Notes under the pieces: model-generated
Seen by the model: only the letters and a program-made list of their open reading frames with translations
The model's database searches: none
Told to the model about the DNA's origin: nothing
Shown here: piece after piece, positions 1 through 31,317 of the stretch
Layout: every line of letters starts with the position of its first letter
Position numbering within the stretch: position 1 is the stretch's first letter
DNA from: a virus
Length of the DNA stretch: 31,317 nucleotides
Strand: one strand, 5' to 3'
Virus record (IMG/VR): IMGVR_UViG_3300045988_067427
Span: 1 to 31,317 of that record
Made by a program: the position numbers and the translations under genes

Positions 1-55
1 ATGCTTTCACTGGAGGATTGATGAGTTTCGACCCTACTACGGTCGATAGGCCGTC
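1..55. repeat. 55-nt terminal overlap identical to 31263..31317 (circular-assembly signature)
   Basis: Positions 1-55 (atgctttcactggagg...gataggccgtc) recur exactly at 31263-31317. The repeat spans the stop of CDS 30219..31283 and the start of CDS 21..638, so the unique sequence is 31,262 nt and closes into a circle. Confidence 0.9.
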
Positions 56-638
56 TAATGACCAGGGTATTCGTGAGGTTGTTAACCGCCTGGAGGCTAT
101 GGAGAACCGCATAAACGAACTCACTGCCACTATCGGTGGCGAAGGGGCGGTCTATAACCGATCTCTTTTCCACGTTAAGGGTCATGCGAAGTTCGATGGG
201 ACCCTTGAGATTGCTGAAGGCCTGATTGGTGACAAGGCACTTAAGTCTCAGATCGCTGTTGATGCGGGTAATTCCCGCAATCTTGACTGGTCTCCGGTGA
301 CTAGCTGGACCACAGGGGTGTCTACGTTCGTTGTGGCCCCTTCATGGGCTACTAAAGCGCTGGTCATAGCGGGTGGTTCTATCATGCCTAACTACGACGC
401 TAACGCTGGCACCCCTGCGTGCTGGGGTAGGGTCGAGTGCAGGGGGCAATACAGCCCTGACTTCCTGTCTTTCTTGGGATCATCGGCTATCCCATCTAAT
501 ATCTCGTGGCCATTCTTCACTGTACCGGACGAACGAGAAGGGGGGATTGAGGTTAATTGCCAGGCTAAGCTTTATAGCGGTAGTTCTAATAGAGGCGGAC
601 GCTGTTTTGTGTCCGCTGTTGTATTGTGGTTGAGGTGA
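21..638 (+). CDS. Minor tail / putative receptor-binding protein (205 aa)
   Basis: The track ORF is 18..638 (TTG start). I prefer ATG 21, which follows GGAGG (12-16) and overlaps the TGA of the upstream tail gene (TGATG). N-terminal helical heptads (REVVNRLEAMENRINEL) are followed by a Cys-bearing, beta-rich C-terminal half. It is the last ORF of the tail block, and the function is positional inference only. Confidence 0.65.
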   Translation: MSFDPTTVDRPSNDQGIREVVNRLEAMENRINELTATIGGEGAVYNRSLFHVKGHAKFDGTLEIAEGLIGDKALKSQIAVDAGNSRNLDWSPVTSWTTGVSTFVVAPSWATKALVIAGGSIMPNYDANAGTPACWGRVECRGQYSPDFLSFLGSSAIPSNISWPFFTVPDEREGGIEVNCQAKLYSGSSNRGGRCFVSAVVLWLR

Positions 639-639
639 T

Positions 640-1077
640 ATGTTGAGCCCTGAGACTATGGGTAGCCTTATAGGGGCTATCCTAGCGGGTATTTTAGCGG
701 TTGGTTACAGTGGTGTAAAAGTATATAAAGCTATGTCAGGATCGCTTAAGAGGATAAAAGATCTTACTGCTGACCTGAAAGCTGATACTGAAGCGCTGGT
801 CTACGACAAGACTGATGCTGAAGGTAACACAGTTCAGGATAAGTTGAATATTCTACTTAAGCAGGCTGACAAGACTAATACTGACCTCGAGATTCTTTCG
901 TCTACAACGGCGGAAATTAAGGGGGTACTGAACCGGCACGATAAAGAGATTGGTCGGTTTAATGACAATATCACCCAGATTAACGATCGTGTGTCTAACA
1001 CCGAGCGTATGTTGACTTCTAGATTAGAAGAGCACGGCCAGCGCCTACTGGCCGTGGAGACAAGGAAGGAGGGTTAA
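640..1077 (+). CDS. Membrane-anchored coiled-coil protein, function unknown (lysis- or tail-associated)
   Basis: ATG 640 lies one nt after the upstream stop, with GAGGTG just upstream. An N-terminal hydrophobic helix (GSLIGAILAGILAVGYSGV) is followed by ~110 aa of charged, heptad-like sequence. The gene sits directly before the endolysin gene. Confidence 0.7.
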   Translation: MLSPETMGSLIGAILAGILAVGYSGVKVYKAMSGSLKRIKDLTADLKADTEALVYDKTDAEGNTVQDKLNILLKQADKTNTDLEILSSTTAEIKGVLNRHDKEIGRFNDNITQINDRVSNTERMLTSRLEEHGQRLLAVETRKEG

Positions 1078-1932
1078 ATGGGGTATGTGTCTGTGGGCCC
1101 TAAATACAATGGGCAGGAAGCTTACGCTGCGGAGATTCCGGCTAAGTGGTACCGCTTGTTTAAGAAGGTTATGGCCAGGGATAACCCGGATATCAGCGTT
1201 ATCCTAGTGCAGGCTCTAGGAGGGGCTAAGGCTAGCGCCGGGACTCACTCTGACGGGTGGGCATTTGACTTCCAGGACTGGCACCTGAGCAGTTCCCAGA
1301 TCGAGCGTCTGGTTGCTTGTGCCAGGCGTTATGGTGGTGTGGCCTGGGCTCGCTATAGGAGTCAGGGTTTTGAGCCCCATATTCACGTGGCCTGCGACTC
1401 TGGCGGAAGTTCAGACACAGCTTGCCAGTACCAGGTAGTAGCTGCGCATGCTGGCTACAACGGCCTAGGCTACCGCGGCCGTAAGGCGTCAGACAATCAC
1501 CCAGCCCCTGCCAGGTGGGTGACTTGTGCTCAGGGTATAGGCCTGATGGAGGCCACACTGGCAGGATTCCAATCAAGTACGGAAGGACCAGAGTTGAATA
1601 AAGCTGATTTGATTCAGGCGGTACGCGAGGGCGTTGGCGGACTGAACTGGGGTGACGAGAAGTTCGGGGCGTACCTCGGACGTATGCAGGCTGCCTGCCA
1701 GACTGCTGCGTACTATGCCCACCAGGCTGCCACCCAGACTGCCTCGATCACCCGGCCGGGCGACCCGGCTGCTGACTCTAATGGGCAGGTTGTGATCCGC
1801 CAGGAGATCGCTGACGCTAAGACGCGCATCACTGCGGTGCAGGCTCAGGTGGAGGAGCTGCGCAACTCTATCTCTGTGCTGGCTGATCTGGTGCGAGGCC
1901 TGGCTCCCCGGGATCCTGGCGTCAACGCCTGA
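1078..1932 (+). CDS. Endolysin, LAS/M15-type zinc peptidase
   Basis: GGAGGG RBS. Carries H-x6-D (THSDGWAFD) plus H-x-H (EPHIHVA), the signature of VanY/M15-like cell-wall peptidases. The Ala/Gln-rich C-terminal half has an unknown role. Lysis-cassette position. Confidence 0.8.
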   Translation: MGYVSVGPKYNGQEAYAAEIPAKWYRLFKKVMARDNPDISVILVQALGGAKASAGTHSDGWAFDFQDWHLSSSQIERLVACARRYGGVAWARYRSQGFEPHIHVACDSGGSSDTACQYQVVAAHAGYNGLGYRGRKASDNHPAPARWVTCAQGIGLMEATLAGFQSSTEGPELNKADLIQAVREGVGGLNWGDEKFGAYLGRMQAACQTAAYYAHQAATQTASITRPGDPAADSNGQVVIRQEIADAKTRITAVQAQVEELRNSISVLADLVRGLAPRDPGVNA

Positions 1933-1987
1933 CAGCCTGAAAGGAGGTGTGGTCCCCTGGTAGATAATATCAGGGGACTCTCCCCCA

Positions 1988-2695
1988 ATGAAAGACTACT
2001 TGAAAAAGAAACCATTGTATGACTACAGGTCATACGGTGGGTGGGGTATACAGCGGCCTGAACATGGTACCTTAGGTCGCTTCGACCCGGCCATGACTAA
2101 GCTACTACCCGACGGCCGCACGTTCGAACTCAAGATGCAGTTCGACAGGCCGGCCTACCTCATGTACATCGAGGCAGGGGCCACACACGAGAAGGCGCTG
2201 CACAACTCGCTGAGGTGTGGTTCGTGGGCAAGCCTGTACAACGTCAAGGGTGAGGGCTACTGGTCTATGTGGGTCAAGAACCCACCCTCCTGGACGACTG
2301 AGATGGTAGCTATGCTGTGGCCCGAGGAAGACTCTAGGTGGCCTGAGGGCGAGATCAACTTTATGGAGACTCAGTCTGACAAGACCAAGACTCAGCTGAA
2401 TCTCCACTGGCCCTCGCCTAAAGACCGCTCTCCACAGCACTGGCCTGTGACGATCGACCTCGATACACGACAGTGGCACAAGTACGGGGTGCGTATCTAC
2501 CCCGACTGTATACGGTGGTTTGTAGACGACAAGATGGTGAGACACCTCGACACAGAGTTCTCACCCTACAACACCAAGCTGCACTTCGCTGTGCAGTGCG
2601 GTGTGAATCAGAACTTCGGGGTGATGTGGCACAAGGACATCGCCTGGGAAGAGAACATGTACATCATCCCTGAGAGAGCCCCAGGGATACTGTAG
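1988..2695 (+). CDS. GH16 / concanavalin-like glucanase-fold protein
   Basis: Pattern match to GH16 enzymes: GYWSMWV, WPEGEINFME (the E-x-D-x-x-E catalytic position, here E-I-N-F-M-E), WHKYGVRIYPDCIRWFVDDK and LHFAVQCGVN. No signal peptide seen. Lies between the endolysin and the holin. Confidence 0.7.
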   Translation: MKDYLKKKPLYDYRSYGGWGIQRPEHGTLGRFDPAMTKLLPDGRTFELKMQFDRPAYLMYIEAGATHEKALHNSLRCGSWASLYNVKGEGYWSMWVKNPPSWTTEMVAMLWPEEDSRWPEGEINFMETQSDKTKTQLNLHWPSPKDRSPQHWPVTIDLDTRQWHKYGVRIYPDCIRWFVDDKMVRHLDTEFSPYNTKLHFAVQCGVNQNFGVMWHKDIAWEENMYIIPERAPGIL

Positions 2696-2706
2696 TTAGG
2701 AGACAC

Positions 2707-3012
2707 ATGGATATTACTACGCTCGCCACTGTACCGGCTATGCTCGCTATCGTCGAGCTTCTGAAGCGCCTCGGCCTTCCGGCTAAGGCAGCTATGCCGG
2801 TTACTGTGGTACTGTCGGTCGCTCTGGGCCTGGCTCAGACTTTCCTTGGAGGTGATCCTGTCTACCAGGCTGCCGCTAAGTACCTGCTGATGGGTCTCGG
2901 TGCGTGTGGCCTCTACGATGCAGCTAAGATCGCATCCCCAACCGTGGAGCAGAAGAACGAGTTGAACACCACTGTCCCTCGTCGTGCTGAGGCTCCTGAG
3001 GTGACTGCCTGA
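2707..3012 (+). CDS. Holin-like membrane protein
   Basis: AGGAGA RBS. 101 aa with hydrophobic helices (TVPAMLAIVELL, MPVTVVLSVALGLAQTFL, YLLMGLGACGLY) and a charged C-terminal tail. Last gene before the terminator, adjacent to the lysins. Confidence 0.65.
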   Translation: MDITTLATVPAMLAIVELLKRLGLPAKAAMPVTVVLSVALGLAQTFLGGDPVYQAAAKYLLMGLGACGLYDAAKIASPTVEQKNELNTTVPRRAEAPEVTA

Positions 3013-3023
3013 TCTAAGGCATA

Positions 3024-3059
3024 AATTAACCCCCTACCTGTTTAGGTAGGGGGTTAATT
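3024..3059. terminator. Bidirectional intrinsic terminator at the convergence of the two arms
   Basis: Perfect 16-bp stem aattaaccccctacct / aggtagggggttaatt with a 4-nt loop gttt and A/T-rich flanks on both sides. Lies between the end of the + arm (3012) and the end of the - arm (3078). Confidence 0.8.
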
Positions 3060-3077
3060 GTTTTCTAGGGTCATAGG

Positions 3078-3158
3078 CTACCACCGTTCATTGAGGAAGT
3101 ATCCTACCACCAGGCCTAGTGCTAGGGCCAGCAGCACCATAGCAACGCACATGTCCAT
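3078..3158 (-). CDS. 26-aa hydrophobic micro-protein (hypothetical)
   Basis: Not in the track (<60 aa). ATG 3158 has GGGAG 5 nt upstream. Product MDMCVAMVLLALALGLVVGYFLNERW is a single hydrophobic helix. The ATG follows one nt after the stop of the upstream small ORF. Confidence 0.35.
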   Translation of the reverse strand: MDMCVAMVLLALALGLVVGYFLNERW

Positions 3159-3159
3159 G

Positions 3160-3309
3160 TCAACTCCCTAGATGTTTCTTGATGATGCGCTTGATAATCT
3201 TCTCAGGTGGCCAGCAATACAGGCCTGAGACCTGAGCGATCTCTTGACCACACGCCAGACGTTGCTCCTGGCTAGTGTGAGGGTAGTAGTAGCGCAGCTG
3301 TGCTGCCAT
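3160..3309 (-). CDS. 49-aa hypothetical protein
   Basis: Not in the track. ATG 3309, product MAAQLRYYYPHTSQEQRLACGQEIAQVSGLYCWPPEKIIKRIIKKHLGS, stop TGA at 3160-3162. Fills the gap in the - strand operon. Weak RBS. Confidence 0.45.
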   Translation of the reverse strand: MAAQLRYYYPHTSQEQRLACGQEIAQVSGLYCWPPEKIIKRIIKKHLGS

Positions 3310-3323
3310 GGCTTCCGGGTCAA

Positions 3324-3590
3324 TCACCATAGTGCGTCTCCAATCGAGTCGATCTCGTCCATGAGGTTGTCTAGTTCACAGTAGTAGCAGTATGCGGCCA
3401 AGTAGTCAGGCAGGTCCACACCGTCCCAAGTTACCCTACCTTCAGCAGCGTGTTCAATGTCAATCTTGAGGTTGATGAGGATGCCCTCCTGTAGGTCCTC
3501 ACCGTACACGTTGAGCACGTGGTCGTGTAGCTCAGCAAGGTCAATACCGTTCTCGGCTACGTACTCGGGGTCTCGCTTGAATCCTAGCAT
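3324..3590 (-). CDS. 88-aa strongly acidic hypothetical protein
   Basis: Track ORF 3324..3752 trimmed to ATG 3590. GGAGGC lies 6 nt upstream, and the ATG overlaps the stop of the upstream gene (ATGCTAG). Very D/E-rich. Confidence 0.7.
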   Translation of the reverse strand: MLGFKRDPEYVAENGIDLAELHDHVLNVYGEDLQEGILINLKIDIEHAAEGRVTWDGVDLPDYLAAYCYYCELDNLMDEIDSIGDALW

Positions 3591-4039
3591 TGTGTTGCCT
3601 CCATGTCGTCTAGCAGGTATACCAGCGGTGAGCGTTCTACTCCGGGTATAGCCCTCAGTTTTGTGATTGTTTCTTTCAGGTTCAGGTCCCGCGGGATCAT
3701 CCTGAACGCCTCTACTTCTAGCACACTTTTGAAGTGAGTGTCTAGTACCCATTCAGCCCTCTTCAGGAGGGCAGACACGGGGTTGGTAACGAGGTCACCT
3801 ACTAGACTGTCGTCGATGCCCTCACCCATGTGGTCGTACAGCTCTTCACCGCACGGTAGGTACCTATCTGCGGCCTTCTGGCAGTACTGCACTGCCCAGT
3901 AGCGGGGGCATACCCACAACTCCCACTCCCACATGAAGTCGTCTATCAGCTCATCATAGCCCCACTCGGACAGCTTGTCGAGGACCTTAAGGTGACCCGG
4001 TGTAGCTGATACTTTACGAAGCTCATCAATAGTATACAT
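3584..4039 (-). CDS. 151-aa acidic hypothetical protein
   Basis: Long ORF tightly packed in the operon (TGAACAATG junction with the upstream ORF). Trp/Glu-rich with no recognisable motif. Confidence 0.8.
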   Translation of the reverse strand: MYTIDELRKVSATPGHLKVLDKLSEWGYDELIDDFMWEWELWVCPRYWAVQYCQKAADRYLPCGEELYDHMGEGIDDSLVGDLVTNPVSALLKRAEWVLDTHFKSVLEVEAFRMIPRDLNLKETITKLRAIPGVERSPLVYLLDDMEATQC

Positions 4040-4042
4040 TGT

Positions 4043-4216
4043 TCACCGATCCACTACGAGGAAGGTCGCTTCGATTGGAGTGTGCTGGCTGGAGTCCCAG
4101 TAGATGTCTCCCAGCTCACTGGTGTAGAGGTAACCGCACTCGAGGAGTGCCTCGATGCTAGCCCCGTAGAAGTCTTCGACGGTTTCGACTCGGATTGTTC
4201 CCTGCGTTTCGATCAT
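4043..4216 (-). CDS. 57-aa acidic hypothetical protein, probably leaderless
   Basis: Not in the track. Product MIETQGTIRVETVEDFYGASIEALLECGYLYTSELGDIYWDSSQHTPIEATFLVVDR. The ATG lies exactly 6 nt downstream of a TGtTAAGAT extended -10 box. Fills the gap between two - strand genes. Confidence 0.55.
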   Translation of the reverse strand: MIETQGTIRVETVEDFYGASIEALLECGYLYTSELGDIYWDSSQHTPIEATFLVVDR

Positions 4217-4222
4217 GGATCT

Positions 4223-4252
4223 ATCTTAACACACTCTAGAGGGATTGCACAA
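4223..4252 (-). promoter_or_regulatory. Candidate extended -10 promoter (TTGTGC-N18-TGtTAAGAT) with leaderless geometry
   Basis: On the - strand the -10 TAAGAT is at 4228-4223, preceded by TGt. The -35-like TTGTGC is at 4252-4247. The spacer segment agagtgtgt resembles that of the promoter at 14381-14409. The ATG at 4216 follows after 6 nt. Confidence 0.45.
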
Positions 4253-5849
4253 CTTCAGGCTGCCACTCTCCCGGAGTGTCTAGCCCGGTGACGACGAGGT
4301 CCTGTGACCCCGACTTAGTTTCTACTTGAATACTTAACGACTCTGCCTGTCGAGATATGTACAGACTGTTGTCTGACCAGGCATGCAGGGCCACTGACCC
4401 CGCCAACGCGGCACCCCCAGTGGACGGCATGTCTTTGCTGGCCTTACGTGTGTGGTGCACTATAAGCTGAGCGCACCCCGTAGCCTGTGCTACAGCCTTG
4501 ATGGGCTGGAGTATCTGCCCGTACATAGCCTGTGAGTCATTGATCGACTCCGTGGTCAGCATAGATAGCGTGTCGTAACACACCAGGCCTATGCCCATAG
4601 ACTCTATGGTCTCACCTATCTCCTCGGCTAGTTCCGGTGACAGCCCCTGTGTGGGCCTGCCCGCTATATAGAGCGGGATCTCCCCGTCAGGTGGATTCAG
4701 CTCCAGCACACCGGACTTACAGGTTATGTACCCTCGAGGGTCATTGTTGGGGAAGCGACACTGGAGAATAGTCTGTACGCGAGACCACACGCGCGATAGG
4801 CTGTCCTCCGCCTCGATGATGAGGCAGGGTGCCTGATGTGACCTAGCGTACCCTAGCACTGGCTGACCTAGAGACAAGCTGATAGCCATATCCAGCATGA
4901 TCCAGCTCTTGTAGTGTTTAGGCGGTGCAGCTATGAAGCCGCATCCCCCCTCCTCTACCAGCCCGTCTATACGCCACCGGGGTGGAGGCATGTTGACTAG
5001 CTCAGACAGCTTCCTGATCTGAAGCAAGGGCTCTCTAGGTGAATCTTCAACTATCTCGATAGCTAGCTCAGGTTCAGCCTTAGACCGTGTGTGGTCTAGC
5101 TTTGCAGCCACTCTCTGGACCTCAGCCTTGAGCTTGTCGAGTGACCCCCACTTGTTTAGAGATGTGTGTCTGATCAAGCCGGGGATGAACTCAGCCTCAA
5201 CACCACACTCCAGCATGCTGGCTATAGCCGCATACAGTTGTGATGACCTGTCACCTAGAGCTTTGCTAGCGCGCAGCTGCCCTGCTATAGACGACGAGCT
5301 ACCGTCCAGTGTCCTGTACACTGCTGAGGCTAGCTCACCAGGAGTCTGGGTGGTCCCGTATATCGGACGCCCTACCATGCAGCCTCGCTTGTGCGAGGGG
5401 GTGCCAGGTACCCTGAGTAGCTGAGTAGCGTCCCAGCCCCCAGGGTCGCACCCTAGCACATGGCTGACGGCCCTAGACAGGCTGTCCTGGTCAGGCTGAG
5501 GTAAAGTCTCAGTCAGTCTCCAGATAGCCTGCGTGTGGCCCGGACTGCTAGACCACACAGCGATGGGGTTGGTGCCCTCAGTGTGGCCGTCGTCTACATC
5601 AGACCAGATCAGCGGGCCCGCTTTGAGGTACTCCGCTTTCCTTTCCGGCTTACTGAAAAGACCGGGAGTGAAATATACATCCTGCCCAGCTTCAACGAGA
5701 GACCGAATGTAGTGTTTCGCTTCGTCAAGTTGGTCCACAACCCTAAAGGCTTGGCCCGGGTTGAAAGCCTGACCCGGCCACGTGATCCCACAGATGAAAA
5801 AATACCCATCACAACCCCTCCAAAGAGTCTCGAAGAATCTCATCCTCAA
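4236..5849 (-). CDS. Bifunctional primase-polymerase (AEP prim-pol) fused to a RecA/DnaB-like helicase NTPase
   Basis: N-terminal prim-pol motifs DVYFTPGLF, IWSDVDD, SSSPGHTQAIW and LRVPGTPSHKRG. C-terminal NTPase with Walker A-like AAPPKHYKSW, CLIIEAED and LIVHHTRK. The track start is TTG 5849; ATG 5843 is equally possible. Confidence 0.85.
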   Translation of the reverse strand: MRMRFFETLWRGCDGYFFICGITWPGQAFNPGQAFRVVDQLDEAKHYIRSLVEAGQDVYFTPGLFSKPERKAEYLKAGPLIWSDVDDGHTEGTNPIAVWSSSPGHTQAIWRLTETLPQPDQDSLSRAVSHVLGCDPGGWDATQLLRVPGTPSHKRGCMVGRPIYGTTQTPGELASAVYRTLDGSSSSIAGQLRASKALGDRSSQLYAAIASMLECGVEAEFIPGLIRHTSLNKWGSLDKLKAEVQRVAAKLDHTRSKAEPELAIEIVEDSPREPLLQIRKLSELVNMPPPRWRIDGLVEEGGCGFIAAPPKHYKSWIMLDMAISLSLGQPVLGYARSHQAPCLIIEAEDSLSRVWSRVQTILQCRFPNNDPRGYITCKSGVLELNPPDGEIPLYIAGRPTQGLSPELAEEIGETIESMGIGLVCYDTLSMLTTESINDSQAMYGQILQPIKAVAQATGCAQLIVHHTRKASKDMPSTGGAALAGSVALHAWSDNSLYISRQAESLSIQVETKSGSQDLVVTGLDTPGEWQPEVVQSL

Positions 5850-6114
5850 CCCTAGCTATCTCTTCCTGGTAGGTATCTGGTGTGACACATGCCCAATACC
5901 CTCCGGCTGACATGATATCAGACCCAACCTTGATCTGCCACTGGCTCAAAGATGAGCCTGTTTTAAGCTCCAGACCTACGAACCTACCTCTGAAACAGGC
6001 TATGAGGTCTGGTATGCCTTTCTTAGTGTACTGGCTGGCGTGGTATTTGACAACCCACCAACCACGTGACTCTATATACTTCTGAACTTGTCTTGAGAAT
6101 GTGCTCTCTAGCAT
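5809..6114 (-). CDS. VRR-NUC domain nuclease
   Basis: Track ORF 5809..6255 trimmed to ATG 6114, because the upstream part overlaps the preceding gene. Carries the VRR-NUC signature GIPDLIACFRGRFVGLELKT. Confidence 0.75.
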   Translation of the reverse strand: MLESTFSRQVQKYIESRGWWVVKYHASQYTKKGIPDLIACFRGRFVGLELKTGSSLSQWQIKVGSDIMSAGGYWACVTPDTYQEEIARVEDEILRDSLEGL

Positions 6115-6151
6115 GCCCAGGGCAGGGCTCCTGTCCCTGCCCCAGACTATG

Positions 6152-6598
6152 TCAGAGAATGTCGTCGAACTCGCCGAATTCGTCATCAACAGGCTGCTGG
6201 TCATCGTCCTTGACCTTAAGGTCGACCTCAGAGAACTGGGCCACACGTGCCACACGTGACCTCAACTTGCCATAGAATGTATCATCCTCAAGCTCAACGT
6301 TGATCTTTTTACCAACGTACTTGTCAGGGTCAATCTGTACAACCTTGCTAGGAACCTTAGTACCAGCTGCCTCGATCAGCTCACGAAGTTTCCACAGCTG
6401 ATTAGGGACGATCTTGCAGTAGTAGGGGTAGCGTCCAGGGCCACATTCAATAGCAAAGACAAGCATGTCAGTGCCGTCTTTCTTAGCTTTGGCCAGCTCC
6501 ACACCGGCTATCTCAGCGTTGTACACGCCCGGCTCCTGATGAGCAGCGGTGTACGTGGGGGCCTTGACGTTACTGAAGTCGATCGAGAGTTTAGCCAT
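6152..6598 (-). CDS. DUF669-like / SSB-like protein with acidic C-terminal tail
   Basis: The pattern PGVYNAEIAGVELAKAKKDGTDMLVFAIE is typical of DUF669 proteins that accompany Sak4-like ATPases. The C-terminus DDEFGEFDDIL resembles SSB protein-interaction tails. Confidence 0.7.
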   Translation of the reverse strand: MAKLSIDFSNVKAPTYTAAHQEPGVYNAEIAGVELAKAKKDGTDMLVFAIECGPGRYPYYCKIVPNQLWKLRELIEAAGTKVPSKVVQIDPDKYVGKKINVELEDDTFYGKLRSRVARVAQFSEVDLKVKDDDQQPVDDEFGEFDDIL

Positions 6599-6866
6599 TG
6601 TTAGAGTTCCTTTCCTTAAGGACTGATCGGATGTAGTCGATTGTAGCGGATGTTGTGGTGAAGAAGCAAACCGTGATGGTGAACATATCGCGGTTCATGT
6701 GGTCGTTGTAGCGTACCTCATACTGGCCTACCTGATGAGCCACAGTGATGGGGTTGGGGATGTCGATCACTGCGAGATCCTTGTGCTCGAAGCGCCAGGG
6801 CAAGTCATCCATCTGGTCACACAACCTGACAAGAGCGTTACTACAGACCTTTGAAAAATCAATCAT
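6591..6866 (-). CDS. 91-aa hypothetical protein
   Basis: ORF with 8-nt overlaps to both neighbours in the replication operon. No recognisable motif. Confidence 0.7.
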   Translation of the reverse strand: MIDFSKVCSNALVRLCDQMDDLPWRFEHKDLAVIDIPNPITVAHQVGQYEVRYNDHMNRDMFTITVCFFTTTSATIDYIRSVLKERNSNNG

Positions 6867-7521
6867 GTGTGAGGTACCTTTCCAGTCGCTCCCAAGTGGG
6901 AGACCCCAGCCAGGGCTTTCGAGCTGCGATATCAGCCCTGCACCCTGCCACGATACCCTGTGTGGGCTTGAGCCACATACGGTACCCGGTGTTGGAGTCT
7001 CGCTTAACTGACTCTGTGTAGCCTATCACGTCCGCATACATTAGCGCAAACTGTCGAGCTTGACCGGGAAGGGCCAGCGTGACCTCCTTGGTCTGAGCCA
7101 CATCGGCATCTTCTGGGTCAGCCTCATCCACATAGGTGACTTTAGCCTGGCCCGTCAGGACCACAGGGGTATCAAGGCCCCGCAGAGTGAGGATCAGTGA
7201 CTTGATCAGTTCGTTGGCCTGGCCGTACTGGGGCAGGCTGACAGGCTTAGAGACCGTCAGGAGGTCCCCTCGCTTACGTCCCGATACGAAATTCAGTGCC
7301 AGCTCATGGGCCACAGTGATGCTGTCTATAGATACAGCCTGAGGAGGCTTAGCGACAATTGCCTGAACCTCTTTAGCCAGAGCTTCCCAAGTGTCTACCT
7401 GTGTGGTCTCGGCCTGTACTGCACGGGTGCCGCCTTCGAGGTCAATAATCTTAACCCCAGGCACCGTAGCTGCGAACGTCGTTTTCCCAGTCTTAGGCTG
7501 TCCGTATACTAGTGTGATCAT
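6859..7521 (-). CDS. AAA_24 / Sak4-like RecA-type recombination ATPase
   Basis: N-terminal P-loop MITLVYGQPKTGKTTFA followed by IIDLEGG. Size and neighbours (DUF669, PD-(D/E)XK nuclease) fit the family. Confidence 0.8.
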   Translation of the reverse strand: MITLVYGQPKTGKTTFAATVPGVKIIDLEGGTRAVQAETTQVDTWEALAKEVQAIVAKPPQAVSIDSITVAHELALNFVSGRKRGDLLTVSKPVSLPQYGQANELIKSLILTLRGLDTPVVLTGQAKVTYVDEADPEDADVAQTKEVTLALPGQARQFALMYADVIGYTESVKRDSNTGYRMWLKPTQGIVAGCRADIAARKPWLGSPTWERLERYLTHD

Positions 7522-8465
7522 TTGTACCTCTCCATAGGGTCTCTCTTGTCATAGAATTGAAGGAACTGCTCTTCTGTGCCGAACTCTACCCTAGCCGCTG
7601 CGAGCTTGCCCATACGGCATAGGTACGAATTACCACACACGTTAGGGTTACGGTCCTCTGGTGGCTGAGACCAGTCATACTCACCGACCTGCCTAGCCCA
7701 CCTTAGTATACTCTTTATCTGCCGAGCGTGTACCTGCTTATTGAAGGGCACCAGCAGCCTGGTGAAAGCTGGGCAATGTTGACGCTTCAACAACTCAGCC
7801 TCCTTGACCAGGATATCACAGTCGCTGCTGGAGATCCTCGTCTTGTTCTCATGCATCCAGTCTACCATAGATCGGTAACAAGTGCTACCTGAGCTGCCCT
7901 TGGTGAGCTTGAGCTTGCCCGTCTTGGTCAGCTGCGGCCACACGACTTTCTGTGGCTGGATGTAGTCCCAGATCATACCACCGAGTGGCAGGTCCCAACC
8001 AAGCCTATGCTTGTTGCCCTCAAGAAGCCACAGGTAGGCGTGTGACTGGATATCAAGCTGCCGGTACTCCGCGGTAGGCAGAGTCTGGTGTGTCTTGTGG
8101 TCTAGTACCCATAAGCGTCCACCGAGCTCCACTACCTTATCGATCTTACCCCTGTACTCGTGATTACACCCGGGGATGCCTCGTGACAGGTCCAGCTCGC
8201 ACGCCAGAACGTTGAGGGGCTCATCGCGGTACCTGTACTCATAGGCACGGTACACACGGTCGAGGTCATCGTAGATCTCATGCTCCTCCTCCATGAGGTC
8301 CTCTGGACGCTCTGGGGGAGTACCTGTCTCGAGCCATGAATGTAGGTAGGTACCTCTATCTAGGGCCGTACCTGGATGGGGCTTAGGTGTGATCCCCTGT
8401 AGGTCATAGTAAGCCTCCAGAGGGCAGTTCAGCCAGGACTTGATCAGGCTAGTTGTTATCTGCAT
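7518..8465 (-). CDS. PD-(D/E)XK (Cas4/RecB-like) exonuclease
   Basis: Core motifs GKID...LWVLDHKT and QSHAY (QxxxY). Has an N-terminal Cys (NCPLE) and a C-terminal Cys pair (VCGNSYLC). Confidence 0.75.
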   Translation of the reverse strand: MQITTSLIKSWLNCPLEAYYDLQGITPKPHPGTALDRGTYLHSWLETGTPPERPEDLMEEEHEIYDDLDRVYRAYEYRYRDEPLNVLACELDLSRGIPGCNHEYRGKIDKVVELGGRLWVLDHKTHQTLPTAEYRQLDIQSHAYLWLLEGNKHRLGWDLPLGGMIWDYIQPQKVVWPQLTKTGKLKLTKGSSGSTCYRSMVDWMHENKTRISSSDCDILVKEAELLKRQHCPAFTRLLVPFNKQVHARQIKSILRWARQVGEYDWSQPPEDRNPNVCGNSYLCRMGKLAAARVEFGTEEQFLQFYDKRDPMERYK

Positions 8466-8470
8466 GTCAG

Positions 8471-10195
8471 CTACCTTACATCAATCTCTGGTCCCCAGCA
8501 AGTGCCTACCTCAACATCAGCTACCAGAGGGCAGTCAAAGTGGGGCAGGGGCCCCTCCATGGTCTCCTTGATCATGCTTGCTGTGGTCTCGGCTAGGTCA
8601 TCAGGCACCAGCACGAGCACAGCGTCGTGGATCAGGCCCAGTATGTGGCTGTCACCCTCCAGGCTAGACCACACACGTGTGGCAGCTCTCAGCATGATGT
8701 CGCTACCTGTGCCCTGCACCTGACTATTGACAGCCTGGCGCTCAGCTGCCGCTACCTCGTATTCGTCATCGCTGTATAGTCCTGGCAGGTGTCGCCTACG
8801 GCCGAACATAGTCGACGAGTACCCCAGCTGATGAGCCTTAGCTTTGGCCCTAGCGTGCCATGGGCGTAGCCCTGACCAGTGCTGGAAGAAGGACTCCCTG
8901 AAGGACTCAGCCTCCTCGAGCGTGATGTCAGTACCGTAGCTAACCTTAGCGAACTGGACGAACGACTTAGCGCTCATGCCGTACAGGAATCCGAAGTTGA
9001 CGATCTTAGCTTTCCTACGGTCAAAGCTATTGTCCGGATCCAGCCCGATAGCACGTGTGGTCTGTGAGTGGATGTCCCCGCCCTGTCTGTACAGCTCGAG
9101 CATATTCTTGTCACGCGAGACCACAGCTGCAACGCGTAGCTCCAGCTGGCTGTAGTCAGCCTCAATGATCTTGTACCCGTCAGGGGCAGCTACCAGGCCC
9201 CTTATGAAGGGGTCCTTCGGAACTTGCTGTAGGTTCACGCCAACACCGTCACATACTTTGCTCGAGGATAGACGCCCAGTCACAGTACCGTGGAGCTTAA
9301 ATGACGTGTATAAACGTCCCCTTTCGTCTATTTGTTCTTTATATGGGGTAATAAACCCGTCTATGTTCTTCTTTAGTCGTGACCTTTCTAATAGTGTTTT
9401 AGCAATAGGGTGATCCATATAAGCAAGAGCCTTCTTGGAAAGGCTAGGAGCACCATTAGGGAATGCTTTAGTAGGCTTTCCTACCTCCTTTTTGGGGATT
9501 CCCAAATAGTCGTACAGGAACCACCGCTGAAAGTTAGTAGTCCCCCATTTAACCTGCATACCTTCGGGTATTTCTGAAGGTATTTCTGACTGTAATTTGG
9601 CGTCTATCTTAGCCAATTCAGAGGTGTATCTACGCTCGGCTATCTCGAGCTTACCCCGGCTAATCGGAATACCGTAGTCTTCGGACTCGGCTAGCATGTT
9701 GATAGCCGGGACCACAACCTTCTTGAGGAGTTTCTTCTGATTGAGGGTGAGTTTACCCCTGTTAATCCGGTATAGCTCACGTGTGGCCAGGAGGTCCTTT
9801 TTCAGATATGTGGCCATAGCTTCAGGATCAGAGTCATCCCACACACCGTCATAAGACCAGTCCCCGCCCATAAAGTCAGCCATGAGAGACTTAAGGCCTA
9901 GAGGTCGATTCTCGTCCACCATATGAGCACCCAGCATAGTGTCTCCAGCTGCCTCGATATCGGCACCGAACCGCTTAGCGTACACTATGTCGAATTTGAT
10001 GTTGTGGCCCATAACCGGAGGGAGTTTTCCACACAGCTTGACAAGCCTAGCACGCCATGTCTCAGGGTGCTTAGAGGCCATGTGGAAAACACGTGGCTCA
10101 TCTTCAGGCTTATCACCAAGGATGCCCACCATAAGCACGGCGGCATCCTTGGCGCGGGGATTAAGCCCTGTGGTCTCGATGTCTAGAAATAACAT
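8471..10195 (-). CDS. Family A DNA polymerase with 3'-5' exonuclease domain
   Basis: Exonuclease motifs FLDIETTGL, HNIKFD and YLKKD. Polymerase motif A DYSQLELRV, motif B RRKAKIVNFGFLYGMS, motif C LIHDAV. No 5'-3' exonuclease domain. Confidence 0.95.
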   Translation of the reverse strand: MLFLDIETTGLNPRAKDAAVLMVGILGDKPEDEPRVFHMASKHPETWRARLVKLCGKLPPVMGHNIKFDIVYAKRFGADIEAAGDTMLGAHMVDENRPLGLKSLMADFMGGDWSYDGVWDDSDPEAMATYLKKDLLATRELYRINRGKLTLNQKKLLKKVVVPAINMLAESEDYGIPISRGKLEIAERRYTSELAKIDAKLQSEIPSEIPEGMQVKWGTTNFQRWFLYDYLGIPKKEVGKPTKAFPNGAPSLSKKALAYMDHPIAKTLLERSRLKKNIDGFITPYKEQIDERGRLYTSFKLHGTVTGRLSSSKVCDGVGVNLQQVPKDPFIRGLVAAPDGYKIIEADYSQLELRVAAVVSRDKNMLELYRQGGDIHSQTTRAIGLDPDNSFDRRKAKIVNFGFLYGMSAKSFVQFAKVSYGTDITLEEAESFRESFFQHWSGLRPWHARAKAKAHQLGYSSTMFGRRRHLPGLYSDDEYEVAAAERQAVNSQVQGTGSDIMLRAATRVWSSLEGDSHILGLIHDAVLVLVPDDLAETTASMIKETMEGPLPHFDCPLVADVEVGTCWGPEIDVR

Positions 10196-10698
10196 TTTGT
10201 CAACTCTTTGGCAAGCTTGTGAGCGGTGCGCACATCTGTGGTTGATTTGTACTCAATTGATTCTTCACCAATAGTGAAAGTCGTAGCTGTGCGGAACTTG
10301 TTCAACTTCCAGCTGGCCGTCCGTGCACACTCAGTAACCCACGAGCGGTACCCAATGCTCAGAACCAGGAATTCAGCCCAAGAGTACCCAGTCTCGGCGC
10401 CTGCCCACAACTGCTTACCCCAGTCCGAGAACAAGTCATCTAAGTTGAATGCAATCACGGCCAAGTTGAACCCCTTAGCCCGTGGTACGTTAGGCTTAGC
10501 CCCTGCTCGGATTTCAGAATTGATACCCACGTAATCGTGGATATCCCCGTCAACCCACGAGCGGGTCATGACACCGTGTGAGTTCTGTGGGTCCACAACC
10601 AGCTCGCTGGGGGCGTACCCCAGCCCTCGGGCGAAGACTTCAGGGGTAACCCCTGGGGTGGCTGCAATGACAAGTCGGTCAGACGGATTCACTAACAT
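10183..10698 (-). CDS. 171-aa hypothetical protein
   Basis: Good RBS (AGGAGAG 4 nt before ATG 10698). Overlaps the helicase stop by 20 nt and the polymerase start by 13 nt. No motif recognised. Confidence 0.75.
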   Translation of the reverse strand: MLVNPSDRLVIAATPGVTPEVFARGLGYAPSELVVDPQNSHGVMTRSWVDGDIHDYVGINSEIRAGAKPNVPRAKGFNLAVIAFNLDDLFSDWGKQLWAGAETGYSWAEFLVLSIGYRSWVTECARTASWKLNKFRTATTFTIGEESIEYKSTTDVRTAHKLAKELTKCYF

Positions 10699-12043
10699 AG
10701 GTCTCTCCTAACAGGAAGTCTCTGGTATTCAGCATGATCTCTTTACGGAACTCTGTGGCCTCAGCCAGGCTAGACCACAGGGAGTCCTCCACAGTGTCCT
10801 GAGTCACCAGGACGATGACCTTCGGATCATCTGCTAGAGCTACTCTATCAGACATCTGGCGGTAGGTCAAAGCTGAGGTAGGCACCCCGTACCACACCAG
10901 CACTTCGGCCTCGCGCATATCCACAGCAGTGGCAGCGACTTGAGGATTTACCACCAGAGTGCCAGCCTCAGAGGCCTTCCAGGCGTCCAGCACGGCAGTC
11001 TTATCCTTTACCTTACCGTCCAGCCTATACGTGGGGTCTAAGTGACCCTCCAGCACTGTGAGGGAGTCAAGTAGCTCGCTAGCTACCACTATACGACCAC
11101 TGTAGCTGTCGCGTATGCGCAGCAGGGCCTCGAGCTTGTGGGTGCTGTGCATGAGCTTCCCCTCACCTGTGGATAGCCCCTCAGCTAGCCTGCGGCACTT
11201 GGCAAACAGGGCCAGCACCGAGTCAGCTCCAGTTTCGCCTTGAGCCTCGAGGACGTCGAGCTCATCCCGCACCATAGACTGGTAGGTAGCATGACGGGAC
11301 TCGACCATGTATACGGGCACAACCTCCTCCTGCACAGCCTTAGTGCCCAGAGCGTCCTCACGGCTAATACTTATGGAGTGCGCCTTAATAAGTGCCTGGT
11401 ATTCCTCAGTATTCCTTGGACCTATATAGCGGGGGAATCCCCCGAAATTAGACCATTCACCGAAATACTCCCGGAATGACTTAGCTGAGGGGAAATCAGC
11501 TCGAATAGAGGGGTCAGAGAATACCAACTGTGGGTAAATCTCACCCACCATATTACGCTTACCCACAGGGGTGGCTGTCAAGCATACCCTGTATCTAGCA
11601 GATTTAGCCATACCCACAATACGCCTAGACCTCTTGCTGGCGGGCGTCTTGATTAGGTGAGATTCGTCCAGGACAATAGCTGATGCGTGGTATTCAGCCC
11701 CTTTGAAAAGTCCCTTAGGGTACCCTCGGGAGAATTTGTCATAGTTGATGAGCACTATCTTAGGCAGTGCGGAGGCCTCATATGCCCCATCGTAGACAAT
11801 GTCCGCCTCAGGACCCCAGTAATGCTGCTGGAGTTCCCTGACCCACACGTCAATAGCGATCTTAGGGCAGACCACAACGATGTACCTAACATCACGGTTG
11901 TGCATCAGCCACGACAACCAGTCGATGGTTGTCTTAGTCTTACCCGTACGTGTGTCCATAAGGAGCATACCGTGCTCTTTTTTAGCCAGCCACTTAACCG
12001 CGGCCAGCTGATAGTCTCGAGGTTTAGTGACTGGCTCAAACAT
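10679..12043 (-). CDS. SNF2/DExH-family helicase
   Basis: Motif I MDTRTGKTKT, motif II VLDESHLIK, motif III LTATP and a C-terminal helicase lobe with QMSDRV. Confidence 0.9.
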   Translation of the reverse strand: MFEPVTKPRDYQLAAVKWLAKKEHGMLLMDTRTGKTKTTIDWLSWLMHNRDVRYIVVVCPKIAIDVWVRELQQHYWGPEADIVYDGAYEASALPKIVLINYDKFSRGYPKGLFKGAEYHASAIVLDESHLIKTPASKRSRRIVGMAKSARYRVCLTATPVGKRNMVGEIYPQLVFSDPSIRADFPSAKSFREYFGEWSNFGGFPRYIGPRNTEEYQALIKAHSISISREDALGTKAVQEEVVPVYMVESRHATYQSMVRDELDVLEAQGETGADSVLALFAKCRRLAEGLSTGEGKLMHSTHKLEALLRIRDSYSGRIVVASELLDSLTVLEGHLDPTYRLDGKVKDKTAVLDAWKASEAGTLVVNPQVAATAVDMREAEVLVWYGVPTSALTYRQMSDRVALADDPKVIVLVTQDTVEDSLWSSLAEATEFRKEIMLNTRDFLLGETYVSESV

Positions 12044-12303
12044 TAGTTAATTGCTCCTTCAATCATCTTCTTGTACTGGAGTGTGGTCCCAGTACCCATC
12101 CTAGCAACCTCCACACCCTCGCGCAAGGCGATAACTGTAGGCACGGACATGATGTCAAATTTACGCCCTAGGTCAGGGTTGACCTCAACATCAACGTAAT
12201 CCCAACCAAGGTAAGGGAACTTTTGCATAGCCCTTTCAAAATTAGCCTTGGCTTGCGGGCACTGTGCACACCATGGGGCTCCAACAAAGAACAACTTCAA
12301 CAT
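12043..12303 (-). CDS. Thioredoxin-fold redox protein
   Basis: 86 aa with a WCAQCP CxxC motif and the SVPT cis-Pro element. Its ATG overlaps the stop of the upstream gene (TAATG), and its own stop overlaps the ATG of the downstream helicase gene. Confidence 0.8.
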   Translation of the reverse strand: MLKLFFVGAPWCAQCPQAKANFERAMQKFPYLGWDYVDVEVNPDLGRKFDIMSVPTVIALREGVEVARMGTGTTLQYKKMIEGAIN

Positions 12304-13130
12304 TAAACTACCACCACTTTCGCTGAGTAGATAGGCGCCTTATAGTCGACCGCCTTGAACCCTTTACCTTTAAATTCTAGCACACCTTGTTTAGCCGGTA
12401 TGAACTCAATCTCCTTCTCTACCCTAGCGGGCATCAGCATCCTATGCCAAACATCGAGATTCTGGCAATACACATGTGCATTAGCAGTAGTGAACCTCAG
12501 CTGACCCGGCACGACCTCATGCCCGTGATAATTCAGGGTATTAGTCATCAGGTGGATAAGCATCCATCCCTCAAGCGTGTCGTAAGGTAGACCGCACACT
12601 ACATCAGTAGACCGGGCGAATATGTCGAGGTTGACCCTGCCCCCTACCACATTGAACACCCACACCACCGGGCAAGGTGGAATACGCATAGACCCTACCT
12701 CATACCCCTGCCAGGCAGTCCACACAGCGCGTTTGGTTGTGGGGTTGGCTACAAGCCTGTCCACAACGTCCTGTACAGCGTCATATAGCCCACCAGGGCC
12801 CCCGTAGCGCCACTGGACTCCATACATAGGCCCCAGCGTGTCTGTGGCCCACGGGGACCACATGCGCTCCACATCTGGGGTGATTCTAGCACACCTGTCC
12901 TGCTGTGTGGCCCCTGACCCGCTCAGCATCCAGTGCAGCTCACGCTGAGCCATGTCCACAGACACTCTACGAGTCTGGGATAGGGGTGCATGGGTGTAGA
13001 CCACACTCCATGACCCGTAGCACCAGTAGGGGTGCTCCTGCCCTTTTGTTACTAGCTCAGCAACCTGTCTAGACAGGTTGTATACGTTATGATCATACTC
13101 ACACAGCACGTCGGTAAGCCTCCGATACAC
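12303..13130 (-). CDS. Thymidylate-synthase-family enzyme with dCMP-type active site (candidate dCMP methylase/hydroxymethylase)
   Basis: ThyA motifs ELHWMLSG, GPMYGVQWR, PPCP (catalytic Cys), ARSTDVVCGLPYD and ANAHVY. The spacing is identical to E. coli QRSCDVFLGLPFN, which puts Asp where ThyA has Asn177. Confidence 0.85.
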   Translation of the reverse strand: MYRRLTDVLCEYDHNVYNLSRQVAELVTKGQEHPYWCYGSWSVVYTHAPLSQTRRVSVDMAQRELHWMLSGSGATQQDRCARITPDVERMWSPWATDTLGPMYGVQWRYGGPGGLYDAVQDVVDRLVANPTTKRAVWTAWQGYEVGSMRIPPCPVVWVFNVVGGRVNLDIFARSTDVVCGLPYDTLEGWMLIHLMTNTLNYHGHEVVPGQLRFTTANAHVYCQNLDVWHRMLMPARVEKEIEFIPAKQGVLEFKGKGFKAVDYKAPIYSAKVVVV

Positions 13131-13857
13131 ACTTGACGATTATGTAACCCGGTTCCTTAACCCATGAGCTACCGTAATTAGCCCAGTGCGTAAAGTCTTT
13201 AACTGCCTTATTGAAATTCTTAGCTAGAGTGTAATTAGTCACCCCATAAGATACATCTGGGCTTACATTATAGCCCATATTAAGGTACTTATGAAAGGCC
13301 TCAAGAATAAACATACAGGCCTTTTTAGTAAGGTCCCTAAACCTTATATCACCCCAGTTAAGGGTCTCCATGCATTGGGGATACCAGTCACCGAAATTGA
13401 GGTCATTAGACCACCGAGCGCCGTCATCTTTTAGAGACCTAGTTACGACCACACCTGCATTCTTCAGCACGGTTATACCCTGTTTGTGGTCTCGCCAATT
13501 AGGCTTTTTCAAGGCTGGGTCAAGCCACGGCCTGTCGTATTCCAGGTACCCTCTAAACCATGACAGCAACAGTGCCCTAGCACAGTTCGCACACGGCTCA
13601 TATGTCATGGCTATGTGGCCCTCACGCAGCTCGTAAGGAAGCCTCATAAGCTCTAGTGAGGCCCACACCTCCGCATGAATGTACTCAAGACACTGGCCAT
13701 TAGGTGCGATATCGTGCAGTTTAGGGCCGAGCTCCACGTTATGAGTGGCTATGGCTCTCCCTGTACGTGTGTTTTCGAAATAACACCCAACCTTGACATC
13801 CGGGTGGGACGACTGACTGGCTACCTCGTATGCTTTTTCAATGTTACTCAGTATCAT
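13099..13857 (-). CDS. dCMP/cytidine deaminase-family zinc enzyme with ~110-aa C-terminal extension
   Basis: Motifs VKVGCYF...YIHAEVWA...YEPCANCARALL (H-A-E and P-C-x-x-C). Residues ~140-252 have no recognisable motif. Confidence 0.85.
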   Translation of the reverse strand: MILSNIEKAYEVASQSSHPDVKVGCYFENTRTGRAIATHNVELGPKLHDIAPNGQCLEYIHAEVWASLELMRLPYELREGHIAMTYEPCANCARALLLSWFRGYLEYDRPWLDPALKKPNWRDHKQGITVLKNAGVVVTRSLKDDGARWSNDLNFGDWYPQCMETLNWGDIRFRDLTKKACMFILEAFHKYLNMGYNVSPDVSYGVTNYTLAKNFNKAVKDFTHWANYGSSWVKEPGYIIVKCVSEAYRRAV

Positions 13858-14137
13858 AGGTCCTCACAATAACACGATCGAACTGTGGAAAAGTCTTCAG
13901 AATAGCTTCACAAGTGATGCAAACGTGGTTAATTATGTACGCAATGCCCGGGCGTGACCCCCCAACCTCATTTAGCAGCCTCATTACTGGGTGGATGTAG
14001 GCCCCTCCGGGCTTAGGGTAATACTTACCCGGCACCCACCAGATACCGTCTGGGCTTGAGAAAACCACAGATGACATACATCCTCGCTCGGGCTTGATGC
14101 TCTGAACCATGCGGGGAATATCCCCGAATTCATACAT
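13844..14137 (-). CDS. 97-aa deaminase-fold-like protein lacking the catalytic Glu (HPV ... CITC)
   Basis: The sequence SSVVFSSPDGIWWVPG...AYIHPVMRLL...IAYIINHVCITCEAILKT...RVIV follows the order of the CDA-fold beta-alpha elements. His and Cys-x-x-Cys are retained, but Val sits where the proton-shuttle Glu should be. Overlaps the start of the catalytic deaminase gene by 14 nt. Confidence 0.5.
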   Translation of the reverse strand: MYEFGDIPRMVQSIKPERGCMSSVVFSSPDGIWWVPGKYYPKPGGAYIHPVMRLLNEVGGSRPGIAYIINHVCITCEAILKTFPQFDRVIVRTYDTE

Positions 14138-14343
14138 CAGAATTCACTCCAATCACCGAACTCGTCCTTGTGGCCGTACTTAGCCTCGTACTTGAACCCG
14201 AGCCACACACCAGCAATAGCCATCAGGATGAGGGCCACATACCACAGACCGTAGAAGATCATCCAGGTGATCAGCACCCCAAGCCCGAGAGCAGCAGCGA
14301 CAGCAGCAATAATACCGGCCATGTAGGCGACGAACTTAAGCAT
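14137..14343 (-). CDS. 68-aa two-helix membrane protein
   Basis: Track ORF 14137..14409 trimmed to ATG 14343 (GAAAGG RBS). The longer version would run through the promoter boxes. Product MLKFVAYMAGIIAAVAAALGLGVLITWMIFYGLWYVALILMAIAGVWLGF... Confidence 0.7.
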   Translation of the reverse strand: MLKFVAYMAGIIAAVAAALGLGVLITWMIFYGLWYVALILMAIAGVWLGFKYEAKYGHKDEFGDWSEF

Positions 14344-14380
14344 TGTTTGGAACCTTTCTTGATGTTTTCTTGATGTCTTT

Positions 14381-14409
14381 AGCTTAGCACACTCTGGGGA
14401 GCTATGCAA
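14381..14409 (-). promoter_or_regulatory. Extended -10 promoter TTGCAT-N17-TGcTAAGCT
   Basis: On the - strand the -35 TTGCAT is at 14409-14404 and the -10 TAAGCT at 14386-14381, preceded by TGc. The hexamers are identical to those of the promoter at 14859-14887. It is followed by acatcaag repeats and a GAAAGG RBS. Confidence 0.6.
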
Positions 14410-14426
14410 CCCCTCAGGGAAGAATT

Positions 14427-14825
14427 TTATTTGTTTTCAGCGAGCCACTCAGATCCGATCTCAACCAGCTGGCCGTAGGTTAGAGTGTAGTCCTCCTCGA
14501 CGCGGTCGATCAGGTAGCTGATCAGGGTCCACACAGGGCTGTCCTCGATGACCTCAGCGGTCTCAGGCAGGACCAGGACCTCACCGAACTCCTCGTCGAG
14601 GGGGGTGTCATCCGACTGGGGCCCCTCCACACGCACCAGCACGGGGTCAGTAGCCTCGACTGAGTGTGTGGCCCAGTATGCAGCCAGCTCCGCGATGGTC
14701 TCGCAGCCACTAATGCCACGCCTGACCTTCGACTCGTCGTAATCCATGGGCCAGCTGTACTGGGTCTCAGGGTCGAGCAGGTACTCAGTACCGCGGCGCT
14801 TGTCCTGGATCCTGTACGCGATCAT
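14427..14825 (-). CDS. 132-aa highly acidic early protein (hypothetical)
   Basis: First ORF downstream of the promoter at 14859-14887, with a GAAAGGA RBS. Very D/E-rich (DDTPLDEEFGEVLVLPETAEVIED). Confidence 0.8.
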   Translation of the reverse strand: MIAYRIQDKRRGTEYLLDPETQYSWPMDYDESKVRRGISGCETIAELAAYWATHSVEATDPVLVRVEGPQSDDTPLDEEFGEVLVLPETAEVIEDSPVWTLISYLIDRVEEDYTLTYGQLVEIGSEWLAENK

Positions 14826-14858
14826 CTGTGTAGTCCTTTCATGTGGCTTGATGTATCA

Positions 14859-14887
14859 AGCTTACCAACTCTGCCAGGTCTATGCAA
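14859..14887 (-). promoter_or_regulatory. Extended -10 promoter TTGCAT-N17-TGgTAAGCT
   Basis: On the - strand the -35 TTGCAT is at 14887-14882 and the -10 TAAGCT at 14864-14859, preceded by TGg. Lies in an intergenic region directly after a stem-loop. Confidence 0.6.
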
Positions 14888-14940
14888 CTCGGATCAGGGG
14901 TTGTTATCAAGTTGTTACTTTGCATTAGTTGAGATTCTAG

Positions 14941-14992
14941 GGCCTAGCAGCACCCCGGGGGTACAAGAGTACCGGGCAGGGGCTGCTAGGCC
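14941..14992 (-). terminator. Stem-loop after the zinc-protein gene (possible I-shaped terminator)
   Basis: 11-bp stem ggcctagcagc / gctgctaggcc enclosing a 30-nt loop that contains ccccgggggtac. No U-tract. Confidence 0.4.
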
Positions 14993-14997
14993 GTAAA

Positions 14998-15261
14998 TCA
15001 GCGTTGCCTGAAGCTCTCAGTGGTATCGTAGCCTGTCCCCCGTATGCCAGCTCTGGCCTGAGTCATGCCCTTAGCCTCCATCTCAGTTGGGGTGAGGCAC
15101 CTACGGCGATCAGGGCCCTCAGTCACCCCGTGGCGGCCTACGCGGTGCATGTCACCCGCCCTGGTACCCCCGAAAGTCTCATGGCACACGGGGCAGTGCT
15201 CGTAGCTGCGTTTGGTGATGTTCTTCTTGCAAGTTCTGCATGCCCAAGTCATGGCACCCAC
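14998..15261 (-). CDS. FDxHR-type putative zinc-binding protein
   Basis: The pattern CRTC...HCPVCHETF...GDMHR...RRC matches the CxxC/HCxxCH/(F)DxHR layout of a family common in actinobacterial phages. The track start is GTG 15261; ATG 15252 (MTWACRTC) is an alternative. Confidence 0.75.
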   Translation of the reverse strand: MGAMTWACRTCKKNITKRSYEHCPVCHETFGGTRAGDMHRVGRHGVTEGPDRRRCLTPTEMEAKGMTQARAGIRGTGYDTTESFRQR

Positions 15262-15313
15262 CCTAGTACAGGCTAGAGACCCTGTAAAACGTGCAGGCTA
15301 TCGCGTTTTAGCC

Positions 15314-15368
15314 CCTAACAGGCCCTGACCCTACCTAGGATACCCCCTGGCCCTTTTGAGGCCGTCTA
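15314..15368. repeat. Copy A of a ~55-nt composite direct repeat (cctaacagg-N18-taccccc-N7-tttgaggccgtcta)
   Basis: Shares three blocks with 16343-16396 at the same spacing (offsets 0, 27 and 40-41 nt). The segment between blocks 1 and 2 contains ccctgaccc here and its reverse complement gggtcaggg in copy B. Confidence 0.7.
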
Positions 15369-15402
15369 GGGGCACTCCCAGCAAGGTCAGGATCAATCTA
15401 GG

Positions 15403-15783
15403 TCAGGACCACCAACCAGAGCGCGTCAGCAGGTCCTCCACCCCCTCGCGATCGAACCTGCCCTCACGCACCAGGTAGCACGCGCGGGCTAGTGCGGCCA
15501 GCGGGTGGGACTTGTGGCTGTAGGCCCACCTCGGGACGCGGGACCAGGCTGCCTTGGCCCCTACGGTGTGGCGCTTGATCATCGTGCCGCAGATGGCGTG
15601 GACAGCTAGCGTGAATGTCCAGGAGGTCAGGGCCACACGTGCCAGGGCGCGCAGGGCAGCCTCGAGTGCAGCGATGTCGTCTGTCTGGATGGCGGACAGG
15701 AGGTCGCCGGCCAGGACACGCTCGTAGCCGGTCTCCCTCGTGGTCGCGTTGATGGTTGCAAGGATCTCTCGTCTCTTGAGCAT
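15403..15783 (-). CDS. 126-aa hypothetical protein encoded by a GC-rich, high-GC3 gene (compositional outlier)
   Basis: This frame has the strong third-position G/C bias. The overlapping frames give Arg/Pro/Gly-rich nonsense. The ATG lies 6 nt after a TGcTAGGAT box. Six consecutive 60-nt lines counted by hand give 58-75% G+C. Confidence 0.7.
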   Translation of the reverse strand: MLKRREILATINATTRETGYERVLAGDLLSAIQTDDIAALEAALRALARVALTSWTFTLAVHAICGTMIKRHTVGAKAAWSRVPRWAYSHKSHPLAALARACYLVREGRFDREGVEDLLTRSGWWS

Positions 15784-15789
15784 GGGCCC

Positions 15790-15819
15790 ATCCTAGCACG
15801 GGACCACACACCAACGCAA
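15790..15819 (-). promoter_or_regulatory. Extended -10 promoter TTGCGT-N18-TGcTAGGAT, leaderless geometry
   Basis: On the - strand the -35 is at 15819-15814 and the -10 at 15795-15790. ATG 15783 starts 6 nt after the -10. The spacer contains one GACCACAC octamer (15802-15809). Confidence 0.55.
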
Positions 15820-15863
15820 CCACGTTAGCCGAAGTTAACCTACCCCCCTCTTGTGGTTCCCTC

Positions 15864-15880
15864 TCCCCCCAAACCCCCCT
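15864..15880. repeat. 17-nt C-rich direct repeat tccccccaaacccccct, copy 1
   Basis: Exact second copy at 15968-15984. Surrounded by further C3-C6 tracts. Confidence 0.85.
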
Positions 15881-15886
15881 CACCTT

Positions 15887-15921
15887 CCCGCGTGCGCGTA
15901 ACACGCGGGCGTAGCGCTACG
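15887..15921. repeat. GC hairpin (cccgcgtg/cacgcggg) followed by 12-nt palindrome cgtagcgctacg
   Basis: 8-bp stem at 15887-15894 / 15902-15909 with a 7-nt loop, then a perfect palindrome at 15910-15921. Confidence 0.7.
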
Positions 15922-15967
15922 CGCACATGACGCGCGCGCGTACGAGGCCGGGGCCCCTTCCCCGCCT

Positions 15968-15984
15968 TCCCCCCAAACCCCCCT
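15968..15984. repeat. 17-nt C-rich direct repeat, copy 2
   Basis: Identical to 15864-15880. Confidence 0.85.
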
Positions 15985-15995
15985 ATCCACCCTAA

Positions 15996-16045
15996 CCCCT
16001 GAGAGTCTCTCTCTGGCGTTTACGCCTGAGAGAGAGACTCTCAGG
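15996..16045. repeat. Hairpin H1: 23-bp stem (one T:T mismatch), loop ttta, apex ggcg-ttta-cgcc
   Basis: cccctgagagtctctctctggcg (15996-16018) pairs with cgcctgagagagagactctcagggg (16023-16045). Confidence 0.85.
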
Positions 16046-16107
16046 GGGAGTTAGTTATTATATATTTCTCTCTTTAGAGGGGGTATGGGGGAGACCTTTC
16101 TCTCTTT
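16046..16107. repeat. AT-rich block with two copies of tttctctcttt
   Basis: gagttagttattatatatttctctcttt, with 11-nt direct repeats at 16065-16075 and 16097-16107. Lies between hairpins H1 and H2. Confidence 0.7.
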
Positions 16108-16130
16108 GCTGGCTCCCTGACCCATCAGCA

Positions 16131-16220
16131 CCCGCCGTGTGAGCCCTCGGTCCAGGGGGCTACCGGGGCCCCCAGGCGTAAACGCCGGGGCCCCGGCCCT
16201 GGACCGAGGGACACGGCGGG
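16131..16220. repeat. Hairpin H2: ~38 bp in four helices, loop taaa, apex ggcg-taaa-cgcc
   Basis: Pairings are 16131-16140/16211-16220, 16144-16157/16197-16210, 16163-16172/16187-16196 and 16175-16178/16183-16186. The apical 14-mer caggcgtaaacgcc is the reverse complement of ggcgtttacgcctg in H1. Confidence 0.85.
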
Positions 16221-16342
16221 CTGGCACACACCGGATGACTGGACTTCAACGTGTCTGGCCGAACTGAGGCGGTGTGTGGTCTATCACTTGGGGCAGTAGA
16301 AGCCAGGATGCCTCTGAGAAGCCGTAGGATGGATTCTGAGGG

Positions 16343-16396
16343 CCTAACAGGGTCAGGGTGGCACTGAGGTACCCCCAGACGATTTGAGGCCGTCTA
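16343..16396. repeat. Copy B of the ~55-nt composite direct repeat
   Basis: cctaacagg (16343-16351), taccccc (16370-16376) and tttgaggccgtcta (16383-16396). Lies 1029 nt from copy A and ~30 nt upstream of the + strand promoter. Confidence 0.7.
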
Positions 16397-16425
16397 AGGC
16401 CGATACGTGCAGCTCTCAGGGGGCG

Positions 16426-16454
16426 TTGCGAGGTGGCAGGGAGTGTGCTAGGTT
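16426..16454 (+). promoter_or_regulatory. Extended -10 promoter TTGCGA-N17-TGcTAGGTT, leaderless geometry
   Basis: -35 at 16426-16431 and -10 at 16449-16454, preceded by TGc. ATG 16461 starts 6 nt after the -10. Confidence 0.55.
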
Positions 16455-16460
16455 GGGGGC

Positions 16461-16748
16461 ATGGAGTTTCCGCGAGAGGTTGTTAAGCGAGTCGTCGAGA
16501 TACCCGGAGGAGGTGAGGCACCTGCGCTGCCCGTCGGGTACAGGCTGGGCAGTGGCGGGATGAACCACGATGAACAAAACAAGACCACACTCCTGAGGTT
16601 TGTGGCTGAAGTGGATGGCTACCCGGTGGAGTCGTATGAGGCTAGGGCAGCCTGGCAGGCCCTTGTGGTGTACGGCTCCCGTGTGGTTCAGCTAAGGTCA
16701 GAGCTAGACCACACACAGCTGGAGGTGTATGTGACAGTGGCATGGTGA
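16461..16748 (+). CDS. 95-aa hypothetical protein, first gene of the + arm
   Basis: ORF that starts at the leaderless position of the promoter above. No motif recognised. Confidence 0.6.
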   Translation: MEFPREVVKRVVEIPGGGEAPALPVGYRLGSGGMNHDEQNKTTLLRFVAEVDGYPVESYEARAAWQALVVYGSRVVQLRSELDHTQLEVYVTVAW

Positions 16749-16877
16749 CACGCCGGGTGACTAGGTGATTTGACACGATAGGGGGGTACCCGCTAAGGTG
16801 TATACCAGGGTAGAAGATATACCCTGGGTACTGGTTTGGAGTACCCCCTGGATTGGAACCCCGGGGGTACTAATTTT

Positions 16878-16919
16878 GAGATACCCTAGGGGGTGCAGGA
16901 ATAGCCCCTAGGGTATCTC
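16878..16919. repeat. 15-bp inverted repeat gagataccctagggg / cccctagggtatctc (12-nt loop)
   Basis: Perfect arms at 16878-16892 and 16905-16919, in the non-coding stretch upstream of the HNH gene. Confidence 0.8.
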
Positions 16920-16923
16920 GCAT

Positions 16924-16970
16924 AGGTACCCCCCTAAGGTACCCCGTAAGGTACCCCCTGGTATACCCCG
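16924..16970. repeat. Tandem 12-13-nt AGGTACCCC(N) units (3 good + 1 degenerate)
   Basis: aggtaccccccta / aggtaccccgta / aggtaccccctg / gtataccccg. The array ends 15 nt before the HNH start codon. Confidence 0.8.
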
Positions 16971-16984
16971 ATAGGACTTATCCC

Positions 16985-17368
16985 ATGCCGTATTCAGCCC
17001 CCGAGCGATGCTGGTGTGGAGAGCTAGGTTTGCCAGGCACAGCGTCGTGCCTGGCCCACACACCGACAAAGTCTGGTTGGGAACTTCGGCCAACTGCTTG
17101 GAAGAATGTTGACGGAAAGACTTATCGTAAATGGAAGAAACTTCGGAACAGATTCATTAAAGAGAATCCTTTCTGTAATTTGTGCGGAATGATTGCAACA
17201 GAAGTTGATCATATTGATGGAATTAAAGCAATTGACAATGAATTAACAATTCTAGACGAAAATCGATTGCAATCATTATGTCATGAATGTCACGCAGCTA
17301 AAACAAGGGAAGCGTCAAGAAAATCACGAAATTCAATTAAAAAGCTGCGCCGGGGTAACTCTCCGTGA
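16985..17368 (+). CDS. HNH endonuclease (packaging-associated type)
   Basis: Motifs CNLCGMIATEVDHIDG...LQSLCHECHAAKT. Located directly upstream of the terminase genes. Confidence 0.9.
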   Translation: MPYSAPERCWCGELGLPGTASCLAHTPTKSGWELRPTAWKNVDGKTYRKWKKLRNRFIKENPFCNLCGMIATEVDHIDGIKAIDNELTILDENRLQSLCHECHAAKTREASRKSRNSIKKLRRGNSP

Positions 17369-17392
17369 AATACAGGTTAGTTGATCGTTAAA

Positions 17393-17407
17393 GTGAACAG
17401 TGTTCAC
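17393..17407. repeat. 15-nt palindrome gtgaacagtgttcac at the HNH/terminase junction
   Basis: Perfect 7-bp arms around a central g. Overlaps the GTG start given in the track for the small terminase. Confidence 0.8.
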
Positions 17408-17804
17408 TGTTTGGGAAGAAGGTGTTATTTTGACCGAAGAAGAGCGTTTTAGTGAGATTCCTCCAGGAATCGCCAATAACGAGGTTCTCCGAGGTGTGTG
17501 GTCCGAACTTGTAGGTATGATGCCCAAGGAAGTCTTGGATAACCTCGACGAGATGGATGGCCTGTTTATCGAGGCTATGTGTCGACATTATGCTATTGCT
17601 CGAAAAGCGTCAAATGAGGTTATTTCAGCTGATAGTGTGCTGGTTACTGATAACCCTAATCATAGGATGCAGAAGCACCCAGCTGAGGTTATTTTCCGGT
17701 CACAATCTCAGGCATTCCTCGCTTATATGAAAGAGGCTGGATGGACGCCTAAAGCAAGGAATTCGGGTAAGAATAAAGACACTGATAACCCATTCCTTAT
17801 GTGA
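17400..17804 (+). CDS. Terminase small subunit (P27-like)
   Basis: Lies between the HNH and the large terminase. ~130 aa and helical, with the pattern LFIEAMCRHYAIARKA typical of P27-family small terminases. The start is uncertain (GTG 17400 or TTG 17430). Confidence 0.7.
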   Translation: MFTVWEEGVILTEEERFSEIPPGIANNEVLRGVWSELVGMMPKEVLDNLDEMDGLFIEAMCRHYAIARKASNEVISADSVLVTDNPNHRMQKHPAEVIFRSQSQAFLAYMKEAGWTPKARNSGKNKDTDNPFLM

Positions 17805-17814
17805 ATAGAATACG

Positions 17815-19488
17815 ATGAATAATGTAATCCCTAATGAGATTAAAGAGTATTTAATCAGTAGGAAGCTGGACATACCTGAAAGAGGACCACACCTAAAATG
17901 CCCTGATCCTGGAGGTGTGGTCCACGGTATGCAAGTACGATTTAACCCGAAGAGCGTAGATCATGCTCTTCGGGTTATTTCTGCATTAAGGCACACTAAG
18001 GGTCGCTGGGCAGGTAAACCTCTTAAGCTAACTAATGTGCAGATAGCCTACATTGTGGCCCCACTGTTTGGCTGGCAAGTCTATGACGATTCTTTAGGGC
18101 GTTGGCTGAGGTTGTATAGGGACGCCTATGTTGAGATGCCCCGTAAAGGAGCTAAGTCAACGCTGGCATCAGCACTAGCTATGGTCCTTGCTTTTGGTGA
18201 TCATGAAGGCGGTGCTGAGGTTATTATCGGTGCGGCGTCTAGAGACCAGGCCGGAGCATGCTTCACACCGCTAAAGCAACTTGTCGACAACTCTCCTCTA
18301 CTTAAGCAAGCTGGCATCAGATCACTGCATAACTCGATCAAGCAGGACAGGACAAGCTCTGTAATCAAGGTCGTGTCTTCTAAAGGTGACCTAGCCCATG
18401 GTGCTAACCTGCACGGAGCTATCTGTGATGAGCTGCACGTGCATAAGTCTCTGTCCCTGCTAGAGGCTATGGAGACGGGTACCGGCGCTCGTGAGCAGCC
18501 TCTGACGATGGTAATCACCACAGCTGATGACGGCAGTGTGGGCACGCCTTATGACCAGCGTAGAGAGCTGGTTGACAACATATGTAAGGGGGTTGTAGAA
18601 GCCCCTAGGTCGTTCTGTGTGGTGTGGTCTGCTTCGCCTGAGGATGACCCCTGGTTAGAAGAGACGTGGGCTAAGGCTAACCCGCTGTACCCCGTAACTC
18701 CGTCACGAGCATTCATGCAGTCTGCTGCTGATAAGGCTAAGACTGACCCTGTGGCTAAGGCCAGCTTCCTGAGACTGCATCTAGGTATCAGGGGCAGGCT
18801 GGATGAGTCGTGGATCAGCAGGGCTGACTGGATGAAGGGGGCTGTGGACAAGCTGGATATCGAGGGCAGACAGTGCTATGGCGGGCTTGACCTTGCAGCT
18901 GTGTCTGATCTCACGGCGCTGGTGTGGTTGTTCCCTGCCGAGGACGGTACATACCAGATTCTCCCACGCTTCTTCTTGCCTGAGGCTGCGCTGCCTGAGC
19001 TTGACAGGGCCACATACCGTAATGCGACGGTGTGGGCTAGCCGAGGACTAATTAAGCTGACTCCGGGTAACGTCACCGATTATGACTTTGTTAAAGCTCA
19101 GATTGATGAGGACGCTAAGCATTACGATATTCAATGCATAGGGTTCGACCCGTGGAATGCCACGCAGGTATCGAATGACCTTCAGGCTGATGGGTATAGG
19201 CTAGAGAAAGTCCGTCAAGGTTTTGTGTCTATGTCTGGGCCTATGAAAGAGATTCAGAGGCTGGTTATGCAGGGGGGTGCTATTAAACATGACGGTAATC
19301 CCCTTATGGTGTGGCAGATAGATAATATTCGCCCTGCTATGGACCCTGCGGGTAATATTAAACCTGCTAAGCAAAAGAAGCGGGATAAAATCGATGGTGT
19401 TGCTGCGCTGGTAACGGCAATGAATGTGTGGCAATTCCACAAAACAAAAGTCTCGGCTTACGGCGTGTCGGGGCTAGAATCTATTTGA
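17815..19488 (+). CDS. Terminase large subunit
   Basis: 557 aa. Walker A-like EMPRKGAKST, a Walker B region (AICDELH) and a C-terminal nuclease-type region. Canonical position. Confidence 0.95.
   Translation: MNNVIPNEIKEYLISRKLDIPERGPHLKCPDPGGVVHGMQVRFNPKSVDHALRVISALRHTKGRWAGKPLKLTNVQIAYIVAPLFGWQVYDDSLGRWLRLYRDAYVEMPRKGAKSTLASALAMVLAFGDHEGGAEVIIGAASRDQAGACFTPLKQLVDNSPLLKQAGIRSLHNSIKQDRTSSVIKVVSSKGDLAHGANLHGAICDELHVHKSLSLLEAMETGTGAREQPLTMVITTADDGSVGTPYDQRRELVDNICKGVVEAPRSFCVVWSASPEDDPWLEETWAKANPLYPVTPSRAFMQSAADKAKTDPVAKASFLRLHLGIRGRLDESWISRADWMKGAVDKLDIEGRQCYGGLDLAAVSDLTALVWLFPAEDGTYQILPRFFLPEAALPELDRATYRNATVWASRGLIKLTPGNVTDYDFVKAQIDEDAKHYDIQCIGFDPWNATQVSNDLQADGYRLEKVRQGFVSMSGPMKEIQRLVMQGGAIKHDGNPLMVWQIDNIRPAMDPAGNIKPAKQKKRDKIDGVAALVTAMNVWQFHKTKVSAYGVSGLESI
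17884..17923. repeat. Convergent pair of the over-represented octamer (GGACCACAC-N22-GTGTGGTCC)
   Basis: 9-bp perfect inverted repeat inside the large terminase gene. Analogous pairs are at 24075-24123 (10-bp arms, N29) and 13447-13491 (7-bp arms, N30). Confidence 0.8.
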
Positions 19489-19530
19489 AATATGTTATAC
19501 TGTTTACAGTATTGAATTGGAGGTGTATTA

Positions 19531-21402
19531 GTGGGTTTCTGGTCTGGTATCTTTAACCGACTTCAGGGCATTACCACGTATGAGCCTCGGCAGTATAAGA
19601 TCGGCCCAACTGAGTTGGTTGATCTTTCCGGTGTTTCAGCCGCTAAGCTATTCAAGACTCAACCACACCTTCGGACTGTGGTTACGTTCCTTGCCAGGAA
19701 TATCGCTCATCTGGGTGTACATTCCTATGTTAAGCAAAGCGATGGGGGCAGGCTGAGGGATACCTCGTCCCCTGTTGGCGGGTTTCTCTCTGGTGCCAAA
19801 GCTAATGAGTCGATGACCTTGTATCAACTGGTCTACGCTCTGGTTGTGGATAAGGCCCTATATGATAGGGCCTACTGGTGGCCAGTAGTGAACCAGAACG
19901 GTAACTGGGAAGTCTACCGCCTGCCTCCGTCGTGGGTCCAGACTAAGTCTGACAATTTCGGTAAGGTCACTCATGAGGTCAGCTTCGAGTCTGACAAGAA
20001 GCTAGTCCTGGATGCTAGTCGTGTGGTCTACTTCGGTGGCTATCACCCAACTGACCCTGGCGGGTGCAGCGCTACGATTGTCAGCCTGAAAGAGGTCCTG
20101 GCTGAGCAGATTCAAGCTAGCAAATACAGGCAGCAGTTGTGGGCTCGCGGTGGCAAAGTGTCGGCTGTGCTTCAGCGCCCTGTGGATGCGCCTCGCTGGA
20201 CTGACGCTCAACGTGAGACCTTCCGAGAAGATTGGTACGAGAAGTACACTGGGTCAGGTAAGCGCGCTGGAGGTACTCCCATCCTTGAGGATGGAATGAC
20301 TCTTAATAGGGTTGATTTCAGTGCTACTGATCAGCAGTACATTGAGGGCGTTAAGCTTGCTTATTCGACTGTAGCTAATGCGTTCCACGTTAACCCTACA
20401 ATGGTTGGTATTCTTGACAATGCCAATTACAGCAATGTCAGGGAATTCCGTAAAATGCTTTATGGGGATACGCTAGGTCCGCTTATTGCGGAAATAGAGT
20501 CTACTCTTAATGCATTCCTTATCCCTATTATGGGTGGGGCTAAAGGCAGCTACATTGAATTCAATGTAGCTGAGAAACTTCAGGCTGATTTCGAGCAGCA
20601 AGCCCAATGGTTCCAGTCAGCTGTGGGCTCGGCTTACATGACCCGTAATGAGGCTAGGGCCCGTCTTAATCTTCCTGCTATTGACGGTGGGGATGACCTG
20701 ATCACGCCACTGAACGTGAGTGTGGACCCTGGAGGCTATAACCAGAACTCAGGCGTGGTCAGGGTTAAGAGTAGGGCGCTACGTGTGGACCGTAAGTCAT
20801 GGGTCAAGAGGTACACGACGGTGCTTGAAGCCCACGCAAGGAAGACCTTGTACAAGTCAGGTCGGTTGAAGGTTAAAGCTTCAGCTGACGAGTCGTTAGC
20901 TGAGGACCTGCTTGACCTTGATCTGGGGCTGACCGGTGAGGTTGGTAGCAAACTGCTCGAAGGGCGTGACGATGACTACGACAAAGGGTCTACTCGGTCG
21001 TACCTGAAGAAGCGTGCTAAGCGAATATCTCAGGGTATCGTTGATAGCCTAGAGGACCTAGAGGACGAGCAGGCTGAGTGGGAAGCGGCTATGGAGGGGG
21101 ATGATCCTCCGGACACTGTCGAGCCTGTTGAACACTGGCTGAAAGAGTCAGCTCTGGGTATGGCGGGGTCTATGGTTACGTGGGCTATGGGTTGGGCCAC
21201 ACAGGAGGCTGGCAGGCAGTCTGGTGCAGCCACCAAGACCTGGCACACGGGACCTAACGCTCGGGACTCACACGCTGCTATGGACGGTGAGCGTGTGGGC
21301 CTGGATGAGGAATTCTCTAACGGCATGAAGTATCCCGGTGATGACGATGACCCTGCTGAGGTAGCTCACTGTAATTGCACGACTAGCATAGATTGGGAGT
21401 AG
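19531..21402 (+). CDS. Portal protein fused to a MuF-like minor head domain
   Basis: GTG start after GGAGGTG. ~400 aa HK97-type portal region, then an acidic linker and a C-terminal MuF signature WHTGPNARDSHAAMDGERV...YPGDDDDPAEVAHCNC. Confidence 0.9.
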   Translation: MGFWSGIFNRLQGITTYEPRQYKIGPTELVDLSGVSAAKLFKTQPHLRTVVTFLARNIAHLGVHSYVKQSDGGRLRDTSSPVGGFLSGAKANESMTLYQLVYALVVDKALYDRAYWWPVVNQNGNWEVYRLPPSWVQTKSDNFGKVTHEVSFESDKKLVLDASRVVYFGGYHPTDPGGCSATIVSLKEVLAEQIQASKYRQQLWARGGKVSAVLQRPVDAPRWTDAQRETFREDWYEKYTGSGKRAGGTPILEDGMTLNRVDFSATDQQYIEGVKLAYSTVANAFHVNPTMVGILDNANYSNVREFRKMLYGDTLGPLIAEIESTLNAFLIPIMGGAKGSYIEFNVAEKLQADFEQQAQWFQSAVGSAYMTRNEARARLNLPAIDGGDDLITPLNVSVDPGGYNQNSGVVRVKSRALRVDRKSWVKRYTTVLEAHARKTLYKSGRLKVKASADESLAEDLLDLDLGLTGEVGSKLLEGRDDDYDKGSTRSYLKKRAKRISQGIVDSLEDLEDEQAEWEAAMEGDDPPDTVEPVEHWLKESALGMAGSMVTWAMGWATQEAGRQSGAATKTWHTGPNARDSHAAMDGERVGLDEEFSNGMKYPGDDDDPAEVAHCNCTTSIDWE

Positions 21403-22085
21403 CGATTAAGACTAAGTCGTTTAAGGTTAAAGCAGAAGAGTCTAAGTCCAGTACTGGTGTGTTCACTGGGTACGCGTCGGTATTCGGTAACGTCGACTCG
21501 TATGGTGACGTCATGGTGCAGGGTGCGTTCGCTGACACCCTGAAAGAATGGGAAGGCCGGAAGATTCCAGTCTTCTATGGACATGACCTCACTGACCCGA
21601 TGAATAATATTGGCTACGTCGAGAGTGCCGAGGAAGACGACACCGGACTGCTTGTCAGGTGTGTGGTCGACACTGAGGGTCCGGGTAACGGGCCTGTCGT
21701 ATATAAGCTTTTGAAGGAAGGCCGAATCGACCGCATGTCGTTCGGCTTCTACGTTAATGACGCAGATCACAAGGACGGCAAGACTTACATTAAGAGTGTG
21801 TCGCTGCTTGAGGTGTCTGTGGTCCCTGCCCCAGCTAATGCTGAGGCAGCTATTACTGACGTCAAGTCTAAGAAGGAGACAGCAGAAGTGACTGCTGAAG
21901 AGATTGCTGAGCTTGTGGTCAAGCCGATTATCGAAGCGCTTGAGTCCAAGCTCGATGAGTATTTCGATGAGGAAGACAAGCCTGAGGATAAGCCGTCTGA
22001 TAAGCCTGAGGATAAGCCTGAGGATAAGCCTGCTGATGATCAGGCTAAGTCTATTCTAGCTGAGATTAAGGGGTTGTTTGAGTGA
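21393..22085 (+). CDS. HK97-family prohead protease with repeat-containing C-terminal tail
   Basis: FTGYASVFGNVDSYGDVMVQGAF is typical of S78 prohead proteases. TTG start overlapping the portal stop. The C-terminus carries (E/S)DKP x5. Confidence 0.85.
   Translation: MGVAIKTKSFKVKAEESKSSTGVFTGYASVFGNVDSYGDVMVQGAFADTLKEWEGRKIPVFYGHDLTDPMNNIGYVESAEEDDTGLLVRCVVDTEGPGNGPVVYKLLKEGRIDRMSFGFYVNDADHKDGKTYIKSVSLLEVSVVPAPANAEAAITDVKSKKETAEVTAEEIAELVVKPIIEALESKLDEYFDEEDKPEDKPSDKPEDKPEDKPADDQAKSILAEIKGLFE
21972..22031 (+). repeat. Five tandem 12-nt units (gaRgaYaagccN) encoding (E/S)DKP
   Basis: gaagacaagcct gaggataagccg tctgataagcct gaggataagcct gaggataagcct. Confidence 0.9.
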
Positions 22086-23266
22086 GCGGGATTGAAGAGC
22101 TGCGAGTTAAGGCAGCTGAGATCAAGGGACGGCTGAAGGCCGTTGAGGAGTCCGGTGTTGTGGGTAAAGACACCGAGTCTCTGGTGGAAGAGTACAAGGC
22201 CACTGTGGCCAAGATCAAGTCCTTCGAGGGTAACGGGGACGCTATCAATGAACTGAAAGGAAATTCTGTGGCAGTTGAGCGCGAGGCTAAGTCTCTGGGT
22301 GCGCACTTCGTTAAGCACTTCGGTCCTGAGCTTGCTCGGGTCAAGGGCCGTGACAATTTCTCGGTGAATGGTCCCGAGTTCAAGGGTGCTGAGGATTGGC
22401 ACCTGACTTGGGATTCCCTGATCGGTTTTGATACCGATTACGATAAGGCCGCCCACTACGCTCAGCCCCCGCTGTATGTCGGTGATCTCTTCGCTCAGGG
22501 TAACACCGACAGCGCTGCTGTGGCCTGGCTCGAGGATAGCGCGGTTGAGGGCGACGCTGGCCCGACTTCGCAGGGTGCCAAGAAGAGCAACATTCACTTC
22601 GTTAACCCGAAGACGAATATTGAGGCTCTGAAGAAGATCACCGGTGTCCTGGCCTTCTCTGACGAGATGCTTGAGGATCATGCGTGGCTGGCCTCGCACG
22701 TTAATCAGCGTGGCGTGTACCGTATCGCTGTTGCTGAAGAGAACCAGATTCTGAATGGTTCCGGTCAGAATGGTCAGCTTCAGGGCGTCCTGACCAAGAA
22801 CGGTATCCTGGCCCGTGAGGTTGATAAGACCGCCACCACTGCTGAGTTTGGTGAGGCGATTCTGGGTGGCGCTATGAACGTCCTTCAGGAGAGTGGCTTC
22901 CCGGCTGACGCTATCGTGATCAACCCCCAGGACTACGCTGCTCAGCGTCTGGCTAAGGACAGCAACGGTCAGTACTTCGGTGGCGGTGCGTTCACCGGTG
23001 CGTACGGCAACGGCCAGGTTCAGATTGTGCCTTCGCTGTGGGGCCTGAACACCGTTATCTCCCCGCGTATCGCTGCTGGCACTGCTCTGGTTGGTGCGTT
23101 CAAGGCTGGCGGTATGCTTGTCCGTAAGGGCGGTGTCAGGATTGAGGCGACGAATTCTCACGCTGACCTGTTCGTGTCTGACGTGACTGTGGTCCGCATG
23201 GAGATCCGTGAGCTGTTGACCGTGACTCAGCCGAAAGCTTTCTGCAAGGTTTCTCGCAAGGCCTGA
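22082..23266 (+). CDS. Major capsid protein, HK97 fold
   Basis: GTGA overlap with the protease stop. N-terminal coiled-coil delta-like domain. The C-terminal pattern TALVGAF...VRIEATNSHADLFVSDVTVVRMEIRELLTV is typical of HK97-family capsids. Confidence 0.9.
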   Translation: MSGIEELRVKAAEIKGRLKAVEESGVVGKDTESLVEEYKATVAKIKSFEGNGDAINELKGNSVAVEREAKSLGAHFVKHFGPELARVKGRDNFSVNGPEFKGAEDWHLTWDSLIGFDTDYDKAAHYAQPPLYVGDLFAQGNTDSAAVAWLEDSAVEGDAGPTSQGAKKSNIHFVNPKTNIEALKKITGVLAFSDEMLEDHAWLASHVNQRGVYRIAVAEENQILNGSGQNGQLQGVLTKNGILAREVDKTATTAEFGEAILGGAMNVLQESGFPADAIVINPQDYAAQRLAKDSNGQYFGGGAFTGAYGNGQVQIVPSLWGLNTVISPRIAAGTALVGAFKAGGMLVRKGGVRIEATNSHADLFVSDVTVVRMEIRELLTVTQPKAFCKVSRKA

Positions 23267-23268
23267 TC

Positions 23269-23799
23269 GTGGATCTTATTGGGGCTGATACTCTGGAAGC
23301 CCTAAGTAAGGGGGTCATCAAAAAGGATGACCCCCTTACCCCTATTCTTATTAGGCAGGCTTCCGGACTTATTAGGGAATTCTGTGAATGGCATATCTAC
23401 CCTTTGATCACTGAGACTAAGCGGGTAGATCATAAGGGTGGACGCTTTATTAAGCTGCCCACACTGATGCTTCAGGATGAGCCTACGATCGAGTACCTAG
23501 GCCACGAGCGTGTGGTTCAGGAATGGTCTGAAGCTGGTATGTGTAGGCTGAGTGATCCACTGCCTGCTGCTATGGGGGCTATTCAGGCTACGATGACTCA
23601 TGGTTATAGTGAGCTGCCTGCTACTGTGGAGGTAGTTATGGCGTCTATTATTGTAGCTTCTAGGACTGCTCCGGTGGGTATCAATCAAGCTGCCGTGGGC
23701 TCAGTATCGAGTACGTTTGAAGTTCCTGGTGGGGGTATTCGATTGAGCGCTTATGCTAAGCGGGCACTTGATGGTTTTAGGTTGGTGTATCGTCCTTGA
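23269..23799 (+). CDS. Head-tail connector (gp6-like), positional call
   Basis: 176 aa with a GTG start, first gene after the capsid gene. Confidence 0.55.
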   Translation: MDLIGADTLEALSKGVIKKDDPLTPILIRQASGLIREFCEWHIYPLITETKRVDHKGGRFIKLPTLMLQDEPTIEYLGHERVVQEWSEAGMCRLSDPLPAAMGAIQATMTHGYSELPATVEVVMASIIVASRTAPVGINQAAVGSVSSTFEVPGGGIRLSAYAKRALDGFRLVYRP

Positions 23800-24176
23800 G
23801 CTTTCCCTTTCTAACTAATGGTTATATCTGGGTGGCTCGACTTCAGGACAAGTATGATGACCGGGGTAATCTGATTCAAGACCAGGTTGCTAAGGAGTTC
23901 ACTATCCAGGGCTGCTCTATTCAGCAACCTAGTGCTGCTGAGCTGTCTGGTGATAGGCAGGGTGACGGTCAGTGGACGTACACGGTGTACGCCCCGCTGA
24001 CTGCTAGTGTCCAGGCTAAGGACCTGGTCATCTTGAGCTGGGACCACAAAGGTACGCCGGGAGAATGGTTCAACAAGACCACACCTGTGTACCGTGTGTC
24101 CGGAGTTCCCGGCGTGTGGTCTTATGACTACCTCGGCCTTAGCCACCAGGTGATTAAGCTTGTGGCGGTGGACTGA
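23796..24176 (+). CDS. Head-closure / head-tail adaptor, positional call
   Basis: 126 aa with a TTG start overlapping the upstream stop. Confidence 0.5.
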   Translation: MSFPFLTNGYIWVARLQDKYDDRGNLIQDQVAKEFTIQGCSIQQPSAAELSGDRQGDGQWTYTVYAPLTASVQAKDLVILSWDHKGTPGEWFNKTTPVYRVSGVPGVWSYDYLGLSHQVIKLVAVD

Positions 24177-24442
24177 TGCTTGAGCGTCTCGAATTCAACG
24201 ATGAGGGATTCCAGGCTATGCTTAAGTCAGATGAGGTCGCCTCAGTCCTGAACGATATGGCCCAGAAGATATGTGACCAGGCTAATGACAACGCTGGCCG
24301 TGATGACGCGTTTGAGTGGTCGGGGTATGTGGGCCAGACTAGAGCTAGGGCTACGGTGAGGCCGGCTAGCTTTTATGGAGCTAAGTCAGAGGCTGATGAC
24401 AAGACTTTGACTAGTGCGTTTGGGAGTTATACTCATGGGTAA
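24176..24442 (+). CDS. Neck protein (HK97 gp10-like), positional call
   Basis: 88 aa with an ATGA-type overlap to the upstream gene. Confidence 0.5.
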   Translation: MLERLEFNDEGFQAMLKSDEVASVLNDMAQKICDQANDNAGRDDAFEWSGYVGQTRARATVRPASFYGAKSEADDKTLTSAFGSYTHG

Positions 24443-24854
24443 TTTCGTTGCTGAGTTCCCTGACGCTGAGGCTGCCTGTATTATGGGGCTGCGGGCCCAT
24501 CTACAGGGGGTACCTGTCAGGCAGCAGGCAGACAAGCTAGGAACTCGTCAGTGTGTGGTCAAGCTGACTAGCTCGGGTACTCGTCTGGATCCCCGCAGGG
24601 TTAGGGTGCAGTTGACTGTAACGTGCTGGGGTAAGGACAATACTGACAGCACCGAAGCGTTTGACCTTGCAGCTAAATGCCTTAATTGGGTTGAAGAGAG
24701 ACCTTATTATGGGCATATGGGTAAATATCCTTGCCATAAAGTCGATATTGTTTCTTACCCTTATTTTGATCCTGACAGTAGTCAGACGACTGGTGGTTCA
24801 GGTATCGCTCGATATTCTTTTACATTCCGCACTATTCTAGCAGGAGTTAACTAA
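24435..24854 (+). CDS. Tail terminator / tail completion protein, positional call
   Basis: Track ORF 24414..24854 trimmed to ATG 24435, which has GGGAG 9 nt upstream. 139 aa. Confidence 0.55.
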   Translation: MGNFVAEFPDAEAACIMGLRAHLQGVPVRQQADKLGTRQCVVKLTSSGTRLDPRRVRVQLTVTCWGKDNTDSTEAFDLAAKCLNWVEERPYYGHMGKYPCHKVDIVSYPYFDPDSSQTTGGSGIARYSFTFRTILAGVN

Positions 24855-25445
24855 ATGGCTGTAAACAACCGTAATGTGCTGGCAGGTCGCCCGGATCAGG
24901 CTGTGACGGGGGCTATTCTGTCCACTACTACTCTGGTGACTACGCTGCCCTCTGATTTGTACAACCTTGATCTGGGTACACTTAAGCTGACTGACTCGGG
25001 TTATGTTAGTGACGCTGGGCTGACTCTGTCAGTTAAGCGTTCAACTAACGACATCAAGGACTGGTCTCAGTCTGTGGTTAAGAAGATCTTGAGTGAATTC
25101 TCTGGTACCATTAAGTGGTCTCACCTTGAGGTGTCTGAGGGTTCCGCGAAGAACTTCTTCGGTGAGAACAACGTCACGGTCACACCGAAGACGACTTCGC
25201 AGGGTACTCGCCTGTTGATGAAACTTCGCGCTGACGAGCTGCCTCACAAGACCTGGTGCTTCCGTATGAAGGATGGCGACGCTAAGATCGTCATCTGGGT
25301 GCCTGACGGTCAGATTACTGAGGCGGACGATATCACGTTTGCTGCTAGTGACGCGATCAAGTTGCCTGTGACTCTGACGTGTTACCCTGATGCTCAGGGT
25401 AACTCTCTGTACATCGCCACTGATGACGGGGTGACTGGGGCGTGA
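24855..25445 (+). CDS. Major tail (tube) protein
   Basis: 196 aa, immediately upstream of the chaperone pair and the tape measure. TAAATG junction. Confidence 0.7.
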   Translation: MAVNNRNVLAGRPDQAVTGAILSTTTLVTTLPSDLYNLDLGTLKLTDSGYVSDAGLTLSVKRSTNDIKDWSQSVVKKILSEFSGTIKWSHLEVSEGSAKNFFGENNVTVTPKTTSQGTRLLMKLRADELPHKTWCFRMKDGDAKIVIWVPDGQITEADDITFAASDAIKLPVTLTCYPDAQGNSLYIATDDGVTGA

Positions 25446-25771
25446 GCAAGGTCTTTCAGCTTGACGGCCCTAAGGCTACGGATAACTTCAAATTCCGTAT
25501 GCCTGGGTCTAAAGTTACTCACGAATTGCCGTCGCTTCAGAAACTCCCTGTGGGTATTCGGAAGCGCATGGGTGATCTGGCTGGGGCTATTCAGGCTCAG
25601 CAGGAGCGTGGTAAGAAACCTACAAGCAAGCAGACTTCCGAGTTGCTTGACTTCCAGCTGGACCTGCTTGAGCACTATGTGCCAGGGGTTACTAGCCAGC
25701 TCGACGACGATATGTTTATGGCCCTGATGGAGGCGTGGAAAGAGCATTCTGAAATCAGCATGGGGGAATAG
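25442..25771 (+). CDS. Tail assembly chaperone (G-like)
   Basis: 109 aa with a GTGA overlap to the tube gene. Ends at a G-run slippery site. Confidence 0.75.
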   Translation: MSKVFQLDGPKATDNFKFRMPGSKVTHELPSLQKLPVGIRKRMGDLAGAIQAQQERGKKPTSKQTSELLDFQLDLLEHYVPGVTSQLDDDMFMALMEAWKEHSEISMGE

Positions 25772-26136
25772 TAAGGCTAGTGGGTGTGTGGCATAATCAC
25801 CCACTAGCCTTAGAGCGTGAGCTCATTGGGCTAGGTTTGAGGTCCCGTCAGGTAGGCACAGATGAGCTTACTTGGCGGGACCTTCAGGCTATAGTCAACC
25901 ATGCTGAGCCAGGAGGGCCGCTGGCTAACAGTCTCGGCTACGTGTGGACCACAGACGGCTATATGTTGGCTAATATATATGACGTATTAGCTGAGGCTAA
26001 CTGGCAGAGATCTGGGAAGTCTAGTGAGCCACACCCCAAGCCTATTAGGCGCCCTAACGAAGTTAGGGATGATGAGAAATCGTTTGGGTATGACCCTATT
26101 CCTTTGAGTGAGTTTAATGATTGGTGGGATAGTTAA
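25442..26136 (+). CDS. Tail assembly chaperone, -1 frameshift product (G-T-like)
   Basis: The -1 frame is open from 25753 and continues through track ORF 25780..26136. The only shift window contains GGGGGAA (25762-25768), immediately before the G-frame stop TAG (25769-25771). Confidence 0.6.
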
Positions 26137-28490
26137 TGGCTTCTGTTGAACTAGCTACAGGTTACTATCAGCTAGTGCCTTCAATGAAAGGCAACAAGGA
26201 AGCTATTGTTGGAGAGATCACTGGTGCTGTAAACGAAGGGTCCGATAAGGCTGGCAAAGAAGGTGGAGCTAGGCTATCTACCAGGCTAGCTGAAGGGCTT
26301 AAGGGTAGCTCTCTTGCAGCCCTTGGTGCAGGTGTGGCTGCGGGTATTGGCGCTGCCCTCTACAAAGTTGGTGAGACTTTCGATGAGGTCACTGACACTA
26401 TCCGAACGGGTACTGGTGCTACTGGTGAGGCTCTCGATGGTCTAGTCGACGTTGCTAAGCGTGTGGGCTCTACTACACCAGCTGAGTTCTCCAAGATAGC
26501 TCCCGTTGTTGCTGACTTGAATACTAGGCTGGGCTTGACTGGCGAGGACCTCGAGACTGTGGCTAAGCAGGTTCTTGAGGCTGGCCGGCTGCTGGGTCAG
26601 GATGTCGATATCAGCAAGACCACAGCAGCATTCAGTGCTTTTGGCCTTGAGGCTAAGCAGATTCCTGGAGCTATGGATGATCTGTTCCGGGTCAGCCAGG
26701 CTACTGGTTTAGGCTTCAATGATCTAGCCCAGAAAACCGCTCAGGCTGCGCCTACAATGAAGGCTCTTGGATTCGGATTCCAAGATACAGCGGCTATGAT
26801 CGGTGCGTTTGATAAAGCCGGTTTGAATTCAAGCCAGATCATGACCTCCATGACTAAGGGCTTGACCACGCTGGCTAAGTCTGGTGAGGAACCTAAGGAA
26901 GCCTTCAAGCGAGTTACCGGTGAAATCAGTGGCTATATCCAGACAGGTAATGAAGCTGCCGCACTTAAACTAGCTAGCAAGCTGTTCGGCACTAAAGGTG
27001 CAACCCAGTTTGTGGAGGCACTAAAGCAGGGCAAGATCGGCGCTGAGGACATGATGAAGTCCATCGGCGCTACTGACGACACTATTCTTGGTGTGGCCGG
27101 TGAGACGTCGGACTTCGCCGAGAAGTGGCAGATAGTTCAGAACAATGCTCAGCTCGCCTTGGAGCCACTGGGCTCAGCGGTGTTCAGTACTCTTGCTGAT
27201 GTCTTGTCAGCTATGGCGCCTACTCTCCAGGATATAGGTAACTGGCTGAAAGAGAACACATGGGCGTTCGGAGCTCTGGGTGCAGCTATTGCTGGTATCT
27301 TGATTCCCGCCTTCGTTACTTGGGTGGCAGGTATCTGGGCGTCTACGGCAGCTCTTCTTGCCAGCCCTATCACGTGGATTGTGGTAGGTATAGCGGCTCT
27401 CGCTGCGGGCCTGGTCCTCCTGATTGCTAACTGGCAGGCTGTATCTGATTTCATCGGTGGTGTGTGGAACGCTACTGTGGAAGGAGCTGGGCACCTGTGG
27501 GAAGACTTCGTCAGAGGCCTGACGGAGTTTGCGACCGGCATTGGTCAGTGGTTCATGGAGGGTCTAGCTGGGGCTGGGCAGCAGATTGCTGAGTTCTTTG
27601 CTGGCCTACCTCAGATGATCCTCGACGGTCTAGCCGCTCTGGGCGAGGTTACCCTCATGATTGTGGGGTTCTCTATAGGAATCTTCGCTGGCCTGATTGT
27701 GGGCTTCGTTCAATTCCTCGGGTACATTCCGGGATGGCTCGCGTCTGTGGGTGAGTGGCTAATGTCTCTCCCCGGCAAGGTCCTGGAGTGGCTCGCTGGT
27801 CTTGGCCAGCTTGCTGGTAAAGCCGCTGAGTGGTTTGGCGGGTTCTTCCAGAGTATGGTCCGCAAGGGTGGCGAGATTATCGAGTGGGTTAAGCAACTGC
27901 CTGGCAAGATCATTGGAGGCATAGCTTCGCTGGCATCAAGCCTACCACAGAAAGCCTCTGAGGCTTGGAACGGATTCCTGCGTAAGGCTCAGGAACTTGG
28001 TGGCCAGGTGGCTGAATTCGCTCGCTCACTGCCAGGTAAAATCACTGGGGCTCTAGGCGATCTAGGTAGCCTTCTGGTCAGGTCTGGTGGCGCTCTTGTG
28101 GATGGCTTCTTGCGAGGTATCCAGGGAGCATGGAACTCCCTTGTGGGCTGGGTCAAGCAGGGTATGGACTGGTTGCGTGGTCTGTGGCCTTTCTCTCCTG
28201 CTAAGTGGGGGCCTTTCTCGGGTAAGGGCTACGTGACTCATTCAGGTAAAGCGATTATCCGTGACTTCGCAGATAGCCTCAAGAATGAACAACCTTATCT
28301 GCTTGATTCTGCTAAGAGTGTCATGGGTGACTTCCGTGACAACTTCAGCACTAACCTGAATGGCGCTCAACCTGCTTATGCAGGCGCTAATGCTGGGGGT
28401 ACAGCCAGTAAGGTCAACGTCAACGCCTATAGCAGCGATCCATACGCTACTGCTGAGGAAGTTGCCCGGCAGCTGAGGAGATTGATGTGA
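26136..28490 (+). CDS. Tape measure protein
   Basis: 784 aa, Ala/Gly-rich, with central hydrophobic helices. Canonical position. Confidence 0.9.
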   Translation: MASVELATGYYQLVPSMKGNKEAIVGEITGAVNEGSDKAGKEGGARLSTRLAEGLKGSSLAALGAGVAAGIGAALYKVGETFDEVTDTIRTGTGATGEALDGLVDVAKRVGSTTPAEFSKIAPVVADLNTRLGLTGEDLETVAKQVLEAGRLLGQDVDISKTTAAFSAFGLEAKQIPGAMDDLFRVSQATGLGFNDLAQKTAQAAPTMKALGFGFQDTAAMIGAFDKAGLNSSQIMTSMTKGLTTLAKSGEEPKEAFKRVTGEISGYIQTGNEAAALKLASKLFGTKGATQFVEALKQGKIGAEDMMKSIGATDDTILGVAGETSDFAEKWQIVQNNAQLALEPLGSAVFSTLADVLSAMAPTLQDIGNWLKENTWAFGALGAAIAGILIPAFVTWVAGIWASTAALLASPITWIVVGIAALAAGLVLLIANWQAVSDFIGGVWNATVEGAGHLWEDFVRGLTEFATGIGQWFMEGLAGAGQQIAEFFAGLPQMILDGLAALGEVTLMIVGFSIGIFAGLIVGFVQFLGYIPGWLASVGEWLMSLPGKVLEWLAGLGQLAGKAAEWFGGFFQSMVRKGGEIIEWVKQLPGKIIGGIASLASSLPQKASEAWNGFLRKAQELGGQVAEFARSLPGKITGALGDLGSLLVRSGGALVDGFLRGIQGAWNSLVGWVKQGMDWLRGLWPFSPAKWGPFSGKGYVTHSGKAIIRDFADSLKNEQPYLLDSAKSVMGDFRDNFSTNLNGAQPAYAGANAGGTASKVNVNAYSSDPYATAEEVARQLRRLM

Positions 28491-29329
28491 AAGAAGTCAC
28501 GTGGAATGGCCACGTGATCAACGGTGGGGACTGGGTTGTGAGCGAGTGCAAGCTCTTCGGCTCAGCCCCTGCCGTTGCGCAGAGTGGCCAGCGTGTGGGC
28601 TATGATGGTATATGGCGTACTAAAGCCTACCACGGCGCTAAGTCCGGTGCTATCAAGGGCTATTATGTAGGGCAGTCTCTGGAGGATGCTGAGGAGGCCA
28701 TGGAGACTCTCCTGAGTATCGCGGATATTAATACCTCACCTCTGACTGTTAATACGCCTCGTGGCCCGAAAACAATGTATGTGGCCCGGGATAGCGCTCT
28801 GGATATAACGTTCCTGGCTAACGGGTCAGCATTTGAGTGGGGGGCCACACTGATAGCTCCTGACCCTGTGTGGTGGCGTGGAGGTCAGACTCCGGATGGC
28901 CAGATCGATGATCAGTATACAGCTAAGCATAGGTTGTACCTACCCAATCTAACTGGCGGTATTAAGTTCCCTCTAAAATACCCTATATCTTTCTTGGAGT
29001 CGGGTAACTATGGGTCGGTCACGGTAAGTTCTGGCTACCGTAACAGGGTTAGTCTTAAGCTTTACGGCTATGTGCAGATACCGTCTGTGATCTTCTCTGG
29101 TCCTGGTGGGGCTGGCCGTTTGCGGTGGGACTTTACCCTACAGCAAGATGAGTGGTTAGATATTGATTTAACTAACCGCACGTCACTTAGGCAGGGCCAG
29201 TCTGCTGCTGCCCCCACTATTAGGGAATGGCCTGAGCTTGGTCGGGGTGAATTGACTATTGGGTTCAGGTCTGATGTGTATTCCCCTACCGCTTATCTTG
29301 ATGTAATTGTGAGACAGGTGACTATATAA
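28487..29329 (+). CDS. Distal tail protein (Dit-like), positional call
   Basis: 280 aa with a GTGA overlap to the tape measure stop. Confidence 0.6.
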   Translation: MKEVTWNGHVINGGDWVVSECKLFGSAPAVAQSGQRVGYDGIWRTKAYHGAKSGAIKGYYVGQSLEDAEEAMETLLSIADINTSPLTVNTPRGPKTMYVARDSALDITFLANGSAFEWGATLIAPDPVWWRGGQTPDGQIDDQYTAKHRLYLPNLTGGIKFPLKYPISFLESGNYGSVTVSSGYRNRVSLKLYGYVQIPSVIFSGPGGAGRLRWDFTLQQDEWLDIDLTNRTSLRQGQSAAAPTIREWPELGRGELTIGFRSDVYSPTAYLDVIVRQVTI

Positions 29330-30219
29330 TGGCTCTTGATGGAGTGCTACCTATTGGTGGCAATGTATCTATTAATGCCGCGGAGTTTAGGCGGCTTGAT
29401 GTGGGCTCTACTATGGTCCACGACACTCACCCTCTGGCATGTAGGCCAGGGGTTACGTCTGGTATGACACCTAGCCTCAATGGCAGTCAGGTTCGTGTCA
29501 GCTCTGGCACGGCTATTGTGACGCCTGTGGCCTCGAATAATGGTAGTTACAGGGTTAGCAACGTCGATGATGTTAGCTTGCCTCTGTACGCTAAGGACAC
29601 GTCTTACCCGCGCACTGATATTCTGGTGCTGAAAGTTTATGACGGTACTGTGGACGGTTCTAACCAGTACAAGGCTGCGTTTGAGATGATTAAAGGCACG
29701 GCGTCGGCTAGCTTCCCTACGCCAGCTACGCCGTCTGGTGCACTGCTTCTAGCGCGTATCATAGTGTCTACTACCGGTAGCCCTACGATTTACGATGCTA
29801 GGCAGTATACCTGTGCGGTGGGCGGTACTATCCCGTGCTATTCGAATAGCCGGCCCACAACGTGGTTCCTCCAGAGGGGCCAACGCATTTATGAGCTGGA
29901 CACCAACAAGGTTATGTTGTGGACTGGTAGTTCTTGGCGTGAGGATACGGTGATTCCTCAGGTTACTCTGCCCCGTATACCAGCTATTGCGTCGGGTACG
30001 GTGACGGCTAGTAGTGCTGGGCCTGCTGTATTCACTATTCAGTTCCCGCCAGGGCGGTTTAGTAGCGCCCCTCGTGTTGTGGCCTCGGTTAGGTCGGCTT
30101 CAGGTGACTTCACGTGGGATACGCCCAAACCATACAACGTCACTGCGACACAATTCCAGATGTTCGTCAAGAATGGTCGTGGTTGTGACTTCGACTGGAT
30201 AGCGATCGAGAACGGCTAA
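29329..30219 (+). CDS. Minor tail protein
   Basis: 296 aa with a TAATG junction. The N-terminal pattern (VRVSSGTAIV...YPRTDILVLKVYDG...LLLARIIV) is seen in actinophage tail and receptor-binding proteins. Confidence 0.65.
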   Translation: MALDGVLPIGGNVSINAAEFRRLDVGSTMVHDTHPLACRPGVTSGMTPSLNGSQVRVSSGTAIVTPVASNNGSYRVSNVDDVSLPLYAKDTSYPRTDILVLKVYDGTVDGSNQYKAAFEMIKGTASASFPTPATPSGALLLARIIVSTTGSPTIYDARQYTCAVGGTIPCYSNSRPTTWFLQRGQRIYELDTNKVMLWTGSSWREDTVIPQVTLPRIPAIASGTVTASSAGPAVFTIQFPPGRFSSAPRVVASVRSASGDFTWDTPKPYNVTATQFQMFVKNGRGCDFDWIAIENG

Positions 30220-31283
30220 TGATTAAATGGCAGTCGTTTGCAGCTCTAGACGGTAGACCTCTGACTGAGCTACCTGGACTAGCTGTCAAATCAAGCCTGT
30301 CATCCATCATCGGGCGGGGAGACTCTGTGACTGTGAGTCTCCCCGTCTGTGATAGGTGGCCAGCTAACTGGATGGATGGCACTCAGCCTATGCGTGCCGT
30401 CCTGGCAGCTATAGACGACAATATTGTGTTGTGGGCTGGCTGGGTAGAGAAGCGCTCATACGGGTCAGGTGAGTCCATGGAGCTGACTCTACAGCCTGCC
30501 GAGGAGTGGCTGAAGCGCAACTATATCCCTGAACTGGTTTTCAGGGACCAACGGTATACCACGATCGCTAGAGGGATAGGTCTAGACCGCCTGGTAGCTC
30601 AGTTTAATGGGCGTCTGGATGAGGATCCTACCCTTGATTGGGGTGATAGGACGTACCGTGCTGACCAGGATATGACGTGCTTGGCAGGTCTCCAGAACCT
30701 CATGAAGACTAGGCATGGTGCAGAGTTCGCTACGTCATGGGAACTGCGCGAGAACGGTCATCTCGGTATTGTGGTCCACACAGCGTACCGTCTTGGAGGT
30801 GTGGGTAAAGACACTGCCGGCGCTGCTGTGCTATCTCAAGGCTCCTGGCAACAGGTCGAGGACTGCTCTGACGGTAAAGGAGCCACAATCTGGCGTGTGG
30901 TCTCGAATAGGTCTGGGGATGAACGCAAGGAATTCGCCACGTCTAACGGTCAAGTCCTGCAATATGGGTGGCTTGAGCTTGAGAGACGGTGGACTCCTGA
31001 CACAGGGTCAGTTGATGACACTGTTTTGCAGCAATACATGTATGCAGCTAAGGAGAGTCAGTCCTACGGGCTGACTTCAATCAGTGTGGAGACTACTTTG
31101 GACCACTTCATGCCAGGTCGTGACTTTGTTCTAGGCGACTATGTGGATATTGATATGACTAATCTTAGTAACCCAGAGCTGAAATTCAAGGGTAAGGCCC
31201 GTGTTATTGGTTGGGTATGCGACCCTGACCCCGTATCTGGGGAACTCACTAAGATTAAGCCTATGCTTTCACTGGAGGATTGA
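30219..31283 (+). CDS. Minor tail protein
   Basis: 354 aa with a TAATG junction. Its stop lies inside the 55-nt terminal overlap. Confidence 0.65.
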   Translation: MIKWQSFAALDGRPLTELPGLAVKSSLSSIIGRGDSVTVSLPVCDRWPANWMDGTQPMRAVLAAIDDNIVLWAGWVEKRSYGSGESMELTLQPAEEWLKRNYIPELVFRDQRYTTIARGIGLDRLVAQFNGRLDEDPTLDWGDRTYRADQDMTCLAGLQNLMKTRHGAEFATSWELRENGHLGIVVHTAYRLGGVGKDTAGAAVLSQGSWQQVEDCSDGKGATIWRVVSNRSGDERKEFATSNGQVLQYGWLELERRWTPDTGSVDDTVLQQYMYAAKESQSYGLTSISVETTLDHFMPGRDFVLGDYVDIDMTNLSNPELKFKGKARVIGWVCDPDPVSGELTKIKPMLSLED

Positions 31284-31317
31284 TGAGTTTCGACCCTACT
31301 ACGGTCGATAGGCCGTC
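31263..31317. repeat. Second copy of the 55-nt terminal overlap
   Basis: Exact copy of 1-55. Confidence 0.9.

Follow-up and report, generated by a model that had tools for sequence, protein, structure and literature searches.

A selected TGTGG-core word accompanies the replication module of a phage and may mark start sites for its RepB'-type primase

The analysed window, 31,317 nucleotides of viral DNA (positions 1 to 31,317 of IMG/VR record IMGVR_UViG_3300045988_067427), carries on both strands a short word, the octamer GTGTGGTC within a wider family S-TGTGG-N-C, that is enriched beyond codon usage, is maintained by purifying selection and follows the replication module of its phages rather than their hosts or structural genes. 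That module encodes a RepB'-type primase, and the RepB' primase of RSF1010 starts primers within GTGTG. The best explanation, which we consider somewhat better than evenly probable, is that the words are dispersed initiation sites for the phage's own replicative primase.

Enrichment of the word and selection on it

On recount, the window holds 25 exact copies of GTGTGGTC, and all coordinates in a preliminary description of this DNA proved exact. Fourteen copies lie on the plus strand, at 1947..1954 (intergenic, immediately upstream of the gene at 1988), 5089..5096, 7401..7408, 9055..9062, 12081..12088, 16274..16281, 17496..17503, 17915..17922, 18622..18629, 20021..20028, 21661..21668, 24114..24121, 24553..24560 and 30895..30902. 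Eleven lie on the minus strand and read GACCACAC on the plus strand, at 3246..3253 (intergenic), 4783..4790, 5551..5558, 8667..8674, 12999..13006, 13447..13454, 15802..15809, 16583..16590, 16707..16714, 17885..17892 and 24077..24084. The 20 additional heptamers listed earlier were also located exactly, giving 45 TGTGGTC heptamers on both strands (23 sense and 18 antisense, with 4 more in intergenic DNA; the earlier tally of about 26 sense and 18 antisense was right for the latter only). Equally accurate were the counts for the variants GTGTGGAC (7) and GTGTGGCC (15), T as the next base after 15 of the 25 octamers, and an independent-base expectation of about one octamer and four heptamers (computed as 1.08 and 4.0).

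GTGTGGTC ranks first among the window's 8-mers with Markov models of order 0-5 and with every other null run. The enrichment of more than 20-fold claimed earlier holds against independent bases only; in shuffles preserving codons and amino acids the octamer occurs 25 times versus 7.7±1.6 (z 10.6), TGTGGTC 45 versus 14.7 (z 11.7) and GTGTGG 88 versus 30 (z 14.4). The enrichment survives these shuffles in both orientations.

The family had been described as GTGTGGHC, which is too narrow; all four TGTGGNC words are conserved above background. Together they make up 113 sites (45+34+20+14; 68 on plus, 45 on minus), about fourfold over the codon-preserving null. By start coordinate these are TGTGGTC on plus (1948, 3829, 5090, 6698, 7402, 8096, 8582, 9056, 10169, 12082, 13485, 16275, 17497, 17916, 18623, 20022, 21662, 21818, 21914, 23188, 24115, 24554, 30770, 30896) and as GACCACA on minus (308, 3246, 4783, 5551, 7159, 8667, 9119, 9710, 10773, 11870, 12856, 12999, 13447, 15802, 16583, 16707, 17885, 24042, 24077, 25947, 26618); TGTGGCC on plus (332, 1338, 2316, 2905, 5534, 5582, 9782, 9809, 10003, 10754, 12843, 12906, 13614, 14169, 14667, 18054, 22204, 22519, 27092, 28183, 28780, 29526, 30078) and as GGCCACA on minus (1551, 2179, 6239, 6439, 7309, 7936, 14233, 15631, 19008, 21195, 28843); TGTGGGC on plus (1092, 4650, 6961, 18537, 19031, 20138, 20622, 21294, 24328, 26462, 27698, 28142, 28594, 29400, 30430) and as GCCCACA on minus (10403, 13661, 17054, 23457, 29853); and TGTGGAC on plus (18843, 20721, 20784, 25943, 29649, 29918) and as GTCCACA on minus (3414, 5733, 10591, 12718, 12759, 12954, 14527, 30774). 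Against codon-preserving shuffles, sense (69 versus 18.1) and antisense (40 versus 9.6) counts are both raised (z>12), so that enrichment is strand-symmetric (3.8x versus 4.2x). Density is 3.7 per kb within genes versus 2.0 per kb in intergenic DNA, spacing per strand is 461 and 696 nt, and sites on the plus strand are spaced more evenly than expected at random (CV 0.75, P 0.009). No regional gap was found across the window: the tail genes from 26.7 to 30.7 kb, reported earlier as empty, lack only the T variant and hold 14 TGTGGNC sites versus 14.4 expected.

Comparison with 22 relatives (~87% nucleotide identity) found the word present and conserved. Of the relatives, 75.6% keep the heptamer intact, versus 44.9% for random 7-mers, and third-codon positions within the word are conserved at 0.877 versus 0.714 in the flanks (P ~1e-15). 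The footprint is sharp, with a TGTGG core, one free base and a fixed C, and TGTGGN[A/G/T] words show no conservation. Heptamers at 9055, 20021 and 8667 are kept in 22/22 relatives, whereas that at 16707 is a recent gain found in only 1/21. Across 23 genomes, 81 orthologous positions are occupied at a constant ~44 per genome, indicating turnover at fixed density. Purifying selection thus acts on the words, synonymous positions included.

The replication module and the distribution of the word

The protein encoded at 4236-5849 on the minus strand is a fusion of a RepB'-type primase and a helicase of the RepA type. Its primase half (amino acids 1-258; 5076..5849) combines a RepB'-type AEP catalytic domain with a helix-bundle domain: a profile of 11 homologs matches RepB' (PDB 3H20, E 2.6e-6), Pfam RepB_primase is matched by 11/11 of them, and the structural model (pLDDT 94) has 3H20 as its best fold match (E 1.4e-7) and an rmsd of 4.0 Å to 3H25. 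D84, D86, D135 and R146 are invariant. The helicase half (amino acids ~272-537; 4236..5036) is of the RepA/DnaB hexameric type (Pfam AAA_25, 6e-27), matching RSF1010 RepA (1G8Y) by sequence and DnaB, Twinkle and RepA 1OLO (TM 0.71) by fold. The enzyme is not of the pRN1/Prim-Pol type. Co-inherited replication and recombination genes occupy 5809..12043, all on the minus strand, and encode a VRR-Nuc-like protein (5809-6255), an open reading frame (6152-6598), a Sak4-like ATPase (6859-7521), a Cas4/PD-(D/E)XK exonuclease (7518-8465), a family-A DNA polymerase, PolA (8471-10195), and an SNF2-type helicase (10679-12043). ThyA-like and dCMP-deaminase-like genes also belong to the module.

A TGTG(G/C)-core word stands at or near the top of the k-mer ranking in 17/17 module-bearing genomes or lineages examined, drawn from Actinomycetota, Pseudomonas, Serratia, Desulfofustis and Clostridium. 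In 14/14 module-positive genomes, which are partly interrelated, the best N-TGTG-N hexamer takes a rank of 1-80 among 2080, versus only 149-626 in 4/4 module-negative controls, the four examined in full; one of these four was grown on the same host strain and lacks the word. Examples are Almagne (GTGTGG, 74 versus 16), Serbin (62 versus 14), Muddy (71 versus 23), Clostridium P21 (TGTGG, 121 versus 53) and Velene (GTGTGGCC, 37 versus 2.6). The structural-gene relatives Shambre1 and ThankyouJordi (TerL E ~1e-155) lack the word. Three intermediate contigs and a distant IMG/VR clade (primase homolog at 30% identity) keep the TGTG core with other flanks. In other lineages, words on the richer strand are spaced 0.7-2.8 kb apart. 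Strand polarity is strong in Serbin and CaptainRex, and top-strand bias reaches 32:8 in Muddy and 32:7 in FF47, which fits a polar Chi-like signal and rolling-circle lagging-strand priming equally.

CharlieGBrown (Prim-Pol plus AAA_25) has no word, whereas Yappy and Rings (RepB'-like plus DUF3987) are enriched in CTGTGC (96 versus 40) and GTGTGC (97 versus 25), respectively; the word therefore follows the primase domain and not the helicase domain. A RepB'-type domain is not sufficient, as TGTG is not enriched in the ~15-20 kb examined of L123-L126 (RepB' plus DUF3987), of L085 (RepB'-like plus D5 helicase) or of L086. Because the primase-helicase, Cas4 exonuclease, Sak4, SNF2 helicase and PolA are inherited as a block, presence and absence cannot tell whether the word goes with the primase or with the recombination genes.

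Competing explanations

The main rival, which we regard as unlikely, is a phage-intrinsic Chi-like signal read by the module's Cas4/RecB-type exonuclease together with its SNF2-type helicase and Sak4, either attenuating degradation or promoting recombination-dependent replication of phage DNA; such a signal could also label phage DNA as self during degradation of host DNA, which is poor in the word. Chi sites look alike, being G/T-rich words of 5-8 nt within genes and genome-wide, and the exonuclease, one of only three proteins common to 9/9 TGTGG-positive cultured genomes, mirrors the word in distribution. The polarity of Muddy, FF47, Serbin and CaptainRex and the wordless RepB' carriers outside the module point the same way. 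However, no RecC- or AddB-like sequence-reading domain was found in the 315-aa exonuclease, the window is strand-symmetric, L125 carries a Cas4-like exonuclease and PolA yet no word, Yappy and Rings keep the word despite a much shorter Cas4, and the match to the RepB' GTGTG start context is left unexplained. Binding of duplex DNA by another early-region protein, architectural or regulatory, that organises or silences the genome, in a broad sense a stoperator-like role, is improbable. Conservation of the words is at the level of DNA, a few form palindromic doublets (TGTGGACCACA at 25943, TGTGGTCCACA at 30770) or close inverted pairs (17885/17916, 24077/24115), and no function has been assigned to several of the small early proteins; but no small early protein is common to all word-bearing phages, no repressor or integrase family match was found, and the higher density within genes reverses that of typical operators. 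The earlier suggestion of stoperator-like sites is not supported, on these points and on symmetric orientation, unlike that in L5, whose genome, used as a control, carries a different stoperator word of its own and is not enriched in TGTGG.

Very little probability attaches to a functionless by-product of polymerase or nucleotide-metabolism context bias or of codon or dipeptide usage. The module does encode its own PolA, ThyA-like and dCMP-deaminase-like genes, and a mutational attractor would look enriched and 'conserved' alike, but the shuffles, the sharp footprint, flanks that vary among lineages with the same polymerase family, and L5 and Yappy, in which a family-A polymerase is present but TGTGG is not enriched, argue against it. 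Least probable of all are host-directed roles, namely Chi matched to host RecBCD/AddAB/AdnAB or weak DnaA boxes titrating or recruiting host DnaA, both raised in the preliminary description. TGTGG is what the conserved CCACA end of the DnaA box reads on the opposite strand, and universal DnaA could explain a core common to several phyla. Nevertheless, only TGTGG is shared, most genomes contain 0-4 full boxes (10 in AT-rich P21), and in place of A-W-A-A the word has a 3' flank that differs by lineage (TC, CC, GT and others). Host-matched Chi is not supported, as one core occurs in phages whose hosts span four phyla and differ in end-processing enzymes, and as other phages infecting those hosts lack it: on M. 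smegmatis Muddy has the word and L5 and CharlieGBrown lack it, and among Gordonia phages module-positive genomes have it and ThankyouJordi does not.

Primase initiation and its precedents

Primase initiation, also proposed earlier, is favoured, although for a RepB'-type rather than a pRN1/Prim-Pol enzyme. We infer that the 4236-5849 protein reads the word and starts primers there. The helicase would move 5'->3' along a single-stranded template with the primase attached, and a primer would be started opposite T within the G-T-G-T-G core; the 3'-flanking G-N-C of this clade may aid recognition without itself being copied. Chance alone would satisfy a requirement of 6-8 nt just once in about 3.6 kb of each strand, a rarity that suggests selection filled both strands with words, gained mainly via synonymous sites and the one free position. 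The resulting density of about one word per 460-700 nt would be on the scale of Okazaki fragments. As primases diverged, the TGTG core would be retained and flank preference would shift by lineage.

The T7 gp4 site TGGTC noted previously probably resembles the word by coincidence. The pertinent precedent is RSF1010 RepB', whose primer starts at thymine 32, inside GTG, and takes dATP as a base-specific first nucleotide; the pRN1 helix-bundle primase likewise requires GTG (PMC8567376). GTGTG occupies nt 31-35 in both ssi sites of an IncQ1 oriV. Unlike ssiA and ssiB, the phage words have no 5' anchor or hairpin, which RepB' needs, so recognition would have to work differently. A possible origin lies in the divergent intergenic region 15784..16460, which contains C-rich direct repeats alongside a perfect 19-nt palindrome (15996-16047). 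The preliminary description had placed a promoter spacer around 15802, but no sigma-70-like promoter was found there. The region is bracketed by inward-facing 11-nt extended words, GACCACACACC (15802-15812) as left arm and GGTGTGTGGTC (16271-16281, intact in 21/21 relatives) as right arm, each containing an octamer, and this geometry is that of ssiA and ssiB in IncQ oriV.

The word family in the window and its close relatives

The octamer GTGTGGTC is present in 14 copies on the + strand and 11 on the − strand of the window, and the heptamer TGTGGTC at 45 sites. All coordinates in the preliminary description were correct, and its estimate of about 1 octamer and 4 heptamers agrees with the independent-base expectation (~1.1 and 4.0). 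Under Markov orders 0–5, no other 8-mer in the window is as strongly over-represented as GTGTGGTC. A shuffle that keeps the proteins and per-gene codon usage yields 7.7 ± 1.6 octamers compared with the 25 observed, 14.7 heptamers compared with 45, and 30 copies of GTGTGG compared with 88. The reported >20-fold excess holds against independent bases but not against this coding-aware null, where it is ~3–4-fold. Because the excess of all three words survives the protein- and codon-preserving shuffle, it is not a peptide or codon artefact, in line with the proposal made from the sequence.

The functional unit is S-TGTGG-N-C, with 113 sites in the window. Conservation exceeds background for each of the four TGTGGNC words (z 2.9–6.1) but mostly not for TGTGGN[A/G/T] words, and G or C is favoured 5′ of the core. 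The footprint spans ~8–10 bp; conservation does not extend into the flanks outside about −1 to +8, and no hairpin was found beside the sites, the 35 nt on either side of all 113 folding with the same energy as controls. Some sites form palindromic doublets (TGTGGACCACA and TGTGGTCCACA, at 25943–25953 and 30770–30780) or close inverted pairs (GACCACAC-N23-GTGTGGTC and GACCACAC-N30-GTGTGGTC, at 17885–17922 and 24077–24121), which place one word per strand at the same spot.

The word is real and under selection. In 22 relatives rebuilt from IMG/VR (DNA identity ~87%), each complete genome has 20–27 octamers and 36–50 heptamers, and intact copies of the window's heptamers occur in 75.6% of relatives, compared with 44.9% for random 7-mers. 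Third-codon conservation at the fixed positions of the word is 0.877, versus 0.714 in flanks and 0.726 genome-wide (P ~ 1e-15), and the free N almost invariably lies at a codon position that is non-synonymous. The 23 genomes together place the heptamer at 81 orthologous positions, yet each one has ~44, which indicates that sites are gained and lost while density stays the same. One IMG/VR contig (L046) has 46 overlapping G8 matches, a run that almost certainly stems from a poly-G error in sequencing or assembly.

Enrichment is similar in both orientations, with 69 sense sites (18.1 expected, 3.8-fold) and 40 antisense sites (9.6 expected, 4.2-fold). The 68 sites on the + strand and 45 on the − strand have mean spacings of 461 and 696 nt (277 bp with both strands pooled) and are spread evenly with no regional gap, those on the + strand more regularly than random. 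Raw counts are asymmetric by strand and arm (Fisher P 0.004), which reflects the coding baseline because the fold excess is equal in both orientations. The tail genes at 26.7–30.7 kb, initially described as motif-free, do lack the T variant but carry the word family at expected density. Recent import of these genes was considered and rejected on that density and on their ordinary identity to relatives.

Genome organization and putative origin

The window is a siphovirus genome of ~31 kb, circularly permuted in the record, with virion genes at 16.4–31.3 kb (+), lysis genes at 1–3 kb (+) and a leftward early arm at 3.3–15.8 kb. This arm encodes a primase-helicase, a VRR-Nuc-like nuclease, a Sak4-like ATPase, a Cas4/PD-(D/E)XK exonuclease, a family-A polymerase, a SNF2-type helicase, and thioredoxin-like, ThyA-like and dCMP-deaminase-like proteins. 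The 275-aa ThyA-like protein, within 12303–13857, is overlapped by a dCMP-deaminase-like gene of unusual length (252 aa) and had no tblastn match (E ≤ 0.01) to the thymidylate synthase genes of other module-bearing phages; relatives additionally encode dUTPase/MazG, thymidylate kinase and glycosyltransferases. These gene contents are a hint that the module may handle pyrimidines non-canonically or modify DNA. Upstream of the holin, a 284-aa protein (1078–1932) has no Pfam domain, and one distant member of its family carries the name endolysin. The next gene (1988–2695) has a weak GH16/concanavalin-like domain, and judging from these annotations the two may form an uncharacterized lysis cassette.

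No cultured phage matched the window at the DNA level (megablast, 25 kb), and TerL is at most 47% identical to Arthrobacter and Gordonia phage terminases. The phage turns up frequently in human metagenomes, and its proteins fall in ~900-member clusters whose sole name is ‘MAG TPA: Caudoviricetes sp.’. We infer an actinobacterial host; a TerL search (one contig scan) returned only a mis-binned MAG contig, and an endolysin search only a prophage junction at 41% identity. Literal-string and topic searches, limited in reach, found no published description of the word, and a Microbacterium-phage genomics paper gives repeats for other clusters and none for cluster EA.

The divergent intergenic region at 15784–16460 may be a replication origin. 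It is densely structured, with C-rich direct repeats (TCCCCCCAAACCCCCCT, two to three copies), a perfect 19-nt palindrome (arms 15996–16014 and 16029–16047) and several more inverted repeats, and is flanked by two 11-nt copies of the extended word in perfect inverted arrangement (GACCACACACC at 15802 and GGTGTGTGGTC at 16271), which face inward, as do the initiation sites ssiA and ssiB in IncQ oriV. Another sequence, CGCGCGCG, is also over-represented (4 copies in the window versus ~0.2–0.3 expected; 4–6 in some relatives such as L060 and L068), and at least one copy (15931–15940) lies inside this region. Contig ends of many relatives, from independent assemblies, fall in two classes, 1621–1835 nt or 457 nt upstream of TerL (L004, L009, L013, L014, L016, L026, L028 and L030; L006, L007, L010, L012 and L019), mapping to ~15980–16192 and ~17357 of the window. 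Either physical ends of the genome (cos) or assembly breaks at the palindrome may account for them. The genes for the small and large terminase have an HNH endonuclease gene (16985–17368) as neighbour, an arrangement known from cos packaging that depends on HNH.

The primase-helicase and its replication module

The protein encoded at 4236–5849 combines a RepB′-type AEP primase half, a disordered linker and a RepA/DnaB-type helicase half, RepB′ and RepA being the primase and helicase of the IncQ plasmid RSF1010. The primase half matches the profile of PDB 3H20 (E 2.6e-6), and Pfam RepB_primase is matched by 11/11 homologues (best 7e-11). Invariant D84, D86, D135 and R146 align with the DxDD, DP..D and RxxG motifs of RepB′. 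As the full-length fold search was dominated by the helicase half, the N-terminal half was modelled alone. The AlphaFold model of residues 1–258 (pLDDT 94, pTM 0.90) has helices at 170–257; its top fold match is full-length RepB′ (3H20, E 1.4e-7), and the RepB′ catalytic domain 3H25 aligns to it with an r.m.s.d. of 4.0 Å. The protein thus has RepB′ catalytic-domain homology including the acidic residues, and an AEP fold with, C-terminal to it, a helix-bundle domain. On sequence and model, it is a predicted sequence-specific de novo primase, and the same data support a primase-helicase assignment for the RepB′/RepA fusion. Public labels for this fusion (L132–L136, L144, L145 and L164) vary among ‘RecA-like DNA recombinase’, ‘DNA recombinase’, ‘RepA’, ‘ASCE ATPase’ and ‘DNA primase/helicase’. 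The family is found in hundreds of sequenced phages, including mycobacteriophage Muddy.

Cultured phages with this primase-helicase (27–33% identity) and the same syntenic module have a top word built on the same core. Observed and expected counts are 37 versus 2.6 for GTGTGGCC in Velene and 28 versus 2.5 in CaptainRex (both Microbacterium); for GGTGTGG, 50 versus 12 in Survivors (Gordonia), 39 versus 9 in FF47 (Mycobacterium) and 44 versus 11 in KimJongPhill (Streptomyces); for GTGTGG, 71 versus 23 in Muddy (Mycobacterium), 74 versus 16 in Almagne (Pseudomonas) and 62 versus 14 in Serbin (Serratia); 14 versus 1.4 for CCTGTGGA in a Desulfofustis phage; and 121 versus 53 for TGTGG in P21 (Clostridium). 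Three metagenomic intermediates (primase identity 44–48%) keep the core with different flanks, and a sister clade with 53% TerL identity, whose primase-helicase is 30% identical, keeps it with weaker S-TGTGG-G enrichment. The best N-TGTG-N hexamer ranks 1–80 in 14/14 genomes with the module and 149–626 in 4/4 without it. By k-mer ranking, which recovered the stoperator core in L5 as a positive control (top 8-mer TGTCAAGT), TGTGG enrichment was absent from the module-negative controls L5, Shambre1, ThankyouJordi and CharlieGBrown. Shambre1 and ThankyouJordi have the window's structural genes (TerL E ~ 1e-155) and lack the word, and word-bearing phages have only replication genes in common. The word tracks the replication module, not the host, and marks out a replication module that is widespread in phages.

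Rings, an Arthrobacter phage with a RepB′-like domain fused to DUF3987, has GTGTGC, identical to nt 31–36 of one ssi site, as by far its top hexamer (97 versus 25), and Yappy (RepB′-like plus DUF3987) has CTGTGC (96 versus 40). CharlieGBrown has the AAA_25 helicase domain of the window protein with a Prim-Pol-type primase, and no word. In these phages the word thus appears to follow the RepB′-type primase domain and not the helicase domain: RepB′ plus RepA fusions have TGTGG with varying flanks, and the RepB′ plus DUF3987 proteins of Yappy and Rings accompany TGTGC. The RepB′-type domain is not sufficient, as TGTG enrichment was not found in six partial contigs that encode it (L123–L126, L085 and L086). 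Other words are modestly enriched (~2-fold) in L085 and L086 (TGTAG(A)) and in L123–L125 (GTAGT/TCTAC), and may be alternative specificities, though the contigs are short and the enrichment is weak.

Readings of the word and known systems

The word is, on balance, probably a dispersed initiation signal for a replicative RepB′-type primase-helicase, which would read TGTGG-type words as primer starts across the genome. Phage primase initiation sites had been suggested from the sequence; the suggestion stands as the favoured reading, but the Prim-Pol assignment does not, the domain being RepB′-type. The main rival, which we consider unlikely, is that the co-inherited nuclease and helicase use the word as a Chi-like signal intrinsic to the phage. 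As the module is passed on as a block, presence and absence do not tell the primase apart from the Cas4 exonuclease, Sak4 and SNF2 helicase. L125, one of the contigs lacking the word, also has a Cas4-like exonuclease and PolA. Strand bias bears on both readings. Over whole genomes, the lineage word favours the top strand in Muddy (32:8), FF47 (32:7), Serbin (44:18) and CaptainRex (25:11), whatever the direction of transcription, whereas fold enrichment in the window is symmetric. This suggests a polar process in those lineages, for example rolling-circle replication from a fixed strand; the strong bias in Muddy and FF47 fits rolling-circle lagging-strand priming and also a polar Chi-like signal. 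It is improbable, in our judgement, that the word is a phage-encoded ‘self’ mark, a private Chi for the SNF2-type helicase and Cas4/RecB-type exonuclease with Sak4, by which word-dense phage DNA would be spared and fed into recombination-dependent replication and host DNA, poor in the word, would be degraded.

Three host- or repressor-based proposals in the preliminary description fared poorly. Like Chi sites, the window word is short, G/T-rich, genome-wide, selected and found in coding DNA in any frame. Chi, however, is matched to a host enzyme, enriched in the host chromosome and strongly polar, whereas the core is module-linked and symmetric in the window; as phages with hosts from four phyla share it and other phages of those hosts lack it, a host-matched signal is not supported. 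The stoperators of L5-type (cluster A) phages are likewise tens of short, asymmetric, dispersed words, some within genes, but they are 13 bp long, repressor-bound and co-oriented with transcription in temperate phages. The ~8–10-bp footprint, the equal sense and antisense enrichment and the lack of any repressor or integrase family match among the window proteins argue against such operators. DnaA boxes are disfavoured by the near absence of full boxes (for the 9-mer TT(A/G)TCCACA, reverse complement TGTGGA(T/C)AA, 4 TGTGNAWAA and 2 TGTGGAYAA in the window) and by a 3′ flank that is (T/C)C in the window rather than A-Y-A-A, and lineage-specific.

The priming reading is partly new in proposing a replicative RepB′-type primase-helicase whose 6–8-nt requirement would reshape whole genomes. 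If the words are priming sites, they would represent the first replicative, rather than origin-only, use of a RepB′-type primase and a clear case of a primase sequence requirement constraining a whole genome at synonymous sites. A testable recognition sequence is now at hand for a primase-helicase family often labelled ‘RecA-like DNA recombinase’, and the word is a simple sequence signature of the replication module for metagenomes. Engineering or recoding of such phages would need word density to be preserved, and lineage-specific flanks could restrict swaps of replication modules between phages. A host-independent Chi-like system would be of equal interest, and a ‘self’ mark would amount to a portable Chi system carried on the replication module across four bacterial phyla.

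T7 gp4 is a fused primase-helicase that uses a short word on the lagging-strand template, the arrangement proposed here for the window. Its sites have a 5′-GTC-3′ core ((G/T)GGTC, GTGTC) and the window word contains TGGTC; its 3′ ‘cryptic’ bases, recognized and not copied, are a further likeness. The T7 primase is, however, a DnaG/TOPRIM enzyme with a zinc finger, unrelated in fold to the window primase, and its 3–5-nt sites are common by chance, whereas the window word is longer and the genome is sculpted to carry it. We know of no comparable genome-wide enrichment for T7 primase sites. The pRN1 protein ORF904, among the fold matches of the window model, has an AEP primase with a helix bundle that reads GTG in the template. 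Its helix-bundle primase, too, needs GTG for initiation (PMC8567376). ORF904 belongs to another AEP family (Pfam Prim-Pol), whose sole phage example examined, CharlieGBrown, lacks the word, and it is fused to an SF3 helicase, unlike the window protein.

The closest parallels are with RSF1010, whose primase domain is homologous to that of the window by sequence profile, Pfam and fold, and whose RepA-type helicase is likewise related. On ssiA, RepB′ begins primer synthesis at thymine 32, which lies inside GTG, and dATP is its base-specific first nucleotide (PMC8567376). An IncQ1 record has GTGTG at nt 31–35 in both ssi sites, and the word core G-T-G-T-G-G holds GTG twice and contains this start context. 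The ssi-type architecture (a 5′ hexanucleotide anchor and a hairpin at nt 7–27 upstream of the start) was not found at the 113 sites, nor was the layout of one site per strand at an origin, which only the 15802/16271 pair resembles, ssiA/ssiB and the putative-origin words both being inward-facing. Primase and helicase form one fused protein in the window, unlike in RSF1010. The plasmid has exactly two 40-nt sites and a leading-strand mode only, whereas the window has 113 bare 7–8-nt words on both strands, at mean spacings compatible with repeated priming on either template strand.

Follow-up and report, generated by a model that had tools for sequence, protein, structure and literature searches.

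A predicted 5-methyl-dCMP synthase of the thymidylate synthase family and its adjoining deaminase in a clade of small uncultured phages

The phage DNA analyzed here (IMG/VR record IMGVR_UViG_3300045988_067427, positions 1 to 31,317; hereafter the window) carries a gene of the thymidylate synthase (TS) family whose product is best read as a dCMP C5-methyltransferase, that is, a 5-methyl-dCMP synthase, a prediction that is drawn from signature residues rather than from membership of a sequence clade. In the explanation that we favor, and that we consider reasonably probable, the enzyme is a dCMP-specific, folate-dependent protein with a TS fold that makes 5-methyl-dCMP, and a paired deaminase supplies thymidine nucleotides. 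An Asp at the position of Escherichia coli Asn177 would switch the TS-fold enzyme from dUMP to dCMP, and 5-methyl-dCMP is the expected product because the machinery for reductive methylation has been kept; the enzyme would thus turn dCMP and 5,10-methylene-THF into 5-methyl-dCMP and DHF. Most likely, the adjacent co-transcribed deaminase would turn some of the 5-methyl-dC nucleotides into thymidine nucleotides, and the pair would provide precursors of both kinds, 5-methyl-dC and dT, as has been proposed for Xanthomonas phage Xp12 and for the metagenomic mSCD-B5 contig. If this prediction is true, a common group of small uncultured phages makes 5-methyl-dCMP with fewer genes than any version of the pathway seen so far.

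The TS-family gene and its substrate residues

The open frame (12303..13130, minus strand) runs back to a GTG at 13130, which corresponds to 275 aa. The true start, however, is probably the second GTG, at 13109, since a Shine-Dalgarno sequence read from the DNA, GGAGG (13119..13123, minus strand), lies 9 nt upstream of it and the gene calls of all the relatives give 268 aa. The gene would then occupy 12303..13109 on the minus strand and encode 268 aa, and its overlap with the deaminase gene, which the original prediction had put at 32 nt, is therefore reduced to 11 nt, the length also found in the relatives.

Against the Pfam profile PF00303 (Thymidylat_synt) the frame scores 110.9 bits (E=7.6e-32; cutoff 24.3), and the AlphaFold (AF2) model of its product, with a pLDDT of 89.8, has ThyA proteins as its top Foldseek matches, those of E. 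coli and M. tuberculosis at a TM of ~0.8. By a profile score above the curated threshold and by its modeled fold, the product is a TS superfamily protein. It falls below all the NCBIfam cutoffs for ThyA equivalogs (86.2 bits for TIGR03284, cutoff 108.35; 101.1 bits for NF002497, cutoff 327) and by that standard is not a ThyA equivalog. BLASTP recovers E. coli ThyA at E=1e-25, the Xp12 TS at E=2e-17 and T4 gp42 at E=0.007, and both BLASTP and Foldseek place the scaffold nearer to the methyl-forming TS than to gp42.

Judged by its sequence, the lineage is very divergent, with about the same identity (~30%) to the Xp12 TS as to E. coli ThyA; because the protein is no closer to the former than to the latter, any statement about its function has to rest on signature residues. 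Beyond P0009-P0011, its TS relatives are nearly equidistant, at 30-37% identity. A tblastn search of cultured phages gave no match above 32% identity, and a megablast search of 50,697 phage records with the 8 kb around the gene gave none at all. A check of long representatives of the Asp177 TS proteins for informative domain fusions turned up nothing beyond an HNH insertion.

The family motifs that the original prediction listed (RELHWMLSG, GPMYGVQWR, IPPCP, ARSTDVVCGLPYD and TANAHVY) are all present in the frame. In an HMMER comparison with solved E. coli TS chains, arstdvvcglpyd lies opposite qrscdvflglpfn without gaps, which puts an Asp at Asn177, and ippcp lies opposite lapch, which puts a Pro at His147; MAFFT alignments that took in E. 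coli ThyA, T4 gp42 and the Xp12 TS agree on both positions. T4 gp42 reads MRSNDVVFGFRND in the homologous segment and has its own Asp there, as had been claimed. The N-terminal phosphate loop is indeed unrecognizable: this region is shorter than in E. coli ThyA, the Arg21 loop is absent, and no basic residue is found in its place.

With respect to E. coli ThyA the protein thus carries N177D and H147P, together with Q165A, D205N and R126K, and in E. coli numbering its residues of interest are E58, W80, W83, Y94, I143, C146, P147, A165, R166, S167, D169, D177, H207 and Y209. The catalytic Cys146, in a P-C motif, and E58, Y94, R166, S167, D169, H207 and Y209 are invariant in the clade. The C-terminal tail that seals in the folate is also kept; its 15 residues end in KVVVV and align with E. 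coli KAPVAI. The Asn177/Gln165/His147 set of a bona fide ThyA, on the other hand, is replaced by Asp177, Ala165 and Pro147. Asp177 recurs in all nine of the other clade sequences examined (76-91% identity where measured), and position 147 is Thr in some of them.

From these identities and their conservation we infer the substrate. Asn177 specifies dUMP, and a TS in which it is exchanged for Asp (N177D/N229D) becomes a dCMP methylase (Liu & Santi 1992; Hardy & Nalivaika 1992, as cited in PMC8670742, PMC13326640). Positions 177 and 147 are also the two best separators of the TS genes of cytosine-modified from those of unmodified metavirome contigs (PMC8670742). Among 146 representatives of the family, His147 accompanies Asn177 in 107 of 110 proteins, and Pro147 occurs in 19 of the 36 with Asp177 versus a single one of the 110 with Asn177. 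Two distant syntenic relatives add a genomic argument: their Asp177 TS genes lie beside a DCD/dUTPase-like gene (L005) and a T4 gp56-like dUTPase_2 gene (L007), and such dCTPase/dUTPase-like neighbors, as in T4, support dCMP specificity. Taken at the level of sequence, then, the predicted dCMP specificity is supported by Asp177, by the loss of His147, by the subthreshold ThyA scores and by the neighbors of these relatives.

The same observations make it improbable, in our estimation, that the protein is an ordinary if divergent TS, converting dUMP to dTMP behind an upstream dCMP deaminase in the manner of T4 cd and td, with Asp177 tolerated or compensated. Such a pair of adjacent genes is also the classical arrangement for dTMP supply, the complete apparatus of reductive methylation is intact, the restriction-site avoidance described below fits unmodified DNA, and the closest outgroup, P0009, combines Asn177 with Pro147 on a similar scaffold. 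Nonetheless, it is the dUMP-specifying residue itself that has been exchanged, invariably within the clade and with the loss of both His147 and Gln165 as in the Xp12 TS and T4 gp42, and no ThyA equivalog model reaches its cutoff.

Methyl or hydroxymethyl product

The original prediction had named either 5-methyl- or 5-hydroxymethyl-dCMP as the product; the first of these is retained as the predicted product and the second is not. dCMP hydroxymethylases are recognized by an Asp or Glu three residues before the catalytic Cys, which activates water, by a Ser or Thr two residues before Tyr94/96 and by the lack of a C-terminal tail (PMC6400193). The protein has Asp177 in common with the gp42 type, but it shows none of these three features: position 143 (Cys-3) is Ile, and Ile or Leu in the relatives; the residue at Tyr94-2 is the Pro of GPMYG; and the tail is of the TS type. 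In T4 dCH, the D145N change already abolishes 5hm-dCMP formation (PMC6400193). The signature of the 5-hydroxy-dCMP synthases of the RB69 gp48/DLP3 gp80 type, D169N with L143E (PMC13326640), is likewise absent, as the protein has Asp169 and Ile143. It is because both signatures are missing that a methyl product is predicted, and the protein has the features expected of an Xp12-type methyl-forming enzyme (Asp177 with the hydride-transfer elements W80, W83, D169 and the tail, and a non-acidic residue 143). The rule for position 143 is an imperfect one, since the Xp12 TS itself has Asn there and not a hydrophobic residue.

We consequently hold it very improbable that the enzyme is a gp42-like dCMP hydroxymethylase, or a flavin-dependent 5-hydroxy-dCMP synthase like RB69 gp48, whose base would then be hypermodified or deaminated to 5-hydroxymethyl-dU. 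Asp177 is common to both of these enzyme types (PMC13326640), the Thr147 of some clade members is that of T4 gp42, and the absence of a DHFR gene would suit hydroxymethylases, which produce no DHF (PMC6400193). Against this stand the residues at Cys-3, Tyr-2 and 169, the retention of W83 along with the tail, the marginal BLASTP match to gp42, and the fact that a search of the 31-kb genome for glycosyl-, carbamoyl- and other transferase genes found none. The further suggestion that the DNA might contain a modified uracil or thymine after deamination is also disfavored, because a 5-methyl-dC nucleotide is deaminated to an ordinary thymidine nucleotide.

The deaminase and the gene neighborhood

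The gene that overlaps the TS start (13099..13857, minus strand) encodes a zinc deaminase of the dCMP deaminase family (PF00383, E=6.7e-9), with the HAE and PCxxC motifs intact within residues 1-140. Its top Foldseek matches are T4 Cd, the S. mutans and human dCMP deaminases and PBCV-1 bi-DCD, and a profile search also matches the S. mutans enzyme. Only the deaminase domain of the model is matched. The remainder is a conserved, helical C-terminal extension of ~110 aa that has no Pfam match and is modeled by AF2 at low confidence (pLDDT 50-75). We considered whether this domain might be a homologue of the 139-aa ORF that lies between the deaminase and TS genes of L005, and found no homology. 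Deaminases of this kind form at least 66 clusters (clustered at 90% identity) that come from contigs of about 31 kb; their sequences are 70-94% identical and nearly all 251 aa long. A search by tblastn against cultured phages gave no match, and the resemblance to the Xp12 deaminase is not significant (E=0.03, 22% identity). A PF00383 domain with intact HAE/PCxxC motifs adjoining an Asp177 TS gene is a trait of the mSCD-B5 type. With 5-methyl-dC nucleotides as its predicted substrate, the deaminase would be a new and very divergent candidate for the 5mC-selective class now under development for direct methylation sequencing.

On the other side of the TS gene lies that of a small thioredoxin (12043..12303, minus strand; 86 aa, active site WCAQC; PF00085, E=7.3e-8; TIGR01068). 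The TAATG junction that had been reported between the two genes is real; since the junction between the thioredoxin gene and that of an SNF2-type helicase (10679..12043, minus strand; PF00176, phrog_62) is also TAATG, such tight coupling is a trait of the whole early operon. A conserved 97-aa ORF from the ORF list (13844..14137, minus strand) overlaps the start of the deaminase gene by 14 nt; it has no match among Pfam, PHROGs or PDB chains and no similarity to the deaminase. The operon's surroundings also include a family A DNA polymerase (8471..10195, minus strand; phrog_17, E=2.8e-121), which must accept 5-methyl-dCTP if 5mC is incorporated.

The TS-adjoining deaminase gene, the 97-aa ORF in its place and the thioredoxin gene downstream of the TS gene are all conserved in L004, L010 and L011; the thioredoxin gene is absent in L005 and L007. 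Synteny, as judged by BLASTP, extends to a helicase gene just downstream of the TS gene in all the relatives. The polymerase is 48-53% identical to those of L005 and L007 and ~38% identical to those of its nearest cultured phages, which infect Microbacterium and Gordonia.

The original prediction had seen no gene for a DHFR, a dNMP kinase or a dCTPase, and this is confirmed for all the early ORFs at the sensitivity of Pfam and PHROGs, with no recognizable NTP pyrophosphatase/dCTPase/MazG, dNMP kinase or DHFR in the window. Lenient Pfam scans for a hidden dCTPase, MazG, kinase or DHFR (E limit of 1 for small early ORFs, 0.01 for all others), which covered the C-terminal domain of the deaminase, the ORFs of 97, 90, 132, 171 and 126 aa and every other ORF still without annotation, returned nothing relevant. 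A search for tRNAs likewise found none.

Restriction-site avoidance and comparison with known systems

The most under-represented hexamer in the window is CTGCAG, with no site against 9.7 expected. Three clade relatives also have none (~12.4 expected), for a clade total of zero against about 22; GGGAGG/CCTCCC is purged as well, in this genome only. The 5mC DNA of Xp12 is uncut by PstI (PMC7653180 Table S3), and avoidance of CTGCAG thus argues against virion DNA that is fully protected by complete 5mC substitution. It is still compatible with 5mC, because some enzymes for CTGCAG-containing sites cut such DNA, as SfcI does that of Xp12 (PMC7653180 Table S3). The virion DNA may contain 5mC, perhaps only in part, given that no dCTPase or dNMP kinase is recognizable. 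The depletion of CpG (o/e 0.68) was considered as a footprint of 5mC deamination and set aside as uninformative, since full replacement hits all C and not CpG alone.

These patterns bear on a rather unlikely alternative, in which TS and deaminase form purely a thymidylate pathway of reversed order, from dCMP to 5-methyl-dCMP and on by deamination to dTMP, little or no 5mC enters the DNA, and the virion DNA is essentially canonical. The net chemistry would be that of a canonical deaminase and ThyA pair. That CTGCAG is avoided throughout the clade, and GGGAGG in this genome, implies exposure to classical restriction. No dCTPase or dNMP kinase is recognizable, and in the published in vivo assays the modified base was brought into DNA with the help of a promiscuous dNMP kinase from a phage, expressed alongside (bioRxiv 10.1101/2024.12.05.627091; PMC13326640). 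Yet the SfcI result leaves room for 5mC despite the avoidance, dCTPase-like genes do occur in L005 and L007, and the great majority of the Asp177 TS and deaminase pairs in the metavirome data belong to contigs that scored as cytosine-modified (bioRxiv 10.1101/2024.12.05.627091). Moreover, mSCD-B5 acts on 5mdCTP and not on 5mdCMP (bioRxiv 10.1101/2024.12.05.627091), which implies a modified triphosphate pool.

A related proposal, which we also think unlikely, is that this widespread clade of ~31-kb phages uses a minimal two-enzyme version of the reversed thymidylate route, without dCTPase, dNMP kinase or DHFR and with little or partial 5mC, which would explain the continued purging of restriction sites. 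The translationally coupled thioredoxin and the unique C-terminal domain of the deaminase could be partners in it, for instance by maintaining the reduced state of the Cys-rich TS, by delivering reducing equivalents or by holding TS and deaminase together in a complex; a literature search for a thioredoxin or a non-folate reductant in Xp12-type dCMP methylation found nothing. If true, the Asp177 TS and deaminase would serve primarily to supply nucleotides while bypassing dUMP/dUTP, rather than to modify DNA against restriction. With predicted cytosine methylation and strong site avoidance side by side, the clade can be used to examine whether full base replacement is the invariable outcome of such modules.

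To return to 5-methyl-dCMP synthesis with a paired deaminase, its closest experimental counterpart is Xp12 (MT664984: TS 45326-46195, deaminase 44850-45326), whose TS has been demonstrated to produce 5mdCMP (bioRxiv 10.1101/2024.12.05.627091). The two TS proteins share the fold, Asp177, the Pro147 of a PCP motif, a residue other than Gln at 165 and the C-terminal tail, and each gene directly adjoins a PF00383 deaminase gene on the same strand. Their identity, however, is only 30% over 136 aa, and the window protein falls outside the sequence clade of Xp12/PaMx-type TS, the Xp12-like set from tblastn being 40-83% identical to Xp12. The gene order differs (deaminase-TS here, TS-deaminase in Xp12); the Xp12 pair is flanked by a PRA-PH/MazG-like NTP pyrophosphatase and a DHFR, in place of which the window has neither and a thioredoxin instead; Xp12 keeps Arg21 and Arg126 where the window has no Arg21 and Lys126; the Xp12 deaminase is without the additional ~110-aa domain; and Xp12 does not avoid CTGCAG (35 sites observed, 31.6 expected), unlike the clade of the window.

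The metavirome data broaden this comparison. On modified contigs, 70% of the deaminases lie <3 kb from a TS; 85% of these TS are predicted makers of 5mdC or 5hmdC, and five of seven tested made 5mdCMP (bioRxiv 10.1101/2024.12.05.627091). Like the window, the MetaGPA/mSCD-B5 contigs (bioRxiv 10.1101/2024.12.05.627091; PMC8670742) come from uncultured phages and combine a PF00303 gene with Asp177 <3 kb from a PF00383 gene with a family A DNA polymerase, and their TS genes differ from ThyA at positions 177 and 147; unlike them, the window has no PRA-PH or MafB19 domain partner.

T4 gp42 shares with the window protein the Asp within RSxDVVxG, the loss of His147 and Gln165 and a residue other than Arg at position 21, but it is only 20% identical and has Asp145 at Cys-3, Ser94 at Tyr-2, Val in place of W83 and no tail, as against Ile, Pro, Trp and a complete tail in the window. 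E. coli ThyA (b2827) remains the best-matching scaffold, at 30% identity, and its catalytic Cys, E58, Y94, R166, S167, D169, H207, Y209, folate-contacting Trp and tail are all kept. The pairing of an Asp177 TS with a deaminase is already known from the Xp12 and mSCD-B5 systems, reported in 2021-2024, and the window is a divergent new example of it, not a new kind of system.

The thymidylate synthase gene and its active site

On the minus strand of the window, a 275-aa ORF with a GTG start (12303..13130) matches the thymidylate synthase (TS) family, both as Pfam Thymidylat_synt PF00303 (E=7.6e-32) and as PHROG 160 “thymidylate synthase” (E=4.8e-40). A reading of this strand reveals no GGAGG-type site ahead of the first GTG (13130); an in-frame second GTG at 13109 has GGAGG upstream at 9-nt spacing, and the database relatives are all called as 268-aa proteins starting at this second position. 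For these two reasons the gene is most likely 12303..13109, which overlaps the upstream deaminase gene (13099..13857, minus strand) by 11 nt. The original prediction was correct about the active site and the existence of an overlap, but not about the start codon or the 32-nt length it gave for that overlap. It also rightly reported a TAATG at the TS stop/thioredoxin start (12303..12305, one-base overlap), and the same one-base overlap recurs at the thioredoxin stop/SNF2 helicase start (12043..12045). The early operon is packed throughout with TAATG-type overlaps; tight coupling is therefore a trait of the whole operon, and the junction is weak evidence for a specific TS–thioredoxin partnership. 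The operon, which runs leftward, is headed by a gene (14998..15261, minus strand) whose 87-aa product carries a phage FDXHR zinc-binding domain (PF24071, E=1.9e-11).

When the ORF is aligned by HMMER to solved E. coli TS chains, ARSTDVVCGLPYD faces QRSCDVFLGLPFN without gaps and IPPCP faces LAPCH, a mapping with which a MAFFT alignment of E. coli ThyA, T4 gp42, Xp12 TS and 150 family representatives agrees. The proposed replacement of Asn177 by Asp is thus borne out, as are Pro for His147 and the unrecognizable N-terminal phosphate loop, since no basic residue occupies the Arg21 loop and the phosphate-loop Arg is lost. In E. coli ThyA numbering, the other changes are R126 to K (R127 is kept), A142/L143 to R142/I143, Q165 to A, C168 to T and D205 to N. 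Retained are E58, W80, W83, Y94, the catalytic C146, R166, S167, D169, G173, H207, Y209 and a complete 15-residue C-terminal tail. All nine other clade TS sequences examined (76–91% identical where measured) carry Asp177. An AlphaFold2 model built from a 38-sequence alignment (mean pLDDT 89.8) superimposes over its full length on E. coli and M. tuberculosis ThyA (Foldseek, TM ~0.8).

Predicted substrate and product

Positions 177 and 147 best separate the TS of cytosine-modified from those of unmodified metavirome contigs, and the modified set is marked by Asp177 (Yang et al. 2021, PMC8670742); the N177D/N229D substitution turns TS into a dCMP methylase (PMC8670742). In our table of 146 family representatives, 107 of the 110 Asn177 proteins have His147, and Pro147 occurs in 19 of the 36 Asp177 proteins and in a single Asn177 protein. 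The window enzyme falls below every NCBIfam ThyA equivalog cutoff (e.g., 86.2 vs 108.35), as do Xp12 TS and T4 gp42. Its Asp177 and Pro147 indicate a cytosine-type TS and, with the equivalog scores, lend good support at the sequence level to the dCMP specificity originally proposed.

As for the product, the T4 dCMP hydroxymethylase ternary-complex paper defines a hydroxymethylase signature of Asp/Glu at catalytic Cys-3, where D145N alone kills activity, Ser/Thr at Tyr96-2 and an absent C-terminal tail (PMC6400193). The 5-hydroxy-dCMP synthases combine N177D and L143E with a diagnostic D169N (Lee et al. 2026, PMC13326640). Ile143, Pro at Tyr-2, Trp83, Asp169 and the complete tail of the window enzyme exclude both signatures. 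In BLASTP it matches E. coli ThyA at E=1e-25, Xp12 TS at 2e-17 and gp42 at 0.007, a pairwise result that sets it much nearer to methyl-forming scaffolds than to gp42. Together, the published signatures, our residue table, the equivalog scores and BLASTP predict the reaction dCMP + CH2-THF to 5-methyl-dCMP + DHF. Of the two products first suggested, 5-methyl-dCMP is retained and 5-hydroxymethyl-dCMP is not. Under the MetaGPA model that we adopt here, 5mC would replace C in the phage DNA and the deaminase would convert part of the 5-methyl-dC pool to dT nucleotides. Residue identities, fold, conservation and gene context are direct observations in this picture; substrate, product, deaminase specificity and DNA composition are inferred. 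The suggestion of a modified uracil is disfavored, since deaminated 5-methyl-dC is ordinary dT.

Gene neighborhood, relatives and restriction sites

The 252-aa deaminase directly upstream of TS has a dCMP-deaminase-family domain (residues 1 to ~140; PF00383, E=6.7e-9) with intact HAE and PCxxC motifs and a profile match to S. mutans dCMP deaminase; its best Foldseek matches are T4 Cd, the S. mutans and human enzymes, cyanophage S-TIM5 and PBCV-1 bi-DCD. Its conserved C-terminal extension (13099..13440, residues ~140–252, ~110 aa) has many invariant residues, is predicted to be all-helical and has no Pfam, PDB-sequence or Foldseek match. Overlapping the deaminase start by 14 nt is a conserved 97-aa ORF (13844..14137, minus strand) with Cys/His-rich segments (…IHPVM…, …VCITCE…) and no detectable homologue of known function. 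The thioredoxin directly downstream of TS (86 aa) has a WCAQC motif. Profile scans of the window clade recognized no dCTPase, dNMP kinase or DHFR, as the original prediction had stated.

The order 97-aa ORF, deaminase, TS, thioredoxin, SNF2 helicase, 171-aa ORF, PolA is kept in three relatives of 81–85% DNA identity (L004, L010 and L011). The relatives' contigs span 30.1–31.9 kb, and the deaminase alone recovers 66 clusters (70–94% identity), many on ~31 kb contigs; the phage therefore belongs to a common, uncultured group, and the window probably represents its complete genome. Its GC content is 53.4%, CpG observed/expected is 0.68 and TpG/CpA 1.14, and no tRNA gene occurs in the whole window. 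The gene immediately preceding the holin (2707..3012) encodes a 235-aa protein (1988..2695, plus strand) with a family 16 glycoside hydrolase domain (E=6e-8), unusual in a phage lysis or tail-tip enzyme.

Among 1.8 billion representatives there are only three mid-distance TS relatives (41–46% identity), two of them in syntenic 32–34 kb phages (L005 and L007) whose PolA is 48–53% identical. In L005, a DCD/dUTPase-family gene, a 139-aa ORF and a 155-aa deaminase, homologous but lacking the C-terminal extension, precede the Asp177 TS. In L007, a 134-aa ORF and a dUTPase_2 gene lie downstream of the Asp177 TS. The dUTPase_2 gene resembles the T4 dCTPase gp56 (E=3e-8), which is itself a PF08761 match. 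Given these dUTPase-like genes and the PRA-PH protein of Xp12, the wider lineage displays a T4/Xp12 logic in which dCTP is cleared and dCMP then modified.

The most under-represented hexamer in the window, relative to a maximal-order Markov model, is the PstI site CTGCAG (0 vs 9.7 expected). It is also absent from L004, L010 and L011 (0 vs 2.1, 5.3 and 5.0); neither L007 (7 vs 8.6) nor the fully 5mC Xp12 (35 vs 31.6), whose DNA PstI leaves uncut (PMC7653180 Table S3), avoids it. GGGAGG/CCTCCC, in both orientations, is purged from the window only (0 vs 12.9); the 81–85% identical relatives have 7–9 copies per 10–20 kb, a pattern suggestive of strain-specific avoidance of a non-palindromic Type IIS/III-like restriction site. 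Purged C-containing sites are the expectation for DNA exposed to classical restriction. Together with the missing dCTPase and kinase genes, they make it possible that 5mC replacement is partial, or that TS and deaminase may form mainly a reversed-order thymidylate route in which methylation precedes deamination. The avoidance is not decisive, however: SfcI (CTRYAG) cuts Xp12 DNA (PMC7653180 Table S3), so a 5mC-insensitive enzyme could select against CTGCAG.

Comparison with Xp12 and the MetaGPA modules

Xp12 TS experimentally makes 5mdCMP, as do five of seven tested TS; of the dCMP-deaminase-family genes in modified contigs, 70% have a TS gene no more than 3 kb away, and 85% of those TS are predicted 5mdC or 5hmdC makers (bioRxiv 10.1101/2024.12.05.627091). 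The mSCD-B5 deaminase selectively converts 5mdCTP to dTTP, and the authors propose phages with 5mC for C whose dT nucleotides come from partial deamination of the 5-methyl-dC pool, a route that older labeling data had suggested for Xp12 (bioRxiv 10.1101/2024.12.05.627091).

Several caveats apply. The window TS resembles Xp12 TS no more closely than it does E. coli ThyA, residue 143 is the non-hydrophobic Asn in Xp12 and Ile here, and pairwise comparison of the two deaminases gave no significant similarity. A further caveat is P0009, the nearest TS outside the clade (46% identity, on the 950-bp contig L006), which pairs Pro147 with Asn177; residue 177 thus appears to toggle within this lineage.

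Xp12 TS and the window TS share PCP, Asp177, a non-Gln165 and the C-terminal tail, and the gene arrangement matches that published in 2024 for TS and deaminase. Flanking its pair, Xp12 encodes a MazG-like PRA-PH protein as well as a DHFR; the window has neither. The window system is a divergent example of the Xp12/MetaGPA Asp177 TS and deaminase modules, unusual in its minimal gene set, a thioredoxin in the place of DHFR, the Arg21 loss with R126K and the extra deaminase domain.

Follow-up and report, generated by a model that had tools for sequence, protein, structure and literature searches.

A probable catalytically dead deaminase-like protein encoded beside a divergent dCMP deaminase in a lineage of 31-kb phages

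The viral DNA analyzed here (IMG/VR record IMGVR_UViG_3300045988_067427, all 31,317 nucleotides of which form the window) carries, directly upstream of a deaminase gene, a small open reading frame whose product is likely, judged from its predicted structure, to be a dead, truncated zinc protein resembling the cytidine deaminases (CDA). The features of the region are collected in Table 1. The ORFs, their motifs and the 14-nt overlap between them had been pointed out in a preliminary description of the sequence, and coordinates and translations confirm all three.

Table 1. Positions of the small ORF, its neighbours and their key residues in the window
Feature	Position	Strand	Details
97-aa small ORF	13844..14137	(-)	predicted truncated CDA-like zinc protein without catalytic Glu
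H49 codon, small ORF	13991-13993	(-)	
V51 codon, small ORF	13985-13987	(-)	position of the Glu
C73 codon, small ORF	13919-13921	(-)	
C76 codon, small ORF	13910-13912	(-)	
Junction, small ORF/deaminase	13844..13865	(-)	GAGGA 13861-13865; deaminase ATG 13855-13857; stop codon 13844-13846
252-aa deaminase ORF	13099-13857	(-)	EYIHAEVWA (H61, E63); EPCANC (C89, C92)
Catalytic dCMP-deaminase-like domain, residues 1-140	13438..13857	(-)	H61-A62-E63; P88-C89-x-x-C92
Deaminase C-terminal extension, residues 141-252 plus stop	13099..13437	(-)	112 aa, conserved, helical
ThyA-family enzyme, 275 aa	12303..13130	(-)	Asp184 12579-12581; catalytic Cys153 12672-12674
Thioredoxin-fold protein, 86 aa	12043..12303	(-)	next gene, same operon
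68-aa two-TM membrane protein (MLKF...)	14137..14343	(-)	conserved directly upstream of small ORF

The small ORF is a real gene under strong purifying selection, with a dN/dS of 0.10. Its family comprises 60 clusters at 60-95% identity, every one from phage contigs of ~31 kb, and each of the ~45 related ~31-kb contigs that we examined has the ORF intact and in the corresponding place. The survey of relatives called for in the preliminary description also found the gene universally linked to the deaminase: at 28 loci, and then at 20 more, the ORF was intact and directly upstream of it, and among the genes that the small ORF could adjoin, its neighbour was always a deaminase. In some relatives the small gene is present as two tandem paralogues ahead of the deaminase, and the content varies from one relative to another (A only, B only, or B+A). 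Near-identical DNA was not found among GenBank phages, 185,579 genomes searched for a prophage or host gave nothing, and a PADLOC search gave no match. The only related contig with a habitat label came from a human oral metagenome.

The ligand-like residues of the small protein are invariant and the catalytic Glu is absent. Its motifs are, in order, SSVVFSSPDGIWWVPG, AYIHPVMRLL, IAYIINHVCITCEAILKT and RVIV; E17, C20, H49, P50, C73 and C76 are invariant among the relatives aligned. In an alignment of 27 relatives (60-95% identity), 22 of the 97 columns are invariant, and all three Cys and H49 fall within them, an outcome with a chance of 0.002 (hypergeometric), to be read with the caveat that Cys is well conserved in general. 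Exactly four Cys/His positions are invariant (C20, H49, C73 and C76); the other His of the protein, H71, is variable. The best-conserved segment is IKPERGC, in which I14, P16, E17 and C20 never change and K15 and R18 hardly do. Two of the features first noticed hold across the family: position 51, where the catalytic Glu should be, is Val or Ile in every relative (HPV or HPI), and the residue before CxxC is V, I, L or T, Pro occurring in no relative. The CITC motif itself applies to this sequence, most relatives having CPTC, and the residue after the first Cys may be I, V, P, T, H, Y, L or G.

The neighbouring 252-aa protein has a genuine dCMP-deaminase domain (the first ~140 residues) and, after it, a helical extension. 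Pfam PF00383 matches residues 6-98 (E 6.7e-9; 36 bits, the cutoff being 25), PHROG 174 matches the catalytic domain, and hhalign of the family against 13 phage dCMP deaminases gives 97.6%. The 26 relatives compared all keep H61, E63, P88, C89 and C92, and the dN/dS of the core is 0.09. The structural model, with a mean pLDDT of only 64, finds 2w4l, 2hvw, 1vq2 and 4p9c by Foldseek (E 8e-6 to 3e-5, probability 1.00, over about 140-155 columns, or 178 for 1vq2); these best matches are the human, S. mutans, T4 and S-TIM5 dCMP deaminases. The protein is divergent all the same. It falls far short of the equivalog level in NCBIfam, for ComEB (only 16.7 bits against TIGR02571, whose cutoff is 219) and likewise without an equivalog-level match to the anti-phage dCTP deaminase models. 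Trp65 (HAEVWA) stands where the dCMP deaminase family has Asn, and THN replaces GYNG. With residues 1-140, tblastn against 50,697 phage genomes gave no match at E 1e-3, and a homologue search added no new diversity. The extension had already been remarked on as unexplained: residues 141-252, with three long predicted helices and a dN/dS of 0.24, have no recognisable relative in searches that included Pfam and PHROGs.

What fold does the small protein adopt? An AlphaFold2 model (pLDDT 73, pTM 0.65, no residue above pLDDT 90), built from a shallow alignment of 27 sequences (Neff 1.7), has the elements H6-12, E23-28, E31-36, H50-58, E65-69, H74-82 and E88-92, the beta-beta-alpha-beta-alpha-beta topology of the deaminase core. 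Because two of these elements are H50-58 and H74-82, His49 and C73/C76 mark the N-termini of two successive helices, as in deaminases. Four strands are predicted; the chain stops 5 residues past strand 4, and strand 5 is absent. The His-to-Cys spacing is 24 residues, compared with 28 in T4 Cd and in the neighbouring deaminase. In a Foldseek search of the PDB, the best match was the T4 dCMP deaminase 1vq2 (probability 0.94, E 0.056), followed by APOBEC3H, plant and bacterial CDA and blasticidin-S deaminase; the CDA of Arabidopsis, Klebsiella and Vibrio were among the matches, as were CorA N-domains. In BFVD, seven of the eight best matches are annotated as phage dCMP or CMP/dCMP-type deaminases (probability up to 0.95); the eighth is an unnamed protein. 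No match in either library reached E 0.001, the best E-values being 0.03-0.06. A thioredoxin/glutaredoxin reading of CPTC was rejected: CPTC falls within the final third of the protein and its first x is variable, and no Trx fold appears among the top 50 structural neighbours.

Searches by sequence found little. The small protein matched nothing in Pfam, PHROGs, NCBIfam or the PDB sequences, and 1.84 billion representatives searched with its profile yielded its own family only, plus repetitive-protein noise. When Pfam was run on the 27 relatives, the sole deaminase-family match was MafB19-deam, at E 0.3 and in one relative; five unrelated families were each matched by one member only. By tblastn the only recurring match, to the region of Mycobacterium phage Alice gp99 (E 0.7), is spurious, since it runs antisense to a 434-aa gene. 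An hhalign comparison of the family with 13 diverse phage dCMP deaminases gave a weak local match (probability 11.6%, P 0.0026) that places SRPG-IAYIINHVCITCEAILK on SIEGATMYVTLSPCPDCAKAIA, the CxxC helix, in the correct register; 1 of 300 column shuffles reached its score. Against the neighbouring deaminase family, hhalign left the catalytic domain unmatched and returned just a chance-level match of 15 columns in the C-terminal extension.

The deaminase core of the AlphaFold2 model, together with the deaminases at the top of both Foldseek lists, makes a dead CDA-like protein likely. The assignment to the deaminase fold is not statistically secure, because no Foldseek match reaches E 0.001, the hhalign probability is 12% and the HMM searches are all negative. 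The original suggestion that the small ORF has a deaminase fold gains support from model topology and structural neighbours, and none from E-values or HMMs.

The small gene and the deaminase overlap by 14 nt here and by 11 nt in relatives. GAGGA lies just ahead of the deaminase ATG, and this Shine-Dalgarno (SD) sequence and the ATG are conserved. The overlap is not specific to the pair, since every gene in the operon overlaps or abuts its neighbour; on the upstream side, the TGA of the membrane-protein gene overlaps the ATG of the small ORF. A scan for promoters and terminators gave counts no higher than in shuffles, and no terminator was present between the small ORF and the deaminase. Fusion of the two ORFs by a programmed frameshift was judged unlikely from the sequence, because the deaminase is in the +1 frame, a TGA precedes its ATG by three codons, a slippery site was not seen and the deaminase has its own conserved SD and ATG.

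Downstream of the deaminase, the ThyA homologue probably starts at GTG 13107-13109, as comparison with relatives suggests. Its Asp184 is at the specificity position of E. coli Asn177 in a gap-free alignment (RSTDVVCGLPYD versus RSCDVFLGLPFN), and T4 dCMP hydroxymethylase likewise has Asp there. The homologue lacks the Asn177 residue that specifies dUMP, and it falls below the cutoff of all NCBIfam ThyA equivalog models. The Asp suggests that the enzyme is dCMP-directed, and it would fit a modified-dCMP pathway. That cytosine-modified phage contigs can carry both TS domains and PF00383 deaminase domains is already known (PMC8670742).

Co-evolution between the small protein and the deaminase gave no signal: their pairwise distances correlate at only 0.14-0.18, below the 0.38 for the small protein and ThyA. 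Alleles of the small gene and the deaminase gene recombine freely.

One close parallel is ADAT3/Tad3, the non-catalytic partner of the active paralogue ADAT2/Tad2 in the eukaryotic tRNA A34 deaminase. The precedent had been correctly cited in the preliminary description: yeast ADAT3 has Val218 and retains its zinc site, in which H216, C254 and C257 are joined by a fourth ligand, C322 (PMC7713142). Like the small protein, ADAT3 has a hydrophobic residue in place of the Hel-2 Glu and keeps the His and two Cys; its fourth Cys, in place of the catalytic water (PMC7713142), is paralleled by the invariant Cys20 of the phage protein. There are differences too. ADAT3 has a full five-stranded domain and a large N-terminal tRNA-binding lobe, whereas the phage protein has 97 residues and lacks strand 5; ADAT3 is recognisably homologous to TadA, whereas the phage protein has no detectable sequence homology to any deaminase; and H[SCA][VC] in ADAT3 contrasts with HP[VI], without the Pro of PCxxC, in the phage protein. 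The presumed partner is a dCMP-type enzyme rather than a TadA-type one.

CDADC1, the vertebrate (d)CTP deaminase, resembles the phage pair in its order, with the inactive unit first and the active one second, in its kinship to dCMP deaminases and in an inactive unit that keeps CxxC and has lost the Glu. Its inactive N-terminal HAG/PCxxC domain forms an integral element in the structure of both trimer and hexamer (PMC12088426). CDADC1 is, however, a single chain of 514 aa with a linker of >100 residues, whereas the phage proteins are two polypeptides with their own start codons, and the phage dead unit is much smaller than the inactive domain of CDADC1. E. coli-type and plant CDA also pair an active CDA-fold unit with a degenerate one (PMC3239186), but there the dead domain is C-terminal, fused and without zinc ligands, in contrast to the upstream, separate, ligand-keeping phage protein. 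The 252-aa protein shares HAE and PCxxC with T4 Cd, S-TIM5, human DCTD and the S. mutans ComEB-type enzyme; unlike these known dCMP deaminases it has the 112-aa helical extension, and none of their genes is known to be adjoined by one for a dead paralogue. T4 Cd.1, the ORF upstream of T4 cd, is unrelated and has no Cys/His motif.

We propose the following model. The 97-aa gene would encode a minimal protein of the cytidine/dCMP-deaminase fold, catalytically dead and running Hel-1, Str-1, Str-2, Hel-2 from His49, Str-3, Hel-3 from Cys73-x-x-Cys76 and Str-4. One structural zinc would probably be held through His49, Cys73 and Cys76, with Cys20 as a possible fourth ligand replacing the catalytic water, and Val/Ile51 would occupy the site of the proton-shuttling Glu. 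The CDA-like fold and zinc binding are likely. The protein would share its transcript with the next gene, that of the very divergent dCMP-deaminase-like enzyme, with the Asp-type ThyA homologue and the thioredoxin coming after it in the module. It may then serve as a non-catalytic subunit that shapes how the deaminase oligomerises, its substrate pocket or its regulation, as ADAT3 does on ADAT2 and as the inactive N-terminal domain of CDADC1 does on the active C-terminal one. A fold that ends after strand 4 would leave a sheet edge exposed, and this edge and the tandem paralogues of some relatives are consistent with obligate assembly. Taken as the whole explanation, a dead CDA-fold subunit assembling with its neighbouring deaminase is quite plausible, if somewhat short of probable; the heteromer as such, argued from adjacency and the ADAT3 and CDADC1 precedents, is tentative. 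An effect on the substrate choice of the deaminase is something that we only infer. More specifically, the pseudo-subunit might gate or redirect the deaminase to a 5-modified cytosine nucleotide made by the Asp-type ThyA homologue, an idea that we consider a long shot; examples would be 5-methyl-dCMP to dTMP and 5-hydroxymethyl-dCMP to 5-hydroxymethyl-dUMP.

It is less than likely, though a serious alternative, that the small protein is an unrelated zinc-binding or CxxC protein whose deaminase likeness is coincidence or a prediction artefact; it could then have a role apart from the neighbouring enzyme, for example as a host-takeover factor of an early operon. The uniformly negative family searches by sequence, Foldseek E-values of 0.03 or worse, an hhalign probability of only 11.6% and the shallow AlphaFold2 alignment (27 sequences, Neff 1.7) would all fit this, and several other folds also have a hydrophobic strand leading to a helix that starts with CxxC. 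Coincidence would nevertheless have to explain why dCMP/cytidine deaminases top two independent structure libraries from whose top 50 matches thioredoxin-like folds are absent, why His and CxxC fall exactly at two helix N-termini with a deaminase-like spacing (24 versus 28 in T4 Cd and the neighbour), why hhalign finds the correct register, and why a deaminase is always next door. A quite different idea, that the protein is active through a non-canonical proton shuttle such as Glu17 of IKPERGC in a remodelled site, draws on that segment being the most conserved of all. This is highly improbable: the characterised zinc deaminases of this fold all use the Glu of [HC]xE (PMC3239186), whereas position 51 is hydrophobic in every relative. 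Cys20 as a zinc ligand would leave no site for water, and strand 5 and the substrate-binding C-terminal elements are missing.

Two other readings keep the fold and change the partner. The protein might be a decoy or inhibitor directed not against the enzyme of the phage itself but against a host protein, possibly a dCMP/dCTP deaminase of the host or an anti-phage defence built on a deaminase, poisoning it through mixed oligomers or sequestering an activator. The early-looking operon with small orphan genes around, the shuffling of alleles independently of the phage deaminase and the varying copy number and paralogue type (A only, B only, B+A), as often seen for counter-defence genes, are in keeping with such a role, but a dN/dS of 0.10 speaks against arms-race diversification, PADLOC and other links to defence systems are negative, and a shared function would more simply account for the gene lying strictly next to the deaminase in every genome; we regard the decoy as improbable. 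Alternatively, the protein could be a non-catalytic scaffold or regulator of the Asp-type ThyA homologue or of a multi-enzyme dNMP complex. T4 nucleotide enzymes form a complex, the genes here are co-transcribed and tightly packed, and the distance correlation is higher with ThyA (0.38) than with the deaminase (0.14-0.18). That correlation could stem from population structure and recombination breakpoints, and there is no structural rationale for a CDA-fold protein on a ThyA dimer, which leaves this reading with a slim chance.

Dead paralogues that partner active deaminases are known in eukaryotes, in ADAT3, the N-terminal domain of CDADC1 and the N-terminal domain of double-domain APOBEC3 proteins. 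In the literature we found no report of a dead deaminase partner in a phage, or of one as a separate polypeptide of ~100 residues. The small protein would be a viral counterpart of the dead domains of ADAT3 or CDADC1. If its pairing with the deaminase is real, the pseudo-subunit solution would have evolved independently in viruses, the phage protein would be the smallest known zinc-holding version of the deaminase fold, and the pairing could account for the regulation or a new substrate of a very divergent deaminase. If the 5-modified-cytosine reading is true as well, the two genes would be a viral analogue of ADAT2/ADAT3 in DNA-precursor modification. Because the module also contains the Asp-type ThyA homologue and a thioredoxin, it may mark an uncharacterised pyrimidine-modification pathway in this lineage of ~31-kb phages.

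The small ORF (97 aa) contains all the motifs quoted for it in the preliminary description and overlaps the downstream deaminase gene by 14 nt as stated there, with GAGGA just ahead of the deaminase ATG. It is a real gene under constraint: pairwise dN/dS (Nei-Gojobori) is 0.10, compared with 0.09 for the core of the deaminase and 0.24 for its C-terminal extension. A search of 5.8 billion proteins returned 60 clusters at 60-95% identity, all without a name, whose longest contigs are mostly about 30-32 kb; no related record was found among 50,697 GenBank phages. The proposed survey of relatives covered three sets of loci: 5 around distant homologues, 23 from IMG/VR and 20 further metagenome loci, the last including some contigs present twice, in two collections. 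The two genes co-occur and the small ORF is intact throughout, being full length and stop-free in all three sets and immediately 5' of the deaminase gene in all examined loci wherever the contig extends.

The family is an orphan confined to one phage lineage. It comprises two paralogue types, A (97 aa, MYEF...) and B (103-105 aa, MIGVSSDM...), both of which keep E17, C20, H49, P50, C73 and C76. Most genomes have A only and one lineage has B only; in two lineages B and A stand in tandem ahead of the deaminase. One related contig (L057, contig OOPC01000006) is labelled human oral metagenome, and the nearest cultured relatives of the DNA polymerase, at 38% identity, are those of Microbacterium phages; together these hint at an oral actinobacterial host. 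The equivalent module of the Microbacterium phages has ThyX, thymidylate kinase and MazG instead.

By sequence, the evidence that the small ORF is kin to deaminases is essentially negative. It has no Pfam, PHROGs, NCBIfam or PADLOC match; PDB sequences searched with a profile yielded no relevant hit; a family HMM run against 1.84 billion representatives recovered only its own family; and hhalign against the adjacent deaminase family left the catalytic domain unmatched. For greater sensitivity, we built a profile from 13 diverse phage dCMP deaminases (T4, 121Q, SP-10, S-TIM61, a crAss-like phage, several actinophages and others), against which the N-domain of the neighbouring enzyme, our positive control, scored 97.6% probability. 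The small family gave a single local match, SRPG-IAYIINHVCITCEAILK with SIEGATMYVTLSPCPDCAKAIA, which lies in the correct register and covers strand 3 and the PCxxC helix (P 0.0026, probability 11.6%; score reached by 1 of 300 column-shuffled controls). The signal is weak, but its direction is right.

Structural evidence for the deaminase fold is moderate. AlphaFold2, run on a 27-sequence alignment, gave a model (pLDDT 73, pTM 0.65) with elements H6-12, E23-28, E31-36, H50-58, E65-69, H74-82 and E88-92. This order, Hel-1, Str-1, Str-2, Hel-2, Str-3, Hel-3, Str-4, is that of the deaminase fold (nomenclature from PMC3239186). In the model, Hel-2 has His49 in its first turn and Hel-3 has Cys73/Cys76 where it starts; zinc ligands occupy the same positions in true deaminases. 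Foldseek against the PDB placed T4 dCMP deaminase at the top (prob 0.94, E 0.056, TM 0.57 on the query), followed by APOBEC3H, the Arabidopsis, Klebsiella and Vibrio CDAs, S. mutans dCMP deaminase and blasticidin-S deaminase. Against BFVD (prob up to 0.95, E 0.03-0.3), seven of the eight top places went to phage dCMP-type deaminases and one to an unnamed match. No match reached E 0.001, and CorA N-domains intruded. Overall, we consider a CDA-like fold probable, with appreciable room for doubt. The modelled chain stops five residues past strand 4, so that the fold would be truncated and the sheet edge left open; from this we infer only that the protein might assemble with itself or with a partner.

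The small protein has three cysteines and two histidines. C20, H49, C73 and C76 are invariant in the alignment of relatives and H71 is variable; four specified positions would all lie in invariant columns (22 of 97) with a probability of 0.002. The best-conserved stretch, I14-K-P-E-R-G-C20, lies just ahead of strand 1. The missing catalytic Glu is a general property of the family: all sequences seen have Val or Ile at position 51, the proton-shuttle site, next to an invariant P50. Exactly four conserved potential ligands naturally suggest a closed Cys3His zinc site. The solved precedent is yeast ADAT3, in which the Glu is replaced by Val218 and zinc is held by His216, Cys254 and Cys257, with Cys322 in the place of the catalytic water (PMC7713142).

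Residues 1-140 of the 252-residue downstream protein make up a deaminase domain (36 bits for Pfam PF00383, whose cutoff is 25), and the protein matches PHROG 174. H61, A62, E63, P88, C89 and C92 are invariant in its relatives, and its best Foldseek matches are human, S. mutans, T4 and S-TIM5 dCMP deaminases (E about 1e-5). It is nevertheless an outlier: tblastn with the domain against 50,697 phage genomes found nothing at 1e-3, and it scores 16.7 bits against the 219-bit cutoff of the ComEB equivalog. In HAEVWA, Trp65 takes the place of the Asn found in dCMP and TadA-type deaminases (HAExNA), and THN replaces the GYNG motif; these changes suggest a remodelled substrate pocket. For the C-terminal extension, which the preliminary description had left unexplained, Pfam, PHROG and PDB contain no relative; it is conserved, with invariant DLNFGDWYPQ and YGVTN motifs and three long helices predicted at low to moderate confidence.

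Features of the module (positions in the window unless a related locus, L, is named)
Feature	Position	Strand	Remark
68-aa membrane protein	about 14137-14343	minus	MLKF...GDWSEF
Small ORF, 97 aa	13844-14137	minus	
Deaminase, 252 aa	13099-13857	minus	
Trp65 / THN of deaminase	13663-13665 and 13738-13743		
Deaminase extension, residues 141-252	13099-13437		112 aa
ThyA homologue	12303-13130	minus	likely true start GTG 13107-13109
Asp codon of ThyA homologue	12579-12581		GLPYD vs GLPFN
86-aa thioredoxin-fold protein	12043-12303	minus	WCAQCP motif
SNF2 helicase	10679-12043	minus	
B-type paralogues	L003:3683-4294, L045:2298-2909, L001:4001-4318		next to the 97-aa type in tandem, or in its place

Six minus-strand genes run head to tail, each overlapping or abutting its neighbour, with a family-A DNA polymerase and the remaining replication module beyond the SNF2 helicase. 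Directly upstream of the small ORF, with a TGATG stop/start overlap, is a conserved 68-residue protein with two predicted transmembrane helices, which matches a single family, a holin family of Pfam, and does so weakly (E 0.001). The thioredoxin-fold protein lies between the ThyA homologue and the helicase. The ThyA ORF is listed from GTG 13130; because its relatives begin at the equivalent of the later GTG (M-L/W-C-E-Y-D), translation probably yields 268 aa, from a reading frame that shares 11 nt with the end of the deaminase gene, its stop included. It falls below all NCBIfam ThyA equivalog cutoffs, retains the catalytic Cys and both folate-site Trp, and aligns without gaps across RS-DV--G-P--, placing Asp184 at the position of E. 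coli ThyA Asn177 and of Asp179 in T4 dCMP hydroxymethylase. Its likely activity is that of a dCMP methylase or hydroxymethylase. On modified-cytosine phage contigs, TS domains are reported to occur together with PF00383 deaminase domains (PMC8670742). No Pfam match to ribonucleotide reductase was found among the 17 ORFs scanned (3.3-15.3 kb of the window). The module resembles a unit for cytosine-nucleotide modification or dTMP supply, which fits in outline the earlier suggestion of a modified dCMP made by the ThyA-like enzyme. The substrate of the deaminase may be dCMP, on which T4 Cd acts, or a 5-substituted dCMP.

Might the small protein be a subunit of the deaminase? Their universal adjacency and co-transcription (a promoter/terminator scan found no terminator between them), the translational-coupling geometry, the pairing of a dead, paralogue-like fold with an active one and the truncation of that fold all favour a heteromer, as do the precedents of ADAT2/3 and of the N- and C-terminal domains of CDADC1, whose oligomer has the dead domain as an integral component (PMC12088426). 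Neutral or adverse to it are two observations: gene overlap is general in the operon rather than peculiar to this pair, and recombination shuffles the alleles of the two genes. The correlation between their distance matrices is only 0.14-0.18, whereas other segment pairs reach 0.38-0.41. Identities to the window (12303-14137 compared with loci L001-L028) vary independently for the small gene, the deaminase and ThyA (96%, 79% and 88%, respectively, in L020), which indicates frequent recombination within the module. On balance, we regard a heteromer as a tentative reading, possible but somewhat less probable than its absence.

Partner proteins of the pseudo-deaminase kind are well established in eukaryotes, and full-text literature searches found no description of a separate, Glu-less zinc version of about 100 residues encoded beside a phage nucleotide deaminase. 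For this small phage gene, the assignment to that fold is moderately supported, and its partnership with the deaminase is putative.

Follow-up and report, generated by a model that had tools for sequence, protein, structure and literature searches.

Mirrored hairpins with a transposon-type tip in the divergent spacer of an uncultured tailed phage: a candidate replication-initiation region

The divergent spacer and its elements

The window, that is the whole stretch of 31,317 bases that was analysed, is the complete or near-complete genome of an uncultured tailed phage. Its genes form two divergent modules, one on the minus strand for replication and nucleotide metabolism and one on the plus strand with the terminase and virion genes; no tRNAs were found. 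The large terminase is 47% identical to its counterparts in Arthrobacter and Gordonia phages. A 677-bp spacer (15784-16460) separates the two modules and contains two long hairpins, H1 and H2, together with several further elements (the conservation values are column conservation across eight full spacers of related phages):

About 3160-15783, minus strand: replication and nucleotide metabolism module, with primase-helicase, Hjc-like resolvase, AAA_24 ATPase, PD-(D/E)XK nuclease, family A DNA polymerase, SNF2 helicase, thymidylate-synthase homologue and deaminase
4236-5849, minus strand: primase-helicase, a RepB'-like AEP primase (catalytic and helix-bundle domains) fused to an RSF1010 RepA-like helicase
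15790-15819, minus strand: promoter PL (pattern scan), TTGCGT, 18-nt spacer, TGCTAGGAT; ATG at 15783-15781, 6 nt past the -10 box
15862-15880, plus strand: C-tract element, TCTCCCCCCAAACCCCCCT; second copy at 15966-15984, inverted copy at 16076-16094
15889-15945: alternating CG/CA (purine-pyrimidine) block with GCGTA/TACGC repeats
15996-16047, plus strand: hairpin H1, 5'-stem-GGCG-TTTA-CGCC-TG-stem-3'
16015-16028, plus strand: tip and bulge of H1, GGCGTTTACGCC followed by TG
16048-16107: AT-rich stretch and conserved core, TTTCTCTCTTT - AGAGGGGGTATGGGGGAGA - CC - TTTCTCTCTTT; conservation 0.87
16131-16220, minus strand: hairpin H2, with the tip module of H1 on the opposite strand and four helices
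16170-16191, minus strand: 22 nt within H2, GCCCC-GGCG-TTTA-CGCC-TG-GGGG, identical to the right-end hairpin of IS200/IS605 TnpB elements (blastn)
16330-16400: nearly invariant 71-bp block with one GGTACCCCC word and the palindrome GGCCGTCTAAGGCC; conservation 0.96
16426-16454, plus strand: promoter PR (pattern scan), TTGCGA, 17-nt spacer, TGCTAGGTT; ATG at 16461
From 16461, plus strand: small ORF, HNH endonuclease (16985-17368), small and large terminase subunits, portal and the remaining virion genes

PL and PR are the only TGnTAnnnT promoters within 15700-16560, and each fires outward with the ATG 6 nt after the -10 box, so that the pattern scan confirmed the divergent promoters which the first-pass annotation had placed at the spacer ends. 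The exact 10-mer GTGCTAGGAT is found at PL, which is conserved in related phages and drives the replication module. Since the sole promoters of this type point outward from the spacer ends, the hairpins lie outside the flanking transcripts and are not terminators of the flanking genes, as had also been proposed. Cumulative GC skew reaches its lowest value at the spacer, a position that is confounded with the switch in gene orientation at the same point. A comparison of the spacer DNA with 50,697 phage records gave no match.

H1 consists of a 19-bp perfect stem, a 2-nt TG bulge, a 4-bp GGCG/CGCC apical stem and a TTTA loop, and is the longest perfect close-range inverted repeat of the whole window. 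The total of 23 bp agrees with the first-pass annotation, but the end that it gave (16045) had to be corrected to 16047. As DNA, H1 folds with -26.7 kcal/mol compared to -9.0 +/- 2.2 kcal/mol for dinucleotide shuffles (z -8.2), and 0 of 200 shuffles equal it. Folding likewise bore out H2 at 16131-16220 with 38 bp in four helices (10+14+10+4); its energy is -51.1 kcal/mol, compared to -26.8 +/- 2.7 kcal/mol for the shuffles (z -9.0). The window (31.3 kb) has exactly two copies of the 12-mer GGCGTTTACGCC, one on each strand, where about 0.05 occurrences are expected at up to one mismatch. Further details of the annotation also held: the 14-mer at 16015-16028 is the exact reverse complement of 16173-16186, the midpoint of the two tips, put near 16101, lies at about 16100.5, and the two tttctctcttt copies are located at 16065-16075 and 16097-16107. 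A copy of the tip with one mismatch at 1918-1929 was rejected as related; it is a 4-bp palindrome in a coding region without an extended stem.

The AT-rich stretch between the hairpins (16048-16107) is a candidate unwinding element, and in every relative 53-57 nt separate the H1 tip from the core word TCTCTTTAGAGGGGG (window 16067-16081) that follows it. C-tract copies 1 and 3 were also found in all relatives, and the C-tract copies are candidate protein-binding repeats. In the CG/CA block, which is prone to adopt left-handed DNA, the composition is kept among relatives while the sequence varies. Within the otherwise variable spacer, the block at 16330-16400 matches the hairpin tips in conservation and contains GAGGTACCCCCAG; no ORF, promoter or Rfam match was found that would explain it. 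The word GGTGTGTGGTC is present at 15802-15812 and 16271-16281 as an exact inverted pair around the spacer interior and belongs to the GTGTGGTC word, which is over-represented genome-wide. Where relatives carry a second H2, direct copies of the GGTGTGTGGTC word flank the additional segment (about 2000-2150 in contig L008). Upstream of the HNH gene (16769-16975 in the window) lies a dense field of GGTACCCC-type words, and miniature IS605-derived elements of a Chloroflexia genome that have the same hairpin tip also carry GGGGTACCCCATGGGGTACC (L380, L382 and other loci). The occurrence of these words in both the phage and Chloroflexia may be a coincidence or a hint about the host.

Conservation of the hairpins and their match to transposon ends

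Scans of IMG/VR and metagenomes yielded about 25 relatives from the same phage family, with 88-90% nucleotide identity and mostly about 31 kb in length. Across the eight full spacers, the H2 tip reaches a column conservation of 1.00 and the H1 tip with its bulge 0.95, compared to 0.76-0.87 for the stems and 0.61-0.79 for the linkers. The 12-nt tip is invariant in the approximately 25 relatives, and in the tip plus bulge of H1 only the first bulge base varies. Three kinds of change are seen in the stems, namely paired substitutions (GAGAG/CTCTC to GAGGG/CCCTC, CCCTCGG/CCGAGGG to CCACCGG/CCGGTGG), paired insertions and the exchange of entire stems, with at least four H2 stem types. All 25 distinct hairpin variants nevertheless fold into the same architecture. 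When arms were swapped between variants, the folding energy dropped from -28.0 (cognate) to -22.2 kcal/mol (swapped) for H1 and from -46.1 to -39.3 kcal/mol for H2, an average cost of about 6-7 kcal/mol that rises to 17 kcal/mol between types. Compensatory change, which had been named as a check on the hairpins, is thus seen both in the folds of the individual variants and in the arm swaps. The case for selection on pairing is good but not overwhelming, because the lineages are few and related.

The exact tip is confined to this spacer within 958 kb of family DNA. In every relative H1 is on the plus strand and each H2 copy on the minus strand, including the second copies present in some genomes. 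H1 shows no presence/absence polymorphism in the phage family and its distance to the core is fixed within 4 nt; H2 is present in one or two copies, its stem type is variable among near-identical phages and its distance to the core varies by 35 nt. A strand orientation that is fixed and flips across the AT-rich core argues that the hairpins are used strand-specifically and as single strands, and it points to a process with two opposite directions, leading away from the core or toward it.

More distant phages were inspected for the same arrangement. The cultured Microbacterium phage Tenda (about 30% primase identity) has an AT-rich divergent spacer with a CG block at the syntenic place, but without mirrored long hairpins, and such a hairpin pair is also absent from L213 (46% primase identity) and L205. 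In a group with 52-53% identity in the large terminase, positions 1-240 of contig L030 contain a CG block, an AT-rich stretch, a plus strand hairpin CATGTAACATCCCCC-TAAA-GGGGGATGTTTACATG and a second GC hairpin; this contig begins inside the spacer, so that its left half is not covered. Four other contigs of this group begin within 20 nt of the second GC hairpin.

The tip module is also found outside this phage family. In a blastn comparison all 22 nt of the H2 module are identical to the transposon hairpin, H1 matches in the 12-nt tip and the bulge, and no homology was found past these 22 nt (word size 9). At least 119 metagenome contigs contain the 18-mer around the H2 tip, which also lies at 113 places in genomes of bacteria from many phyla, and at least 90 of 234 occurrences are located in the context ...GAAGCC-CCGGCGTTTACGCCTGGG-GAGnnGTCA(C/A). 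In those contexts an ORF of 380-430 amino acids stops 6 nt upstream of the hairpin or overlaps it by 24 nt (counted from the start of the 18-nt search word), and all six upstream ORFs that were tested contain TnpB domains. The element ends 11-13 nt past the hairpin; among the more than 13 copies in a Chloroflexia genome, similarity is lost directly after GTCAA. A Chloroflexia genome is rich in miniature copies that lack a transposase. At their left ends the same elements carry hairpins of matching build (C4, 4 bp, 4-nt loop, 3' bulge, G4) with a different tip. The TnpB-adjacent context therefore identifies the module as the right-end subterminal hairpin of IS200/IS605 elements.

Such a right-end hairpin normally serves single-strand transposition and RNA-guided homing. 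In the guide RNA of TnpB, which covers the tnpB 3' end together with the element's right end (PMC8612924), the module forms the final stem-loop; the scaffolds upstream of it are too diverse for a covariance model. In IS608, an extrahelical base in the hairpin confers strand specificity on TnpA (PMC5027513). Like the ISDra2-like right-end hairpin, the phage hairpins have the 22-nt module with its 4-nt loop and 2-nt bulge on the 3' side, and strand-specific use is a further likeness. However, the phage differs from IS200/IS605 elements in several respects. It has neither transposase nor TnpB (no Y1_Tnp or OrfB_IS605 match in 30 phage ORFs) and lacks a left-end partner on the same strand: H1 and H2 occupy opposite strands and thus do not form a left-end/right-end pair. 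The tail GAGnnGTCA(C/A) is absent after H2, and after H1 the sequence GGGG-GAGTTAGTTAT only resembles GGGG-AGTTGTCAC and differs in relatives. The scaffold of the right-end (omega) RNA, about 100-130 nt upstream of the terminal hairpin and followed by the guide, was not found at H1 or H2. Finally, the phage stems are 23-38 bp long and the two copies are arranged as mirror images at a fixed locus.

The search also led to other settings of the tip. Two Blastocatellia genomes (L385, L421) carry tandem units of about 51 nt, each with a perfect CCC(A/C)GGCGTT(T/C)ACGCCTGGG hairpin, an array that is REP-like and built on nearly the same tip. In seven loci of Bacillota, Sulfobacillus and Thermogemmatispora (L374, L376, L395, L396, L399, L403, L425), the same 22-nt hairpin lies inside a second helix, GGCGCC-GGAAG...AGGA-GGCGCC or GGGC-GTAAAG...ATATAA-GCCC, preceded by ACCAAAT. 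These nested loci gave no Rfam match and are a different class of element.

Genome ends

The first-pass annotation had also offered a packaging or cos region as a reading of the spacer. The ends of the relatives' contigs refute this, since they are found at 17345-17366 and not at 15996-16220. Seven contig starts from three metagenomes fall into 17357-17366: five at 17357/17358 and the other two at 17365/17366. In three full-length contigs the sequence begins at 17358 and continues around the genome to 17345, 17347 or 17356; their ends do not overlap, and a gap of at most ten bases, CGCCGGGGTA (17348-17357), is skipped. Judged by these starts and ends, 17348-17357 is likely a cohesive-end site with a short overhang; it falls at the 3' end of the HNH gene and immediately precedes the gene for the small terminase subunit. 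The site lies 1.1-1.3 kb to the right of the hairpins, at the HNH/TerS junction, which is the cos position of HK97-type phages that pair an HNH protein with the terminase. In the syntenic phage Tenda the physical ends are located at the equivalent place, after the rightward gene beyond its divergent spacer.

Several contigs of relatives do break in or beside H1, H2 or the CG block, and the four contigs of the more distant group begin at a spacer hairpin, as would be the case if the hairpins marked the genome ends. The breaks in the relatives' spacers are however scattered over 15723-16243, which is expected because palindromes and hypervariable sequence cause trouble in assembly, whereas the seven starts at 17357-17366 are clustered, the full-length contigs close there with a 10-nt gap and Tenda ends at the same relative place. 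We therefore regard a packaging site (cos or pac) in the spacer as extremely improbable. One contig (L001, positions 1-108) opens with an inverted copy of 17806-17912 of the window joined to 17427, which probably arose as a fold-back artefact of assembly close to the genome end.

A possible replication origin and its alternatives

The replication module encodes an enzyme that is of interest for the function of the spacer. A profile of the 537-aa primase-helicase with 45 homologues was compared with the PDB and matched RSF1010 RepA best (1g8y, E 3.6e-16); RSF1010 RepB' was the only primase match (3h20, E 2.7e-4). An alignment-based AF2 model of the protein has a pLDDT of 88, and in Foldseek it matched RepB' (3h20, E 1.4e-8) over both the catalytic and the helix-bundle part, with RepA reaching the highest target TM-score (about 0.72). 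The catalytic AEP motifs DxD, SxGH and D are invariant. The fusion protein is a candidate for the reader of the hairpins. No RepC-like initiator was identified among the phage ORFs, and searches of Pfam, PHROGs, NCBIfam and the PDB revealed no hidden HUH or Y1 enzyme in the small ORFs beside the spacer.

In plasmid RSF1010, unwinding by RepA exposes two hairpin signals on complementary strands at which RepB' primes, and replication proceeds in leading-strand mode only (PMC8567376). For comparison we recovered the ssiA 40-mer at 100% in 149 IncQ-type plasmids and read the IncQ origin in one of the loci (L485): its order is iterons, GC-rich stretch, AT-rich stretch, ssiB (minus strand) and ssiA (plus strand), with the signals facing each other. 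In both the phage and RSF1010, an AT-rich stretch is accompanied by two hairpin signals, one on each of the complementary strands, and the enzymes are a RepB'-type AEP primase that includes a helix-bundle domain and a helicase of the RepA type. In sequence, however, H1 and H2 are unrelated to the ssi signals and thus lie outside this family. ssiA has a 9-bp stem, a GAA loop and no bulge, and the ssi signature (5' CCTTTC, hairpin at nt 7-27, 3' GTG start triplet) is lacking from H1 and H2; a CCTTCCCCCC word is located 20 nt upstream of H1 and does not adjoin the stem. In addition, both RSF1010 signals lie on one side of the AT-rich stretch whereas the phage hairpins flank it, and unlike in RSF1010, primase and helicase are one polypeptide in the phage and neither RepC nor a set of iterons was identified.

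A second point of comparison is the AEP primase-helicase of pRN1, which for replication needs a 100-nt stem-loop whose structure and not sequence is conserved; similar stem-loops have been noted in phages (PMC4234260). In the pRN1 type (ORF904) and in phages such as BIP-1, an AEP primase-helicase is likewise combined with a long stem-loop in which pairing is conserved over sequence. pRN1 however has a single stem-loop, located directly after its replication gene, and its helicase is of the SF3 type, whereas in the phage the two hairpins with their invariant tip are 10 kb away from the gene and the helicase is a RecA-fold one of the RepA type. The hairpins also recall single-strand origins.

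Those of rolling-circle plasmids are read by the host RNA polymerase on the displaced strand, and the ssoA type is a long imperfect hairpin with a short conserved loop motif that is read on one strand only, when single-stranded. The phage differs in that no Rep nickase was found and that its hairpins form a mirror pair.

A replication origin was among the functions first suggested for the hairpins, and it is the one that we favour, with a probability that we place somewhat below even: 15784-16460 would be a replication-initiation region, in which strand-specific single-strand hairpins with a transposon-type module flank the unwinding core of a bidirectional origin. The conserved AT-rich core, the skew minimum, the syntenic position in cultured relatives and the RepB'/RepA-type enzyme, together with the stability of the mirrored hairpins, their invariant tips, compensated stems and fixed strand layout, and the RSF1010 and pRN1 precedents, favour this reading and do not amount to proof. 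We infer a start of replication at the spacer, the protein that reads the tips and the template strand. The AT-rich core would unwind, possibly helped by negative supercoiling behind the two outward-firing promoters. Once single-stranded, H1 and H2 could fold on opposite strands, each presenting the same module, in which a TTTA loop caps a 4-bp GGCG/CGCC stem and 2 nt bulge out on the 3' side. Read strand-specifically, the module could act as a loading or priming signal, one for each direction of replication. The likely reader would be the phage's RepB'-type primase fused to the RepA-type helicase, by analogy with ssiA/ssiB of RSF1010 and with the long stem-loop origin of pRN1-type primase-helicases. 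If the strands with TTTA are the template, synthesis would run outward; if it is the strands with TAAA, synthesis would run inward as in RSF1010.

Several observations count against an origin. H1 and H2 have no sequence likeness to ssiA and ssiB and a different layout, a primase-helicase fusion need not require special priming signals, no RepC-like initiator was identified, Tenda and L213 are without the hairpin pair, and H2 varies in position and copy number. In addition, since the tip is identical to a transposon hairpin, its natural reader could be a Y1 transposase or TnpB and not a primase.

This identity is also the basis of the most serious competitor, which we consider unlikely but well worth keeping in mind: H1 and H2 might descend from IS200/IS605-type right-end hairpins, as non-autonomous palindromes or REP-like sequences that settled in the one large non-coding spacer without any role in initiation, and they might be kept or tolerated through the biology of a host Y1 transposase or TnpB or as topological elements. 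Such a descent would account for the 22 identical nucleotides of H2 and for their frequent place at the tnpB stop, and it is consistent with the shared build of the left-end hairpins, the strand specificity that an extrahelical base gives to TnpA, the abundance of miniature copies without a transposase in Chloroflexia and the variable copy number and stem type of H2 among near-identical phages. A decaying relic would drift, however, whereas the tip is under strong purifying selection in the phage family. The invariance of the tip, its restriction to a single locus, the constant presence of H1, the fixed mirror layout and the lengthened, co-varying stems argue against relics that decay or hop. 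The opposite strands, the lack of TnpA and TnpB genes, the tail that is missing after H2, the end of homology at 22 nt and stems of 23-38 bp compared to 8 bp in the transposon hairpin likewise count against this reading.

Two further explanations would place the function of the hairpins elsewhere. The tips are near-palindromic and lie between divergent promoters, and the spacer contains further symmetric elements (GTTAGCCGAAGTTAAC, the GGTGTGTGGTC inverted pair, the C-tract repeats); cruciforms or GGCG-N4-CGCC sites could therefore act in duplex DNA and bind a phage regulator of the divergent promoters in an early/late switch. A symmetric site would need no fixed orientation, yet H1 is always on the plus and H2 always on the minus strand, a 12-bp operator has no need of long co-varying stems, and the tips are 200-250 bp away from either promoter, so that a duplex role appears quite improbable to us. 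We give still less credit to a role as RNA, in which short transcripts would display the terminal stem-loop of the TnpB guide RNA, for instance as decoys for a host TnpB or as structured small RNAs. Although the tip is this last stem-loop (PMC8612924) and the whole spacer folds strongly as RNA (z -9.4), no promoter of the phage or sigma-70 type is directed into the spacer, Rfam returned only sub-threshold microRNA-like matches as it does by chance for any long hairpin, and the remaining guide RNA scaffold is absent, as is the tail after H2. The divergently transcribed structured RNAs of the first-pass annotation thus find no support, since the only two promoters face away from the spacer.

Returning to the origin, the identity of the module with a transposon right-end hairpin implies that it was either borrowed from such an element or shaped by a similar recognition of single-stranded hairpins. 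It might be possible, though we hold it to be rather doubtful, that a lytic phage took over and lengthened the right-end hairpin of an IS200/IS605-TnpB element and that the mirrored copies became the strand-specific start signals of a bidirectional origin, read by the RepB'-type primase-helicase. If this is true, recognition of transposon ends would be linked to the priming of replication. The match across phyla raises the question of whether one kind of protein reads the hairpin in both settings or whether the hairpin was transferred from a transposon to a phage origin.

The actinophage-like siphoviruses with RepB'/RepA-type primase-helicases include hundreds of cultured Microbacterium, Gordonia and Mycobacterium phages, and to our knowledge their origins are essentially unmapped. 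The spacer offers a compact candidate for such an origin, with the 12-nt tip, the bulge and the stem pairing as targets for mutation. If priming at the hairpins is confirmed, hairpin-directed leading-strand priming, so far a feature of IncQ plasmids, would extend to phages.
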